A stretch of DNA of 64,000 nucleotides from assembly GCA_008632985.1 (NCBI GenBank), contig QPGO01000014.1:634289-698288 (forward strand), given 5' to 3'. The translations under genes and the position numbers were made by a program. Position 1 is the first letter of the stretch, and each line of letters begins with the position of its first letter. This DNA comes from Psammoneis japonica. Lineage: Eukaryota. Shown here piece after piece: positions 1 to 64,000 of this stretch. Under the pieces are notes generated by a model. The model had not been told where the DNA came from. It saw nothing but the letters and a program-made list of their open reading frames with translations, and ran no database searches.

Positions 1-2620
1 GAGTTCTCTTGATGGACTGCTCACATGGTCTCCCAAACTCTGCATGGATGGTGTCATGGTTGGCCCTGGAACAAATCCCTCCAAATCAAAGGTTGACCTG
101 ATGCCCTGCCTGGACAAGAGCAAAACTGGTTCCATTGTCAAGTTTTGCCCTCAGAGACATCCTCCCACCAATGAAAGCCATCTTCTTCTAAAACGTGATG
201 TGCAAAATGCAGCAGCCGGTGAGTGTTGCAAGTTGGTGACAGACCAAGGTCGCGACATTTTTGAGTGCTGTCGTCACAAAGTTTGCAAGCCAAAGCACTC
301 CAAATCCAAGCCATTGAAGAATGAAAAAGAGTTTGGGAATGAACTCTTTCCAAACCACCAAACGTCAGGCAATTTGCATCGTCAGTCAATGCACAACAAC
401 AAGAAGCTCAACCAAGGTCGCCCCGCACAGAGCAACGGCAGGTGCACCACAACAACTCTGCCCATTCACAAAGCGCACTGGTGTTGATTTCACTTCACAA
501 TCAAGTTCCACAATTTTGGCAATCTGGAAGACGGGTGCTTCCACCTGTTGTGCTGTTGTGGCATCCACACTTGTCACACGCACCCACGCAGTGCGCAGTG
601 GTGATCATGTGACGCGGTCTCTGTCTCAGTTGTTGGAAGAGACGAAGATGCCAGTTAAGATGGGTGGCATGGCATCCACAGGATCTGGAGTTGTTTGTTG
701 TTTGATGCATCACATGACCAATGAAACAGTCACCCAATCTCAGGTCCAGCGCCTTCAGTCGAGATTGCAGTCTTCTGTCTCTGCCAGCAAGTCATCCTCC
801 TCTGACAAGTTGCCAAGGCATTTGCGTGACAGGCGTCAATTGCTGTCCTTCACAGCCTTGCATCACTTGGTTGATTCTCAGTTTGTGAAGCATTGCAAGG
901 GCCATCCTCCAAAGGGCGGCTGCCATCCCATCTCAGAGATCAGAAAGGATCTCACTGTGAATGTGGAACCCATCATCAATGACTGTGATGCTGACTGCTG
1001 CATTCCTCCTTTGGCCAGCTGGTCTCCTGGTGATGATTGTGATGATGATGACAACTGCATTCCTGCCTTGACCAGCCAGTCCTCTGGTGAAGATTGTGAT
1101 GACAACAGAAATGATGATGCGGAAAACAATCTCCACATGCAAGGCTTCATTGAGTCAGATGTTGCAACCGGCCAAAATCCAAGGTGGTGCATTTTGGTCC
1201 ATTTCAGCCGGGAGCAACAAAGTGTGGTGTTGTGAACCAAGAGACTTCTCAAGCAAAGCCCAGCCAGTGATTGCTCCTCATCACCGCTTGGTGCTTTGAC
1301 TGTGAATGGCGTGAGTTCCTGAGGAATCTGGACATTGTCACTGTTGACGCCACACAGTTGGGTAAAGCCAGGCTGTGACACAAAATTGCAATGTCAAGTT
1401 TCCAAGCATCTGTTTTTTCTCCTTTTTAAAAACTGGAAGTGCTTGCAGCGTTGGGCAAGGCTGCAGCACAGAAAGTTCACGATTGGGTCATCAATCACAT
1501 CAAGCCATGCAAGAACAATTGTCTCTTTCATTTGCATGGTTGTGTGAGGCACCGTGACGAGTGCGCTGGGACTCCCAGCGAAGGCATGAACAAAGCTGTC
1601 AAGAAAAGCGGTGCAGCATCAAGACCCAACATGAACCTTGACACCTCAGCTCAAGCCATGGAGAATCAATCGCAAATGAAGAAATGCGAAACCAAAAGGA
1701 AGAGAGCACAGGACTTGCACACATCAAATTTATGGGCAAAGACTGGCCTTGAAGGCAAGGTCATGAACCTCATGAAGCAACTCATAAAAACACAAGTCCT
1801 GCAGTTTGTCAACTGCCACATTGCCAGGATGGGTCCCTTGGAGTGGTTGTTTCTTTGCAAAGAGGAGGGTGGTGATGCAAGTTCACCCAGGAAATGTGAT
1901 GTTCTTCCATGTTTCCATCATTTACGTCATGTGACCAAGACACCTGATGGTTGTCTCCTTTGTGATTGTGGATGTCATCATCACTGCGGCATTCTGTGTT
2001 GACACACCATTGCCACATCTGGTGCTCCTTTGCTGTGTGGCATGTCTGTCAGGTGGCAAAAAGGATGCCAGCACTTGGCTCATGAGGATGGGCATGAAGG
2101 CATCACTGATCTGTTCAAAAGATGCATGGACAGCGAGACCTCCATGCAAGGTCATGTCAACAACACCCTGCCATCACAATGTCCTCAGTTGAACGTCCTC
2201 TGTCATGAGGATGGTTTGACTTTGGAGTCATTCAATGAAGCAAAGAAGTTGCCTGTTCCTTTGTGCTTCAATTGTCCCACATCTGCACATGACAAAGAGC
2301 CATCCAGCAATGAAGAGGGCATGATCATGACTCAGGAAACATTGACTCAAGATTGGGTGGAAAACATCAAAGTTGGAGACTCCACTCTCATGCTTGACAC
2401 GCATTGCTGTGACCTCAAGAACCTGGCAAATGGGAAACCAGAGCTGTGCTCCATTGCACAGAACACCACAATTGAAACGATTGGTGCCTGCAAACGTAAA
2501 ATCATCGAATTGGACCCCACTCACTTGTCTGCCATGCAGAACTCAGAAACAGCATCATCTGTGGTGGGAGTGTTAACTCATCAACAATCGAAGCGACACA
2601 AAACCCGCAGTTGGAGGCAA
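1..2620 (+). pseudogene. Decayed Mutator-like (MULE) transposase with SWIM zinc finger; 5' part may lie outside the window
   Basis: Fragmented ORFs (44-487, 321-1235, 1439-2002, 2030-2830). At 1961-2005 it reads CDCGCHHHCGILC*H, matching SWIM CxC-x(n)-CxH with a probable CGA->TGA stop. The upstream fragment EGMNKAVK resembles the ExxN motif after the MULE DDE core. Strongly TpA/CpG depleted. Confidence 0.6.
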
Positions 2621-2699
2621 CAGCCAATCACACATCTAAATCACTTTTACAAAACCAGTGCTTTGTTTTCCGTTGCCACAAACCACAGAGACAACCAAT

Positions 2700-4260
2700 C
2701 ATTCACCTGCTCCACCGCCAACCGGCAATGGTTGTGGAACCAGGAGTTCTTTTTCAGCATCCGCAAACACAGAATGCAACGAAGCATTCATGGCCACATC
2801 CGCAGACACGTTCAACATGACCAGATTTGAGTCCGGTTCATCCACTGGAGTGAACAAGCCACTCAACACATGCCCCAGAATCTTGTCCTGATGTGCACTC
2901 AGCATCTTTTTCAAATTGGCCAGGTCCATGTGTGCACCAAAGCAAGGGATGCAGCACAGAATTGGACCCCGAATGGTGACATCACATTCATTGGTCCACA
3001 CACGATGCTTGGCAATGCTGCCCTTCGTCACCAAAGAAACAAGAGGATTGGTGCAAAGCAGAGGTCAAAGAAATGTCCATCGGTTGATGATGACTGACTC
3101 TGACAGATCTTGCATGTCAACTTCTCAACATGTTGCAGTGATGCTTCCACCCCAGTCCTGGCATGAATTGCCACCTTCAAATGCTTCAGCATCTGCCGCA
3201 TCAAAATGGAGGCAGGAACCTTGCATTTGTCACACAGCCATTGGATTGGTTTGGACTTGTCAACGTCAACCCATGTTGAGCAGTGCATGGGAAAGGTGCC
3301 AACAGGGATGTGAGAAACAAGGAGGTGCACAACTCCAAGATCACCAACTTGATCAAACTCCTGTGCCACAGCATGAACTGACATTGTGTGAGCCTCTTTC
3401 TTGGATGCAGCTGACTTGGAGACTTGGTTGTTGGCGGGACAATGCAAGGATGTTGCCAACAAGTGCATGAACAAAGAACAACATTCAGACCATTTTGGGA
3501 TCTTTGGTTTCTTGTGCTGGTTGCACCAACGTGGTGCCAAAGGCAATCCAGTGCTCCGCATTTCTTGTCAATGGCGTCCATCAAATGCAGGATGAGACAG
3601 CCAAGCAAAAAACCATGATGGCGAGCCTTCTTTAACTTCGGTTCCTGTGGCATGCAGTGGATGGCTGCACAGAAATGGTGATTTGCATTGGGAAAGCATC
3701 CCGCCAATTGCATGAGTGAAATTTCCTCGGGGTGGGTTAAGTTCAGTTTTTTGTCAAGCTTCAACATGTGAAAGGTGGCAGATGCAGTGTGGCCATTTGG
3801 ATCAAAATTGCATGGCACCTTGGTGCAATCAAAGCCAGGGATGCAATCCACAGCAACTCCCTGGGCAAGGGTCTTGTGATCCAGGTGACGGCAGAACTCG
3901 TTGGACTCAAAACACTTCTCACACACATGGTCAACATGTTGCTCATGTTGGTGCACCTTGGAGTCGGCTGAGAAGAGGCTTCAGTGACCAAAACCCAAAC
4001 AAACAAGATGCTTCTGCTTGCCACTGAGCACCACTGGTCCAGACAGAGACACAGTCAATGCATGACAAAGCTGGGACGGATTAAAGAAGTCCAGATTGTG
4101 CTTGTTGGTGTGTGTTGGAAGGGGATCATCTTCATTGGTGATGCCAAAGTGACCAGCAGAAAAGATGCCACCAGGAAACAATTCTCTTGCATGAGAGACC
4201 ATTGGATGGGATGTGTCTTCATGGGAAAATGCGGACCACATGCATGTGGGACATTTCAAT
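2700..4260 (-). pseudogene. Second decayed ORF of the same element, possibly a Ulp1/C48-like protease
   Basis: Overlapping minus-strand fragments (3981-4259, 3201-3956, 3028-3561, 2699-3034) convergent with the MULE ORF. Only faint motif resemblance (NHHF..., Q..G.N...CG). MULEs are known to carry Ulp1-like genes. Confidence 0.2.
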
Positions 4261-4302
4261 CACAATGGCTTTCCATTGGTCATCTTTCAACGCATGCTCA
4301 CA

Positions 4303-4437
4303 AAAATGGGGAAAGCAAAAATGGGAAAAGCAAAAACAGGGAAAGTTCAAACTTTTCCCAGAAATTCAGGAAAAGCAAAAATGGGGAAAGTAAATTGGGG
4401 AGAAAGTCCAAACTTTCCCCAGAAATCTGGGGAAAGT
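4303..4437. repeat. Cluster of short AAAATGGGGAAAG-like repeats, probably transposon subterminal motifs
   Basis: aaaatggggaaag, aaaatgggaaaag, aaaacagggaaag and related copies in 4303-4437. The motif recurs at ~14200-14240 on the far side of the Ngaro insertion. Confidence 0.6.
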
Positions 4438-4673
4438 CTGTCTGTGTGCAGCATGCAAATCTGCCAAAAAAGAGGAAAGCATGTTTTTGCATGCAAATCC
4501 AATGAAATTTTAAAATTCACATGTCAAAAAGTGGAGAGCCACAGTCCAGCTGGTGCACGCAATGATGCACATGGCTTCAAAGCACGGGTGGTGCTTCTCA
4601 ATGCCATTTCGAAATGTCACAAGAGAGCAGCACAGTTCTTGATCCGTGTGTTGAAGGCTTGTTGATGAGACCA

Positions 4674-5140
4674 GATTTGATTGGGTGTGCCGAGTTCAGC
4701 AAAAACTCTGGAACTTGAGAGATCTGGCCAAGAACCACTGAGAAGTGACATGGTCTAAAGATGCTCAGGAGTCTCACAGGGTGAAGCTCCAGGCAAGAGC
4801 TTTGCAAGCTTTGCCCCGCACAAGGGGGGGTTGGGCAGGACCTGAAACCCTCTGCAGGGTCCTGTGCAAAACACACAGGGGCTAGTGGAATGGGACCTTC
4901 AAGCCTCACTTTGGATGTTTCTGGTGGCAAGGTTGAAGAAGGGCCACCTGCGGCATTGCATGATGCAGGTGCACCCAGGTTCGGCAACAGTTCAACCACT
5001 GGATCCACCACCAACACCTGTTGCAGCACCCTCAACACCAGGCTGCAGGTGAGACCAATGGCAAAGCAAGCAGGTCCATTCCTTGTCCCTTGTTTGATGG
5101 CTCCCATGGCCGGTCAAGTGGGGTGGAGCACTGAAATCCC
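4674..5140 (-). repeat. Split direct repeat B2
   Basis: gatttgattgggtgtgccgagttcagcaaaa...ggtcaagtggggtggagcactgaaatcccc aligns along its length to 5414-5935. Confidence 0.9.
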
Positions 5141-5149
5141 CGGGCATTG

Positions 5150-5413
5150 TGGGTGGGAAACAAAAAGAAGACACTTCTCCAAAGTGCATCATGCATGTGA
5201 TCTAGTTACAATGATCAGGATCCCTGTCTCAACAATGCTGCAAAAGTGAGAAGATGTAAAACCAAAAGTTTGTCAAGTCATGATCAGAAAAGACTGTGAC
5301 TGGACATCTTGGCCTGGAGGCACCCTCCTCCAGAAAGATCTGGTTCAATGCCCCAAGGGGCACTGGGCCCTTGGTGACACTTGGCATCTCCATCTCAACT
5401 TGGGCATGAAGAG
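5150..5413 (-). repeat. Split direct repeat A2
   Basis: aaaagtgagaagatgtaaaaccaaaagtttgtcaa...ccagaaagatctggttcaatgccccaaggggcactgggcccttgg...gaagag matches 13800-14063. Confidence 0.9.
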
Positions 5414-5935
5414 GATTCGATTGGGCATGCCAAGTTCAGCAAAACCCTGGAACTTGAGAGATGTGGCCAAGAACCACTGAGAAGTGACACAGTCTAAAGA
5501 CACTTGGGAGTCTCATGTGGGGCAAAGCTCCCGGGAAGAGCTTCACCCCACACAAGGGGGGTTGGACAGGACCCAAAACCCTCCACAGGGTCCTGTGCAA
5601 AACAACACAGGGGCTTGTGGAATGGGACCTTCAAGCCTCACTTTGGATGTTTCCAGTGGTGAGGCCAAAGAGGGGCCACCTGCAGCATTGCATGATGCAG
5701 GCATCCCGTTTCTGGTGGCAAGGTTGAAGAGGGGCCACCTGCGGCATTGCGTGATGCAGGCACCCCACTTTGGCAACAGCTTGATTGCTGGATCTGCCAC
5801 CAACACCTGTTGCAGCACCCTTGACACTGGGCTGCAGGTGAGACCAACAGTGAAGCAAGTGGGTCCATTCCTTGTCCCTTGCTTGACGGCTCCCATGGTT
5901 GGTCAAGTGAGGTGGTAGAGCAATGAAATCCCCCT
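5414..5935 (-). repeat. Split direct repeat B1, with an internal ~57 bp tandem duplication absent from B2
   Basis: Aligns to 4674-5140. The unit gaggggccacctgc.gcattgc.tgatgcaggca occurs twice (~5670 and ~5729). Confidence 0.9.
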
Positions 5936-6020
5936 GGTGAGACTCCCAGGTGGTGGCCACCAAACATCAAACAGACGGGGCTGTCCTGCCAAGATTTAAC
6001 AAAACCATGAGCAACTGCCA

Positions 6021-7600
6021 TCACATGGCCTTGGTGTGCTGAAGGAAGGATGGCAGCAACAGAGAAATGTCCGCAAGGTGCTGTTGCATCTTGAGGGTGG
6101 GTCTGGCTCCTCCAGCTTGCTCCTTTCTCTTCCAACAGTTTGTGACATCAATGTTGTCTTCAGGGACCTTCTGTGCAATTGCTTGCCAGTCTGAGCTGTG
6201 TCTGAACAAACAGTTGACATTGCACTTGTCTTTGACATCATCATGGGAAAGGATGTTGGCCCCAAAAGTGAAGGGCAGTCATCAAAGATTTCTGACAGCA
6301 CCTGATGGAGTAGAGATTTTAACACTTGAGCAGTCCGGCATCAGAAATTGCTGGTCCTCATGAGTGCCCCACTGAAGCTTGTAGCAAGATCACAGCATAA
6401 ATTCACTGGCACAGATTGACACCCAAGTCAGTGACATTGACACAGGGCAACAAGTGCTGCCGGCCACTCCCTGTGCTCTCCCTTCACTCTCCCCAAGAGT
6501 GGAGCTGTGGCATGTGAGGTGTGTCTTGGACAGTGGTCAGTCATCGCCCCAAGGTTGATCAGGACCCCCTCTGGCCCCCAAGGGACGGGGCGTGACTTGC
6601 TGCAAAGTGAAGACCCCCAGATGAAAACAGAAACCTGTCCTCATGCGCAGTCACTCTTCCAATCTTTTCCTCTCCACTCCATGAAGAAGATGCTGCATGG
6701 CTTGTTCCAACACCGCTCTGTCCAGCCTTCAGTCCTGACCCATTTGCCACTTGCATCCCATCATGAACCATTGGAACCACAGTGAGGCACACAGGCCATT
6801 GCACCAGTGCAGGCGCTGCTTTCCCTTGAGATCCACCAGGGCCAGGGCCCTGGAGTCAGTGGACATGGAAGCCCAAACCTGGTTTGAGCAGGCTGTTCAA
6901 AGCTTCGGGATGGTGTCAAATTGGGTGTGCTGGTTGGAATGGTGCCCCGGCATTGTTGATGCCAGAACAATCTGCATTGCCACCTTGCACCCACAGTGGT
7001 TGCAAGCAGGGAGAGGGCCGGGTTCTAAGTGCAGTCCTGGCAAGCCCAGACACTCTGACAATGCCAGACCTTGGGTGACCTTCGAGGCATTGCTCTTGAC
7101 AGTCAAAGTCTCCCTGCTCCAAAAGGAGTCCAGCACCACCCAACAGATGCACGCTTGATCCACTTTGTTGCGTGGAGACCCAGGGAGAGGCTCCCCATGG
7201 TGGAGCTTGTGGAACATGAGAAGTCACACTGAAAGACACCACAAGGTGGTCCCCCATCCTGGTGCACAGAAACTTGTCCTCATCTTGTGGCTTTTGATGC
7301 CACTTGTTGTCCTCCAGCCATGCCGCATCTTTGAGGCCTGTGCTCTCATCATTGCTTGGTTGGTCGTCTGCCATTGTGCCCCCCAGACAGAACGTTGCGC
7401 TTGGACTTGAAACACAGCACCCGGGACACCACACTTTGTGACACATGGGCCAACCCCCAACACTGTGCACAAAATTTGCACAGAAGATCCCTTTTGTCCA
7501 CGTGAGGGTCTTCCCACACTCAGTGCAATGCCCTGTCCATTGCGTGCATCTTGGGAGCACCTCAAAGCTGCCAAGGACTGTGTGAGATGAAAGGAAAAAC
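6021..7600 (-). pseudogene. Tyrosine recombinase of the Ngaro element
   Basis: C-terminal fragment FRHSSDWQA...DNIDVTNCWKRKE.AGGARPTLKMQQH.ADISLLLP resembles the (R)SFRRG...NRW...M.xHY end of DIRS-order YRs. Cys-rich N-terminus (CANF...CHKVWCPGC). Position downstream of RNase H fits. Confidence 0.65.
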
Positions 7601-7779
7601 AATGCCAATGAGAAGAGGCTCAAACATGTTGTCTGGCTAGAAGAGCCACCTTGTGCAGTTGTTTTTGAGAACCCACCCAAAACTTGGGAGTTTCCACAGC
7701 TTCACAATCCAGGTGCTCCCATCCGGCAATGTCGTGACCTTTCTGGAACCAATCCATTGGGTGCAACAGTTCCAGGATG

Positions 7780-10700
7780 GGAGACAAATGGGGCCTGGGC
7801 GATGGCCCCAAGGTGGAGCGGAACGAACGCGCAAGCATCTTGGCTCTGCTCATGACACCCTCAGACAGGACACTGCGTGACCCTCCGTCAGTGCCTTTTG
7901 CAATCATGCGGCACCCTGACACATGGACCAATGAGAAGAGAAACCCATGCTTTGCTTCAAGGACCCTGAGACCTGAGACGGATGACTTGTTTGAGCAGCT
8001 TGGGGCCAGATGAGGTGCCCTCATAGATGGTGGCCTCTGACACTGAATTGTCTGTGAAGAAATAAAAAACCGCACCACAGAGCTCTCCAGCCTCTCCCAG
8101 CTCTTGGATTGCATCCACAATGTTGGTGAGCTCTTTCCAGTTGGACGAGTCATCCACATCATCTTGTCCCCAGACTCCGATGCAGAAGAGGATGGCACCA
8201 TCCTTGGTCTCTGCCAATGACCCCAAACCCTTTCTGGAGGCATTGGCAAACATGCACAAGACCACAATGATTTTCAACAAGTTAACAACTCTGGCTGCAG
8301 AGTCCCGTGGCTCCAGAATGCAGTTCATTGCTTCCAGGTCCAAGCGAAGTTGAGGGACAGCCCAAACTTCTGAGGGGTGCTTGAGTCCGCAAAGCTCTTC
8401 CACAAGATCACCAGGGTCGACACCTGATTTTTCAGCTTCGTGGTTTGCCCATGCCACATGCTCTTTGCTGGACATGGCCCACCCATCCAACTTTCTGTTT
8501 GGTCTCCACCCATCCAGAGTGAGGTGGATTCCTTTTAGGAAGGGATGGGTCATTGCCATGTGGACCAAGAATCCGCAAACCCGCTCCAGCTCCTTGCAAT
8601 TGGAATGGGAAAGATTGCCATTGGTTTGGTCACCATGCTCTGCTGGGAGAGAGCAAATCACACCCTTGACCTTGTTCCACTTCACCGTGGCAATCAACTG
8701 GGTGTCATCACCATTGATCACCCAAAAAATGCCCCCCGCCCAGGCTCCCTTCTCGAGTTGGGAGGGAGGCCTCGCTTTCCAATTGGCGCTCTGCATTCCA
8801 AAGTGTTGGACTTGAGAGACCATCTGGTGCCCAACCTGCCAGGAATTTTCCTTGCTTGAGCCCATGCCTCTCAAATCATCCATGAAGGTTCTGACCTCTC
8901 CAGCCATGGCTTCGGAGTGAGAATTCCACTTCTTCATGATGAGAGGCTTGGAAAGATCAAAGTTTTTGTCTTCAGGTGGGTCAAGGATGACCTTGTTGAA
9001 TCCCATGGCATTTGAAGCCTGCACAGGGTCACCTTGTGCTATTTTGTTGGCCCAGCAATGCATTCGCACTGCAAGATGTGGGCTTGGTTTCACACCCACA
9101 AACAAGCGAGTCCACTGTTCGAGGCCTGGTTTTGGTCGCGCCAGCCTGGACAGCTGTCGGCTCAGAGCACCCAGATCAATGCCTGCATGTGGTCAGATCT
9201 TGGGGTCCATGAAGAAATTTAAAAACATGTCAGCCAAGTCCAAGTCGATGGAGAAGGTGGCATCGGTCATGCAGTCAAGGACTGAGGAGAAGCAGTCGGC
9301 AAAAAGAATGAGGGGGGCCCAAAGCGCATCGTTGAGCCCTGACAAAGTGCCGTCATAAACCATTTGCATGTCCTTGACAACCTCCACTGGCTTCCCACCT
9401 CTGAGCTCCACCTTCACCATTTTGGGGGCCCAAAAACAGTCTGTGAGACTGGTGGTCACCGGCGCTGGCTGAGTGTGCCCGCGATCCTGGACTTTCTGGA
9501 TTTTCTCTGCCAACCGATCGATTTCATGTGGCGTCCCCTGAATGCGCTGGCATTTCTGATTTGTTGGAAGTGTGCCCTTAAAGAATGTGGGGAGCCCGTC
9601 TCGAGTGGCAATCCGCTGTTCTGCAGTTGGCCACCACCAGAAAAACACAAGGACGAACCCTCGCCCCACTTCCACCATCATGAGCTCTGCAGGACCTGGG
9701 TCAAGACATCCATTCCCTGTGGGGCACACTGAATTGATCTCACACATGGGGTGCAACCTCTGTGGTGAAGTGGGGGGGAAGGGGGGAAAAGTGTAAATCC
9801 GTTTTATGTTGTAAAACACGTGCTTCGCCGTGTAAAAACACACAGTTTGGCTCATCACCCTATATTTTACGTTTATAATCCTACGTAGCAGCGTTTATCA
9901 CGCAATCGTCGGTCTGTCGTCGGTCTTTGTTGATCGCGGATCAAAAGCTGCAGGATTCCGCAAGCCGAACATTCCCTGTCAGTGCGCGCGATTTGAATGC
10001 GTAAACAGCAAAAACTGCTCGACTCGACTGTCGAAAGCACCATGACGACCCAAGCCGCTGCTTGTCACTAGAGGGCGTTTTACAAAACAGGGGTGTTTTA
10101 CACAATTTGTCAATCTGGGGTGAAAGTGGGGTCATGTTGCATCCACCAAAAGAGGAGGTGAAGGCGGTTGGTGATGTGCCCCCCCCCCGTTGATGCTCAT
10201 GAGTGTCCCCATGCAGGACTCTAAGCCCCCCCAGAGAATGGCTCCAGTCTGGGCCATAAGTCTGACTCAAACACCGAACAAGGAGCGAAAGAGTGAGGTG
10301 CCGTTGCTCCACCACCTGAATGCCAGAGTGCGCAATCAATCCAAGAATGGTGAAAGTGCCGCTGTGACGTGGGAAGCCAGGTGGCACCGGTGACAGGTTG
10401 AGAGTCCTCAGGCTTGGCTCAGGCATGCATGCATCACCCTTGGGAGCAGCTGTGCTTGGAGTCCCAGCCAAAACTTCATCCTCCCAGGAGCTTGTGAATT
10501 TGTCCAGAGGCAGGGATAAGATGTTCAATGGGACAAGGGGCCCAAGACCCCCCATGGAAGCCATCAAGCCCTCTGCTTGGGGGTGCGGTGCCACAACAGG
10601 AAATCCAATGCCCCTGGAATTTCCGGTGGCGTGAGTGTGCAAGAAATCCATCCAGTGTGTGACTGACAGGACCTGAAGTGAACCAACCAATCCAAGTGGG

Positions 10701-11270
10701 GTGGGGGTGAAGAAGGAGAGCACTCTCCTTGTGCACCGAAACATCCAAATCCGGACCCGCAGCTGATCTGTCCAACTTGCAATTGATGATGTGACCAATG
10801 GAGTGGCTGAGACCCATGGGAACCAGGATGTGGAGTTCCTTCATCCAAAACATTGCAGTCCATGACAAGGTTGCCCCTCCAACAGCAGTGTGGCAGACAG
10901 ATGCATGTGGGAGATGAGTCAGGCCCCGCAGGGCTCACCAGGTGATGCCGCCCACCGGGACCATGTGCATCTGGTGACCTTGGAGCAGGTTGGATGTTGC
11001 CTCCAGGAATCACAGCAGGCCTGAGGCCAGAATGAGGTCAACAGAACTCACCATGTGCTCTGCACCAGCCCATGGCATTTGCCAGATGGAGGACTCCATG
11101 TGCTGATCAACCAGTTCTGTGACTGGGTCACACCATGAAGGGAAGTCCCCCTTTTCAGCAAACATGAGTGCTCAAGGCCATTCAGTGAGCCGGAGAGAAC
11201 GCAGACAAACTGGGGGGCTGGAAGCAATGATTGAACACAAACCCTGAAAGGAAAACGGTTTTTGCCTGCA
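7780..11270 (-). pseudogene. Reverse transcriptase-RNase H (pol) of the Ngaro element, interrupted by a MITE
   Basis: MVYDGTLSGLNDALWAP, IDLDLADMFLNF, G.KPSP, FMDDLR (RT). FANASRKGLG, SSNWKEL, FTDNSVSE, HVSGCRMIAKGTDGGSR (RNase H). Multiple stops and frameshifts; 5' limit approximate. Confidence 0.85.
9721..10182. mobile_element. ~460 bp MITE-like insertion within pol
   Basis: Termini GGGGCACA...TGTGCCCC form an 8 bp inverted repeat. Flanks ttccctgt / ccccccgt may be a degenerate 8 bp TSD. The interior is non-coding and, unlike its surroundings, keeps TpA and CpG. Confidence 0.6.
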
Positions 11271-11289
11271 AATGACATGCCTCAGGTTG

Positions 11290-13480
11290 CCAGGGCCAAT
11301 GCTGGGTTCTGTCGACCCCCGCACACTTCATTTCTTGGTTTCTAGAGCCTTGAGACGATGCACAACCTCCTTGAGCTCAGTCTTGAGCTTCAAGATCTCC
11401 TGGTGAGCAGCATCCACCAACTTCTGCACCAACTTGGCTTCAGCACTGGCATTCTTGGCCTTGTCAGCAAGTGTCTCAATGGACATCTCTGAAGCTGCGC
11501 AATGGCTTCAAAGCCTGAGTTTGCAGCCAAAAACTTCACATGCTTGGAGGCCATGGACATGTGATCCTCAAATGCATGGGACGTGCATTCAGACATGACA
11601 TCCTGAACATGGAACACTGCCCAGAGGATCTGGCCACAAACCACATCTGGGTCCATTCCTGAAATCAAGGTGAAGACACGGACCTGACCTTGTTGATGTC
11701 ATCAAACATGCGGTGGACTGGCCGAGTGGCCACCAACCAAGCTTGTTTTGCAAAGAACTTGCTGAGCTTGACCAACAAGTCACAAGTCTCATCCATGAAT
11801 TGGACAAGGGCCCAAGCAAACGCAACCAATTTTGACAGTGTCTCACTCACCACTTGACTCTTGAACAAACCGGCAGGGACTTGCTGGTCTGTGTCTTGCA
11901 TGAGGTTAGCCTTGACTGTGGCAATCTGGTCTGTGATGAAGTGCTTGGCACCCGAACTTCCCGATGTCCAATGGTCATGCGTCAGGATCTTGTCCAGAAA
12001 CAAAGGATGGAGCCCTGGTGTTTGGGCCCCTTTTGAGGCCACCGAGTCAAAAATCCATGGCATGCTGTGCTGGCAACTGGCAAGCATCCAAGCGTCCTCT
12101 TCCATCTTGACATTGAGGTCCATTTGCTTTGCAAGGCTGGCCAGGAAATGATGCTGGGCCATGGGTTCAACACCAAGAATCTCGTCAAGAAGCAAATTTA
12201 TGTCCGCCAGACACCCAGATGTGCACAACAAAAAATGCTGCACCATCCATGCCTGACACTCCTTGAAAGACATGACTCCAACCCCGGAGAATTTGACATC
12301 AGACTCACCCGATTTTGACTTGAGTTTGTTTGCCGTCTGGTCCAACCGAACCAGTTGCTGCTCAACCGACAGCATGTCCGTGCTGGTGCTGCAAGCTGCA
12401 GATGGGATGGAACCACCCCCGTTGGATTCAATCCTCCAAACACGGTTGACCAATTGGTTGCACACTCCCAACATTCCTGACTTAAGAGCCAAAAAATCTG
12501 CCTGAGTGAATCTTTCCATCTCTTTCCATCTGCAGATGCAACAATGCCGTTGGCGGTGTTGTGCCACTTCTGCTCTAAACGTGAGAACTCCAATGTCCAA
12601 TCTCTGGATCCTCCAGGTGATCCAAGTTGGGCCTCACTGGAGGTGAGGGCTGCAATGGTCCCCCAAACAGTGGGAGCCACCACACGCTGATCAAATCCCT
12701 TGGGTGGAGCACCTGTCAAAGCCTCAAGTTGGTCCACCTTGTGGCTTGGGATCTATGATGCAGCTTCCGATTCCTTCCTGGCGGAATCCATCCTCGTGCT
12801 GAGCTCCAACATGACTTTTCTTTCATCAGTGAGACCCAACTCAACTGATTGCACCACCCTGATGAGAGCAGAGGGGCTCTTGTTTGCGGCCAGGAACTGC
12901 ACTGGGGTGGAAGTCATCGCCCTTTGGTGGGGGACAAATGCCCCAAAGAGGGCAGGGGGGGGGGGCGAGACTCCTTTTTTCCTTGTGTTGGAGTCTTGCA
13001 GGCCACAGCCTCTGACACTTCTTCAAGGGAGACCCCAATTTTGGACTCAGAGGCATTGGTGTCAGAGTTGCACACCACCAAAAACTTCTGCTGCCAACCA
13101 GTGATTGCATCTTGGCGGGACTCCCACTTGACTTGGGACATCCACCGAAATGAATCTGCCGTCCAGAACCGGCTGACAAAACCTGGCATCTGGCGTCTTG
13201 AGCATGACCACCATCCCATCCGTGCTCAAAGTCTTCTGACCACCCTTGTGCTTGACCATGCAATCTGCCATTTTCTTTGCACAAAAGGTGGCTCCACCTC
13301 TGATGATCCCCAAACAATGAGTGGTGCTGGTCTCTTCCAACCAGGTGACACGACAACAAGGTGCATTGGATGCACCTTTCTCCTCCTTGAATGCACCCCA
13401 GGGTGCTCCGCCATCTCCCATTGCAAAAAAGTCAACGTGTGGTCCCAAGCCCAAATTTTAGTCACATGCATTGTGCCTGT
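11290..13480 (-). pseudogene. gag-like ORF1 of the Ngaro element
   Basis: Minus-strand fragments 13062-13454 (CLGIIRGGATFCAKK..C..KH, a Cys/His knuckle), 12198-12737, 11665-12600 and 11390-11668, lying between A1 and pol. Confidence 0.55.
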
Positions 13481-13799
13481 CCAAAGATCCACCAAAATCC
13501 GGGTCTCGAGAGTTGGAACCTCCTGACTGTGCTCTGACTTGAACCTGAGAGGAGATGGCTTCCCCAAGTTCTGCGCATTCAACAATGTCCAATCTGGGGT
13601 CAATGACTCCTTGGGGGAGATCATGACCACCCAAACCTGAGCCCTCTTGCCTGCTTGAGCCTCTGTGACCCCCCTGGTGTCCCAAGCCAGAGGGAGGGGT
13701 CCGAGATGGGGGTGACAAAGGACAAGCCAACAAGAAAGGCAAAACCACATCCGTCTCAAGTTGACGGGCAAGTTTGACAAACACATTGTTGTTGAGACC

Positions 13800-14063
13800 A
13801 TGGGAGCAACAGAGCAAAAAGAAGATTCTTCTCCAAAGCACGTGCATGATCCAATTAAGTTGATCAGGGTTCCTGTCTCTGCAACGCCCAAAAAGTGAGA
13901 AGATGCGAAACCAAAAGTTTGTCAAATCACAATCAGAAAAGACCGTGACTGGACATCTTGGCCTGGAGGCACCCTCCTCCAGAAAGATCTGGTTCAATGC
14001 CCCAAGGGGCACTGGGCCCTTGGCAATGCTTGACGTCTCCATCTAAACTTGGGTGCGAAGAGG
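13800..14063 (-). repeat. Split direct repeat A1 (5' end of the element)
   Basis: Matches 5150-5413; identity stops after ...gaagagg at 14063. Confidence 0.9.
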
Positions 14064-15269
14064 GCCGCACAAGAAAAGCAAGTCTCCAGAATGGATTTTT
14101 GTTTTTTTGCAATGATGTGTGAGCAGATGTTTGTTTTAGCACTCCCGTGTGTTCTTGTTCATGTTGTTAGAAAAGCATTCCTAAAATTTTCCTGTAAATC
14201 CAGGGAAAGTGCAGTTGGTCATGGCAAAAATGGGGAAAGTCATTTAGTGCCACAACTTGCAATTTTTCAATGGATCCTGCATCTGACAAGTGTGTCATTC
14301 TGTGTGTCAACCATTCTCAAACCAAACACAACAAGGATGCTGCACTGTCAAATGCTCTGTTGTGTCATGTGTTGAGTCCTGGACAGAGTGTTGCTGTCAT
14401 GTTGTCACTTTCCCCATGTTTGCGGCAACTTCCTGATCAAGCAACAATGCAATGGTGCTTTCAAACCCCTTTTACGATAATTTTTGTTGATCAAAATCAT
14501 CACAAAACTCAAAGCAGTTGATGAGATTGATTGAATGTGATGTGTTTCAAAAATCACAAGGTGAAACATGGTGGCTCATGCAAAGAATGCAATGGATTGT
14601 TTGTTGAACAAAAAAATGTTCTTGTGTTGTGTTGACACAAAAATTGAGCACAAAGCATCTAGAGCAAAGGCCAAGGCAAAATTAGAACCCCGCATGACTA
14701 AAATTAACATGGTGGATCTAATGGCATCACACATTTTTCCCTTTTTTGAACCTTGTGTGCAGAACACAACAGCTCGCTTGTGGCAGAAAAATTGTCATTG
14801 TGTCATGTGGCCACAAACACAAGCCATGAGGTGTCCAGAGTGATGTGTGCAGCAAGAACAGAACTGTGGAGTGGCAAAATTAACATGGCAGATTAATGGA
14901 AATGTTTGTTTTCTTCCCTTCTTTCTGCAACAAGGGATCCACCATCCACCATGGCTGATGTTGAGAAGAAAACAATGCACAGTTTTGCTTCATCTGAAAA
15001 CAGCACAAGTCAACCACAAGCACTTCATGCTGACACAAGACTAGCCCCATGCACAAATGAGTTGCTGCCATTCTAAAGAGGCAGCTTTTGTTGCCACAAG
15101 TTGACAATGATTGAGCCAGGAGTGATGCTGTTGTTGGTCGGTGCGGTTTGGACGTTGACGATTCCAGCACAACAAAGCTGGACACTGGACTGTGTTTTTT
15201 TTTTCCCAACCAGAGGGTCCATGGTGTTGGAAAGGGTTGATCTCACCCCTTCACAAGTGGTCCCATGGG

Positions 15270-18180
15270 ATGTGGTGTGGGCGATGTGCAATGACATCAT
15301 CACATGCATTGAGTCAGACATGTTCACATTCTTGCAAACATGTGCATGTTGTCAAGTAAAAACTCTCATCCCACAGTGCCCCTAAATCTCAAGTCACCTG
15401 GAACCAACTGTGGCTAAAGACACTTTTTCAGCCATTTCCACACCACAAAAAAAGCACGCTTCAACTCAACTCAACCATGATGATGTCTCGCAATTCTTCC
15501 CCAATGCCTTCACAGGATGCCATTCCTGCTGACACTGATGCAAATGACTCTGGCGCAACAGGTGATGTCATTGCTTCTGTTCTGAATGGCCTGATGGATG
15601 CAAAACAAGATGATGCCATCTCACACTGTTATTTCCTTGCCAAACCACCTCCCACAGACTCTGTCACAAATGCCAATGCCGTCCCTGCATCTCTTTCAAA
15701 TGACATGCCAGGCACTGTCACTCTCATGCCCTTGGCACAACAGGTGCTGTTGACGCTGTTGTTGACTTGTGCCAATGACATCTGCAATTAAATGGCACCA
15801 ACTCACACTGTCATTTCCTCACCAAACTGCCTGCCACAGATTCTGTCAATGCCAAACCTGCGCCGCTGGTCAACGCCATCCACAATCCCTTTGTCGGTGT
15901 CTCTGCTGATGTCTTTGGCAAGTGTCCTCATGCTTGGCAGAAAAACACAGGGCACAGCATCCTTGCTTCAACAATGAACCAAAACATCCATCCTTTTTTG
16001 CTTGTCTGACCCAGTGGTGGTGGCAAATCCCTTGTTTGCAATGTTGCAGGGGTTGGCAATGGAGCCAACATCAGAACCCACACCCCCAACAAATCAACGA
16101 TGGGGCCCACTGCAGAATCAACAATGACAGAGCAACCGACATCAGAACCCACACCAATCAATGCAACAATGGCACCCTCTGAAGAATCAACAGCACCACC
16201 AACTGTTGAGCCCTCAGCAAAACCACCCCCAGCAGAAAAGTTGCCAACCACAGATGAGCCGACAGTGGAGTCACCAACTGAAGAGCCGACACTAGAACCA
16301 TCATTTCCATCTTGGCTGCCAACAAGGAGACCAACTTCCTTTAGATGCACTTGCAAACCCATGCCAAAACCTGCCGGTCAACAAAAACGTGAGGGTTGTG
16401 GCCATCAACTGCAGCCTGTCCATTAGAGAAACAAAGCACATTGGCACAAATGGGTGCATTCTTGTCCCAAGTGTGGAAAAGGCCGCGGCAAAGGAAAGGG
16501 CAGAGGGAAGGGTTGGAATCACTGCAATTGGCACAAGGGGAAGCATGGCAGTTGGGGCAATTGTCACTGGAGCACTTGGTCAGGTCAGAAAATGAGCAAT
16601 GAAAAAGGAAGCAGCCACTGCAATGACCAAATGGAGCACTGGAGAAATGGCAAAAATCATGATCCAAGACAGCATCATTTGCGGCAAAGAAGAGCATCCA
16701 GCCAACATGACCCATCCACACCAGCCACGGGACCCCCTTTGGAGCCGCCCACAAAACCGGTGTTGGCAAAGGACAGAATCAACCCAAATTGGAGAGACCA
16801 ATGTTGAAAGACAACTGCAATCAGCACCAACCTTAGAGGGAGCAACACAAACTGGTGGGTGGAGGAGAGGCATCATCATTGTTTTTTTTTGGGCAATGAC
16901 AAATGATCCAGGATGTGTGGCCAAGAGAAAGAAAGAAAAACATGACATGTTTGTCACATGAGAAGGATTGTCTGTGCCTCCAGCAATTCAAGGGCTTGAG
17001 AGCATTGCTCAGCTCCTTCTGCACGGTTTTGACATGGACCTCAATTGCACGGAGAGCCATTCTCCAGGGAGATGAAACTCCGTTTGGCACAAAGAATGCA
17101 GTGACTTGCTCTTTAGAGTCAGCCAAGCATCATGGTCCAACGGGAGCTGGACAATGGGTTGGGACCATGACATGTGGCTCTGGTGCTCTGGTCTCCAATC
17201 AAAAGAATGGGATTTATGCCACATGTGAAGGAATTTTTGTGGCTTCTGTTCATTGTCTGTGCGTTGGGGTGGGATGAGCATGCACTTGCTTGTTGCACAT
17301 CAATTTCTGTCATTGTGAAGCACTGGGGCAAGAATGGGAAACAGTGTCAACAGTGCCTGTGGCAGCAAGGGCAGGAGTGACAGCATCGGGCATGCCAGTG
17401 GACCGAAACGCAGGCGCGGCGTTTGTGTTCAGGCATGGGATCAGGAGAAAAAAAGGTGATGTCTTCTAGATCACACGCCGGTTGTGTTTGGGTGACCACT
17501 GCTGGAGCAAGTGAGTTGTTGTCTGCACAGGGAGTGGCAACAACAGTGGGGGTTGGGGATGATGGGTGAGATGTTGGCATGGCGGTGTTCATGACAGTGT
17601 TGATGGGAGGTGCTTGGGCAAGAAAAAAAATGTGCAAGTTGTTGGCATTTAATTGCAGATGTCATTTGCACAAGACAATGACAGTGTCAACAGCACCTGT
17701 GGCGGCAAGGGCAGGAGCAACAGCATCCGGCATGCCAGTGGACCAAGACGCATCTGCAGTGTTGGCATTTGTGACAGCATCTGTGGGAGGCGTTGGAGCG
17801 TGCAAACAACAGTGTGAGTTTGCAGCATCTTTTTTGCATGTGTCACACCCACGAGAACTGGAATGTTGACATTGCCTGTTGCATCAGTGTCATCAGCAAC
17901 AGCATCAGTGGGGTTGGCGGCATCCTGGGAAGGCAATGGGGAAGAACCACGATGCATCATCATGGTCAAGTTGTCAAAATGCGTGCTTTTTTCATGGTTG
18001 CAAGAAAGGTCAAAAAGTGTCGTCACCTGTGGTCAGTTCCAGGTGACTCAAGATTTAGGGGAGAATGTGGTTCAGGATTTTTCCTGCTGACATTGGCACA
18101 TTTGTGTGCAAATGCAAAATTCAGTGATGCAACAACATGTGAAAATTTGATGACGTGAACATTGCATCACCATGACATCA
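15270..18180. mobile_element. Segment bounded by long diverged inverted repeats (~15270-15830 and ~17620-18180); foldback or Pack-MULE-like
   Basis: ccctaaatctcaagtcacctggaac (15380) is the near reverse complement of gttccaggtgactcaagatttaggg (18036-18060). Both arms translate to MMM.R.SSP.PSQDA...QVLLTL.L.CANDICN*. Confidence 0.65.
16000..16830 (+). pseudogene. Decayed Pro/Thr/Ser-rich, KG-repeat extracellular-type protein
   Basis: EQPTSEPTP...APPTVEPSAKP...SPTEEPTLEPS...PTRRPT, followed in a shifted frame by GKGRGKGKGRGKGW. Typical of diatom secreted or cell-wall proteins. TpA-depleted. Confidence 0.5.
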
Positions 18181-18199
18181 AAACCACATTCTCCACTTG

Positions 18200-19480
18200 C
18201 AAAGGGGTGTGTTGATGTGGAGAAACATGTGGTGGGAGGGTTGCATGGAGCATGCTTGGGGATGGAGAGAAAAAGGTTGAGCCCAAAGTGCAGACAGACA
18301 GTCAAGAGGAGGAGTCATTGCATTGGCAACAGTGGGGTGGTGAAGGAGAAGAGCTTGGCATGTGGAGAGATGGTTGGAAAGAGCAAAGCCAAAGTTGAGG
18401 CTGAGGATTTGAGAGCCCCAGAGTTGAGGTGTTACGGTGTGATGAGAGGAGCCAAAGCGGTCCGGTGAAAGTTGTTTCCAGGCCGCATTGGAGTGGGCAA
18501 GGAGGTTGGAAGGTGCAATCAGTGAGTCAGTGAAAGTGGAGAAGGATGCTTGAGAGTTGGAAAGGGAGGATGGGCTTGTCCAGGGTGGTTTGGGAGGAAG
18601 GGGGGGATGGAGGAGGATGTTGTGGCAGAGGTGCCAAAGAAGAAGACATGGAAATGACACCTGATTCCACCAAGTGCCAAGGTGGTCAAATGCGAAAGGG
18701 AGGAAGAAAAGTCCAGCTTGGTTGACAGTGTCAATGACATTGGAGCCATGGGCAGATGGTGCAGAACAACCAAGAAGCTTGTCCCACATGCTGCTGAGGT
18801 GAGCCTTGTCCAATGGGTCTTCAGGGACAGGCAAACCAGGTGCAGGAGGTGGGGTGGCTGGTGGCACAGTGACATCAATGGCCAAGAAGTTGGTGGTGCA
18901 GAACCAGGGGCAAGTTGAGCACCAATGCCGGCAGGGTGTTTGAGGGGGTGTGGTCAGCCAAGAGGCCAGCAGGGTCAAGGCAGACTTGTTGGCGGGAAAG
19001 GCACAGGCTGCAAAGGGGGGGTCAGTTTCGACAATGGCGCAAATGGTGTCGCGAATGTGATTTGACAGCAGGCCTTTGTGCATTTTGGAGCATGCAAAGG
19101 CATGGTTTCTGCAAGGGTCTGGGCAGGTGTGGCTGCATGGGCAACTGCGCTGGAGCAGATTGGAGGGAATCATTGAGAGGCTGTTGATGGGAGCCGGTTG
19201 GAGGAGGGAGCTCAGGGAAGGGAGTGAAGGCAGCCACAGGCTTGTCAGCAGAGACAGCAGGGATGGAAGGGCTGGTTACATGGAGGGTTGACGAGGATCT
19301 GAGGGAGAGTGTTGGTTTTGTGATGACACAGGTGAAGACTCTGTGCAAGACCACGCAGGTTGTGGTGTTTGACAGCGTGTGTCAATGAAGTGAAGGAAGA
19401 AGGAGAGTCAAGCCGAAGGAGGATGGGAGTGCAGTGGCAGAAAATATGTGACCGAGGGAAAGGGTGGAGCATGGGTTAGA
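18200..19480 (-). mobile_element. 3' fragment of an RLE-type (CRE-like) non-LTR retrotransposon
   Basis: CPCS...DPCRNHAFAC.K.HK...NHIRD (CCHC knuckle), then LAIDVTV and FLPFAFDHLG, as in restriction-like endonuclease domains. No RT seen. Confidence 0.6.
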
Positions 19481-20151
19481 TCATGAGCCAAGAGCAGTGG
19501 AGCGGCTCAAAGGGAGATGAAAGACATCGCCACCGGTGAGCAGGATGCCATGTTTGGTGCAACGTGTGGATCTTGTGAGAGAGGTGATGAGAGCTGGGAT
19601 GGTGACAGTGGAGACACGTCCGTTTTGATGGGTCACATGTTGCTTCGATTTTGCAACTTCGTTTTTCACGGTGGTTGTCAAGATCGATTTTCGATTTGAC
19701 AGCCGACGTGAAAAACCAAGTTGAAAAATCCAAAATCGAAGTTTTCCGTGTGCGTGCGCCCCGGCTCTTTCAGCTTTTGGTTGGGTGGGCGGATGGCTTG
19801 CTTCGGGCTCGCAGTTGTCAGGCCTGCGCACGGCATTGCCGTGCAGTTGCAGTAGAAGTGCTGCACATCACAAGGCCGGCTATCCAGCAGCTCCTCTCAG
19901 CCAGATAGAAGAAGAAGAGAAAAGGAAAAGGAAGGAAAAAATAAACATCAATGAAGGTTTGAAAGGGTGCGCTGCAGTGCCGTAGTGCGCACAGTAGTGA
20001 AGACGGACGTAGACAGGTGCAGACGCGCTGCGTGGAATTTGGTGCGAAGTGTCACACGTTTACGTGCGCAGAAGGATGTGGATCGCCAACGGCTGGAACA
20101 AAGCAACACACCACACAGCAGTGAGTGCAGCTCTGTCATCACGGCGCTAGA

Positions 20152-21612
20152 ATGGTGGAGGACAACATCGTTGCGTCTGGCAAAGCAGAGGATGTAGCAG
20201 CTCCGGAAGTCATGGCAGAACTCACGGGTGCCGAAGGCGCGGCGGCAGCTGCCATGACTGCACTTGGCGCCGAGGGAAGTGCCGAGGGTGTGTCCATCGA
20301 GTCCGAACGCGCAAGGATGTCGGAGAAGCCGGCGCAGTCCCAAACTGAAAAGAGGGAGAAAGCCGTGCCGCCGGAGCCAACCTTTCAAATTTGTGGTTGG
20401 AATGAAGCACAGCAGCTGGGTTGCACCGCCGAGCAGCTCCTCAAGGCCGGTTACAAGATCGAGTTGGTGGGTGAACAGGCCACCTTTGTGAAACCGGAGG
20501 TCCCACCTTTTTGCAGCGGCAAAAGCGAGGAGGCAGCCAAGCCCGCGGCCAAAGTGGTCGCGAAAGCAACGGCGGAAGAGGAAGAAGAAGGAAAGCAATT
20601 TCCGGACCCCAACGATCCGTCATTCGACTTGTGGGACTGGGTGTTGCGGCACGAAAAATCCGATAAATTCCAGGAGTCCATGTGCCTGATGAAGGATGTG
20701 CCAAACAATCCCGACCTCTGGTTCCCCATGCTGGGAGAACTGGGGTGCATCAGGAGCGACCCTGAAGCCATCGCGAATGCTCACGGCGAACACTGCAAGT
20801 GGGTGTGGAGGTGCCGCACGGAAGTCGGCGAGAGGGGCATCCCAGACTCGACGCCGAAGAGCAACAAAGTGTTCAAGACCACCGTCGAGGCTTTCGAAGC
20901 GGGGTGGTCGCTCGCACTGGTCTGTCTCGTGAAGAGAGTAAGTACAGAAGTGTGCACATTTGGATGAGGCGCCGTGTCACTTCAACCTGCGTTGTTTTGC
21001 CTCGAAAAGTCTGTTTGCTCCGCAGGCCCCAAGGAGGTGGAGGTGGGCGAGCTACGCGCATCGCAACGGAGGGGCGCAGGCATTGGTTTTTTTGCTTTGC
21101 GCCAGTTCCAGAAAGGCAGCACGGTTGGAATCTACGTGGGCCCCAGGGTGCCCGGTACGACGAGGAGCTGCTCGTGGTGTGACCACGACAGCAAGTTTGG
21201 AGAAGACCACAGCGTGTGCTGCTCCACCATCCGTGACAGCGAGGGCTGCCACGTCACAGTGGAGCCAAAACCGCTTGATTTTAGCGGTCCAGGGAACAAG
21301 AATTCCCATCCACTCTACCTCGGAATGCACTGTGTGAACGATGCCACCGAGTCATTCAAGGACAAGAAGAAGATCAAGGCAAGCCAACACGCGGACAACA
21401 ACTGCGAGTTCTACAACGACGGGTGCTTGGCAGTCACGAAGCGAATCATGCCCGGGGAGGAATTTCTCTGCAGATGCAACTTGGACGAATTGGAGAAGAA
21501 GAAGAAGAAGAGGAAGGCGACGTCGGGTGCCATGAATTGGAAGAAGAAATCGCGTCTACTCCCCAAGTCGGGGGGGAGAAGCTCCACGTCTGGCAAAACG
21601 TTTGCCGTGTAG
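20152..21612 (+). pseudogene. SET-domain lysine methyltransferase with one in-frame stop
   Basis: GIGFFALRQFQKGSTVGIYVG, LYLGMHCVND, NCEF, VTKRIMPGEEFLCRCN match SET motifs, with conserved Tyr positions read as Cys. ORFs 20125-20967 and 20974-21612 are in the same frame, separated by TGA at 20965 (likely from CGA). Basic NLS-like tail KKKKKRK. Confidence 0.8.
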
Positions 21613-21834
21613 TGTGCTCTGTAAATTAGTGGCACAGTGTGTTGGTGTTTTTCAGCGAAACTGCAGCATTAGTTGGAAAGGCGTAGCCCCAGTTGTGGTT
21701 CGAAAAATGGGAACGAGGAAGAACAGAAAGTCGGCAAATTTACGCAAATCTAGCAAATTAGCAGGTGCCTGCACAGTCGCCTGAGTACAGAAAGTCAGCA
21801 AATTTACGCAAATTTAGCAAGTTATTTTGCACTG

Positions 21835-23268
21835 TCACAGTCGCCTGAGAATGGTCTCTTCCTCTAGAGAAAGGGGGATTGAATTGTCACTCTTGCCCAC
21901 TGCAGCACTCTTCAGGTGGAGAGACACGCAGAAGAACTCGTCGTTTGAGTTTGTCCTGCTGGAGATGCAGTGGTGCTTGGTGGGGTTAAAAATGATGACA
22001 TCACCAAGCCGGAGTGCAACGGAGATGCCTTCGGTGGGGAAGCAGAAGTGCGCCACAATCCTGTCATTCATGGTGTAGCTGCCGGACGGAGGGACTCCCA
22101 CCACGGTGACTGCTGACAGGAAGAAGTCCTGGTCCCGATGGGCGTTGAGGAAGACATTGCACCCAGCCGCCAGAGAGGAGAAAATGCCATCTGACCGCAC
22201 CAGGGATTTCCAGTTGTGAAACTTTTTGACACGAGCGATGCCCTTGAGGATGGCACAGTCCATGCACTCATTGACAAGGTGCTCCATGCGTGAAAGAAGT
22301 CTGGTGAGGTGGTGAGTGTGTTGGTCGGCTGTGCCAGGCTGCTTGCAAGAAATTCGAGCGTCCCTCGTGGCAGCCAGGCCAATCGTGGAACACTTGCTCC
22401 TGTCCGTCTCCATGAAGGTAATGCATTGTTTGCCACGCACAGTGGACTGGGCGGTGCAGCATTCTAGTGCTTCGAGCGCTTGGCACTGAGCAACCAGTTC
22501 TGCTGGGTTGGGGGAGCTGAACACCACAGCAGAACGCGGCAGCAGGGTGCAGGTGTTGTCGCAGCGGCAACCGTCCAAGCCAAAGAAAGGCTTCAGATCG
22601 AGCACAGGGTCACAGACGACCAGAGGAGCCAATTCGGCAAAGTCAATGTCAGCAAGACAAGGTGGTGCAGGCTGAGTGTAGTCGCCATCATAAACTGGAG
22701 TGCGGTCAGCTACGCAGTGTACGGAGAGACTCTCAGTGGCGCACGGTGCGAGTGGAATGAGGCGAGCAATCTTGGATGTTTTCCTGCTGGCGTGGCTGCA
22801 GATTCGCCTGCGGCTGCGGTGGGCCTTACGAAGTGGCGGTTGAGCCCTCAACACGTTCTCGCATGTCCTGGCGCGCATTGATGATGCGGTGTTCGCAGAG
22901 AACGTGTGTGTGAACTTGCCGGCAAATGTTCTGCTGCTTGACAATGTCACTGTCGTCTCAACAGTGCCCAAAGCAGAGCTCTGTCGACAGGGACCGGCGG
23001 ACTCCAGGGGAGTGGGGTCAAAACCCAATCGAGAGATGTGTCTGCTTTCCGTTGCCTCAAGAGCACCCAAAGCAAAACTCTGTTGACAGGGACCGGCGGA
23101 CTCCAGGGGAGTGGGGTCGAAACCTAATTGCGAGAAGTGTTTGCTTGTTGTCGGGCTGCGAGCTGCACGTCCCAAACCCCCACACTGTCGAGACCGGCTG
23201 CAACTCGATCGCGACAAGTGCTTGTCGTTGGCAGGACGATGCAGCGAGGCACGAGGCAGTTGCGACAT
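21835..23268 (-). CDS. TET/JBP-like 2-oxoglutarate/Fe(II) dioxygenase (Tyr-eroded, probably inactive copy)
   Basis: IFSSLAAGCNVFLNAHRDQD (HxD), FCFPTEGISVALRLGDVIIFNPTKHHC (distal His), CVSLHLK. Spacing matches the TET/JBP double-stranded beta-helix. The low-complexity N-terminus has a 33 aa (99 bp) duplication. Confidence 0.75.
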   Translation of the reverse strand: MSQLPRASLHRPANDKHLSRSSCSRSRQCGGLGRAARSPTTSKHFSQLGFDPTPLESAGPCQQSFALGALEATESRHISRLGFDPTPLESAGPCRQSSALGTVETTVTLSSSRTFAGKFTHTFSANTASSMRARTCENVLRAQPPLRKAHRSRRRICSHASRKTSKIARLIPLAPCATESLSVHCVADRTPVYDGDYTQPAPPCLADIDFAELAPLVVCDPVLDLKPFFGLDGCRCDNTCTLLPRSAVVFSSPNPAELVAQCQALEALECCTAQSTVRGKQCITFMETDRSKCSTIGLAATRDARISCKQPGTADQHTHHLTRLLSRMEHLVNECMDCAILKGIARVKKFHNWKSLVRSDGIFSSLAAGCNVFLNAHRDQDFFLSAVTVVGVPPSGSYTMNDRIVAHFCFPTEGISVALRLGDVIIFNPTKHHCISSRTNSNDEFFCVSLHLKSAAVGKSDNSIPLSLEEETILRRL

Positions 23269-23841
23269 GGTGTGTCTCAATTTGAAATGTGTTTCAAAGT
23301 GTGATGACGGAAGTGTTGTCGCGTTGTTTTTGTCTCCGCGGAGGGAGTGTCATCCCACGGCAATCTCAGTGCGAGTTCTTGCGTAGAAGTGCGTTACGTG
23401 CCGTGCCAGCTCGTGCGTTTGAATTACACGGACACACAAGTGCGGCAACGATGAGAAGCAGGCCGAGATTCAAAACAAATTTTACCGCCTAAAGGCGTCT
23501 TATTATTTCAACGCGTCTGCATGTCTGTTTAAAATGACTTTGTACGTCGCTCCATGCACAGGTAGAGGCAGCACGCCGCGTTTGAAAATTTCGTGCGCGT
23601 AGAGGGCGCGACGGCAATTTTACGCATTCGGCGCATGTCACAGTTTGGTTTGGAAATGCGACGTCTGGTCAAACCCGCTGCAAGCAAGGTTGATGTTGCC
23701 ACAAGGTTAGATGCGATGAACCATCGTTGCAGAAGTGTGAGGGAGTTTTGTCTTCAAACAGCTCCGGACTCCGCGTTCCAGAGCAGGCGTGTCTCCGGAG
23801 ACGGAAGCAGATCTTCGCACTGAGGCGAAGTTGGCTTCGCT

Positions 23842-24585
23842 TTGAGCAGCGAAGTGTTTTTGAACGAACGCCTTCTTGGCGTGAATCACACCTGCGACAC
23901 ATCTGTCGACATGGGCGGGGGAGTTGCCGGACCCAGCATCGGGCTCAAGTTGCTTCGTCGCCGTTGCACCGTGGTGAGCATCGAGGCCGACCACAATTGT
24001 CACCAAGAGGCTGTACGTTGGGCTCATCGTGCTGGCCTTTGCTCGAACGTCGGGTTGGAGTTGATCAACAAGTCATTCTTGGATGAGAGGCTGGCTCCTT
24101 TGTGGAAAAAGAAAGGACTCAAGGTGTTCTTCAACAACTGCAACTCCCGGATGGTCGACGACAAGAACACACAGCAGAAGGCAGAGGCGATGCTTTCGAA
24201 GTTGTGTCGTGCTGGGACCGTGGTGGTGGCGCTAGATCCGCTGTTCGCGTCGCACGCGGGAGAGTGGATGTGCGAGTCCTTCACGGCGGATTGCCATGAT
24301 GGCGACTTTTTGTGGCACAGCGGAGACGTGAAACATCTCGTCTTCCACAAGTGCACCAAGAAAGAGGAGACTTCTCAGTCAACCAGCCAGCACATGCGAC
24401 GTCCCACTCCGACACACTTGGAACGGAAGTGTTCACCCGTCGCGAAATGGCCAATTTTACTTAAGAACTCGACTGAACTGTTTTTTTGCTGTCACTGTGC
24501 CAGACGTCACATGCTAGTTACTCTGCTCAATTCGCCATTGCTTCGCGGTAACGTAAAGTTATCGTCGGAGATGGTGCATGCTTGA
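23842..24585 (+). CDS. DOT1-like class I SAM-dependent methyltransferase; true start uncertain
   Basis: VDMGGGVAG (motif I), VVSIEAD, VFFNNCN, GTVVVALDPL parallel the DOT1 motifs DLGSGVG / GxE / FVNNF / GxxIVS. Confidence 0.6.
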   Translation: MSSEVFLNERLLGVNHTCDTSVDMGGGVAGPSIGLKLLRRRCTVVSIEADHNCHQEAVRWAHRAGLCSNVGLELINKSFLDERLAPLWKKKGLKVFFNNCNSRMVDDKNTQQKAEAMLSKLCRAGTVVVALDPLFASHAGEWMCESFTADCHDGDFLWHSGDVKHLVFHKCTKKEETSQSTSQHMRRPTPTHLERKCSPVAKWPILLKNSTELFFCCHCARRHMLVTLLNSPLLRGNVKLSSEMVHA

Positions 24586-24672
24586 AGAGACAGAGGAAAG
24601 CTGAGTTGTAATCGACACTCAGTTCACCAAACATTTACAAATTTACACTGCACCGGCAAAAAAAAAAACAAC

Positions 24673-25545
24673 TCAGTCTTCGTCGCTGTCCTGAAGCACC
24701 AAGTCGTCATCGACGTTCAGGTCAACTTCGCAGTTGAGCTCGACATCATCGTCGGCCTCTTCTCCAGCTTCTTCTGCCGGAGCTCCAATGAGACGACAGA
24801 GTTCCATGGGCAACGACCCCTCGTAGAAGCAACTGTGAAGTAAGTTCTTGTTTTGGGCGCACCAACCGATGTGAAACTGACCACCTTCCTTCTGAAGCTC
24901 GGCAAGCGCCGCCTCGTTGCCGATCACTTCGGACCAAACAGCATCCTTCATCCAGAAGAAGTTGTCTTCAACGAAGACCTCGGTGTTGTTCTCAGGGTCA
25001 TCGTTCAGCTGCTTCGCAATGTGCTTCCCGAGGCCGCGCACTTTAGCATCGGTTGGGACTTCTTCGAGGAAGATGAAGAAGAGACGCACGGCGCAGTTCT
25101 TGGCGTTCGTCTGCAACTCGCCCTCGTGAACCCACCTGCCAGCGCAAGGGTGGAATCCGACTTGAACCGCCCACGGAGTCCTGCTGCGAAGGTTGTCAAA
25201 CAGAACCTTCTCCGACCAAACATTGGTCAAAAGGGGATTCTTGGCTTGGAGACGAAAAACGACGCCTTTCTTGCGGCCGACAGTGACGGTGGCACAGCGC
25301 AGGAGGGCGTCCTTGTCGGAATGGCTGCCATCGTCAGAACCGGCGGATTTGGAAAGCTTGAACCCATGCTTGGCAAGGCAGTCTTCCGGTTTAAGGTCGT
25401 CATCGGTCAAGCCGTTGGTCTTGCGGGGCGGACTTAGTTTCTTCAACAGAGCATCAGAAAACTTCGTCTTTGCCTTCTTCTGTTTGGTTTCGGCGACTTT
25501 GGCTTTTGCAGCCGGGGAGGTCGTTGTGTTTCTTTTGCGTGCCAT
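24673..25545 (-). CDS. Hypothetical protein with basic N-terminus and acidic C-terminus (Helitron cargo)
   Basis: Open frame of 290 aa from MARKRNTTTSPAAKAK to ...DDDLVLQDSDED; A-rich tract after the stop. No family recognised. Confidence 0.6.
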   Translation of the reverse strand: MARKRNTTTSPAAKAKVAETKQKKAKTKFSDALLKKLSPPRKTNGLTDDDLKPEDCLAKHGFKLSKSAGSDDGSHSDKDALLRCATVTVGRKKGVVFRLQAKNPLLTNVWSEKVLFDNLRSRTPWAVQVGFHPCAGRWVHEGELQTNAKNCAVRLFFIFLEEVPTDAKVRGLGKHIAKQLNDDPENNTEVFVEDNFFWMKDAVWSEVIGNEAALAELQKEGGQFHIGWCAQNKNLLHSCFYEGSLPMELCRLIGAPAEEAGEEADDDVELNCEVDLNVDDDLVLQDSDED

Positions 25546-26409
25546 CGAATCAGTTGGAGAGAAATTGTGGGAACAAAAAGTGCGATCGTTCAGAAGTGCC
25601 AAGAAAGACCCAGCAGAGCTGCGCACATCACACCAAGGAGAACTGGCAACGTCAGCAACCAGATCCAAACACGTCGAACTGCAACAAGGCAACCTTCCAG
25701 GTGTCAGCACTTGCAAGTGGTGTGTGGATTCAATTTGAACAAAACAGACACAAGGATCGGAGCACGCAAAGTCGCACTGAGTTTGCTGAAAATGCGTAAA
25801 ATCACGTGCAATTCCGTCCGTGCTTCGTGTGCATTTCAGCCGTTGCTGCCGCGCCGCCATCGCGCACGAAATCTAGTCGCCAAACGGTCGACGCCATCGC
25901 TGTCACTGCGGCACATGCTGCACCGGCAGTTAGCTGAGGTGGGCCCATCACCCATTTGGAGGATTTGCGCGCACTTTGGAAACACGAATGACGTCAATCG
26001 CACTGCAATTGCCACACGACTAACTCAACTGCCCCGCCACTCGTCAAAGCGTGATTCTGCGGAATTCACGTGAAGCTGCGCCCACCACCAAGATTGCTGA
26101 AACAACTTGAACAAGATCCAAATCTCACCCCATGGAATGTTCAGAGCAGGTGGTCGAAACAACTTGAACAAGATCCAAATCTCATCCCATGGGATGTTCA
26201 ACGTCGACGAAACTAAGTGGGATGTCGCACGTCTGGTGCGAAGAAGGACGTGGGAGGAACGCACACATCACTCTTCCGTCGAGGTGAAAGAGGCACACTT
26301 TCGTCTCACTTTTTTGTGACAGAACCTTTGCGCAAAGGGAAACGAAAAGCATCCCAACTACGGTGATTGGGCCACACCGATCGCAGTTCTCAGTTCTCAC
26401 AGTGACCTG

Positions 26410-27295
26410 GTGACGCAGGTTGTGAGACAATGCACAAGCTCAGCTGCGGTGACTGGACAACACCAGTCGCAGCTCTCACAGAGACCTGATCGCACAGGTT
26501 GTGAGAACACGACACAACGCTGCGGTGATCGGATGGCACCGACGCAGTTCGTCAAGCAACCAATTCACTTGGCTGCGGTGACTGGACGACACCAGTCGCA
26601 GCTCTCACAGCAACCTGATTGCACAGGTTGTGAGCAAACAACACAGCGCTGCACCTCGTGACGTAGGTTGTGAGACAACGCACAAGCTCAGCTGCGGTGA
26701 CTGGACGACACCAGTCGCAGCTCTCACAGAGACCTGATCGCACAGGTTGTGAGAACACGACACAACGCTGCGGTGATCGGATGGCACCGACGCAGTTCGT
26801 CAAGCAACCAATTCACTTGGCTGCGGTGACTGGACGACACCAGTCGCAGCTCTCACAGCGACCTGATTGCACAGGTTGTGAGCAAACAACACAGCGCTGC
26901 ACCTCGTGACGCAGGTTGTGAGACAACGCACAAGCTCAGCTGCGGTGACTGGACGACACCAGTCGCAGCTCTCACAGAGACCTGATCGCACAGGTTGTGA
27001 GAACACGACACAACACTGCGGTGATCGGGTGGCACCGACGCAGTTTGTCAAGCAACCAATTGACTCGGCTGCGGTGACTGGACAGCACCAGTCGCAGTGC
27101 TCACAGCGACCTGATTGCACAGGTTGTGAGAAGACGACACAGCGCTGCGGTGAACGGGTGGCACCAACGCGGTTCGTTGATCAACTGGACAGAACCACTG
27201 CGGTGACTGGACGACACCAGTCGCAGTGCTGCAGGTGGCGAGAAAACACACATCGCTGTGGTGATTGGACAGCACCGATGGCAGCTTCACGGTGA
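26410..27295. repeat. Higher-order tandem array, 248 bp period (129+119 bp subunits), ~3.5 copies
   Basis: gtgacg(c/t)aggttgtgagac at 26410, 26658, 26906. Core ctgcggtgactggac.acaccagtcgcag recurs at ~26443, 26572, 26691, 26820, 26939, 27068, 27197. Confidence 0.95.
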
Positions 27296-27371
27296 TCGCA
27301 CTGAAAAAACAACTGTTTTTGCTGAGCAACTTCTTGAAATTTGTTGAGTTAAAGTGTCAGCTTAAATTAAA

Positions 27372-30300
27372 ATGGACGAGGCCAACTCCCGTGTTTGCAA
27401 CGCAATCAACAGAAAGTTTGAGATGCTCCATCTGCATGGAGACGGAGAATTTAGACCACACGCATGTTCAGTCTGTGACGTTCTGCTGAAACCTAGAGAA
27501 GTTTGCTGCTTGCCGCTCGAAACATTGGAATCAGCAAGAAACTTGCTCACCCCTTCAGACTGGAACAGCGCATCTGATCGTCTCAAGTCCTGCCACACTG
27601 CAGAGCATGAAGATGCTGATTGGATCAAAGACCTGCTGCTTTCTCCCCGCGCCCAATGCGCAGCACAGGAAGACAGACGACGCGTCGACGGATTCACTTG
27701 CTGCAGCGAATGCCGAAGAAGCCTGGGAAGAGCCGTTTTGCCAATGTACGCGACAGCGAACAACTGCTGTTTCGGCACCCCGCCGCACGAACTGTTGTCT
27801 CTAACCGAAGTAGAGTTGGCAATGCTCACACCAGTGAAAACATGCGGATGCTGCTTCAGCCACCTTGGCGGCAAACAGAAGAAGCTTCAGGGAAGTCTGA
27901 CGTGCTACAAAGTCAAGACACAAAGCATCGTAAGAACTGTTGTGCACTTCGACGCACTGAATTTACATCAGAATGTGATTGCACTGATGACTGGAAAGAT
28001 GACTCCGGAGCAAAGACAACTTGCGCGTTCAAAGAACAGAATTAGGACGCACCACATGCTGAGGGCGATGGAATGGCTGTTGCACCACAACCAAGAGTGG
28101 GTGTGCCAACAGACAAATCTAGACGAAGTTGGGCGTAATCTGCGGAATCCCGTGCTTGTCGATGGCACCGGTGAAGAAGAAGGAGAAAATGCAAATGTTG
28201 AGACCTCAGAGTCATTTCATGTTTGCTTTCCTGATGGAACCATGTCTCCTGCGACCGGTGGTCAGCGCAACCTGGGCTGCTTCAAAGATCTTGCACATGA
28301 AGCTGCTGCCAACGGATTTGATTTAGAGGTGCAAGCACAGTTGTCTAAAGAATCTGCGAGTGATTTCAAAGGCAACAACTTCATCAACGCGTGTCTGCTG
28401 CAGTTTCCTTTTGGCAGAGGAGGAATCAATGAGACGAGAATGAAGAAAGACGGAAGTCTTGCAGACAGCACCAACCTTGCACACCATGCCGACCACTTGG
28501 CACGGATTTCCCAGCCTCACTTCCACGAGCAGCTCTTCGTGTTAACATGCTGCAACTTGACAATGAAGCAAAGGATGCCACAGAGCGCAGGGTGGAAAGT
28601 CAGGGACAAGAATCAGGCTGCACAGTTTGCAAACGAACTGACAGTGGACGATGTGGATGGAGCTGTTTGTGATCGCAACTTGGGCGAGAGAAGAGATTGT
28701 GGACTCGGGCACCACTTTTTGCGCGCACTCGACGTTGCATCTGCGTCTCTGCCACACAGCAACGAAGCAGCAAAGAAAATGAGGAGAAACGCCGAAACTT
28801 GTCAGCATCATTTTGGCCAGGGTGGCATTTTCTTAACCGTCAGTCAGGACGATGCAAATTCGTTTCTTGTGCAACTGCACTCGGGTGTCATCCTGGACCC
28901 AAACGAAGACGTGACACAACTGACGGACGAAATTCTTGCCAGCAGGGCCAAGCAACGTAATGAACTGCGTCTAAAGTTTCCCGGTCTAACAGCCTTTGCA
29001 TTCGAGTGCTTGTTTGACATTGCAATGGAAGAGGCAGTGGGTTGGGATCTGAGTGCCAACCAACCAAGAGAAAACTTTAACTTCCACATTGGCAGGCCAG
29101 CCGCATTTTTAGCTGCAGTTGAGGAGCAGGGACGTCCAACAGCACATGGACACATGCAGATCTGGTTTGCATCGATCAACAATGCAAGAGAGAAACTGCA
29201 TTCGCCAATGAGACAGATCCGACGCGAAGGTGCTGAGCACCTCACCAACATGGTTCAGAAGATCTGCAGCATGGAATTAATCTGCAGCGAGGACTTCAGC
29301 ACTGAGCGCATTGCGTGAAGCATTCGATCATGACTGCACAGTGCCAAAAATGCATCGCACCTCTCCAAAAGTGGCAGACGACCAACAGCCAAGAAACCTG
29401 AGGCACAAAGACGGCCAGCAGTCGAAGAACGGAATGTTTGCTTGTTGTCGTCACTGCACCAAGTGCTGGACAAACGTCGAGTTTGTAGAAAGCTTTTTAC
29501 AGTCACGGCACCGTGCACCTGGCCTGACTCACTGTCCAGACAACCATGCAAAGCGACTAAAAGCAATGTGTGTACAATGCCAGCGAAGTGGTCCGCAAGG
29601 GACAACAGAGGCACACACACCGGACGCAGCTTACAACCATCACATGCATGTTACGAAGTCGTGTTTTCCCAAATGCGTGGAGTTACGTAAAATGCGTAAA
29701 AAAACCCCACACGAGGAACTGGACACGCAGTCAAGGAAAAGAAAACGAGAGGAGCTCAAACTGGGTGACTGCCGTCACAGGCAACCAGCTGCTTCATGTC
29801 CAAATGATTTGGCAAGGAATGCAGATGACACTCAGATAAAGTGGTTCAGCTGGGATGGAACTTTTGCGCATCGGTGCGTGAAGGAAGTTGTTCCGAAGAG
29901 GAGAAAGTGCGATGCTTTTCAAAACGTGTCATGCCCTGCAACAAGCAGATCAAAACTGACATGCAACACAAACATTGCTTTGTTGATGCCTGGACCGTCT
30001 GCTCAATGCACGATCAAGTGCATCCTAAAAGATGCCCAGAAAGATGACACTGCATTGTACGACGAAGTGCTTCGAACTACGAACAGGACAGCGACGGAAT
30101 TACGGAAACACGCATCTGATGCATCGGAAGCAATCAGACGTCTCACATGGGGTGCTTGCTCGCATGACAAGACGAACGTCATTGGACCACCACTTGCGTC
30201 TTACACAACAAGGAATGGAAGCCGTTTCATCGAATCTCATTTGACCGCATGGTGCCCCTTGAAAGACATTGTCAGCACACTAGAAAGAGACGAAATGTCT

Positions 30301-33023
30301 GTGACTGTAGCCCATTTTGGCGACACACCGTTCTTCCAATGCCAGGCCTTGCACTGCCCATGTCGTCCAACAGCACTGGAGAATCTCAGTCCGTTTGCGT
30401 TTTTTAGTGAGTGCGAAGTTCTTCGCAACACAAGGAAAAACGAACACGGCATGATGATGTTCGACAACAGAGCGCACAGGCACCCGTCTTGCAATTCAAT
30501 GAAGAATGAGTTTCTTCAAGGTGTCAGACAGCGACAGCAACCGCGATTGTTAAAAGCACTTCAGTGTGATTTTCCTGATGCAGCCAAGTTTGGCAGTTGC
30601 CTTGTAGATCCGCAGCAACCAACAACACTGGACAAAGAATTGCACTGCAAGTTGGCATTGGCCTTGTTTGCGCCTTGCAGAACAATGACGGAACTCAAAC
30701 CAATGACCCATGCATGCCTGCGTGAATTCCAACTCTCCGCAGCAGCCAGTGTCATTGCAGAGGAAAACTTGAACTTCTTGCAGAACCTGCAGGATGCTGA
30801 GTCCAACTGCCTTCGTCTCAAAAGCACATCTGACGATCTGCAAAGAAAGACGGAGCAATTTAGACCTGCTGATGTTGTGTTTGACTGTTGCGAAAGTGAC
30901 GAGGAAGAAGGTCTTTCAGGCGCCGTTCAGGGTCAACTGCTGGATGCACTCTTGGAAGAAATGGCAGAGCAGCCAGAAGACGATGACATTGGGTTGAGCG
31001 ACCAAGCAGTTGTTCCTGCGCATTTGAGCGGCAAACGTGCAAGACAGAAAGGTTCACACATGGGTGGCTGCAAATGCTTGGCAGACATGCACACTGACCC
31101 ACCAAACGAGGAAAGCAGGTCAATGAACGACAACTTTTTGAGAATCTAGAGGGCGGCGATGACACCGACGAGGAAGACCAGAATGAAGGAGTGCAACAAC
31201 ACATCCACAGCAGACCACTGTCAAGAGATGACATTGTTCGAGTGATGCTGACTAGAATGCAAAGAACAAGAAGGTCGTTTGAGGACATGACAGGTTTGGA
31301 AGAACACGTCGATGTACATCAAGCAAACGGATCTGCAGCAAGTGTCGTAGACTGGGCTGGGAAAGCAAGACTGGACAGGCAACAGCAGCGTGCCTTTGAA
31401 ATTCTAGCAGGAACCTTTGTGCTCACTTGCTGCCAAGACGCTCTTCAAGACAAGACGTCACGCAATGGACTCAACAGGAGAAACAGCAGACACGAATTCG
31501 CAACAAACCTTCACCGATTGAAGAAACTCGTGGAAGTGCAAAGACGCAGAACGTTGCAACTTGTGTGTTTTTTACATGGTGCAGGTGGAAGTGGCAAATC
31601 AACCACAATGGACCTCGTCATGGAATGCGGAAGAGAGCATTGCTCGCTTGTTGAGCAGCCGTTCACAACAAGCACAATCAGAGTGACTGCACTGACCGGA
31701 GTGGCTGCGACTGTTCTCAAAGGGGACACAATCCACCAAGTTGCATGCCTCATGAGAAGAAAGCAAACAACCGAAGAGCAAATTGAAGCATGGTCAGACA
31801 CGAGACTTTTGGTGGCAGACAAGATTTCTTTTGCAAGCAAGAGAGAACTAGAAAAACTCCATGAGAATTTAACAGCATTGAAGAGCGAACCAAGCAAGCC
31901 GCACGGTGGCATCAACATTGTTTTCGCAGGTGACCTCAGGCAACTAGAACCAGTCGGAAAAGGAGTGAAACCACTGCACAAAGATGCATGTCCCGAGTTT
32001 CACGAGTGGATCAACTGCCACACAGAACTTCATGGTGTGCACAGGTTTAAAGACGATCCATCATGGGGAAAACTGCTTGAGAGATTCCGCACTGGTGAGA
32101 TTACAGTTGACGATGTGGAGTGCATCAATGAACGAGCAGTTCAGAACAAAGATGATCTGCCCAGTGACCTCCGCCATGCCACGTACGCAAATAAGGACAG
32201 AGATGCAATTGACACTGGCCCATGCGAAAAAAGAGCAGAAACACTGCACAGAAGAGATGGAGACGTCCTTGACTCAATGTTGATTTTCAGTGACGACTTG
32301 CAGGCACAGAATGGCGCGAGACTCTGCCAACCATTTCCGGTTTGCAACAGCTTCTGGAACAACTGTGGTGAAGGAGACGTTGTCATGCAATCAGGAAGAA
32401 TGGATCCAGTCTTACGAATTTACAGAAGATGCAGAGTCATGACACCTTTCAACGAAAATGCAGCAAACGGTCAAGCAAATGGAACGCAAGCCACTGTTGA
32501 TGAGGTCGTTCTCAAACCAGGACAGGAACCAAGACTGGCAACTTTAGACAACAACATCAGCATTCCTGCTGCACTTGCCAGTCAGGTAGACCACGTTGCA
32601 TTGGAACACTGCAACAAAAGCATCGACCCCGCGAAGTTTTTAGTTGAGCCAAAAACAAATGCTTTCAGGGCTTGCATCGCCAAGCCCAGCCTAATTTTAG
32701 AAGAAGGCAACAAACAAAGGCACACTTTCCAACTGAAGGCAACCCAGCTGCCGTTTGTCATCAACAATGCCACCACAGGGCACAAACTGCAAGGGAGTGG
32801 AGTCCCGCAGTTGTTTGTACACTCTTGGAGCTGCACTCAGAATTGGGTGCATGTTGTGCTCTCCAGAGTAAAGACCAGAGAAGGGCTGTTCATGCGAAAG
32901 CCACCAAGCAAGGACCTGCAAAAACACAAGGTCCCAGAAGGCTACAAAGCCTTGACAAGACTCATGAAGGAGAGAAGCGCCACGCATTTTTCTCAGCAAC
33001 AGTGCGCAGAAATGTCAATGTAG
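27372..33023 (+). pseudogene. Helitron RepHel (HUH Y2 endonuclease plus PIF1 helicase), split by two frameshifts
   Basis: Rep: FLTVSQDD, AVEEQGRPTAHGHMQIW (HUH), QCTIKCILK (eroded YxxKYxxK). Helicase: HGAGGSGKST, TALTGVAA, GGINIVFAGDLRQLEPV, ATTGHKLQG, HVVLSRVKT. Frameshifts near 29315 and 31150-31190. Confidence 0.92.
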
Positions 33024-33169
33024 TGTGCAAACATCAGATTAGGATGCTCAACCACTGCACAACTGTTTGGCGACCCCAACCGTAAAAATGCGGAAATTTC
33101 GTAAAATAAAATGTTTTGATTAGATCAGCACATTGCGTGGAAATCTACACATGCGTCACACAACGTCGA

Positions 33170-33640
33170 ATGGATTTTAACCAACAAGCCAAGAAACGCG
33201 AACGCAACCGTCACAGAAAACGCAGCAATGGAGAAAACATGGATTTGCAACAACAAACAAAGAAGGCAGACGAGCCAAAGAAAACTGGTGAGGACAAGAA
33301 AAAGGTGCAGACACATGTGGAACTTCTCCAGTCATTGATGAACAAGGAAGACGAAGAGGAGATTACCTTGGAAGAAGCAAGAGCGGCGTTTGACCTTGCT
33401 TTGGGAAATTTTGATGTCACTTCTGCACTTGTGCAAGACAACACGACAGTGGACAGTCATCATGTGGAAACAACAGTCGCGCCCAAGGATGATTCAACCA
33501 TGGAGGAGCTAAAGGCAGCATGTGCAGCAGCGATTCCACAGCGGTCGGGGAGATTTTTCACCGAGGAGGAGATGGCTGAGCAGGAGAAGGAGCAAGCAAA
33601 GTCCCTTCAGAAGAAGCATGGCCAGAAAGAATGGAATTGA
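33170..33640 (+). CDS. Small charged protein with a possible UBA-like segment (Helitron cargo)
   Basis: 156 aa ORF right after the helicase. ITLEEARAAFDLALGNFDVTSALV resembles UBA helices 2-3. Confidence 0.4.
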   Translation: MDFNQQAKKRERNRHRKRSNGENMDLQQQTKKADEPKKTGEDKKKVQTHVELLQSLMNKEDEEEITLEEARAAFDLALGNFDVTSALVQDNTTVDSHHVETTVAPKDDSTMEELKAACAAAIPQRSGRFFTEEEMAEQEKEQAKSLQKKHGQKEWN

Positions 33641-34387
33641 GCAAATTGCAAATGACCATTCAGCAAAGACAACCGCATCAATGCGCAAAATACATGCACA
33701 TGGACTTTCACTTAAGCCGCCGCGGATTGAGCATGGCCACAAATGAGGACTGGCTGTTTGGCAAAGAAACTGCAACAATGCGCAAATTTCGCACATTTCC
33801 ACACTCACTTAATCCAACGCAGCTTGCCTCAGACAACATCAACATGCACAACTAGACAACATCAACATACACAGACAGCCTCATGAAACCTCACAGAAGA
33901 CAGAACGGTCAGAAGCAAAACAACCAGCACCACGCACTAACGCATGTTAGTCATGTCGCGTGGGTCGCGCAAAAGTGCGCACCGAAATAACCGTTATGTG
34001 TTATAATTAATTCGAACGCCCGGCGCAAAATGCAGCAAAATGATTGGTGCAGGCAATCGTCATGGCTCTATTTTCTGATAGTAGCGAGGGCGGCAATCCA
34101 AAATCTTTCGGTTTCAGACTTCGATCTAGAGAGTTCCACCTAGCTAAAGAGGAGGAACCAACTTTAGAAGTTCGGAACTTTCTACGTCACAGAGACGTCA
34201 TCGTGATTTATGCTTTTGAGCTCACGTCATCATCTCAATCTGCATTTCGCGGGGGCGGGAGGGGACAGTACCATGAAGAGCTTTCAGTTGCTCTGCTCCG
34301 GTTACTTGTTGCGACGCCGGTCTTCTTCTCATGGCGCTGAGCTGAAGCAGGTTGAGTTTTTGAGTGTTTCCGTTGAACCCAAGAGAC

Positions 34388-35452
34388 ATGAGGCTTCCTC
34401 TGAATGTTGTGCTGGCATGCCTTGCGTCCCAGTGTCGCGTTGGCTTCGCCTTCTTGCCGTCAACGATCCGGGTTGCTCAGATCAGACAAAGAGAAACAAG
34501 GCACAGTGAAGAAACTTCAGAAATGCGGACTTCGGCCGCCGACTGCGTAGAGCATCAAGAACAACATTTGGACAGGCAAGATGAAATTGAAAAGGCTTGG
34601 AATGCCCACGGTATGCCATGGCGAAAGTCTCTCGGTGAAGAACGCGACACAAACCTGTACTACATGCCTTTTTGGGAATGGCAGCTCCGTTTCATGAAGA
34701 AGAATCTTAACAATTTACAAGTGCTTCCTTGCACATCCCTTGGATCATCACAGTTTCCGTTGAGTAACCATTTGTTTGACTACAAGAAAAGCGAAGACGG
34801 AAAGTCGCGTATTGTGTCTTTGAACTTCTGCTCAGATGAATTCAGGAAGATCCGAATGACCTACTATGAAAATGGTGCAGTCGGCCAGTCCTTTAACACG
34901 GTATGGTATCCACGGGCCTGCTACAACCTTCCTATTTTGGGTGTGAACTTGCTGTCCAAGTCGGCTCTCAACAAACATTTAGCGATCATAGATTTTCAAC
35001 CATTGCACCCAGAAGAGAGAGACCACGCCCTGTCTTTTTCGCACATACAACAAGACATTTTGTCCAAGTATCCACAGTTGGAGGCGGACGAAAATGATCG
35101 CATCTGGAACCTGCAGGTTTTTTCAAAGCGAATGCTGTGCAAACGCTTTCAGGACGAAGAAACTGTTTCCTCACATGTCTTTCCCGCGTTTTGCGATTTT
35201 GTCAAGTCGTACATTCGCGCATTAGTCCAGAAAACCAAGCCTGACCAGTCATTGCAGACACAAAAGAGGGTCATGGAGCGACACGTCGCCTACGACACCT
35301 ATTCATCAGTACGAGATCCGTGCACGCCGCTTCTTGGGTCTCTGTTTGGGATCGAATGGGCAGAGGAATTTGTTTTCGGATTCCTCTACTCATTGAGCGA
35401 ACGCAAAGAAGAAGATTACTGGACAAGAACTGGCACACCCATTGAAGACTGA
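34388..35452 (+). CDS. Ferredoxin-dependent bilin reductase (PebA-like) with predicted signal/plastid presequence
   Basis: EFRKIRMTYY, FNTVWYP...YNLPILGVNLL, IIDFQPL, AYDTYSSVRDP, FGIEWAEEFVFGFLY. N-terminus MRLPLNVVLACLASQCRVGFAF. Normal Tyr and TpA content. Confidence 0.85.
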   Translation: MRLPLNVVLACLASQCRVGFAFLPSTIRVAQIRQRETRHSEETSEMRTSAADCVEHQEQHLDRQDEIEKAWNAHGMPWRKSLGEERDTNLYYMPFWEWQLRFMKKNLNNLQVLPCTSLGSSQFPLSNHLFDYKKSEDGKSRIVSLNFCSDEFRKIRMTYYENGAVGQSFNTVWYPRACYNLPILGVNLLSKSALNKHLAIIDFQPLHPEERDHALSFSHIQQDILSKYPQLEADENDRIWNLQVFSKRMLCKRFQDEETVSSHVFPAFCDFVKSYIRALVQKTKPDQSLQTQKRVMERHVAYDTYSSVRDPCTPLLGSLFGIEWAEEFVFGFLYSLSERKEEDYWTRTGTPIED

Positions 35453-35565
35453 TAATCAAAATTTTGAATACAGAATTAGAGTTGTATAGTTTGAATCATA
35501 TATCTACCGGAATCTGCCTGACATCGTGTTACGAAACTTCTTTGACAAGGCCGGACGCCAATTTT

Positions 35566-38169
35566 CTATTTACTGCGTTTCTCATTTTCAAAGAAACGCA
35601 TTAATATTGGTGCAATTTGCTTACGGCTTGATTGTACGTTGCGCTGATTAAAAAGACGCATTTGAATCCCTTCTCGGGATAGCACACGCTCCCGTACCTC
35701 CTCCAAGCCCAACTTGCCTTCGTTTTGATCCGGCCGAAGCAAGAATGCAGCAACGTCGTCCAAGGAAATCGCGTTAGTTGAACAAATTGCTAGCTGGCGG
35801 TAGAGTCGGCCATCCGTGCCAATGAATGCAAACATAACACCGAGAAAAGAAACATCTTCTTCGTTCATGAAGCGACGAATACCAGGAATGAGTGCTGACT
35901 TGGACAGAAAAGCATTCATTGGCATTAGCACCGTTGATACGCCTAGATAGTGCTTGTCTTTGTCGTAAGAGAATGCTTTGTAGTCCAGCCGAAGAGCATC
36001 CCGTACTGACAATGAGTCCCAGAAATCAGCATCGTACTTCGCATTCTGCAGAATCTCGAACACAACTGATGGGTCAGGTGAAGTGGCCGATTCAGTCATC
36101 TGAAGCAACAACTTTGACTTTGAGGGTAGCTCATTCCATTGGGTGTGTTGTACGAGGTCTGCCACCGCATCTCTATCTCTCTGAGTTACTTTTCCAACCC
36201 GTTCTGATAGATTCACGGAATCCAGCAGGATGACACCCAACAGGATCAACCCAATCGATGCTGGGTAAAGTGAGGTGAAGTCCTCCTTCAATCGTTCAGC
36301 GACAAGCGTGCAGGCACTTGCAACCAATGGTCCCTTTCCACCCTCAAACGCGATATTCCGCTCTTTGCCATAACAAGTCTTGGAATATCGTCCTCGATCT
36401 TCGTGGTGATCGACTATCTCAACGACTCTCCAATCCTTATGCTGAAATGCTTCTTCCAGCTCATTGTGGTCAACTAGTGTGACATCGATATGAAATGCAT
36501 CATCCTTGACCAGCGGGTCATCGACACAAAGAAGTATGTCCGATGGGTGCAAAATGCCTGCCATCTTGAGCAGTCGTGTCGTTTCCGGTCTCTGTGTCTT
36601 TAAATCAGTCTTAGGGATAGCAACGACAGGAGTTTTGTCCCGTCCTTCCTGAACTGATTCAATGTATGCAAGTGCAATGGCACTGATGATCGTATCTGCA
36701 TCACCGGCTTCGTTACCAATGACAAGATGACGCGTAGGATGAACTTTCCGATTTTGAAGGAACTCAAATAGAGGAAGAACTTTGCCACCTCGTGCTCTTC
36801 GCCAAGTACTGCCTTTGGTACTGCGAGTTTCTCTAGAGGATGACACAGCTTCAACGACACGCGGTTCCTCGACACGTTCAAGAAATCGTAGAGTGCCATC
36901 GAAATCAACATCCTCTACCCACAACTTAAAGTCAGCCCATGCGTCTTGTATCTTTTGTGCCAATCTCTCTTGTTCAAGGCGATATTCATCATCTTCGACA
37001 TAGATTGAGAAAGCCGTCCAGTCGTCATTGATATCCCCTAGTAGCTTACGAGCTTCTCTGACGACAACCATTGCAGCGGTGATGTTTTCGGAAGGGCAAC
37101 AATCTAGCGATGGAGGGAACATAATAAACTGGAGCAACTCAAATTCATCAGACACACTCCTGAGTTCCTTTCGCAGATTGTGATAAATGGAATGGGCGTT
37201 CTCCTCCAAAATAAAGTCGTAGGACAGTGCCTCGTGCAAGTAATACAGGGCATTGCGCAGCTGCTTCGACCCGAGTCTCTGAAGGCTGTAAGTTGCAGGA
37301 TCCTTGCCTCTCGGCATGGAAACGTCCTGCCAGAAAAGGTGCGACTCTTTGTGATGGAAACGTTCTAGACTCGGTGAGGCCAAGTACTCAGGAATCTCTG
37401 GATGCTCAAGTCGAAACTGTTGAAACTCCAAGACCCATTCAAGCATAACATCACGCGTTCCTTCCATTCGTTCCTGTGAATATTGAACATGAGAATTGTG
37501 CAAATCTTGGAACTCTCCCACTGTCATGTACATGTGGCTAAGAAAATAGTAGGTGAGAAAGCTTGGCGTCGCAAAGCAACTAGTTTGCTTTCTGCACGAC
37601 GATGCGGTGTTTGCTCACCTTGCATAATGTCGAATCCGTTCCCACAAATCTCTATGGTGCTTTGTCATGCCCACAGCGCGGTTGGGGTACGTCGGACTAA
37701 ACACATCAAGCAAATCCCTTGTTTTCAAAATAACCTTGCGGGCTGCATAAACTTCGTGTGGCAAGACAGTCGGCGTGAAGACTACCATTTGTGAGACCAT
37801 CTGCTCGTAAAACGCAGGTACCATTTGACTAGCCAAATCCATTAACGTAGTGGAAGAATTGACCAGCATTGGAGCAACGAAAGTTTCTGACATTGCGAGA
37901 CTTGGGAAAGACGGGGCACTTTTCGTTGTTGGAAAATACACTCTCGTAAGTGCAGCGGCTGACGCCAAAGCTACCAGCATGAAAAGGACTGCACGACGAT
38001 GATGCATCGCGCGAGAATGTTGCGATGTCGCCACGCTAAATTGTCTGTTGTCGATCATTTCGTGATTTCTCGAATGCTCCGACACGGTCACAGACTCGTA
38101 GCAAGCATAGGATTTACCGACAGTTTCTGGATGCTTCTTCAAGAGAAGGGTACTAGTCTCGTTCATCAT
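35566..38169 (-). CDS. Membrane-anchored CHAD domain fused to DHH/DHHA2 exopolyphosphatase (PPX1/PRUNE-like), 2 exons
   Basis: Intron 37538-37618 (GT..AG) joins the frames. DHH motifs GNEAGDADT, LVDHN, IVDHH, DYK, SRKQIAP. CHAD-like motifs HEVYAARK..LKTRDLL..F, VGEFQDL, YHNLRKELR, LLGDINDD. TM segment AVLFMLVALASAAAL. Confidence 0.8.
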
Positions 38170-38299
38170 AATATTCGCGTTATATGGTCTAGGGATGCAC
38201 TGCCACTCTATACTCTGTAGATAGTGTCGTGCAGATGAGGTCGAAAGGTTCCTCAATAAATCAAGAGCAATGCTATACAGGTACTAGCTAGCTAGTCAT

Positions 38300-39900
38300 G
38301 ATGTTGCTTGCCTTCCCGTGGGCTCTCAAATCGCCGCCGCATGGCCGGCCGATGATGGCGTGCGGCGTTCGTTTGACACCGCCCTGTCTGTCGCCCGACG
38401 ATCAAGACCCTCCTGACCAGGGCGGGTCCTTCATGTGTGATTGTGACTAAGTCCCTGGTCACCTCAATTGAGGTCCTTGGTGGACTAGAAACAGAATTTT
38501 TTAAGGCGGCAAAAGACATTTTTGTGAGGGCAGCATTCGAATGGCTGAATTCTCCACACTCTAAAAGACACAGATTGCCGTGTGTGTTGCATTTTTTGTG
38601 AGTGCAGAGTTTTTTGCACTCAAACCGGTGGGAGTTAAACAACCATTTGATGGCTCTGGTGGAACAGCCACACAGAACCTGCAATCCTCAATTGAGGAAG
38701 AATCTGGGCAGACCAGACACTGGAACTGAGAGCTGGAGAGCAGGGCCTGCACACAGTGGCTGTGGTGCACAGAGCGCCCACATGATTGGGGCCACTCGTG
38801 TGTCTGCGGACTGTCGAAACAGTTGAGAAATTTGGCATGATTCCGAAGTTGGATTCAACAACAACAAACACAAAGGTTGGCACAATCTACAGTTTTTTTA
38901 TTCACAAAGTCAACAAAAGTCAATCTCCTTGCACCTCAATCACTCGCATTTGCTGCCGACATTTCGCCACCGACGCCACAGCTCGTCATGTCCTTTGCTG
39001 CCCCAGCTGCCATCCCTTCTTGGCCATGCCTCCTGTGTCTCTGCCAGCAAAGTCATCCAAAGAAATGCCACAATGGCAGCAACATGCCACCTCCAAGTTA
39101 CATCAATGGATCCTTCATTTTTCTTCCCTTGGAGTGCCTTGGCAGGGATCTCAGTTTCTTCACTGTTGTTGGGTGGTGATGGGGTCATTTGAGGAAGCGC
39201 ACGTCACAGAGCAGCAAGCAGCTTGGGTCAATTGAGTTGCTTGTCCCCATTGTCTGGAGCTTCTGGCAGTCATCTCAAGCAAAGCTTCCAATGCACATGA
39301 GCCTGCCCCTGTTGCCAATGACATTGCTCATCATGCTGTGCGCTTTTGACCCCCTGAGTCCCCTTTTAGATGTCTCAGCATGGTTGCTGACCTTGGCCAC
39401 TGCCATGGGCAGCAAATGCACTCAATGCAAGAGGCATGCCTTGGGGATGAGCCACATGTTTCTTGGGTTCATGGGGGAAAGATTTGGGGGGAAGGTGGCT
39501 TGTTTGGCTCATGCCTGAAGAAAATTGCAGCTGGCCTCGGACCTGTCATCATTGTCATCTTGAACAGTTGATTGATGATGCTGCATGCCAAGTGCAGCAA
39601 TCAATGACTCCTGCACACCACAGTTGGCTCTCGTTTCCTTGGGCACTCAAGCTTTTGATTCTCACCTGGTCTTGTCTCATGGTGTACAACAACTGGGTCA
39701 TCTACAAACTAAACAACACACATCTTCACAGAAGCATCGTCGCCTGGAACGGCTTTCTTATATAACATTTCTGTTTTTTCCAGAGCAATCCAGTCGTCAC
39801 CAAATGCTGCACGACAGAGACTCAGCACGACCCAGAATGGGGAAGCTTCATCACTGAGAAGAGAAGCGATTGTTTGATCCTTGCAGTTTCTGAACGAAAC
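38300..39900. mobile_element. Unclassified repeat-derived relic
   Basis: Intergenic block with TpA depletion and TG/CA excess like the recognisable transposons; no identifiable domain. Confidence 0.45.
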
Positions 39901-40303
39901 GGCATTTTGTGAGACTAGACTGTTCAGGGTTGCAAAGGTCTTACCAGGTGGTCATGGCCAAAGCTGGAAGCGCGATTGTTATTTTTAGGGTTGTACCAAC
40001 GCGCATCCGAGTGTTGAAGTTGTGCCAACCGAAATCGCCAAAGCGTTGCGAAAATGCAAACAGCCACGGCGTTGAATACATGAGTTGACGTGTAACGCTT
40101 CCTTATGTTTTATGCAAGAAAACAGAAACGCCGAACCCGAATCAATGCAATTGTAGTCACCTGTGATACAGCCTGCTCCCGCCATCTTATTATGACATTT
40201 AGTACCAAGTAACATATCACGACGTATACTCATTGAATGGGAATTTATCAAAGCGCGCATGCAATCTTGCGGCTTTCCTGCTATCGTCAGGAGCAAAAAG
40301 GCT

Positions 40304-43300
40304 TTACGTCCATGAACAAACTTTTCTCCATTCTTCCCAGATTCTTGAAGCAGACGGTTTTGATTGAGTATAACCGAGTGGCTGCTCTTGACCTTCACTT
40401 TCCGCAACAGGTTCGGTATCGTCAGAGAAAATTAGCCTTCCAATCTCCGAAGCGAGCAAGCGATCGACCAAGCCGGCCCTTTCGCCGTCTTCCTTTGCGT
40501 CGGCCAAAATGTCAAACGGCTCTCCGTTCTCTCGACAGAGACGTTCTGACACTAGACGATGCATCAACCGCAGCAAAAAGGAAACGAGAAAGGAGTTAAG
40601 AACAACTCCTGCAGTAAGCACCCATGCTTCCGCTCCAACAGATGAGTTGACGGAGAAGCAAGTGTCATGCCCGCCGAGTTCCTTGTCAAAATTATCGGCA
40701 AGCACTTGATTGATTAAGTCACACTTGTTTCCAACCATGAAATCCGCAAAGGTAGAAATCTCTAAAAGCGCCGCAATTATTGAAATCACAAACACTTCAA
40801 CTGCACTCCATGCATTAGTAATTTCGGCTGCAGCAAGTAACAAATGCTGCGTCTTCAAAGTCATGGGACAGCAGAAGAGAATCAAGAGCAGTCCCAAGCA
40901 AGCGATTGGCATAATGAGAGCATAGAACAGATATGCCACTTCAATCATGATGATGCCAAGCGACGAGGGATCTTGTGAGCTCAGTCTTATCGCTGATCCG
41001 AGGGAAAGCATTGAGTACCGCCGCACGCGATTGTAACCGAGTGCAACACCAGCCAAACCGCCAAACTCAAAATTGAAGCATTCTTTGGTCGCACCAACTG
41101 CCAAGAGAGCAATGGCGACCAATAGAGTGCAAACTACAAAAACTCGAAAAGGAACGGATACCCGTCTGAGTCGCCCGTTTACTTTGTCGACAAACTCGTG
41201 CGTACAGAGTGATTCTCTCCGTTCAGATGATGGAAGGGTGCCAATGGATGCCTTGCGGTGGAAAAACAACATTACATGACCAATTACCAGCGACGAGCAA
41301 GTTGCCAGTAAGAACCCGAAAAAGCCCAGACCCGGCGTAACAAAGACATCAATGACAACATCATCGGCAATATCCAGGTGAAAGCGAAAGGCCACCACCA
41401 TCAATACCAAAACATATGTATCGACGAGAGAAAACTTTCCAAGGGCGTCGAGAGCAAGCAGGAGCTGCTCTCGTTTTTCTTTGGATAACCAGCTTCGTGG
41501 AGCACACCACGAAAAAAGCATGAGCTTGAGCTTGATGTATGGCCACATGCCGGAGAAACCAAGCACCAGGAAGAGGAGCGCCCAGATACGAGCATGGTAA
41601 AACTCCCTAACCGTATTGCCCAGGCTGAACTCAAACAATGACGGTAGCGAGACTGGATCCGAGTTTCGGAGTGATAGCTGCATGTCGACGGAAGCTCCAA
41701 TACTCATATTGCTCGCCAAGAGTAACCATATGGTAACGACTGTGGCAATGGGCAAAAGATGCCGGACATATGAAGGAATCGAAGCATCTGATACGAGTGC
41801 AAGCGATGTAGAGCCGCCGCCGGCGAAGCTTTCCCTGTCATCCATAATCTCCAGTTCGTAAACTTCTCGAGTATTCGAATCGCTTTGCGTCGGTAGCAGA
41901 GGCTCAGAAAGTTCACTTCTTTGCAACGAGAAAAAAATCGACACTTGTAAGTAACATACGAACAGAATGCAAAACAAAAAATAATGTTCTGATTGAAACT
42001 TACTCATCGGCAAGTCGTCCTTCCGGATCATTCCATTTCAGACGCAGGGCAACAGATACTTGCGCAACAACAAAGGCTAAAGCGATAAATATTAAATTCC
42101 ACCGCCACAAAAGCTTCTCCTCACTGTAGATTTCATGCGAGTCGTCACCATTGTCAATTCTATTGTTTGGAACATTGTCGCCCGCACAAAGTTGAGAGGA
42201 TGTCTCGAGTAAGATTCCAGAAAGCTCATTTATTACGTCTTGAACTGATTGAACGGACCACGACAGCAAAGGGGAGACAAACTTGAAAATATCATTCTTT
42301 TTGGAGAAATCAAGGTCGAAATGAATCGGATCAAATGTATTCGATTCCAAGGATGAACTCATGTTGAGGTTGAGAAATCCAAAGTCCAACGAGAATCCGT
42401 ACAAGTCCATCTCCGACACTGGAACAGCCGAGCATTGCTCGCGAGTCAAGAGCTGCGCAATTGTTAGAGTGCCAGCCTTTGCCATGTCGTAGTAGAGCTT
42501 GATGCCTCCGTTGAGCGCAATGTCACCAATGCTGACAGTGGCGTTGAAATGGCCCGACAGGTTCATTCTTGGGTACGAAAAATCGATGGATATAGATGCT
42601 CTGGGAGCATGTGGACACGTGGTGCTATTGTTGGTGTTCGTACAAGTACCTACACTGAGGCTATTGAAAATGGCGCGACCGTCATTGCTTGGATCAAGAA
42701 CGTCTAATGTAGTGGGCAAGTACAAGTAATGTTGGTGAGACAGTACGCGTCAATAACAATCATAGATCAACAGAGATGAATCAAGAGGGTGTGACACTCT
42801 TACCAAGTTCCTTTAGACTGCCAAAATTTTCAAACTTAAGGTCGCGAATCTTGGTTGCAACCCCATCCGTTCCACCAAACTGAACTGGCACACTGGGGGA
42901 CAAGCAATGATTGACGTAATTGGAGACGCAATTAATGTACGCATTGATGGCTTGAAGAGTTGAATTCCTTTGAAGAAGACGATTCAAGGTAGGGAGTAGA
43001 TTTCCTTGCCGAAAGTCAAAGTAGTCCGGGACGGTAGAGTTTGCTGGTTGGTCCGAGCAGCTGCCTGGATTAGACGCATTGTTGAGAGGAAGGCTGCTCT
43101 TCCAGTCGGCAAAGTAATTGTTGATCTTTTTCTTCACTGGTCCATTGATGAGACCTGCGGCAAAGTCGTTGAGAAGTAGGCCGTACTCCGCCGTGTAGAG
43201 CGACAGCACATGGTTGACGAGCTTGTCTACATCGCCCTCGAGTGAATCATTGCCCGAAAGTATAGATGATTCCACTCTTGACATGTTGAGGGCTGGCATG

Positions 43301-44903
43301 ATCTCCAAACTCGACAGGTTTACCTCTGCCAAAATGTTGGACAAGGCCATAGTTTCAAGAGGCTTCAACAGACAGTCCAAACCAGAGTAGTTGTAATCTT
43401 GCACAGCAGAAGTAATGGACGACTTGACGTCTTGTACCGTCATGTCCATGAATAGAGTGCGGTTAATGTCTGCAACTACATTTCCAACAAGAGACACTGA
43501 CGACGAGTTGACCTTGACGACTAAGTCTTCTCGCAAGGGATCACCACGAAACATTCCTCCATCAATCGACTTGACGGTAATGCTGACGTTTGCCTCCACG
43601 TTGAATCCCTCATCTGAAATTACAGTAGATACCAAGTCTTGGGGGGCCACATTTCTCATCAACTCGACTTTGGACAGTGTATCGAGTCTTCCCAATTGGA
43701 TTTCGCCAATCACAATGGTAACTTCTCCATACTTTGGAATCACAATGGTGAAATTCTTCAAATGGTGTAGAAAATCCGGAATTTGAAAACGCACCGACCC
43801 CCTCGTCAAGGAATGAATGACTCCATTGATGCCATGAAAAAAAAATCCACAGTCTGGACAGTCAATAGTCGTGCTGTTGTTGGCATTTCCATAACGGTCC
43901 AGCAAATCCAGCGCCAGACCCTTGTTAAGGTACCGATTGAGGACGACTTGATTGAGTACGTCCGACGCCCACGTTAGCAACGGAGTGTCTCGAGCAAAAT
44001 CAACAAGATCACTTGAAGCTGAAACAACCGCGAGTTGTGTTTGATTTTCCGGAATAAGGCTCGTCATGTAATCATTGGCCTTTCGAATGGCTTTCGTCAA
44101 GAGCGGATCGACTTTGTCTTGTAGCAGCGGACATAGCTGCTTTCCAAGTGTCGACGAAATGTACTTGGCCAGAGGTTGAGAAAACAAATCAATGAGTTTT
44201 GCAGAGATGCTTCCCGAAAAGTGAATACCGCCATGGGACGGGACCTCGAGACCCGACATGGTACACGCAGACGTCTTGATGGCGGTCGCCATGCGTATAT
44301 TATTTGTGTTGCTGTTGTTCCAATTGCTAGAAACAAACTCCATGGCAACCTTCATATTCTTGTCTCCATCATCCTTTTGAATAACAGATGCTCGGACCGT
44401 CCCACTCATGCCTGTCGACTTGTACTTGCCCTTGCAGGTGGCCGACACGCCCGACAAGTCAACCGATACGAGCGGATTGGAAGTATGATTGGAAGGAGTG
44501 TAGTTCGAGCCCATGGAGCCTAACGTCACATTGGTACAAACCATATCACGAATTGACTAAAAAATAGGAAAAAGTAGAATTAGAAGTATGCGTCAGACCA
44601 AAGCATACTTTTTGCTGTAATCAATGCTTTCTGAGAAAAGCTCAACAACACTCAACGTACCACGGAAAATATTCCTTTTTTAATTTCTTCGTCAGGAATA
44701 TCAATCGATAAGCGATACAACCAACATGCCAATGCATCGTATCGACTACTGTGATGATCACAATCCGGAGCTTTATCATCGTCATCAAAATACCGTACTG
44801 GATGCAGCAAAGATGATTCGGCAGAAACAAAAGCTTGGTACGAAAACACCAAACATGAAACGACCAAAAGACGGATTCTTGATAAACAATGACTTCTTGT
44901 CAT
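40304..44903 (-). CDS. Large multi-pass membrane protein: signal peptide, long lumenal N-terminal region, two C-terminal PqiA-like domains; 4 exons
   Basis: Introns 44557-44660, 42704-42803 and 41919-42003 (GT..AG) keep the frame. PqiA-like FSGMWPYIKL...ALGKFSLVDTYV and a second copy AWSAVEVFVISI. Many NxS/T sites in the N-terminal part. Confidence 0.8.
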
Positions 44904-45329
44904 CTTTGCACAATGGTGTCAGAGTGTAAACGAGAGCAATTACAATAAGAACAGCGGCACGACTTGAGAAAACGCAACGTGTTACTTTCGCATCATTGTG
45001 CGATGAAAAAATACCGTAATACGGTAGAGCGAGGCATGAGGGCGGATGAAGGCGGAAATCGGCGGATGCATTGAATACCTCCAGTCGCTAATAAAAAGTA
45101 TGCTGGCATTTTCCTTTCACGGACGACGCACGCACATCATGGTGTCACTCATCTGCTTGCCTGTCCGTCTTTTATCTTGGAAGTTGGAGCTGACGTTGCC
45201 CGAGATAAGGCACTTTGCGCACCGAACATTTTCAATTTGTGTTTACACCTCCAATTCATTCCATCTCTTTGTCTTGGCTATGCGCTATGTGGTTGCAATC
45301 TTTTGGAAGTTTGGAAGAGAGAATCTGAG

Positions 45330-48090
45330 ATGACATCACACGCAAAGAAGCTGGTGTGGGTTGCAAACAACAAAGCAGCCCCACTGAACAATTTTGGGGT
45401 GTCGGAGCTGCGATGGCAAGAAAGGATGCTGCTCAACATGATTTTAGCAGGAGGCTTTGACAGCATGTTCTAAAGTCAAAGTTTGGAGAGATCAGATGCT
45501 GGTGCTGGTGGTGCAACATTGAATGATACTGGCTTTTGTGCTGCAAGTCAGCAGCGCTCCTCTGCAGCCATGATGCTGGCAACAAAGAGCCCAATTCTCC
45601 CATCAAGAATGGCTCAACAAAAGACAAAAAATGGCAATTGTTCAGGGACAATCTTGTGTGGGAAATCAAGACTCGCAGATGAGTTGTTGGTGCAAATGTG
45701 AGCCCTGCAAAAGAAACAACAAACATTTTCTTTGTTTTGCTCTGGAAACACTTTCAAAAACAGCTCCATGTGCCACAGAGCCCCTTTTTTGGCATTGGCA
45801 CTGGTGCTGTCACAAACTCAAAGAAACATGTTTTTGCAGGAAAAAACAAGAGCACCTGAGCTGCTGCTGCAGCAGCAGAAGCGCACCTGTTTTTCTTGGC
45901 GAGAGAGTTGCCCTGGCTCTTGTTGGAACAATCACAAATGGCAGCATCACAACAGCTGGGGCAAATGACCAAAGCAGCAATGGAGGGACCAAGTCCTCCT
46001 TTTAAGAACACAGTGATGGGGCTTTAAACCAGGTCAAGCATTCTTTCCTCAGGGCTTTTGCATGAGCTGCTTGGCAGCTGAGGCTTGAAAGGAGGGCGCC
46101 CCCATTTGTTCTTTTTCTTGATCTTCAAAGGGGGTGGGGGCATTCTTCCATCCCTCAATGTCATGTGTGTCAAGTCACTGCCACATTGTGCATCCATGCT
46201 GGAAAGCCCACAGTGAGACCTTGCAGCAACCTGTGGTGCTGCACCACCACAGTGCAGTGCTGTGCTCTGGCTCTGGCACCAAGACAGGAAGAGCATGCAG
46301 CTCAGAGGGCACACGGCTCAACACTTGGGCACTTCCAGAAGAGGGGGCACTGGAGAGCACCACATGCAGTGCACAACTCATGACATTGCTGGCTGATGCC
46401 CCCCAACACAGGCATGACACAGTGCAGCAATGCCCACAAGTGAATGAGCATGAACATTGCTGCCTGGGGTCAGAGAAATGCAGGGCAATTTTGATGCAAT
46501 CCATGATGTGAACAAAAGAGATTTTTTGCATGATTTCCCTGTTTGTGTGACTCCAGCTGCAAACTGGTCTCACAATTTTCACAGCAGTGCTTTTGCAACC
46601 TGTCTGTTTTTTGCAACCTGTCGGTGCACAGGGCACTGCTTGTGTCAGAGGCACTGCTTGTGACAGACTCACAAGCAGATGTTTTTCTGTTCAATGGATG
46701 AGCCTGTCAGGACAACGAAGTTGCAAATGACACCAATCTGCTGTGTCTCTCTTCACATGCATTCTGTGCAAAAAAGTGGATGGGTGCTGCTCTTGCCAAA
46801 CTTGGAAGCCCAGCTTTCAATGCAACCAACTCATTGCTGGCAGCAGGATCTGACTGACATGAACACCAGGGACAAGACTGTGCCATCAGCCAAGCTGTCT
46901 TCTCTTTGGCTCTCTGTTTTGCTGACACCAACCCATGAGATGATGCATCGATGCCTGTGATTGCCACTTGCCACCCAGCCATCTGGTGCTGATGACACAT
47001 GTTGGCCAAAGCACAACATGTGCTTGCTGCCATGCATGACAAGTTGTGCAGTCTCCTTTGTTGCTGATGGCAGCAAATGTGGACAACCCAGTGCCACTTC
47101 TGACAGTCTGACAATTGAGGTCAGGAGGAATGCCCCCTGTGAGGCCCCAATTCTCCCTTGCCCAGCACCTCCCTTGCACCTGTGAGCTGCTCCATGATGG
47201 GTGGCACTCCTCCCCACCCTGCCAGATGAGGGGCATGACTGCTCACAGTGCAAAAGGCTTGTTTTGTCACTGCTGCTGGGGACACAGGTTGACTGGCTTT
47301 AGAACAAGCTGTGCTCCAGTGGAAAGTGTCAATGTCGCCGATGTTTTTGCCATCCATCACATGTTGAAACTTGACCAGTTCATCCATGATGATGTCATGC
47401 CCCCCCCCCCCCCCCCCCACATCACAGGGGCTGTCAAATTGGCCAATCAAACAACAACAACAACAGCAACAACAAAACAACAACACAGCTCCTCCTCCTG
47501 GGTGCCGGCCACATCTGTTTTGTCATTTTGCGTGCACCTCTCTCAAAACATGACACATTTCTGAAAGCTCTAAAAAAAGATCAAACCACATGTCAAGGCT
47601 GTGCAATCAACCATGTCAAGCTGTGTTTTGCTGTGTCATGTCAAGACCTGTTGTGAAATGAACAACGCTGCTGGCTGAAGTCTGCTGGCAGCAAGGCTGA
47701 GGACAACACCAGAAAAGGAAAAGTTGCGCTTCTTGTTTTGTCTGAGGGCACAAGAGCACAACTTCTTGAGTGATCTTGCTGGTGCTGGCAGTGCTCACAA
47801 AAACATCCAAAGCCATGTGCCAAAGGACATGTCAAAGCCCAAACTGAGGAGATCTGCGTGTCCTCTTTGCTGGCTCAGAGCTTGGAGTCAACAAAGCATG
47901 TGTGACTCCTGTGCAGAGATGTGTGTGGATGATCATCATTGTCACATTGTGTCATGTGCCACGATCTAGATCCAGCTCCAAAGACACATGGGATTCACAA
48001 ACAAAGCCCTTTGCTGGACCATCAATGACTGTCCGAAATCCTGTGGACAGATGGAAAATTTCCGTTGTTTTGTTCAAGCGATGGTCACAC
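45330..48090 (-). pseudogene. TpA/CpG-depleted relic containing leucine-rich-repeat gene remnants
   Basis: Fragments HLAGWGGVPPIMEQLTGAREVL and ENWGLTGGIPPDL resemble the LxGxIPxxlxxLtxLxxL consensus. Poly-C (47400-47418) and (CAA)n (~47447-47483) tracts. Confidence 0.4.
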
Positions 48091-48281
48091 CACCAGGACG
48101 ACGGCAGACGATAGACGTTCAATTTCTGAGACGTCATCTTATTGCCCTTGAGAAGCTGGCCGGATCTCAAAAGATCTTTCGCGAGATCTTCGAATTCGAG
48201 AAAGATTCGTCGTTCGTCGTGTTCTACAGTAGGTGTTGATTGTCATTGTTGTTGTTGCTGTTGCTACAATACAAGAGCAGT

Positions 48282-51200
48282 ATGGCACCCAAACAACACG
48301 TTGACGGTGAAACGAGGACGAGCCGTGTCGTTGGCTCGGTTGATTTTGTTCGTCCGCAGTTGCCTTACGATGACGACCAAGCCACCAACAACAAGTCGCT
48401 CCGTGTCATTCGTGGTGTCCGTTCGTCCATGCCCTTTTGCATCAAGTACGTGTCAGAGAAACGACAAGACGATGATGACAACAAAATAACAGAGATTTCA
48501 AACGACGTATTTCGCCAAGTCGATGAGAGCTTAAATACGTTCAAGGCAGATAGTGAAATTTCACAGCTAAACAATCTCCCGGCCAATCAAGCGCATGTCA
48601 TGTCTCCTGTGTTACAGCAAGTGGTACTTGCCGCCAAGGAAATGGTCAAGACGACACGGGGAGCCTTTGATCCTACCGTTGGACCGCTGTTGGAACATTA
48701 TGAGCATTTCGCCAGAAAAAAGGCAGTAGAGATAAGCATGAGTGATCGAGAATCGGTGCGCATGAAGAAGGACGTTATTGGAGCGTGGCAAGAATTGCTG
48801 CAACGCGGATTTGGAGATGAGACCGATGCCAGTGTTTCCAAAAAGGTGGAAACGCTCTTACGGTATAGTCAGTGGCGATATGCCTTTTCGGTGGGATACT
48901 TTGACCAGGCAAATCAGAAGATTCGCGACCTTGCCTTGGAGCACTTGGAGAATCCGCACAAGGATGAACCCGTCAAGATTGCCAAGCTTCACCCAGACGC
49001 AAAGCTAGATTTGAATGGAATTGCCAAGGGATGGGCTGTGGATGAAATTGCCCAGCGACTTCCTTCACCGTGTTATGTGGAGTGGGGTGGTGACATTAAA
49101 GTTCGTGGATCTCATCCGAGTGGCAGGTGAGTTTCAATGTATTTTATTGTATGAGTTATGAGTTGTTATCCATTGCTATAATGTCTGATTGTATATTATT
49201 GTTTGCCCATACGACTTTCTTGATTTTGGCAGGCCGTGGGTTGTAGGAATTCCCGAGCCACCAAGCCTTGCGCAGCTCTATGAACGCGTTCAGCTTGCCA
49301 AGAGCGAGGGTCAAGAGGGACCCACCTTTAACCTTGCCAAGTACAATGAAACAGATGAAGCCTCCGAGTACTTGGCAGCATTGGAACTCCAAGATGGCGA
49401 TGCGGTTGCGACATCGGGAGATTACGAAAAGGTGATTGAAAAAGACGGCAAACTCTACTCCCATGTCATTAGTTCCAGTCTAGGTCGCTTGTTGGAATTG
49501 AATCCAGTCACGCTGGCACAGTCGGTTGTTGTGAGCAGGTCTTGCATGTTTGCCGACGCATTCGCCACTGCGGCCATGTCCAAGGAAGATCCAACCAAGG
49601 CTCGCATCATGCTGGAACCCTTTCGAACGGGCTTTCGGGATCCCGTGTCGGATTTCTTGCTATACTCGAGGAATGGTCCTCGAATCATTCGCATGTCGGT
49701 ACCGGGTTTGGAAAGCAAGATTGACAGAGACAAGAGGTTGAAACATGTGGAACCCGCCTTGGTGGTTGTCGTGGGAAGTGGCTTGGCTGGCATGAGTGCG
49801 GCGATTGAAGCCGCCGATGCCGGTGCAACAGTCATTATTTTGGAAAAGGAAAAGAAAACGGGCGGCAACTCGGCCAAGGCTACTAGTGGAATCAATGCAT
49901 GGGGTACAGAGACACAAGCTCATCATGGCGTTGCCGACGAGGAGAGGCTCTTTGAGCGTGACACTTTTCGAAGCGGCAAGGGCGGAGATAGTACGTCCCT
50001 GCCAAGCTTGGTCAGGACCTTATCAACTCAGTCGGCTCCAGCCATTCATTGGCTCAAGAAGCGCTTTAACATTCCTCTTACCGTGCTATCCCAACTCGGT
50101 GGGCATTCGGCAAAACGGACACACCGAGCTCCTCCCGATGAGCATGGTCGCCCACAGCCCATTGGATACCTCATTACGAAAACGCTCAAGGAAGCAATCG
50201 ACACTCAATACGAGAACATTGAAGTTCGCTGTGGCCAAGCAGTCACACGCCTCTTGTATGAAATTGGCGACGATGGCGTCAAGACAGTGACGGGAGTCGA
50301 AATCAACGGTTCCGAGTCTCTTGCTGCCGATGCCGTCATTCTTACAACGGGTGGCTTTGGTTGTGACCGATCCGAGAATGGTTTGATGAGTCGATTCCGC
50401 CCTGACCTGTTGGGAACTCCAACCACCAATGGCCCCTTTGCGCAAGGAGATGGTGTCCACCTGGGCGAAGAGGTCGGCGCTGAGTTGATTGACATGGACA
50501 AAGTACAGCTTCACCCAACTGGGTTCATTGATCCCAAGGATCCTTCCAGTCCAACAAAATACTTGGCTCCGGAAATGATTCGAGGTTCGGGAGGCATTCT
50601 CGTAAATAGCGCCGGAAAGCGATTTGTAAATGAACTCGATTTGCGTTCTGTCGTTGCCAAGGCCATTCAAGACCATTGTTCACCATTTGTTAGTGATGAC
50701 TATGTTGGTCCGCCTTTTGCGTGGTGCATTTTGAGTACCCAGGCACAGGAACTGTTTGGTTTGCCTACTCTGAGCTTCTACAAAGACCGGCTTGGTCTTT
50801 TCGAGACCTGCAAAGACGTCAAGGAAGCAGCGGCTTTGATTGGATGTAGCGAATCTGACCTCAACGAGACGCTGTCGGATTATTCGCATGCAAGGAACAT
50901 TGGGGCCTGCTTCACTACGCACAAGGATGTTTTTCCGGCAGAGCTGTCGCCCGATGCAAAAGACATGGTATTGGCGCGAGTCACCCCATCTGTGCATTAC
51001 ACAATGGGAGGGATTGCGATCAACTCGGCAGCGGAAGTTCAAGAGAGAATCGATGGGACTGTCGGGCACCATCGTCTTATCCGGCGGCTCTTTGCAGCCG
51101 GCGAAGTCGCTGGAGGAGTTCACGGCAACAACAGACTAGGCGGGAATTCCCTCCTGGAGTGCTGTGTGTTTGGCCGAATTGCGGGTGAGTAATGTAAAGA

Positions 51201-52242
51201 ATTGGTGTTCTTTGTTTGTGTTTCAATGTACCCAACTCATCTGTTTCTCTTACGATTGTTTCATCGTAGGTGGACGTGCCGCCACTGTCAAACATGCTCG
51301 CGACTCCATGTTTTTGGACGCCGGAGATGAAGACAAAGATACAAATTGGCTTCCCTTGGTACTCCGCGAAGTACGCAACACGGATGCCAAGTATGGCATA
51401 AACACGCGTGAGGTGCGTTTCAATCTCAACGGCGCGTTGCAAAACTCTGGTCTAGACGTTGGCCAATTCATCGGTCTCCGCGGTGAACTAGACGGTGAGA
51501 CATTGATGGGCTACTTTTCTCCCATAACCCGTCCCAATGACGTTGGGGTGATTGGTATTTTGTGCCGGACCGACGCCAAAGGTGGACCAATCACAAAGCT
51601 TCTAGATCGTTTACGACCTGGTAGTGTAATGTACATGTCCGCATTGGGCGGCTTGCGGCTGAGGTTCACGGATCAGGGCATTTTCTTTCGAGAGAAGAAG
51701 GTGTCAAGGATTGGACTACTAGCAGGTGGTACAGGAATCGCTCCCATGCTGCAAATCATTCGAGTATTCGGGGAGTATGGACGAAGCCACCCTGAGCACA
51801 TTGGAGATGGTGCTCTTAACCTGATCTATGCGGCCGAGGCAGAGAGTGATTTGGCCTACATGAAGATTCTGGATGATGTAAGGGACTCGGATCCCGAACA
51901 TTTCAGATACCATGTCTTTCTCAATCAGCCTCCGCTTGGCTGGACGGTAAGTCGGTCTATCCAAACTCTACACAGCGTTTTTGGATTCCAATTTTCGCTC
52001 CTTCCTTTCTCATTGCTTGCATCTTTTCTCTTCTTTCGTTGGTTTAGGAGGGAGTTGGGTTCGTTGAGCCCAAGGATATCAAGAAGCACTTGATTTATCC
52101 TCCCGAACCTGGAGATATCGTTGTAATGTGCGGACCGCCGATCTTTGAAGCAGCCATGACCAAATCTTTGGCTCGACTCGGCTTTGAGCCCGACCAATTA
52201 TTCTCCTTCTCCCAGAATGACAAAGTCACTTCTCGCTCTTAG
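48282..52242 (+). CDS. Kinetoplastid-type NADH-dependent fumarate reductase: ApbE + FRD flavoprotein + cytochrome b5 reductase-like domains; 4 exons
   Basis: Introns 49127-49232, 51185-51269, 51947-52047. ApbE: GAFDPTVGPL, LDLNGIAKGWAVD, VATSGDYE, ADAFATA. FRD: VVGSGLAG, GGNSAKATSGIN, VQLHPTG, HYTMGG, GVHGNNRLGGNSLLEC. Cb5R: AGGTGIAPMLQ, MCGPP. Confidence 0.92.
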
Positions 52243-52526
52243 TCTCTACCGGTAGTCTCAACTAGAGTAGAGGTAGATAGTACCTATGATTGAGCGAATT
52301 AGATATGTATGAGTAGTGTACATGGTGTTGAATGACAAAAGTACATAATGCTGGATGGTACCAGGAAAATACAGTGCGTGTCGGTGACCGTGACTACTTC
52401 GAACTAGTTTCTGCTTGGCTCTCGAGGAGTCTGAAGTCGTGGACTCTAGCTAGAGAATGAAGCAACTGATTTGGCCGTTACGATGCTAGAGTTACACAGC
52501 AATGCCGAATTTAAAGATAAAACACA

Positions 52527-54466
52527 TTACAATGATCTCAACAAAGATTGGAGACGCTCATTGTGCAATTCATAAAACCGTTCCAAAAGAGCCAGCGTGT
52601 CCTGGTCAACAATGGCATCCGAATCATAGTCCCGTTGATTCTTTGGGCTAACGTTGGGAATATCGAAATGAGGAATGTCCAAATGATCCCATACCCGTTC
52701 CAAAATACTAGAGGGATCTCTGGACATTTCGTCTAAATCAATAATGCAAAACTGGGCGTGGCAGAAATGCTCCATCCATGTTTGGATCTGTAACGCATAC
52801 ATTCCTCGTGCCAACAAGGAATGGGAGCCGGTATTGAGCGGTACGGTTTTTTTCAAATACGTCATCCAAGCTTCCTGTTCAAATGTCGTATTGATGAATT
52901 GGTTCCATACGTGTCGATCGACCGTGCCATTCTCCATGTTCCAGTAAGGAATGAGTCCACACTGACGCATTTGCTGCAGTTCCTCCTGGACGACTTGTTC
53001 AAACGACTTGTTGCGCCATTCCACACCGCGTGTTTTCAATTGCTGAGGTGTCCCGTCGCTGCTAGTCACCATGGCATAATGAGATACAGCCCGATGAATG
53101 GGATTTCGCGTCAAGACAAAAAACTTGATACTCGCATAGTGCAAAAAGACTTGTTTCAAGCGGGAAATGACCCGTGGTGCATCCAAGAGATAGGACGGAG
53201 TGGAGTCTCCCGTCAAGCACGATGGGTGACGTTTCAATTCCTCGGTATGATAAAACTTCAAGCAATGTTCTTGATGCTTCCGCGTCTCGTCGTCCTTGGC
53301 ATCTTGCTTCCATCGCCAATCCAAACAATGTGTTTCACGTCGCTTGGCTTGAATGATAAGTGGGTGCTGAATCATGTAATTGTACAGAGATGTGGTCCCG
53401 GCCTTTTGTGCACCCAATATGAAAAACGACGGTGTAGGACGTGATCCCATATCCACCAAACGATCAATCGACCGCCTTGTCTGTACCAACTGCTCTCCAG
53501 GCTGCAACTGGTGTCGCTTCTCGACAACATGGTCGTTATCGACGTAATCCAATATCAAGTGCACACGATGATTGACAGTACAGCAGTTGGATACTGCGTG
53601 CTTGGCTTGGTTGTTGATTTCAAAGACATGACCCGGAGTGCAGGTATGCGTTTCATATCCTGCACGGTAGGACCGCAGGTAAAGAGCACCTTGTTGGGAT
53701 CATTCACAAGAACTGGAACATGAACACGATGAGTGTGTTTTACCCAGGACCCTGTGTCGTGATGTGTTGGTATAGTTGTACTGGGAGGAAGATTTGCCAG
53801 CAACAAACGCACCACTTGGATAGGATGAATCTCAAGCGTGTGCAGAATGGGTAGGATTGCTTGTCGAATGTCAGACTGAGCATGCCACCACGGCATTCGT
53901 AAACCTTGGAAAGAAAGTCGTCGCAAAAGATCAAAACAATCTTTCCAATCCCCCATCCATCATGGGACGGTCGTGTTACCGCAACATTGTTTCTTCGCGC
54001 ATTCTGGGGATCCCAAAATTGTTCTGGATCGTGTGTGAGAGGAACATTGAGTTTCGGGACTTTCAGGACTCGCATCCGTCTTTTTCTCTTCTTGCTGTTC
54101 GTTCTTCTGTTTCAGAGGAACTGTCTTCAAGTCGTTGTACCCTTCTCGCACCAGATTTGCCAAGACAGTCACGTCGACATGGCCTCGCGTAGAAATGCAT
54201 CCATTCCATACACCCGGTATGCCAATGCGAGACGGATCGTTATTGACAGGATCTTGTTTGAACTCCAGAGGAATTTCACCGTATTGTACATATTCATGTG
54301 AAGAGTACTCGTTCTTTAGTATGCAACGACATGCCTCCTCGTGCTGTTTCAGGATCTCCTTGGGAGGTGTTGGCACCATGGTGAGATGCTGTTTCTGTTG
54401 TAGAAGTTGCAGAATTGAAAATGAGAATGCGCCAAGATGTGGTGGAGATCGAGGTAATGAGCTCAT
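52527..54466 (-). CDS. AspH-like 2OG dioxygenase fused to a PAPS sulfotransferase; apparent frameshifts
   Basis: VVRLLLANLPP...IPTHHDTG...HRVHVP, VFEINNQAKHAVSN...RVHLILDY (AspH-like). ILGAQKAGTTSLY and RNPIHRAVSHY (sulfotransferase PAPS motifs). Frame breaks at ~54090, ~53897 and ~53640 without introns. Confidence 0.75.
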
Positions 54467-54679
54467 AAAAATTGCGGGAAACAGGTATATCCCTGCTTAT
54501 TTTTCACGAGCTCTAATTTGCACACGAACCACATGCTGGTCCTCTAAATACGGTTCTGACAGCTATGCAGGACCCGCCAGAGTTGTCGGCACGTTGCGTG
54601 TCCAGAACGGAGCGCTGATAGATACGTACAATCTACGGCAGATTGTACCCTATCACCAGTAAGACATCCTGTCACTTAA

Positions 54680-55617
54680 CCCTTTGACACATGGCCACTA
54701 TTTGGGGCCTGGCCCCAAATAATGCGCCATCCTGATTGGTCTAAATAAATAAATCCATAAGTAAATTTTGGCGGGAAAATAACGGCTAAATCGCTTGTGG
54801 CCTGGCCCCAAATAAGGTTCGAGTGACGAATGTGCTCGAGGCATTGAAAGATTTTAATGGCTGTTTACGTCGATTGTTGCACTGGTGTGTTGAGCGATCA
54901 CACGCGAAAAATCAGACGAGAAAACGAGATTTTTTGCCTCCGCAACAGCGTCCAAAGATGGCGACTCGACCGCCATTTCGGCGGCCGGAGAAAATGGCGG
55001 GAAAGCTGCAACCGTTATGTAGGAATCTCAGATTTCAGAATCATTTGTTGGTGGAAACAAAAAATGAAAAGGAATGGTTGAAAGCACCGTGTGGCAACAA
55101 ATGTCAAACCACCATGAGTTCGATTCTTGTTTTTACTTGTTGACGAAAAGTCAAATCTTACGGCACCAAAATGATCAACAATCAACATGAAAGTTGCGAT
55201 TTAGATTAAATTAAGCATGGTTGTTTTGATCGTGTTGTTTTTATTTATCTCAGACAATGATGAGGTGGTCGCCGTGTCGCCAACCTGACATTGTCAATTT
55301 CCCCCTGATTTGCCGTGTTGTTGCTCGTCTGTGATTGACACACCGTTGATTCGGGTGGAAAACAATTGTGTGGCTAAAGTGTTGACTAACAGACATGTGT
55401 AAATGCATGGAGTTTATGCTGTGAAGACCTGTCAGAACAGAGAGCAATGGGGTCTCGCGTCCTGAAACCGCCATTGTCGAGTCGTCGTGGTTCCCGTTCG
55501 CAAGAGCAGGCGTCGTGCTCAAATCGTGGTCGTCAAGATTCTGTCAGACAAAATGTCTGACCGTTAAATTCTCATTTGGGGCCTGGCCCCAAACAAGCAA
55601 TTTCATGTGTCAAATGG
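54680..55617. mobile_element. Non-autonomous piggyBac-type element (MITE)
   Basis: TIRs CCCTTTGACACATG (54680-54693) and CATGTGTCAAATGG (55604-55617), 13/14 match. Flanked by TTAA (54676-54679) and TTGA (55618-55621). Subterminal palindrome tttggggcctggccccaaa near both ends. Confidence 0.85.
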
Positions 55618-56301
55618 TTGACGGCCCTGATCATGGGGGAGTGTGCAGTGTGCCTCGCCACTGGACAACACGGCGAGACCGTGCATGAGCCCCTTGTGCG
55701 TGGCAACGCAGTGTTGTTGACACGTGCCTGGGAAGCACGACCACAGGAGGGCGTGGCTCTAGGTCTTAGGCAATTCCAGAAGGATGCCAAGAGAGCATCC
55801 GTGTGAAGCACACTAGCCCGTCGTCTGGCCCACGATGGCAGCGTGATTCCACACGATGACATCACTCGTGCATGGCGCGTGATGGCTTGATTCGCACGAT
55901 CCATAATGCGAACGCACGATCGATTTAATATGATCCAAATGCGAACGAACAGGGATTTGGCAAGATTCCCCATTCGCACGATCCCATTTTCTCTACTCTA
56001 AACTAGCTCATAATTTTCACAATGACAAAGTCATAACACATCTTCTTTTTCAGCGCCTGGCACATGCACAGGGCACAGTAATCTGTGCATTTACGTACAT
56101 TTTATACCAGCCGCATCGTAGAGGGGTGTTGTTTGCCGGCCCTGACGAACTCTTTCTCAGACATAAAATGCTTTTCACGACGTTCCGGCACATGACTGCC
56201 GGCTCGGTGGACACTGTTTCGAGTGCGTTTTCACGTAGAGCCTGCTGCAGATGTAGGCGTTCAGATTTAATTCGGTACAAATCTACGCAGCATTTTGCGC
56301 A

Positions 56302-56375
56302 GGGTGCACACGAACCACCAGGTGGTTCGTGTGCACCCAAAAATGCACACGGACCACCAGGTGGTTCGTGTGCAT
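56302..56375. repeat. Two tandem palindromes
   Basis: gggtgcacacgaaccacc-a-ggtggttcgtgtgcaccc (perfect 18 bp arms, 56302-56338) and atgcacacggaccacc-a-ggtggttcgtgtgcat (56343-56375). Confidence 0.95.
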
Positions 56376-56499
56376 GAGCAGGGACACACCGGCAGACCAT
56401 CGCATCCACCGACAAGCTGACCGACCCGTTGACGGGAGGACGCTCCCCCGCCATCTTCTACATCATCATCCTGTTAGCTAGCTAGCCATCTATCATCTC

Positions 56500-59400
56500 G
56501 GTTGCAACACCACACACCATGGCCTCAGACACTGACAGCTTCAAAAGCTCGACAATCTGACAACAGAGTGCTCCCCCCTGACTCTACACTGGTGTCTGCA
56601 AGCCCCGCCACCATGTCTGAACATCTGCTTGGACACGACAATGCGCACCTTGATCCCAAAGAAAGTGTCTGCCGCTGGTGACTCAAATTGGCAGCACTTG
56701 TCATTGTCTTCTCATTCACATCAAAAGATTGTTGCAAGCCACAAGCCACCATGGATGGATGACCTCATGAAGCAACACTGTCCAAATCTTTTTGATGTGG
56801 GGGCGGCGTCTTGGCGTGGTGCTGGACGAGCTGCCGTGACTGCCTTGTGAGATTGCAAAGAGATCCAGCACCTCCAGCTTGTCCTGCAGGCTTCCCAAAG
56901 AGCTGCTCATGCCAGGTGACTTTCTCCCTTGCACATGGCAACCAGAGGCCACACACCCAGCTTCTTGTGGACTTCAGTTTTGTCTGCCATGAAAGTTGGA
57001 GGCACACAACTTTGGCTTCTTGGAGCCAGAGACATGGTTGGAGCAGGAGAATCCAGTGTGCGTTTTGTCATTGTGGGAGCAGTGTTGGATCTCTCAGTGA
57101 GCTGGCAGAGTGCACACTTGCTCCCAAAGGGTCCTGGTGGACCACACAACCAATGTTGGTCTCCAAATCCTGAACAGCAGATTGGTTCGTCATGCACTCA
57201 GAGATGTCAAGAGCCCCAATGCTGACATCTTGAGAGGTGCGGATTGCCTTGTGGCACTGGGGAATGCCACCAAGCTGAGCAAAGGCACATTGGCGGCAAT
57301 TTCATGAGAGTTGCCATCACTTGTGATCCACAGCTTCCCAATCTTGCCAAAAGCAACAGCGCAGCAGCAGTGAGTTGGCTGTTGCCAATGAATGTGTCAT
57401 CAAAGTTTTCAACATGAGCACTGAACACAAGCCTGAAGTTGCTCAAGGCTGCAACAACATCTGACAAGTCTTGAGCACAACTGTGAGCACACAACATTGA
57501 CTTCTTGATCAACTTGGCAGTTGTGGTCTTGGAGTCAGTGTTCATGGAATGGTCGCTGCACTCCTGGCCTTCTTTGACAGAAGTTCTGCAGGTTGACTCT
57601 TGACAAAAGGCAGTGGCAGATGCATTTGGTGGTTGATGTGCAAACTTGAAAGAGAGATGCCATCAGAGAAGCCTTGTTGACACAAGCAGGACAAAGATTC
57701 ACTGCTTGGTCAAAGATGTTCATAGACTTGACGCCATTGAGGGTGAGCAACAATCTCATTGACAAGGCAAGCTCTTTCAGCATTGCTGGACTCTTGGAGG
57801 GCATCAATGAAAACTTGTTTGAGTTCTCTGAGTTCAATGCATCAGATCCAACCCCTTTGTGGCAAAACATTGGCAAAAAATGGGCCTGAATGTCAGCGGC
57901 CCTCTTCTTGAGGTCCTTGTCCTTCTTGGATTTGGGTGCCTTGACTTGGACAGCAGCTCCAAGAGCTTGAGCACCATTTGCGGGATTGGCAGGTTGGCCC
58001 ATTGGAATTGTGGTGCCCAGCGCCTTCCAGGTTGCATCAGAAAATGTCTTGATGGCAGTTTGGACATGACGGTGGCCATCCAAGAAAGGTGCAACTGCCT
58101 GAAATCATTGTCACAAAGTTGCAAATGTTGAGAACAACAAAGTTGTGTTGACAACTTGGAGACCACAGCGGCTTGATCAAAAAGAGGTCCGCCTTTGTTG
58201 AGAGAGCAACCAGCATCATGCTGCTGGATGCAAGCAACACCTTTGTGCCACACATCAAGTGCAGGAAAGTCTGCTGCCATTGTGAGGCAATTTCCACCAG
58301 GAACAAATCCAAGGGTGGGAGTGGCCTGCAGGGACAGGGAGTGGCTGCCGTCTGAAGAGCGGCAAAAATTAGTTGGTCATCCTGAGCAGCAGGGTTTCCG
58401 AAGTGAAGGCATTCAAGAGATGCCGGATCTTGATCACCATCTGCAAGAAGTGGACCTTTGATGTCATCTGGAGGAGTCTGGATCAAGGTGAGTTAAATGT
58501 GATGGTGTCTGCATGACATGCAAGAGTCACAAAGAGTCCTTGGAAACGTTGGCAAGCACTCGACATCAGGACAACTTCCCCGATGGCATCAGAAAAGTTC
58601 ATGGGAACTTGACTTGGTTCCTGTCATCAAATGCGGCCTTTGCAGAACATCAGAAACTGGTTGACCTGACCACAGACATGGTCAGCAAGAGTGCCATTGG
58701 TGCTGCTGCAGTGAAGGACCAGCTCAGACTGGTTGAGAGCAAACTCGGTCTGCACACCCAACTGGGAACAATGCTTGACAAGAAAATTTTTGCCATGCTC
58801 AACAGCAGTGATGACATTGGTGGCCATGGCAGGATGGGAGAAAAGAGAAGACTTGAAAGGCAAGTGCAAAAAGGCAAAACCAAAGTTTTGTGGGAGAGAA
58901 ATGAAGTTTTTGGATGAAAACTTGGCATGAAATGCTGCAGAAATTGCACCGAAAACAGAGTGGCTCAGGGAGATTGCTTTGAACAATCGGGGTTGGATTT
59001 GTGGGGCTTTGCAAGACCAAGAGGAGTGCGGAGCAGGTCAAAATTTTGACGAACTGAAAGAGAAATGGAGGGAAAATTGATCCCGTCCCAAGAGATTTGA
59101 AATCTGGAAAGTTGTGGTCACAGCTTTTCTTGCAGGACACCACAGGACACCACAGAACAAGCAGATGATCTGCCCAGTTGCATCAGGAATCAACATTTAA
59201 GAAACTCCCAGATCAGAGAGGCAAGATGTGCACAAATTTGCATCAGAGTTTGTGCATTGATTTTTGGTCGAGATGGTTGTGGGGAGAGGAATGTCCTCAC
59301 CTTGAACACTCCAGGACAAAGCATCATGTTCAGAACACAACACAGCACAAAAGTGATTCATGTGAACCATTGCAATGGTCAGAACACAGTCTGTTTGTGA

Positions 59401-60000
59401 ATCAACATGGGACAGATGTGAGGTCTGATGACCACAATGGCGGATGAAAAAAGGAGAGAGTGCGACACAGAGGCCGATTTGGCAGAGTGATCTGACAATG
59501 CAGGGCAAGACCTGGACAGTGTCAGGCCATGTTGTCAACATGCTTGCATTCTGATGTTGAGATCAAACAAAATGAGGCAGATCACAGTGCAATCCTGATC
59601 AATTGGCTCGCAGGAATTGTCCGGATCCAACATGATCAAAGAGGGTGTTTGCGGCGGGAGTTTTCCCAGCCCACCAAAAACAAAGAAACACCGAACTGCA
59701 TTGTTCACACTCTGAAGAGATGAGTTGGGAGCAGCAAGAGCAGTGCAGGCATCATGAACAATTGGCTTGGCTTGTGGAATGTGTCGGATCAAAGTCGACG
59801 GCTGATTCATCACAGTTTGGCAGGCTGATCAAGATGATCAAGCCAAAATCCATGGATCAAGCAGCACCATGCACAGCTCATGGGGGCAATTGCACGAGGC
59901 ATGCCACTCGGCAGAAGCAATTTTTCAGCATTGTCGGCCCATGTTGGGTCGACGCAACTGATCCCATCGTCACCGGTGGTCCACCAAACACAATGAGGGG
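56500..60000. mobile_element. Unclassified heavily mutated transposon relic
   Basis: 3.5 kb with almost no TpA and few CpG, many broken ORFs, CpG/TpA-retaining flanks on both sides; no domain recognised. Confidence 0.5.
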
Positions 60001-60267
60001 AATAACTGGTGCGGCCCGCCTCTCGTCGTCGTCCGTCGTCTGTCTGCCTGCGTCCTACTACGCGCTACTATCGCTCGCGCGGTGACTCCGCCAAGAGCAC
60101 GGCCGCCCACAAGGTATCCTCTCCATGTGCTGGGCCACACCGTCTTGGCACTGACCATTTTTTCACGCGATGACGATGGTACTTGCGACGAGACCTGAGT
60201 TTTGTTCCTTCTTATAAAGGCCTCGATAGCATAGCTGAAGCGTCCCCATCAATTTTGAGAGAAAAAG

Positions 60268-63200
60268 ATGATACCTGAAACGAGCGATGGTGTTTGCTGG
60301 ACGCTTGTTTTGCCACCCGGTGTCATCAAGAAAGAAAATGTCGCGTCGCCCGCCGTGACACTTACCGAAAGGACTTTAGTACAGCTGTGTGGAAGTCATA
60401 CGCATGGAACCCGATAACGACAGCTTCTACTTTACAGATGAGGGTGCAGATTCACCAACGAATACAATACAACAAAAAGCAGACGCTGAAAAGGTGTCCT
60501 TACTGGATCCGTCAATGACCCCAAGTGCGACGAGTACTTCTTCTTCTTCCGACATTGAGAGTGCTCATGGCTGGAGTTTTCTAGGACCGACAAATAGTAA
60601 TCAATGGTCCATTCATTCCTCGAGTTTGTTGGAAGTCACGTTTCGACCAGCTTGGCAGCTGTTGCCAGAATACACTCGAATAAATGCCGTCCGAGACAAG
60701 GTGGGAGGTGGTTGTTGCCACAGCAAGGCGTGTGGTCAACGACGCGTCGATTTTGTCACGGACCTGTATCGTACAAGTGACATTGAATGTGTAGAAGAAG
60801 TCGAGGGCATGTGGATTCGTGGAGTTGGTGAATGTAGAGGCTTGCGCCTGCATCTCAAAGCCCGAGCTTTGGAAGAGACAATCACCGACGCCGACGGAGG
60901 CCTTGCAAGTTGCTCTGGAACGACAGTGGAACATAAAAGCAACAAGACAGCTTATACCCGTTTTACTCAGGACCGAGACTCTTTACCCCAGCCTCCATGG
61001 AAACAAACAGAATCGACGAAGCAATCCGGGCCTATCTTAACTTTTGCCATGCCTCTACAGGATCAAGATCATCACACATGGGACCTGTGCCACTCTTATA
61101 TAAGGTGGAGTTGCCACCGAATAAGCATATTGCGGTTGAGACCATTACCATTATGGATGGTGTCCTCGATACGAGCAGTGGTGATAAAAGTTCAAGCTTT
61201 GAGCCCTCGCATGTCTATGTGAACGGTTATCAAAGCTGGTCTTTCTGCGGAAGTGTTGCCAAAGGTGAACCGCAACCAATGAGCGCTATGCCCAATGTGT
61301 TTTCAGCTGCCTTTAACAGAGGTGGAGCACCCCCGCCCGCCACTGCTACCGACATACTAGCTACAAATGAAGCTGTCGACAACAACACGAATCTACGCAA
61401 CGGGTCAGCTTCCCATCCTTCTCAAATAAGCTACACTTCTCAGTTCTTCTCCTGTATCACATCAGATGCTTGCAAAAGCAACGGTACGGAAATCAATGCT
61501 GGTCCCCTCATGGATGAAGACGGTGGCCCTGCTGTTGTTATGGGATGGCTCTCTCAGCACTATCAGTTTGGGGTCGTTACGGCGGATGCTGACCTGAGAC
61601 ACGTCGCCATGCACGCTTCGGCCGAAGGAGGACAGCTATGGAAACGCGGTGGTTGTACGGACTGGGGCTTTATGCAGTTGCTATCAGAGAGGGACTATGT
61701 AGAAGAACCCATGGTTGACTTTCTTCATGCTGTTGCTGCATTTAATCAAGCCAAACCCTTGCAGAACGGTTCGCTGCTGACGGGATGGTGTTCCTGGTAT
61801 CATTACTACGAAAACATCAGCGAGTCCAACTTGCGAGACAACTTTCAACGACTAAAGGGTCTAGCAACACAAAAGGTTCTTGCCACCAATGTTTCCATTG
61901 TGGATGACGGGTACATGACCGCGTGGGGTGACTGGGATTCCTTAAAGCCAGAAGCCTTTTCCCATGGCTTGGATGTCGTGTCAAAGGATATTGTTGACAA
62001 TGACATGAGACCTGGCCTATGGCTTGCTCCCTTTGCATGTGACAAGCACTCCAAGCTTGCTCGTGAGCATCCGGAATGGATCATTTGCAACGACCAAGGC
62101 CGCTACGCGAATTCGTCCAACTGTGGAAAGTTCTTTTACGGATTGGACGCCTCAAATCCCGAGGTTCACGACTACGTCAAGACTTGCATTCGTCGTGCGG
62201 TAAAGGACTGGGGCTACACTGTATTGAAAATTGATTTCTTGTACAGCGCATGCTTATCCGGCAATGGTAAATACGATTTGTCCATTAGTCGCGCCGAAGC
62301 CATGCGCATGGCTTTGGAAACGGTACGGCATGCTGCTGGACGCAACACATTCTTGATTGGATGTGGGTGTCCCATTGGCACAGCCGTGGGCTACATTGAT
62401 GGAATGCGCGTTTCGGCAGACACTGGACCGACATGGTATCCCGCCTTTCCTTTCCCCAAGAACGATCACGGGACACTGCCTGCTTTGAAGAGCATGCTTA
62501 GGAATTCCATGTCAAGAGTATCCTTAGGACATCGATGGTGGCACAACGACCCGGACTGTCTCCTTTTTGGTAACAGCACCAAGTTGACGGACACAGAGGT
62601 AACAAGTGCTGCGTCGGTAGTAGCCATGACGTGCGGTATGTTACTCCTATCGGACGACTTGACAAAGCTTACAGCTGAACGCCAACGTATTCTGAGCAAA
62701 ATCTATCCCTTGACGGGCGCCACAGCCATCCCGCTAGACCTGCATAGCACCAACAACAAGGGAATGCCGTCTCTCCTAAGATTGTGGTGTACGGACCGCT
62801 ACGACTTGACATTTGATGAAGAAGTACACGGCAGTCTCATTGAATCGTTTAACGTCTCCGAGCGAGATCACAATGCTGCTGCAACCTTCTTTGGGAGGCG
62901 TGCCTCATTTCACGCCGACGAGCCTTGGCCGGTACCGAACGAGAGGAAGCGCAATTGCATCTGCGTTGCTTCGGGCATGGGTACATGGACGGTGCTATCA
63001 TTAACGAATAGCCATGATGTACCAAGAATCATGAAGGCCCCTTTATCTTCCCTGCATCCACCGCCAGAGACGGGGTGGGAAGAGGTGTCATATGATGAAA
63101 TCGAGCCAACGAAATCTCAGAAACGAAGCACCCACGGCTACCACGTGTTTGCCTTTTGGTCGTCGACCTATACCTGGATTCCAGATCAAGATGATCCTGC

Positions 63201-63618
63201 TACACAGCACACTGGGTGGAGCAAGCTTATTGACGCGCACGCGACGGAGATTATTCATATTCGGCCCGTGTCGCTCAACATGCCTCAATACGTGGGTAGC
63301 GATTTACACTTTTCCTGTGGATTTGAGGTGAATTCCTTCGAATCAACGGTATCCAGTGTCAACCTGTCGTTGAAGAATGACTGGCATCGAAAGGGGTCCA
63401 TCTTTTTGTATCTCCCACGTCAAGACGTCAGCTCTATTTCCGTGACTGTCAATGGTGTTCCGATTGATCGCAAGGTCGGGGGCTGGGATGTCGTGGCCAA
63501 CACTCCGCGTCATCACGATGTACCTCCACCAACTTGCCTTGGACGTATCATTTCAGTATTTGTTGTGATTCACGCAGATCAATCAGAACATGATGGCCAA
63601 GTAATTGTTAAATTCTAG
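60268..63618 (+). CDS. GH36 alpha-galactosidase (melibiase-like); 5' region frameshifted, start uncertain
   Basis: GWCSWYHYY, VDDGY, GDW, PGLWLAPF, LKIDFLY, LIGCG, MRVSADT, WWHNDPDCL in ORF 60997-63618. Upstream frames (from 60268 and 60389) appear to continue the coding sequence. Confidence 0.85.
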
Positions 63619-63628
63619 AGAAAGCTTT

Positions 63629-64000
63629 TTAAAAATCTGACATGTCCGCTGTGCCGAGCCGATAAGCGTGTTCCTTCTTCCTCTCAACACTACTGTATTT
63701 CCTAGCCAGCACCATATCTTCAATTCCCACGATCTACACCGTCCCAACGATATCCTGGCCGGATACCAAATGGGTTTGGCTTCGGTGGAGGTCCCTTGTA
63801 TCTCGGTTTCAGAGGAGCCGCCGGTCCACCGCCTCCTGTCTTGCGTGCAGACGCTTTCTGTTGCTTCTTGTACGCACATGCAGCCATGGGATCTTCTGCT
63901 CGAATCTCGTGCTTTCTCTCATATCTTCTAGGCCTAATAAGCCCGACGTGCAAAGGACTCTGTTTGCATTTGACTCACATGTTCTTGTTGCAGTCGTCGT
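63629..64000 (-). CDS. BUD13: C-terminus of pre-mRNA splicing factor BUD13/CWC26 (truncated by window edge; frameshift near 63722)
   Basis: DPMA...YKGPPPKPNPFGIRPGYRWDGVDRGN is the BUD13 signature. A shifted frame continues EDMVLARK...AYRLGTADMSDF*. Confidence 0.85.

Follow-up and report, generated by a model that had tools for sequence, protein, structure and literature searches.

Hypermutation of TpA to TpG or CpA was measured in the alga Bigelowiella natans and described in a 2026 bioRxiv preprint (10.64898/2026.01.13.699255). Of the 231 new mutations found there in two integrated viral regions, 230 are A>G or T>C, every one of these 230 at TpA, and domains of transposases and reverse transcriptases are over-represented among the TpA-depleted coding sequences. 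Activity was seen in only 11 of 15 lines, and an ADAT2-like enzyme deaminating adenine is proposed (10.64898/2026.01.13.699255). Neither RIP nor 5mC deamination can yield TpA->TpG/CpA changes.

The same targeted TpA signature is borne by the DNA analysed here, a 64-kb stretch (the window) from the diatom Psammoneis japonica, although Bigelowiella is unrelated to diatoms. The first-pass annotation of the window had taken the signature to be without a described mechanism, a statement overtaken by the Bigelowiella work. A literature search found no report of TpA->TpG/CpA hypermutation in diatoms. Very likely, the transposon-derived DNA of this diatom has genuinely been subject to targeted mutation of TpA to TpG or CpA, its scale, targeting rule and defence role being extrapolated from this one 64-kb window.

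TpA-poor blocks and neighbouring host genes

Block boundaries were drawn with a two-state HMM and the TpA profile was followed in 1-kb windows across the 64 kb. Expected TA counts correspond to the block length at host TA density, and significance is given as a Poisson P. The blocks, listed without strand, and the host genes used as controls are as follows.

1-9792: class A block, TpA- and CpG-depleted (TpA o/e 0.06, CpG 0.27, TG 1.75, CA 1.65); 38 TA, 362 expected
9791-10103: MITE-like insert of 313 bp, unmutated, within depleted block; 27-nt terminal inverted repeats (arms at 9791-9817 and 10077-10103)
10101-19615: class A block, TpA- and CpG-depleted (TpA o/e 0.08, CpG 0.26); 46 TA, 351 expected
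38508-39683: small TpA- and CpG-depleted block flanked by host genes (TpA o/e 0.08, CpG 0.26); 6 TA, 43 expected
45288-48057: TpA- and CpG-depleted block (TpA o/e 0.05, CpG 0.12, TG 2.00, CA 1.75); 8 TA, 102 expected
54800-55999: partly TpA-depleted stretch, CpG broadly normal (TpA o/e 0.21-0.44, CpG 0.62-1.48, 200-bp windows)
56500-59947: most extreme TpA- and CpG-depleted block (TpA o/e 0.02, CpG 0.25); 5 TA, 127 expected
34364-35449, plus strand: ferredoxin-dependent bilin reductase, unmutated (Pfam Fe_bilin_red, E 1.2e-36)
48240-52090, plus strand: ApbE / FAD_binding_2 / FAD-NAD oxidoreductase (NADH-fumarate-reductase-like), unmutated (Pfam)

TpA o/e is 0.02-0.08 in five HMM blocks, with a Poisson P of 1e-12 to 1e-105 for the TA deficit, against 0.51-0.63 in host genes, so that the blocks with almost no TA do stand beside ordinary host genes, as first described. 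In 1-kb windows the ratio is 0.02-0.11 across most of 1-19000, 46001-48000 and 57001-60000, 0.08-0.38 over 19001-34000 (0.16-0.29 in the Helitron segment described below) and 0.40-0.67 in host-gene stretches. The region 55100-56000 had also been called near-devoid of TA; its TpA is indeed reduced (o/e 0.21-0.44), but the depletion is only partial and the HMM made no depleted call over 54800-55999. The reported flood of TG and CA exists as an excess, much of which is supplied in the most extreme blocks by CpG decay, a contribution that had been overlooked: CpG o/e is 0.12-0.27 in most blocks, where CpG loss adds to TG and CA.

TAA and TAG stops amount to 3.9 per 1000 codon positions over 1-19000 and to 14-16 in host stretches, and the removal of these stops leaves long, misleading open frames. 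Block 1-9792 contains many long ORFs that are spurious. Among its eight ORFs of at least 200 aa, seven have 0-0.5% Tyr; the ORF at 9196-9894, which extends into the MITE-like insert, has 2.1%. No Pfam match reaching curated cut-offs and no usable Atlas match was obtained for 1-7357, 10101-19615, 45288-48057 and 56500-59947. For ORFs of at least 110 aa in block 10101-19615, a Pfam search at E<=0.05 returned VSG_B alone, at chance level (E 0.042); self-BLAST found an inverted duplication in this block (15379-15803 and 17637-18061). For the SET domain, the Pfam match stays below threshold (E 0.016; 16 bits, the cut-off being 22.4). The designation of all blocks as repeat-derived is sustained for 20001 to about 34142, by depth, and for 7358-9716, by retroelement homology, and is shown nowhere else.

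Public run X1 has a depth of about 60 and a longest k-mer contig of 315 kb, which indicates accurate reads. Its independently built contigs differ from the window at 0 positions over 34113-37427 and at 1 position over 38309-40000, the latter match taking in the depleted block 38508-39683. As X1 may be the source data of the assembly, this comparison excludes assembly error and does not amount to an independent sample. The block 38508-39683 is essentially single-copy in X1, where all of 38309-40000 lies on one contig at depth 62.7. The MITE-like insert is labelled host-like by the HMM over 9793-10100 (TpA o/e 0.74, CpG 1.53, 16 TA). The targeting had been described as repeat-restricted; a depleted single-copy block and an unmutated insert inside a depleted block do not bear out repeat-restricted or repeat-induced targeting. 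Taken singly, neither the number of copies now present nor the place of a sequence decides what is targeted.

Hypermutated Helitron and retroelement proteins

At least two unrelated classes of mobile elements, a Helitron and a reverse-transcriptase-like retroelement, are affected, in line with the original annotation, and the adjacent host genes are spared.

19616-34142, plus strand: high-copy Helitron of 14.5 kb, class B, TpA-depleted and CpG-normal (composition and k-mer depth), the 5' limit at about 19616 resting on the composition change only
33932-34142, plus strand: Helitron 3'-terminal ~200 bp, TA retained (TpA o/e 0.62-0.86, 100-bp windows, 33900-34199)
27366-29315, 29281-31146 and 31098-33020, plus strand: RepHel frame in three pieces (Pfam DUF6570, Helitron_like_N, PIF1)
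7358-9716, minus strand: hypermutated retroelement protein, C-terminal two thirds of ~1300 aa (phmmer, tblastn)

Summed k-mer depth in X1 is 2300-5100 over 20001-34007, against 60 at unique genes. It still averages 1854 in the bin 34008-34674, of which the repeat makes up only about 135 bp; the unique contig begins at 34113, with a loose end at 34142. Over 19616-34112 the element has 12.0 TA per kb (host 35-39), 179 TG+CA per kb (host 150) and a host-like 56.9 CG per kb; 164 TA are found over 19616-33931 for 529 expected. Its overall CpG o/e is about 0.9 (0.5-0.94 in sub-segments). At 29304-29306 the other copies in X1 are one base shorter, and behind 31115 they have one further C, differences which would close both RepHel frameshifts.

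The three RepHel pieces contain 0.3%, 0.5% and 0.5% Tyr, about 8 in 1913 aa, whereas Tyr makes up 3.6% of the bilin reductase frame (about 13 of its 362 aa), close to the earlier hand counts. The relatives of the affected proteins are not equally Tyr-poor: 120 long RepHel homologues have 1.6-4.7% Tyr and the retroelement homologues a median of 2.55%. RepHel was compared with the first 40 homologues longer than 1800 aa among 120 hits. Of its 621 conserved columns, 492 are unchanged and 129 changed. Where Tyr is conserved (Tyr in at least 70% of the 40 homologues; 30 columns), RepHel has Cys at 12, His at 10, Phe at 4 and Tyr at 4, so that conserved Tyr was replaced by Cys or His in 22 of 30 columns, as had been proposed. 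The HVVLSR motif cited as an example is present, its His codon being CAT at 32850, a position occupied by Tyr in 39 of 40 homologues. The codons at 30007 and 30019, four codons apart, are both TGC at positions where Tyr is found in 40/40 homologues. Other conserved residues are kept (Trp 15/15, His 18/18, Arg 37/41). The 129 changed columns comprise 33 multi-step changes, 12 ambiguous ones and 84 that a single step explains unambiguously. Of the last group, T>C accounts for 24, of which 23 precede A, and A>G for 19, of which 17 follow T; the remaining transitions are G>A (8) and C>T (3). These codon comparisons show T:A->C:G transitions confined to TpA, in agreement with the first reading.

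The retroelement frame has 1785 phmmer homologues (best E 4e-75), residues ~444-1331 of the homologue mapping by tblastn onto 7358-9716; a weak RVT_1 match was obtained in one of six homologues scanned. In a comparison with the best 150 of the 1785, which gave 189 conserved columns, three of the six columns with conserved Tyr have His here, and the other three have Cys, Phe and Tyr once each. Of 18 columns with conserved Arg, 10 still have Arg, 2 have Trp, 2 Gln and 1 Cys. T>C was counted five times (four before A) and A>G four times (at least three after T). Of 11 G>A changes, 9 fall at CpG, so that CpG decay lies beside the TpA pattern.

The closest Atlas clusters of the bilin reductase are most frequent in Bacillariophyta. 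The top named relatives of the fumarate-reductase-like gene come from Cyclotella cryptica (66%) and Thalassiosira exigua (72%); it keeps conserved Tyr in 6 of 7 columns, and none became Cys or His. By these relationships the host genes indicate a centric diatom.

Mass balance and sequence context

Per kb, TG, CA, TA and CG together number 241-251 in host DNA; the sum is 233-244 for class A and 248 for the Helitron, where TA is down by about 25 per kb, TG+CA up by about 28 and CG unchanged. The constancy of this sum implies that TA was converted rather than lost, in a mass-balanced exchange among YpR dinucleotides. Both strands are affected about equally.

The conversion follows a hierarchy of flanking bases, RTAY (especially ATA/TAT) being almost erased and YTAR (TTAA, CTAA, CTAG) largely retained, provided that TA contexts in the ancestral elements resembled those of the host. 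As fractions of host density, the Helitron retains 0.00 of ATAT, 0.02 of ATAC, 0.07 of ATAG, 0.20 of both ATAA and GTAC, 0.45 of CTAC, 0.55 of GTAA, 0.58 of CTAG, 0.82 of TTAA and 1.05 of CTAA; the residual TA of class A ranks likewise.

TpA conversion and CpG decay can be told apart: in the young, high-copy Helitron about two thirds of the TA is gone and CpG is kept, and in the older blocks the losses are about 90-96% for TA and about 70-85% for CpG. The class A paralogues do not isolate TpA loss, since a simple CpG-decay model alone predicts about 28 of their 42 discordant CA/TG sites.

Alternative explanations

The chemistry is the first point on which readings diverge. At TpA in DNA, an enzyme may deaminate adenine to hypoxanthine, as in the ADAT2-like proposal for Bigelowiella; this chemistry is put forward tentatively. 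In a less likely scheme, an option already raised in the first-pass annotation, the T of TpA is enzymatically made 5-hydroxymethyluracil- or base-J-like and mispairs with G, giving T>C. Because TpA is self-complementary, T>C on one strand is A>G on the other; the two enzymologies are therefore indistinguishable from sequence, which offers no argument against thymine modification, and the similar T>C (24) and A>G (19) counts in RepHel are compatible with either. In dinoflagellate DNA, 5hmU is enriched at TpA; T modification is not known to have been reported in diatoms. The only proposal worked out in print is adenine deamination by an ADAT2-like enzyme. Editing of RNA is very improbable as the source: ADAR-like A-to-I changes in element transcripts would have been copied into DNA by reverse transcription, and ADARs do prefer a 5' U (Discussion of 10.64898/2026.01.13.699255) and one affected element is reverse-transcriptase-like. 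The strongly affected Helitron is, however, a DNA element without RNA intermediate, non-coding parts and a single-copy block are affected as well, and editing of one-strand transcripts should give A>G only, whereas coding-strand T>C and A>G are symmetric in the Helitron (24 and 19) and the retroelement (5 and 4). Modified bases can produce systematic long-read miscalls, but an error of base calling or assembly at such a base is a far-fetched source of this pattern, which keeps to homology codon by codon and yields TGY as well as CAY, and the k-mer contigs of X1, a run not fully independent, show 0 to 1 differences from unique DNA, one depleted block among it. GC-biased gene conversion among the numerous repeat copies would share the AT->GC direction and is scarcely credible: it has no dinucleotide restriction, only 1/24 T>C and 2/19 A>G changes lie outside TpA, and a single-copy block is affected too.

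The history of the elements also admits several readings. A TA-poor state that is largely common to the Helitron copies, as it seems to be, might reflect elements avoiding TA (e.g. because of a TA-reading nuclease) or coming from a TA-poor donor, an origin made highly doubtful by the loss of conserved residues, including the Tyr 40/40 columns at 30007 and 30019, by depletion in all frames and in non-coding DNA, by the likeness of two unrelated families and several unassigned blocks, by the normal Tyr of homologues elsewhere and by o/e values of 0.02-0.08, far under the host 0.5-0.6. A more serious possibility, though on balance unlikely, is that progenitors were hypermutated once, for example on entry, then amplified or persisted, the process being perhaps inactive now. 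X1 has 438 variable places among Helitron copies, 386 of them transitions; among 40 places examined, 16 are CpG<->TG/CA, 5 are TA<->TG/CA and 4 are TG<->CA doubles. With so few TA differences, much of the TA loss may be common to roughly 40-85 copies, and could then stem from one progenitor burst, later amplified, rather than from continuing copy-by-copy defence. The Helitron 3' terminus, where depth is highest, keeps TA, as expected if only transposition-competent ends were copied; the MITE-like insert is unmutated, and the process in Bigelowiella was itself active in only some of the lines. Against a single burst, copies differ at TA in both directions (the window has TA and others TG/CA at 3 of the 40 places, the reverse at 2), the degree of depletion varies by block (0.02 to 0.29) in a way that fits repeated or continuing action, and a RepHel with Cys at both invariant Tyr positions could not self-amplify.

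Consequences for mobile DNA

The process favoured here is a DNA-level, dinucleotide-specific hypermutation of TpA to TpG or CpA (A:T->G:C) in nuclear transposon-derived DNA, and may be identical to the system of Bigelowiella natans. By the genetic code, TA->TG/CA never turns a sense codon into a stop, so that elements are inactivated through missense changes, namely Tyr->Cys/His, Ile->Val/Thr/Met, Val->Ala and Leu->Pro. Silencing machinery may direct the process to mobile DNA, where it would serve genome defence.

Composition and extent of the TpA-depleted blocks

Over the whole window the observed/expected ratio (o/e) is 0.28 for TpA, 1.50 for TG and 1.46 for CA, and the signal is strongly blocked. 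Block borders were set by a two-state hidden Markov model (HMM) trained on dinucleotide frequencies. In the five depleted blocks that it delimits, the TA deficit has a Poisson P ranging from 1e-12 to 1e-105, while the host-like segments of the same model have a TpA o/e of 0.51-0.63.

TpA-depleted blocks (TA counts against those expected at host TA density)
1-9792: depleted block, TpA o/e 0.06, 38 TA against 362 expected
10101-19615: depleted block, TpA o/e 0.08, 46 TA against 351 expected
38508-39683: depleted block, TpA o/e 0.08, 6 TA against 43 expected
45288-48057: depleted block, TpA o/e 0.05, 8 TA against 102 expected
56500-59947: depleted block, TpA o/e 0.02, 5 TA against 127 expected

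Depletion is less complete over 19616-33931, which is intermediate between blocks and host DNA (164 TA where 529 would be expected; TpA o/e 0.16-0.29). Block edges are sharp and, within the window, the depletion is kept to mobile or foreign DNA (the element identity being established for two blocks) and spares the host genes. The GC content is 0.49-0.51 in the blocks versus 0.46-0.50 in host DNA. The most extreme blocks, referred to as class A, are depleted in CpG as well (o/e 0.12-0.27), so that part of their TG and CA excess is ordinary CpG decay.

Mobile elements in the window
19616-~34142: Helitron, young and high-copy, from its RepHel (Rep and helicase protein) frames and its depth in the public sequencing run X1
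7358-9716, minus strand: reverse-transcriptase-like retroelement, from phmmer and tblastn homologues
9791-10103: MITE-like insert of 313 bp with 27-nt terminal inverted repeats, 70% complementary, inside depleted DNA

The first-pass annotation had described every block as repeat-derived. This description suits some of them, namely the Helitron and the retroelement. The block 38508-39683 is single-copy in X1, where one contig covers it at a depth of 62.7 with one letter different, and the Pfam frame scan gave no identity for 1-7357, 10101-19615, 45288-48057 and 56500-59947. In 110 open frames of the repeat blocks, RepHel frames apart, all Pfam matches were sub-threshold. An Atlas search with 11668-12633 returned nothing usable (best score 0.86). 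The SET domain named in the same annotation stays below the Pfam threshold (E 0.016), and the block that it placed at 55100-56000 is TpA-depleted in part only. Its hand counts of tyrosine were accurate, with 0.3-0.5% Tyr in the RepHel frames (about 8 in 1913 aa) and 3.6% in the bilin-reductase frame, and the motif HVVLSR that it quoted is found in the RepHel of the window.

Within 15001-19000, TG exceeds CA over 15001-17000 and CA exceeds TG over 17001-19000. This strand switch near 17000 lies at about the centre of an inverted duplication (15379-15803 / 17637-18061). A GC skew of up to 0.37 is observed over 18001-20000.

Conversion rather than loss of TpA

The sum of the four YpR dinucleotides (Y, pyrimidine; R, purine) is constant across host, class A and Helitron DNA.

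YpR dinucleotides per kb
Host: TG+CA+TA+CG 241-251; TA 35-39; CG 54-60; TG+CA 150-152
Class A: TG+CA+TA+CG 233-244; TA 1.5-5; CG 8-17; TG+CA 212-234
Helitron: TG+CA+TA+CG 248; TA 12.0; CG 56.9; TG+CA 179

Compared to the host, the Helitron has about 25 TA fewer and about 28 TG+CA more per kb, with CG unchanged: around two thirds of its TA are gone while CpG and the reading frame are still largely intact. Since TpA loss occurs with intact CpG in the Helitron and together with CpG loss in the other blocks, the two losses are separable. The footprint of CpG decay of the 5mC type is present in class A and absent from the Helitron. Decay driven by 5mC accounts for part of class A and for none of the TpA loss.

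Direction of change in the Helitron

Pfam identified DUF6570, Helitron_like_N and PIF1 in the frames 27366-29318 and 31098-33023. By domain content, a Rep (HUH/Y2) nuclease and a PIF1-type helicase are thus combined in one protein of ~1900 aa, as in Helitrons, and 120 long homologues, mostly of 1850-1980 aa, carry the same domains. A search for shorter proteins found no close copies (best 54% identical), and two exact words from the Helitron had no match in metagenome_contigs.

Of the 120 hits, the first 40 that exceed 1800 aa, all full-length homologues, were aligned with the three window frames of RepHel. Columns in which at least 70% of these 40 homologues agree were taken as conserved (n = 621), and the window matches the consensus residue at 492 of them.

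Fate of conserved residues in RepHel
Tyr, 30 columns: Cys 12, His 10, Phe 4, Tyr 4
Trp, 15 columns: kept 15
His, 18 columns: kept 18
Arg, 41 columns: kept 37
Asn, 31 columns: kept 29
Ile, 22 columns: kept 9; Val 5, Thr 4, Met 1
Val, 30 columns: kept 18; Ala 7
Leu, 74 columns: kept 57; Pro 3

All Cys and His codons at conserved Tyr columns are TGY or CAY. The losses of Ile, Val and Leu are the changes predicted by NTA->NTG/NCA and by T and A meeting across codon borders. The Helitron homologues contain 1.6-4.7% Tyr, hence the Tyr poverty is not a family trait. The 129 changed columns comprise 33 multi-step, 12 ambiguous and 84 unambiguous single steps. Among the latter, T>C was counted 24 times (23 before A) and A>G 19 times (17 after T), G>A 8 times and C>T 3 times; the remaining 30 are transversions, expected from the long divergence from the homologues. 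Changes of the T>C or A>G type therefore make up 43 of the 84 single steps, versus 11 in the reverse direction.

Two Tyr columns at 30007 and 30019, four codons apart, are Tyr in 40/40 homologues and both read TGC in the window. We take them to be the catalytic tyrosine pair of Rep, from the Helitron Rep motif. With both replaced by Cys, the window copy is probably dead, its Rep/helicase function being lost.

Host genes served as a control. The fumarate-reductase-like gene kept 6 of 7 conserved Tyr, the seventh being Phe, and 255 of 286 conserved columns overall. The window host genes are long and nearly intron-free. The flavoprotein frame 49189-51192 has its best named relatives in Cyclotella cryptica, at 66% identity, and in Thalassiosira exigua, where 72% was reached over 70% of the query; no identical protein was present in the searched database. 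For the bilin reductase, the nearest Atlas clusters are commonest in Bacillariophyta, which is a lead only. We read the window as nuclear sequence from a centric diatom. The gene at 48240-52090 encodes a fusion-type NADH-fumarate-reductase-like protein (ApbE, FAD_binding_2 and FAD/NAD oxidoreductase), whose closest full-length relatives outside diatoms are found in dinoflagellates and kinetoplastids at ~47-53% identity. The gene is split over the frames 48240-49130, 49189-51192 and 51140-52093, which implies introns or frameshifts.

The retroelement and the class A paralogues

Pfam gave no match on the window frames over 7358-9716. A phmmer search against 1.84 billion representatives returned 1785 homologues (best E 4e-75), mostly of 1200-1330 aa, of which residues ~444-1331 map to 7358-9716 by tblastn. 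A weak RVT_1 match was obtained in one of six homologues scanned. On these homologues the region is called a reverse-transcriptase-like retroelement, without a family name.

In a pile-up of the best 150 of the 1785 homologues (189 conserved columns), the six conserved Tyr columns read His 3, Cys 1, Phe 1 and Tyr 1. T>C occurred 5 times (4 before A) and A>G 4 times (at least 3 after T). In addition, 9 of the 11 G>A changes are at CpG, and conserved Arg is kept at 10 of 18 columns (Trp 2, Gln 2, Cys 1); at the codon level, these G>A changes and the Arg loss read as a footprint of CpG decay.

Two direct repeats of 250 bp, 5161-5414 and 13815-14063, stand 8.4 kb apart on either side of the retroelement frame. 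They are 85% identical, 29 of their 36 differences being transitions, and may be long terminal repeats. The paralogues compared within the window were this pair, 4674-5141/5414-5933, the inverted copies at 15379/17637 and a 248-bp tandem array. They contain 42 CA/TG discordant sites, of which about 28 are predicted by the CpG-decay model, so these pairs do not isolate TpA loss. The tandem array (26405-27230, just upstream of RepHel) has 3.0 copies with 96% matches and a sub-period of 129 bp. Most differences between its copies are at CpG, with 12 CG/TG or CG/CA sites versus 2 CA/TA.

Strand symmetry, stop codons and flanking context

Both strands of the Helitron are equally affected, as judged from T>C versus A>G (24 to 19) and from Cys versus His (12 to 10). 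This symmetry counts against a single-stranded or RNA intermediate.

Under the genetic code, a change of TA to TG or CA never turns a sense codon into a stop. TAA becomes TGA or CAA, TAG becomes TGG or CAG, TAY becomes Cys or His, NTA becomes NTG or NCA, and changes at codon borders give GNN or NNC. The frequency of TAA+TAG per 1000 codon positions is 3.9 in 1-19000 versus 14-16 in host stretches, and the depleted DNA contains many long meaningless frames on both strands.

The TA that remain are unevenly distributed among flanking contexts.

TA retained relative to host density
Helitron, lower half: ATAT 0.00; ATAC/GTAT 0.02; ATAG/CTAT 0.07; ATAA/TTAT 0.20; GTAC 0.20
Helitron, upper half: CTAC/GTAG 0.45; GTAA/TTAC 0.55; CTAG 0.58; TTAA 0.82; CTAA/TTAG 1.05
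Class A, in the same order as the Helitron: TTAA 0.59; CTAA 0.57; CTAG 0.18; all others at most 0.09

If ancestral contexts were host-like, the preferred target would be RTAY, above all ATA/TAT, and the poorest YTAR.

Copies, targeting and timing

X1 contigs, which were used as k-mer contigs, reach a summed k-mer depth of 2300-5100 on 20001-40000 up to ~34100, relative to 60 for unique genes, which puts the Helitron family at roughly 40-85 copies. Of the 3993 X1 contigs on 20001-40000, 1178 are at ≥99% identity, 1288 at 95-99%, 1219 at 90-95% and 308 below 90%. Contigs cover 34113-37427 with 0 differences and 38309-40000, depleted block included, with 1 difference. The depth of ~60 and the longest contig of 315 kb indicate that the reads are accurate. 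X1 may consist of the reads from which the assembly was made; the codon-level evidence for the direction of change is independent of any read set. The public runs listed are three from one sample, with no RNA data among them.

Both frameshifts of the window RepHel are missing from at least some other copies in X1. At 29304-29306 some other copies, making up part of the depth, have one base fewer, and at 31115 the single contig covering the position has an extra C. These are exactly the differences that close the two window frameshifts. On this account, some copies probably hold one uninterrupted frame of ~1900 codons despite the missense load.

X1 has 438 variable places in 20001-40000, of which the transitions are 115 A>G, 105 T>C, 85 C>T and 81 G>A, each type of transversion being seen 4-10 times. 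The differences were classed for 40 listed places, adjacent pairs being separated by hand.

Differences between the window and other copies at the 40 listed places
Window TG/CA, other copies CG: 13
Window CG, other copies TG/CA: 3
Window TG/CA, other copies TA: 2
Window TA, other copies TG/CA: 3
TG<->CA double differences: 4 (8 places)
Other transitions: 5
Transversions: 6

At these 40 places, copy-specific TpA events occur in both directions. Much of the TA loss of the Helitron may be common to the copies. The family may go back to a progenitor that was mutated in a burst and then amplified in trans, or mutation may be continuing copy by copy.

Targeting is not simply regional, given an unmutated insert in depleted DNA and a TA-keeping end of the Helitron. 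The MITE-like insert 9791-10103 is host-like in composition (TpA o/e 0.74, CpG 1.53, 16 TA) and either arrived after the mutation episode or escapes recognition by the mutating process. The 3' ~200 bp of the Helitron (33932-34142) kept their TA (TpA o/e 0.62-0.86). Their depth is apparently ~2x that of the element body, from a bin mean of 1854 over only ~135 repeat bases. A TA-keeping, deep 3' end would agree with selection keeping the transposition ends intact, or with short non-autonomous derivatives. As for duplication as a trigger, the Helitron has some 40-85 copies, but the depleted 38508-39683 has a single one in X1.

Comparison with known systems

To our knowledge, a directed A:T->G:C mutator acting on mobile DNA was known in no organism before a preprint of 2026. 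The main text of that preprint describes how integrated viral DNA undergoes TpA->TpG/CpA hypermutation in the rhizarian Bigelowiella natans (Mettrop et al., bioRxiv 10.64898/2026.01.13.699255, 14 April 2026), and the statement of the first-pass annotation that no such mechanism had been described is therefore out of date. According to this text, 231 of 302 new nuclear point mutations in mutation-accumulation lines fell in integrated giant-virus and virophage regions. Of these 231, 230 were changes of the A>G or T>C type, each of them at TpA. The rate in viral regions was ~1000-fold over background, only some lines being affected. In addition, that genome has 324 TpA-depleted coding sequences in which DDE endonuclease (transposase) and reverse-transcriptase domains are enriched, as well as 124 clusters of 1-kb windows poor in TpA and rich in CpA+TpG. 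In the authors' proposal, the adenine is deaminated by an ADAT2-like enzyme (Mettrop et al. 2026).

As far as the main text of the preprint goes, the two cases share the A:T->G:C class, the restriction to TpA, the TG and CA outcomes, the foreign or mobile target and the sparing of the rest of the genome. They differ in that the present host is a stramenopile, a diatom, and in that the window shows the end state only, whereas the rate was measured directly in the B. natans lines. Active B. natans regions are mild (Rho TpA 0.45 for the giant virus, above the genome average for the virophage), in contrast with the near saturation of the diatom DNA (0.02-0.29). The co-occurring CpG decay seen in diatom class A is not treated in the preprint text, whose main part contains neither 'flanking', 'trinucleotide' or 'tetranucleotide' nor diatoms. 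The RTAY over YTAR hierarchy thus seems to be unreported there. A full-text literature search, with subscription journals outside its scope, found no report of TpA hypermutation in diatoms.

Several better-known processes leave a partly similar footprint. Fungal RIP resembles the diatom process in its transitions within YpR dinucleotides, its mobile or repeated targets and its sharp edges beside intact genes. However, RIP runs in the opposite direction: it converts CpA to TpA, creates TpA and stops and lowers GC, while in the diatom process TpA is lost, GC rises and no stops can arise. The RIP signature is absent here: TpA is removed rather than created, TAA+TAG stand at 3.9 versus 14-16 and block GC is not lowered. 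RID-related DNMT4 enzymes exist in diatoms, with no function assigned to them in the text concerned (PMC9998398); these are cytosine enzymes and no link to TpA is seen. Deamination of 5mC in methylated transposons produces the same TG/CA excess, and its footprint is present in class A, but it cannot remove TpA.

APOBEC3 deaminates C to U on cDNA and ADAR deaminates A to I on dsRNA with a preference for a 5' U. Both resemble the present case as nucleic-acid deamination directed against mobile elements, ADAR also by its 5' U preference. Unlike the diatom footprint, which is strand-symmetric and includes a DNA transposon, they act on single-stranded cDNA or RNA and are strand-asymmetric. RNA editing of the ADAR type followed by reverse transcription disagrees with the 24 T>C and 19 A>G changes counted along the coding strand of the Helitron, a DNA transposon. 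For the mutation step itself, candidate chemistries are adenine deamination at TpA in DNA and, as the main alternative, thymine modification. Adenine deamination is preferred, at somewhat less than even confidence.

Significance

The signal is real and strong, and the window is best read as a second, phylogenetically distant case of TpA->TpG/CpA hypermutation of mobile DNA, far closer to saturation than in Bigelowiella. To the latter it adds that TpA loss does not depend on CpG decay, that RTAY may be preferred and that no stops are created. We infer a role in genome defence and a link to the Bigelowiella system. A further proposal, held as less likely than not, is that of an ancient defence pathway shared across the SAR supergroup (Stramenopiles, Rhizaria) or more widely, with four properties held jointly. 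Such a pathway would target newly arrived elements in double-stranded chromosomal DNA, ahead of cytosine methylation and without depending on it. It would read an extended RTAY motif centred on ATA/TAT, would run to near saturation, and would disable elements by missense alone, as the process cannot create stop codons.

Public Helitron proteins from other marine ENA assemblies give hints of a wider distribution. Conserved Tyr is replaced by Cys or His at 7/17 aligned columns in P0234 (Tyr 1.6%, Cys 4.1%, His 5.0%), 9/30 in P0191 and 7/30 in P0218. This partial conversion may reflect the same process in other organisms.

Elements that have lost TAA and TAG stops, and gain no new ones by this process, present long open frames and Cys/His-rich, Tyr-free 'proteins', which gene finders and domain searches will mishandle: the 7358-9716 frame was among the 110 scanned without a Pfam match at cut-off, yet it has 1785 homologues. 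A directed A:T->G:C mutator acting against mobile DNA mirrors fungal RIP, and its footprint in a diatom indicates that the process is no peculiarity of one chlorarachniophyte. Candidate genes common to both lineages, such as deaminases or thymine-modifying enzymes, can now be sought by comparison, and the possible extended motif, RTAY over YTAR, provides a yardstick for any candidate enzyme. The question thereby moves into a group with transformable model species.

Follow-up and report, generated by a model that had tools for sequence, protein, structure and literature searches.

An open reading frame (ORF) on the minus strand of a 64,000-nucleotide stretch of Psammoneis japonica DNA (GCA_008632985.1 QPGO01000014.1:634289-698288, hereafter the window) is, with a probability that we put at roughly 0.6, a decayed accessory gene of a transposon, whose intact relatives would oxidise a DNA base, likely 5-methylcytosine (5mC), and so ease the silencing of the elements that carry them.

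Conservation and predicted fold of the dioxygenase

The first ATG of the ORF, Met28 at 23268, coincides with the upper bound given in the original prediction, and the frame ends in a TGA at 21835-21837. Because TAA and TAG are nearly erased here and both bounding stops are TGA, the open frame itself says little about coding. A total of 76 ORFs of at least 60 codons lie within 7 kb (window 18000-26000, all frames), an abundance that follows from the near absence of TAA and TAG and is no evidence of genes. Homology to longer relatives backs the segment from ~22914 to 21838, and the first ~145 residues of the ORF lack such backing. A direct repeat of ~64 nt (21720-21849, 84% identity) overlaps the stop codon.

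A word-seeded search with residues 200-504 recovered 10 homologs with E-values of 2e-30 to 5e-17 and 30-47% identity, and none of these 10 closest homologs has a Pfam domain or an informative name. The profile built from them (A1), searched against 1.84 billion cluster representatives, matched 1302 clusters (defined at 50% identity) at E ≤ 0.001; of these, 989 passed E ≤ 1e-10 and 399 passed E ≤ 1e-30. The family is large, unnamed and has no Pfam model. When 157 relatives were aligned with the query, His204 (156/157), Asp206 (151/157), Asp208 (156/157), His260 (155/156) and Lys280 (151/153) proved conserved, with Arg72, Arg105, Gly124, Glu156 and Asn198 near-invariant too. To judge by these searches and the alignment, conservation is far beyond chance and the gene is a real one, and the H-x-D...H motif with the basic residue of the last strand is the 2-His-1-carboxylate triad arrangement of an Fe(II)/2-oxoglutarate oxygenase. 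In the window copy AHRD occupies 22143-22132, with His at 22138-22140 and Asp at 22132-22134, and the conserved Asp208 follows at 22126-22128; the last residue of FPTEGISVALRLGDVIIFNPTKHHC is the distal His (21970-21972), and that of CVSLHLK is the Lys at 21910-21912. The motifs from which the original prediction had started (AHRD, FP..G..V.L..GDV.IFNP..HHC and CVSLHLK) were thus all located where it had placed them. It was also right in seeing no obvious counterpart of the usual Arg, the conserved basic residue of the last strand being a Lys. TET enzymes have a conserved 2-oxoglutarate-binding Arg after the distal His, and Lys280 is likely the 2-oxoglutarate-binding residue in its place.

Table 1. 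Positions of the features in the window, counted from its first letter.
Feature	Position	Strand	Remark
TET/JBP-like protein ORF, stop to stop	21835..23349	-	504 aa; first ATG at 23268
Two copies of a 96-nt unit, 99-nt spacing, 85% alike	22952..23146		in the unsupported N-terminal part of the ORF
Dioxygenase domain, 304 aa	21838..22749	-	segment used for searches and model
H-x-D metal-binding motif (His204, Asp206)	22132..22140	-	family alignment
Distal metal-binding His260	21970..21972	-	family alignment
Lys280, last core strand	21910..21912	-	family alignment; presumed 2-oxoglutarate-binding role
Conserved Tyr column (139/152 relatives), reads Cys (TGT)	22390..22392	-	family alignment
Conserved Tyr column (139/157 relatives), reads His (CAC)	22048..22050	-	family alignment
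Conserved Tyr column (148/154 relatives), reads His (CAC)	21916..21918	-	family alignment
Block with a single composition signature (TpA depleted, CpG kept), presumed one element	19500..33990		ends approximate
SET-like ORF, one frame, broken by TGA at 20965-20967	20125..21612	+	converges on the dioxygenase gene
ORF, 253 aa	23824..24585	+	one homolog (P0188, 55% identity)
ORF, 399 aa	24673..25872	-	no homolog found
Tandem array, 248-nt unit, ~3.5 copies, 66-98% identity	26405..27277		directly upstream of the Rep/helicase ORFs
Helitron Rep/helicase, three frames	27366..33023	+	DUF6570 5.8e-13, Helitron_like_N 4.6e-8, PIF1 2e-14

Pfam, the Tet_JBP model PF12851 included, matched the window protein with no family at E ≤ 1; a search of PDB sequences with the single protein (phmmer) gave only chance matches (E > 1), and one with a 78-sequence profile gave nothing at E ≤ 10. 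Among 65 relatives, Pfam returned faint Tet_JBP matches in two (17.2 and 13.5 bits, against a cut-off of 34.9), faint Cupin_2 matches in five and no match to JmjC or AlkB. An AlphaFold2 model of the domain (alignment A2) was predicted with a mean pLDDT of 91.7 and a pTM of 0.89, and together with the alignment it presents a double-stranded beta-helix core with the H-x-D...H iron triad. In a Foldseek search of the PDB, ranks 1-21 among the matches listed were CMD1, TET2, CcTet and NgTET1 (E 6e-8 to 2e-6); FTO first appeared at rank 23, and NgTET1 recurred at ranks 24 and 25. When the 1000 best Foldseek chains were ranked structurally, the top 16 entries were all TET2, CMD1, NgTET1 or CcTet, as were the top 4 in a second ranking over 48,161 representatives. 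TET-family structures led all remaining folds by 1.4 to 5 Z units, with alignments of 200-249 residues that include the part preceding the core barrel. In the ESM Atlas, 23 of 30 neighbours belong to the set carrying PF12851; of the three closest clusters, none of which has a name, two list diatoms among their few members with a record.

The predicted model thus supports the assignment of the ORF to the Fe(II)/2-oxoglutarate dioxygenases of TET/JBP fold. Placement in a 2-oxoglutarate family that does not act on nucleic acids had been named as an outcome that would count against the original prediction, and the structure search favours the TET assignment instead. The label of a TET/JBP-like dioxygenase therefore holds at the level of fold, to which TET structures are nearest, and not at that of the sequence profile, with no Tet_JBP match and Lys rather than Arg. 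Indeed, TET2, NgTET1, CcTet and CMD1 are the nearest folds, yet they share only 10-13% sequence identity with the window protein, which unlike them has no PF12851 match, no Cys-rich or CXXC parts and, as its family's presumed 2-oxoglutarate-binding residue, Lys. No solved structure of a JBP1 or JBP2 catalytic domain was among the fold-search matches.

Transposon linkage of the family and the block in the window

A scan of metagenome contigs yielded 69 loci with relatives of the dioxygenase, many of which may derive from a small number of element families. Of the 20 loci that span 5 kb or more, 19 contain an ORF of 251-1018 codons that is convergent with the dioxygenase gene, ~10 to 330 nt away (that of locus L002 is a 251-codon piece only). 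These convergent ORFs form one BLAST cluster, and PF18759, the Plavaka transposase model, matched six of the nine that were scanned, four of them above the Pfam cut-off. A transposase HMM built from 13 of the ORFs placed a convergent ORF downstream of the dioxygenase in 45 of 49 informative loci, namely those with at least 600 nt downstream of the gene, the 13 seed loci matching by construction. After the transposase come two further conserved genes with no known domain, each in 14 loci, so that a four-gene unit of dioxygenase, convergent Plavaka-type transposase and two domain-less genes recurs in L007, L010, L034, L039, L045 and nine more. The first domain-less gene has weak coiled-coil or bZIP-like matches. 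In two loci (L010:1686-3764 and L056:547-2778) a Zn2Cys6 domain is fused N-terminally to the dioxygenase ORF (28 bits, cut-off 21), an arrangement that suggests sequence-directed DNA binding. In L048 an ORF with a reverse-transcriptase match (7714-11853; RVT_1, E 1.8e-5) adjoins the Plavaka unit and is probably a separate retroelement. No relative of the dioxygenase was found in viral contigs. From this linkage, the family is a standard passenger of Plavaka (CACTA/EnSpm) transposons of aquatic eukaryotes.

The copy in the window lies in other company. The 14.5-kb block that holds it encodes a protein that joins Rep (HUH) and a PIF1-type helicase, the mark of a Helitron, in a broken ORF. Convergent with the dioxygenase gene is the SET-like ORF, for which the Pfam SET match is below cut-off (E 0.016) and 20 of 30 ESM Atlas matches lie in the SET set; its N-terminal 280 residues match no family. 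The 253-aa ORF at 23824-24585 has no Pfam match, and its predicted model (pLDDT 35.8) is too poor for structure searching. It contains G-G-G-V-A-G and N-N-x-N stretches, and we take the G-x-G-x-G and N-N-x-N patterns to recall a Rossmann-type methyltransferase or a DOT1-like protein. Rfam and tRNA scans of the window returned nothing. As to the tandem array of the block, a preprint on red-algal Plavaka elements (bioRxiv 10.1101/2025.02.11.637652) describes tandem repeats that adjoin an accessory oxygenase gene; it also says that Helitrons have captured 2-oxoglutarate oxygenases and SET proteins.

From composition and adjacency, the block appears to be one Helitron-type element with an accessory cassette. 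No element termini enclosing both the dioxygenase gene and the Rep/helicase were found for the block, and no second copy of it was found within the 64-kb window. Because the window yielded no Plavaka remains when searched by tblastn with the 53 ORFs of the loci and by HMMs for the transposase and the two further conserved genes, and the 69 relatives' loci no Helitron, SET or other ORF of the window block, it is only shared composition and proximity that place the gene in the Helitron.

Candidate function and known systems

If the family acts as its fold suggests, an intact member would bind DNA, flip a modified base into its active site and oxidise the methyl group of that base using Fe(II), 2-oxoglutarate and oxygen; the most likely substrate would be 5mC, and the oxidation would lift or blunt the methylation-based silencing of the carrier element by its host. 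We favour 5mC because all four structural neighbours act on it, because CpG is depleted in the older repeats of the window, as would be expected had they been methylated, and because the same role is argued for fungal transposon TET/JBP genes, those on Plavaka and Helitron elements included (Kojima 2025, PMC12730594). The first of two readings in the original prediction, an anti-silencer that removes 5mC from the element, is plausible by analogy with those fungal genes and with the Plavaka linkage of the relatives behind it.

The substrate could instead be N6-methyladenine in DNA or RNA, on which CcTet and AlkB/FTO can act, or a protein or histone residue, the oxygenase being paired with the neighbouring SET methyltransferase to modify chromatin. 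The presumed Lys ligand recalls JmjC-type enzymes, in which Lys is the usual ligand of 2-oxoglutarate, and the SET-like gene does converge on the dioxygenase ORF. CcTet, one of the nearest folds, oxidises 6mA (PMC12730594), and red-algal Plavaka elements have a SET plus N6-methylase gene and a 2-oxoglutarate oxygenase gene (bioRxiv 10.1101/2025.02.11.637652). We nevertheless consider such a substrate unlikely, given the lead of 1.4 to 5 Z units that TET-family structures hold over every other fold, the lack of any JmjC or AlkB Pfam match in the 65 relatives and the absence of the SET gene from all 69 relatives' loci.

Carriage of a TET/JBP-like oxygenase by a DNA transposon is in itself already known. 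Genes of this type in fungal transposons were reportedly first described by Iyer et al. in 2014. Descriptions of TET/JBP genes on transposons have until now come from fungi, in which DNA transposons including Plavaka and Helitron carry them, as a proposed counter to methylation (Kojima 2025, PMC12730594). The likeness to these fungal genes (AG, PU and PE types) is threefold: they too are accessory to DNA transposons, Plavaka and Helitron among them, the same role of escape from methylation-based silencing is proposed for them, and the PE type also eludes ordinary profiles and came to notice through structural comparison with CMD1, NgTET and CcTET. The hallmark of the PE type is H-x-E, whereas the window family has H-x-D (Asp in 151/157, with Glu not among the four commonest residues). 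Unlike the fungal types, the family has Lys for Arg, its nearest Atlas clusters name diatoms, and the window copy adjoins a SET-like gene and is decayed. JBP1 and JBP2 of kinetoplastids belong to the same superfamily and set the precedent for an enzyme that oxidises T in DNA (PMC12730594). Red-algal Plavaka elements resemble the present case in carrying a 2-oxoglutarate oxygenase and a SET-domain gene; PAG2 is an N6-methylase with SET and PAG3, compared here by its description only, is ParB with a 2-oxoglutarate oxygenase (bioRxiv 10.1101/2025.02.11.637652). Neither a ParB nor an N6-methylase domain was found in the 65 relatives or the window ORFs.

What is new is a much larger family of TET fold, with 1302 clusters and a place beside a Plavaka transposase in 45 of 49 informative loci from aquatic metagenomes, and one copy of it in a Helitron-type block, paired with a SET-like gene and with diatom proteins among its language-model neighbours. 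Our literature search found no report of TET/JBP in diatoms. If 5mC is indeed oxidised by intact members, DNA transposons far outside the fungi would widely use base oxidation against silencing, and the family would also offer TET-like enzymes of compact size (about 280-300 aa) for assays.

Decay of the window copy and loss of TpA

All three columns in which about 87-95% of relatives have Tyr are replaced in the window copy (Table 1), and a single TA>TG or TA>CA change separates each of the three codons from a Tyr codon. Tyr makes up 1.0% of the domain against 3.5 ± 0.9% in relatives, the lowest value of the 78 aligned sequences, and Cys 6.2%, the highest of the 78. Column frequencies predict 10.2 Tyr where 3 are seen, while the control residue Phe is seen 14 times with 14.0 expected. 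The same holds across the block, where all nine ORFs have 0-1.4% Tyr, against 2.1-3.8% in nine host genes. The ORF at 23824-24585 has Cys at four aligned sites at which its 55%-identical homolog has Tyr. Helitron Rep proteins have a motif with two catalytic tyrosines; its presumed counterpart here reads CTIKCILK (~30007-30030, plus strand), both Tyr having become Cys (TGY). The stops that bound the dioxygenase ORF and the one that interrupts the SET-like ORF are all TGA. By these signs in its codons, the block is a mutated relic and the window dioxygenase a decayed copy, which has presumably lost its function.

We think it improbable that the ORF is instead a working gene of host or element, intact and expressed, in which the substitutions are tolerated. 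The frame is open across the entire domain, neither the metal triad nor Lys280 has been lost, and the copy matches the family in 59 of 80 conserved columns; but open frames are expected once TAA and TAG are erased, all three conserved Tyr are gone, and the adjoining genes are broken.

The loss of TpA that underlies this decay reaches well beyond the block. In window 1-19500, 46001-48000 and 56001-60000, observed/expected ratios (o/e) are 0.02-0.18 for TpA and 0.10-0.44 for CpG, with CpA and TpG in excess (1.4-2.1), whereas host genes have TpA of 0.4-0.65 and CpG of about 1. The block (19.5-34.0 kb) differs from both, with TpA of 0.05-0.45 and CpG mostly of 0.6-1.25; to its left lie repeats poor in both (TpA 0.0-0.12, CpG 0.1-0.4) and to its right host genes (TpA around 0.5, CpG around 1). 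Among 2-kb intervals with TpA of at most 0.33, CpG is 0.65 or higher in all seven that lie at 20-34 kb (where TpA is at most 0.29) and 0.53 or lower in all 14 elsewhere. This uncoupling of TpA and CpG loss points either to a young element under a fast TpA process or to shielding of the block from CpG methylation; the kept CpG may fit protection from methylation and recent arrival equally well.

The second reading in the original prediction made the family itself the cause, a JBP-like hydroxylase that converts T to 5hmU or 5fU, which mispairs with G and gives T:A>C:G at TpA. The loss is real and extreme (o/e 0.02-0.17 at 1-20, 46-48 and 58-60 kb and 0.14-0.29 in the block, against 0.4-0.65 in host genes), and its direction, TA>CA/TG as told from Tyr>His/Cys at conserved sites, is the one required. 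In addition, the fold family includes the thymine hydroxylases of the JBP type, and PMC12730594 leaves thymine possible as a substrate of divergent transposon TETs. No result supports the reading, however: TpA is at an ordinary o/e of 0.60-0.79 in every one of the 20 loci with relatives that span 5 kb or more, and the parts of the window poorest in TpA fall outside the dioxygenase-bearing block. Moreover, the process has cost the gene its three conserved tyrosines and has damaged its neighbours and Rep, which fits host defence better than an enzyme of the element's own. An adenine deaminase causing A>G would account for the data just as well, since TpA is its own complement. Asp208, the conserved acidic residue beside H-x-D, may also resemble the Asn/Asp with which TET enzymes read the cytosine N4 amino group. 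Nothing points to T rather than 5mC as the substrate of the family, and we hold the mutator reading to be very improbable. It is similarly far-fetched, in our estimate, that the family writes oxidised thymine or 5mC on transposon DNA and that the TA>CA/TG scar across the repeats of this genome is a RIP-like mutational by-product, made by base oxidation and not deamination.

Our literature search found no report of TpA-directed hypermutation in algae. Differences between repeat pairs comprised 28 TG/CA double changes, 40 CpG<>TpG/CpA, 5 TpA<>CpA/TpG and 58 transversions, a tally that does not by itself give a direction. The conserved protein sites do give one, Tyr having become His or Cys by TA>CA/TG, and this protein-based direction should be useful to studies of the process behind TpA loss.
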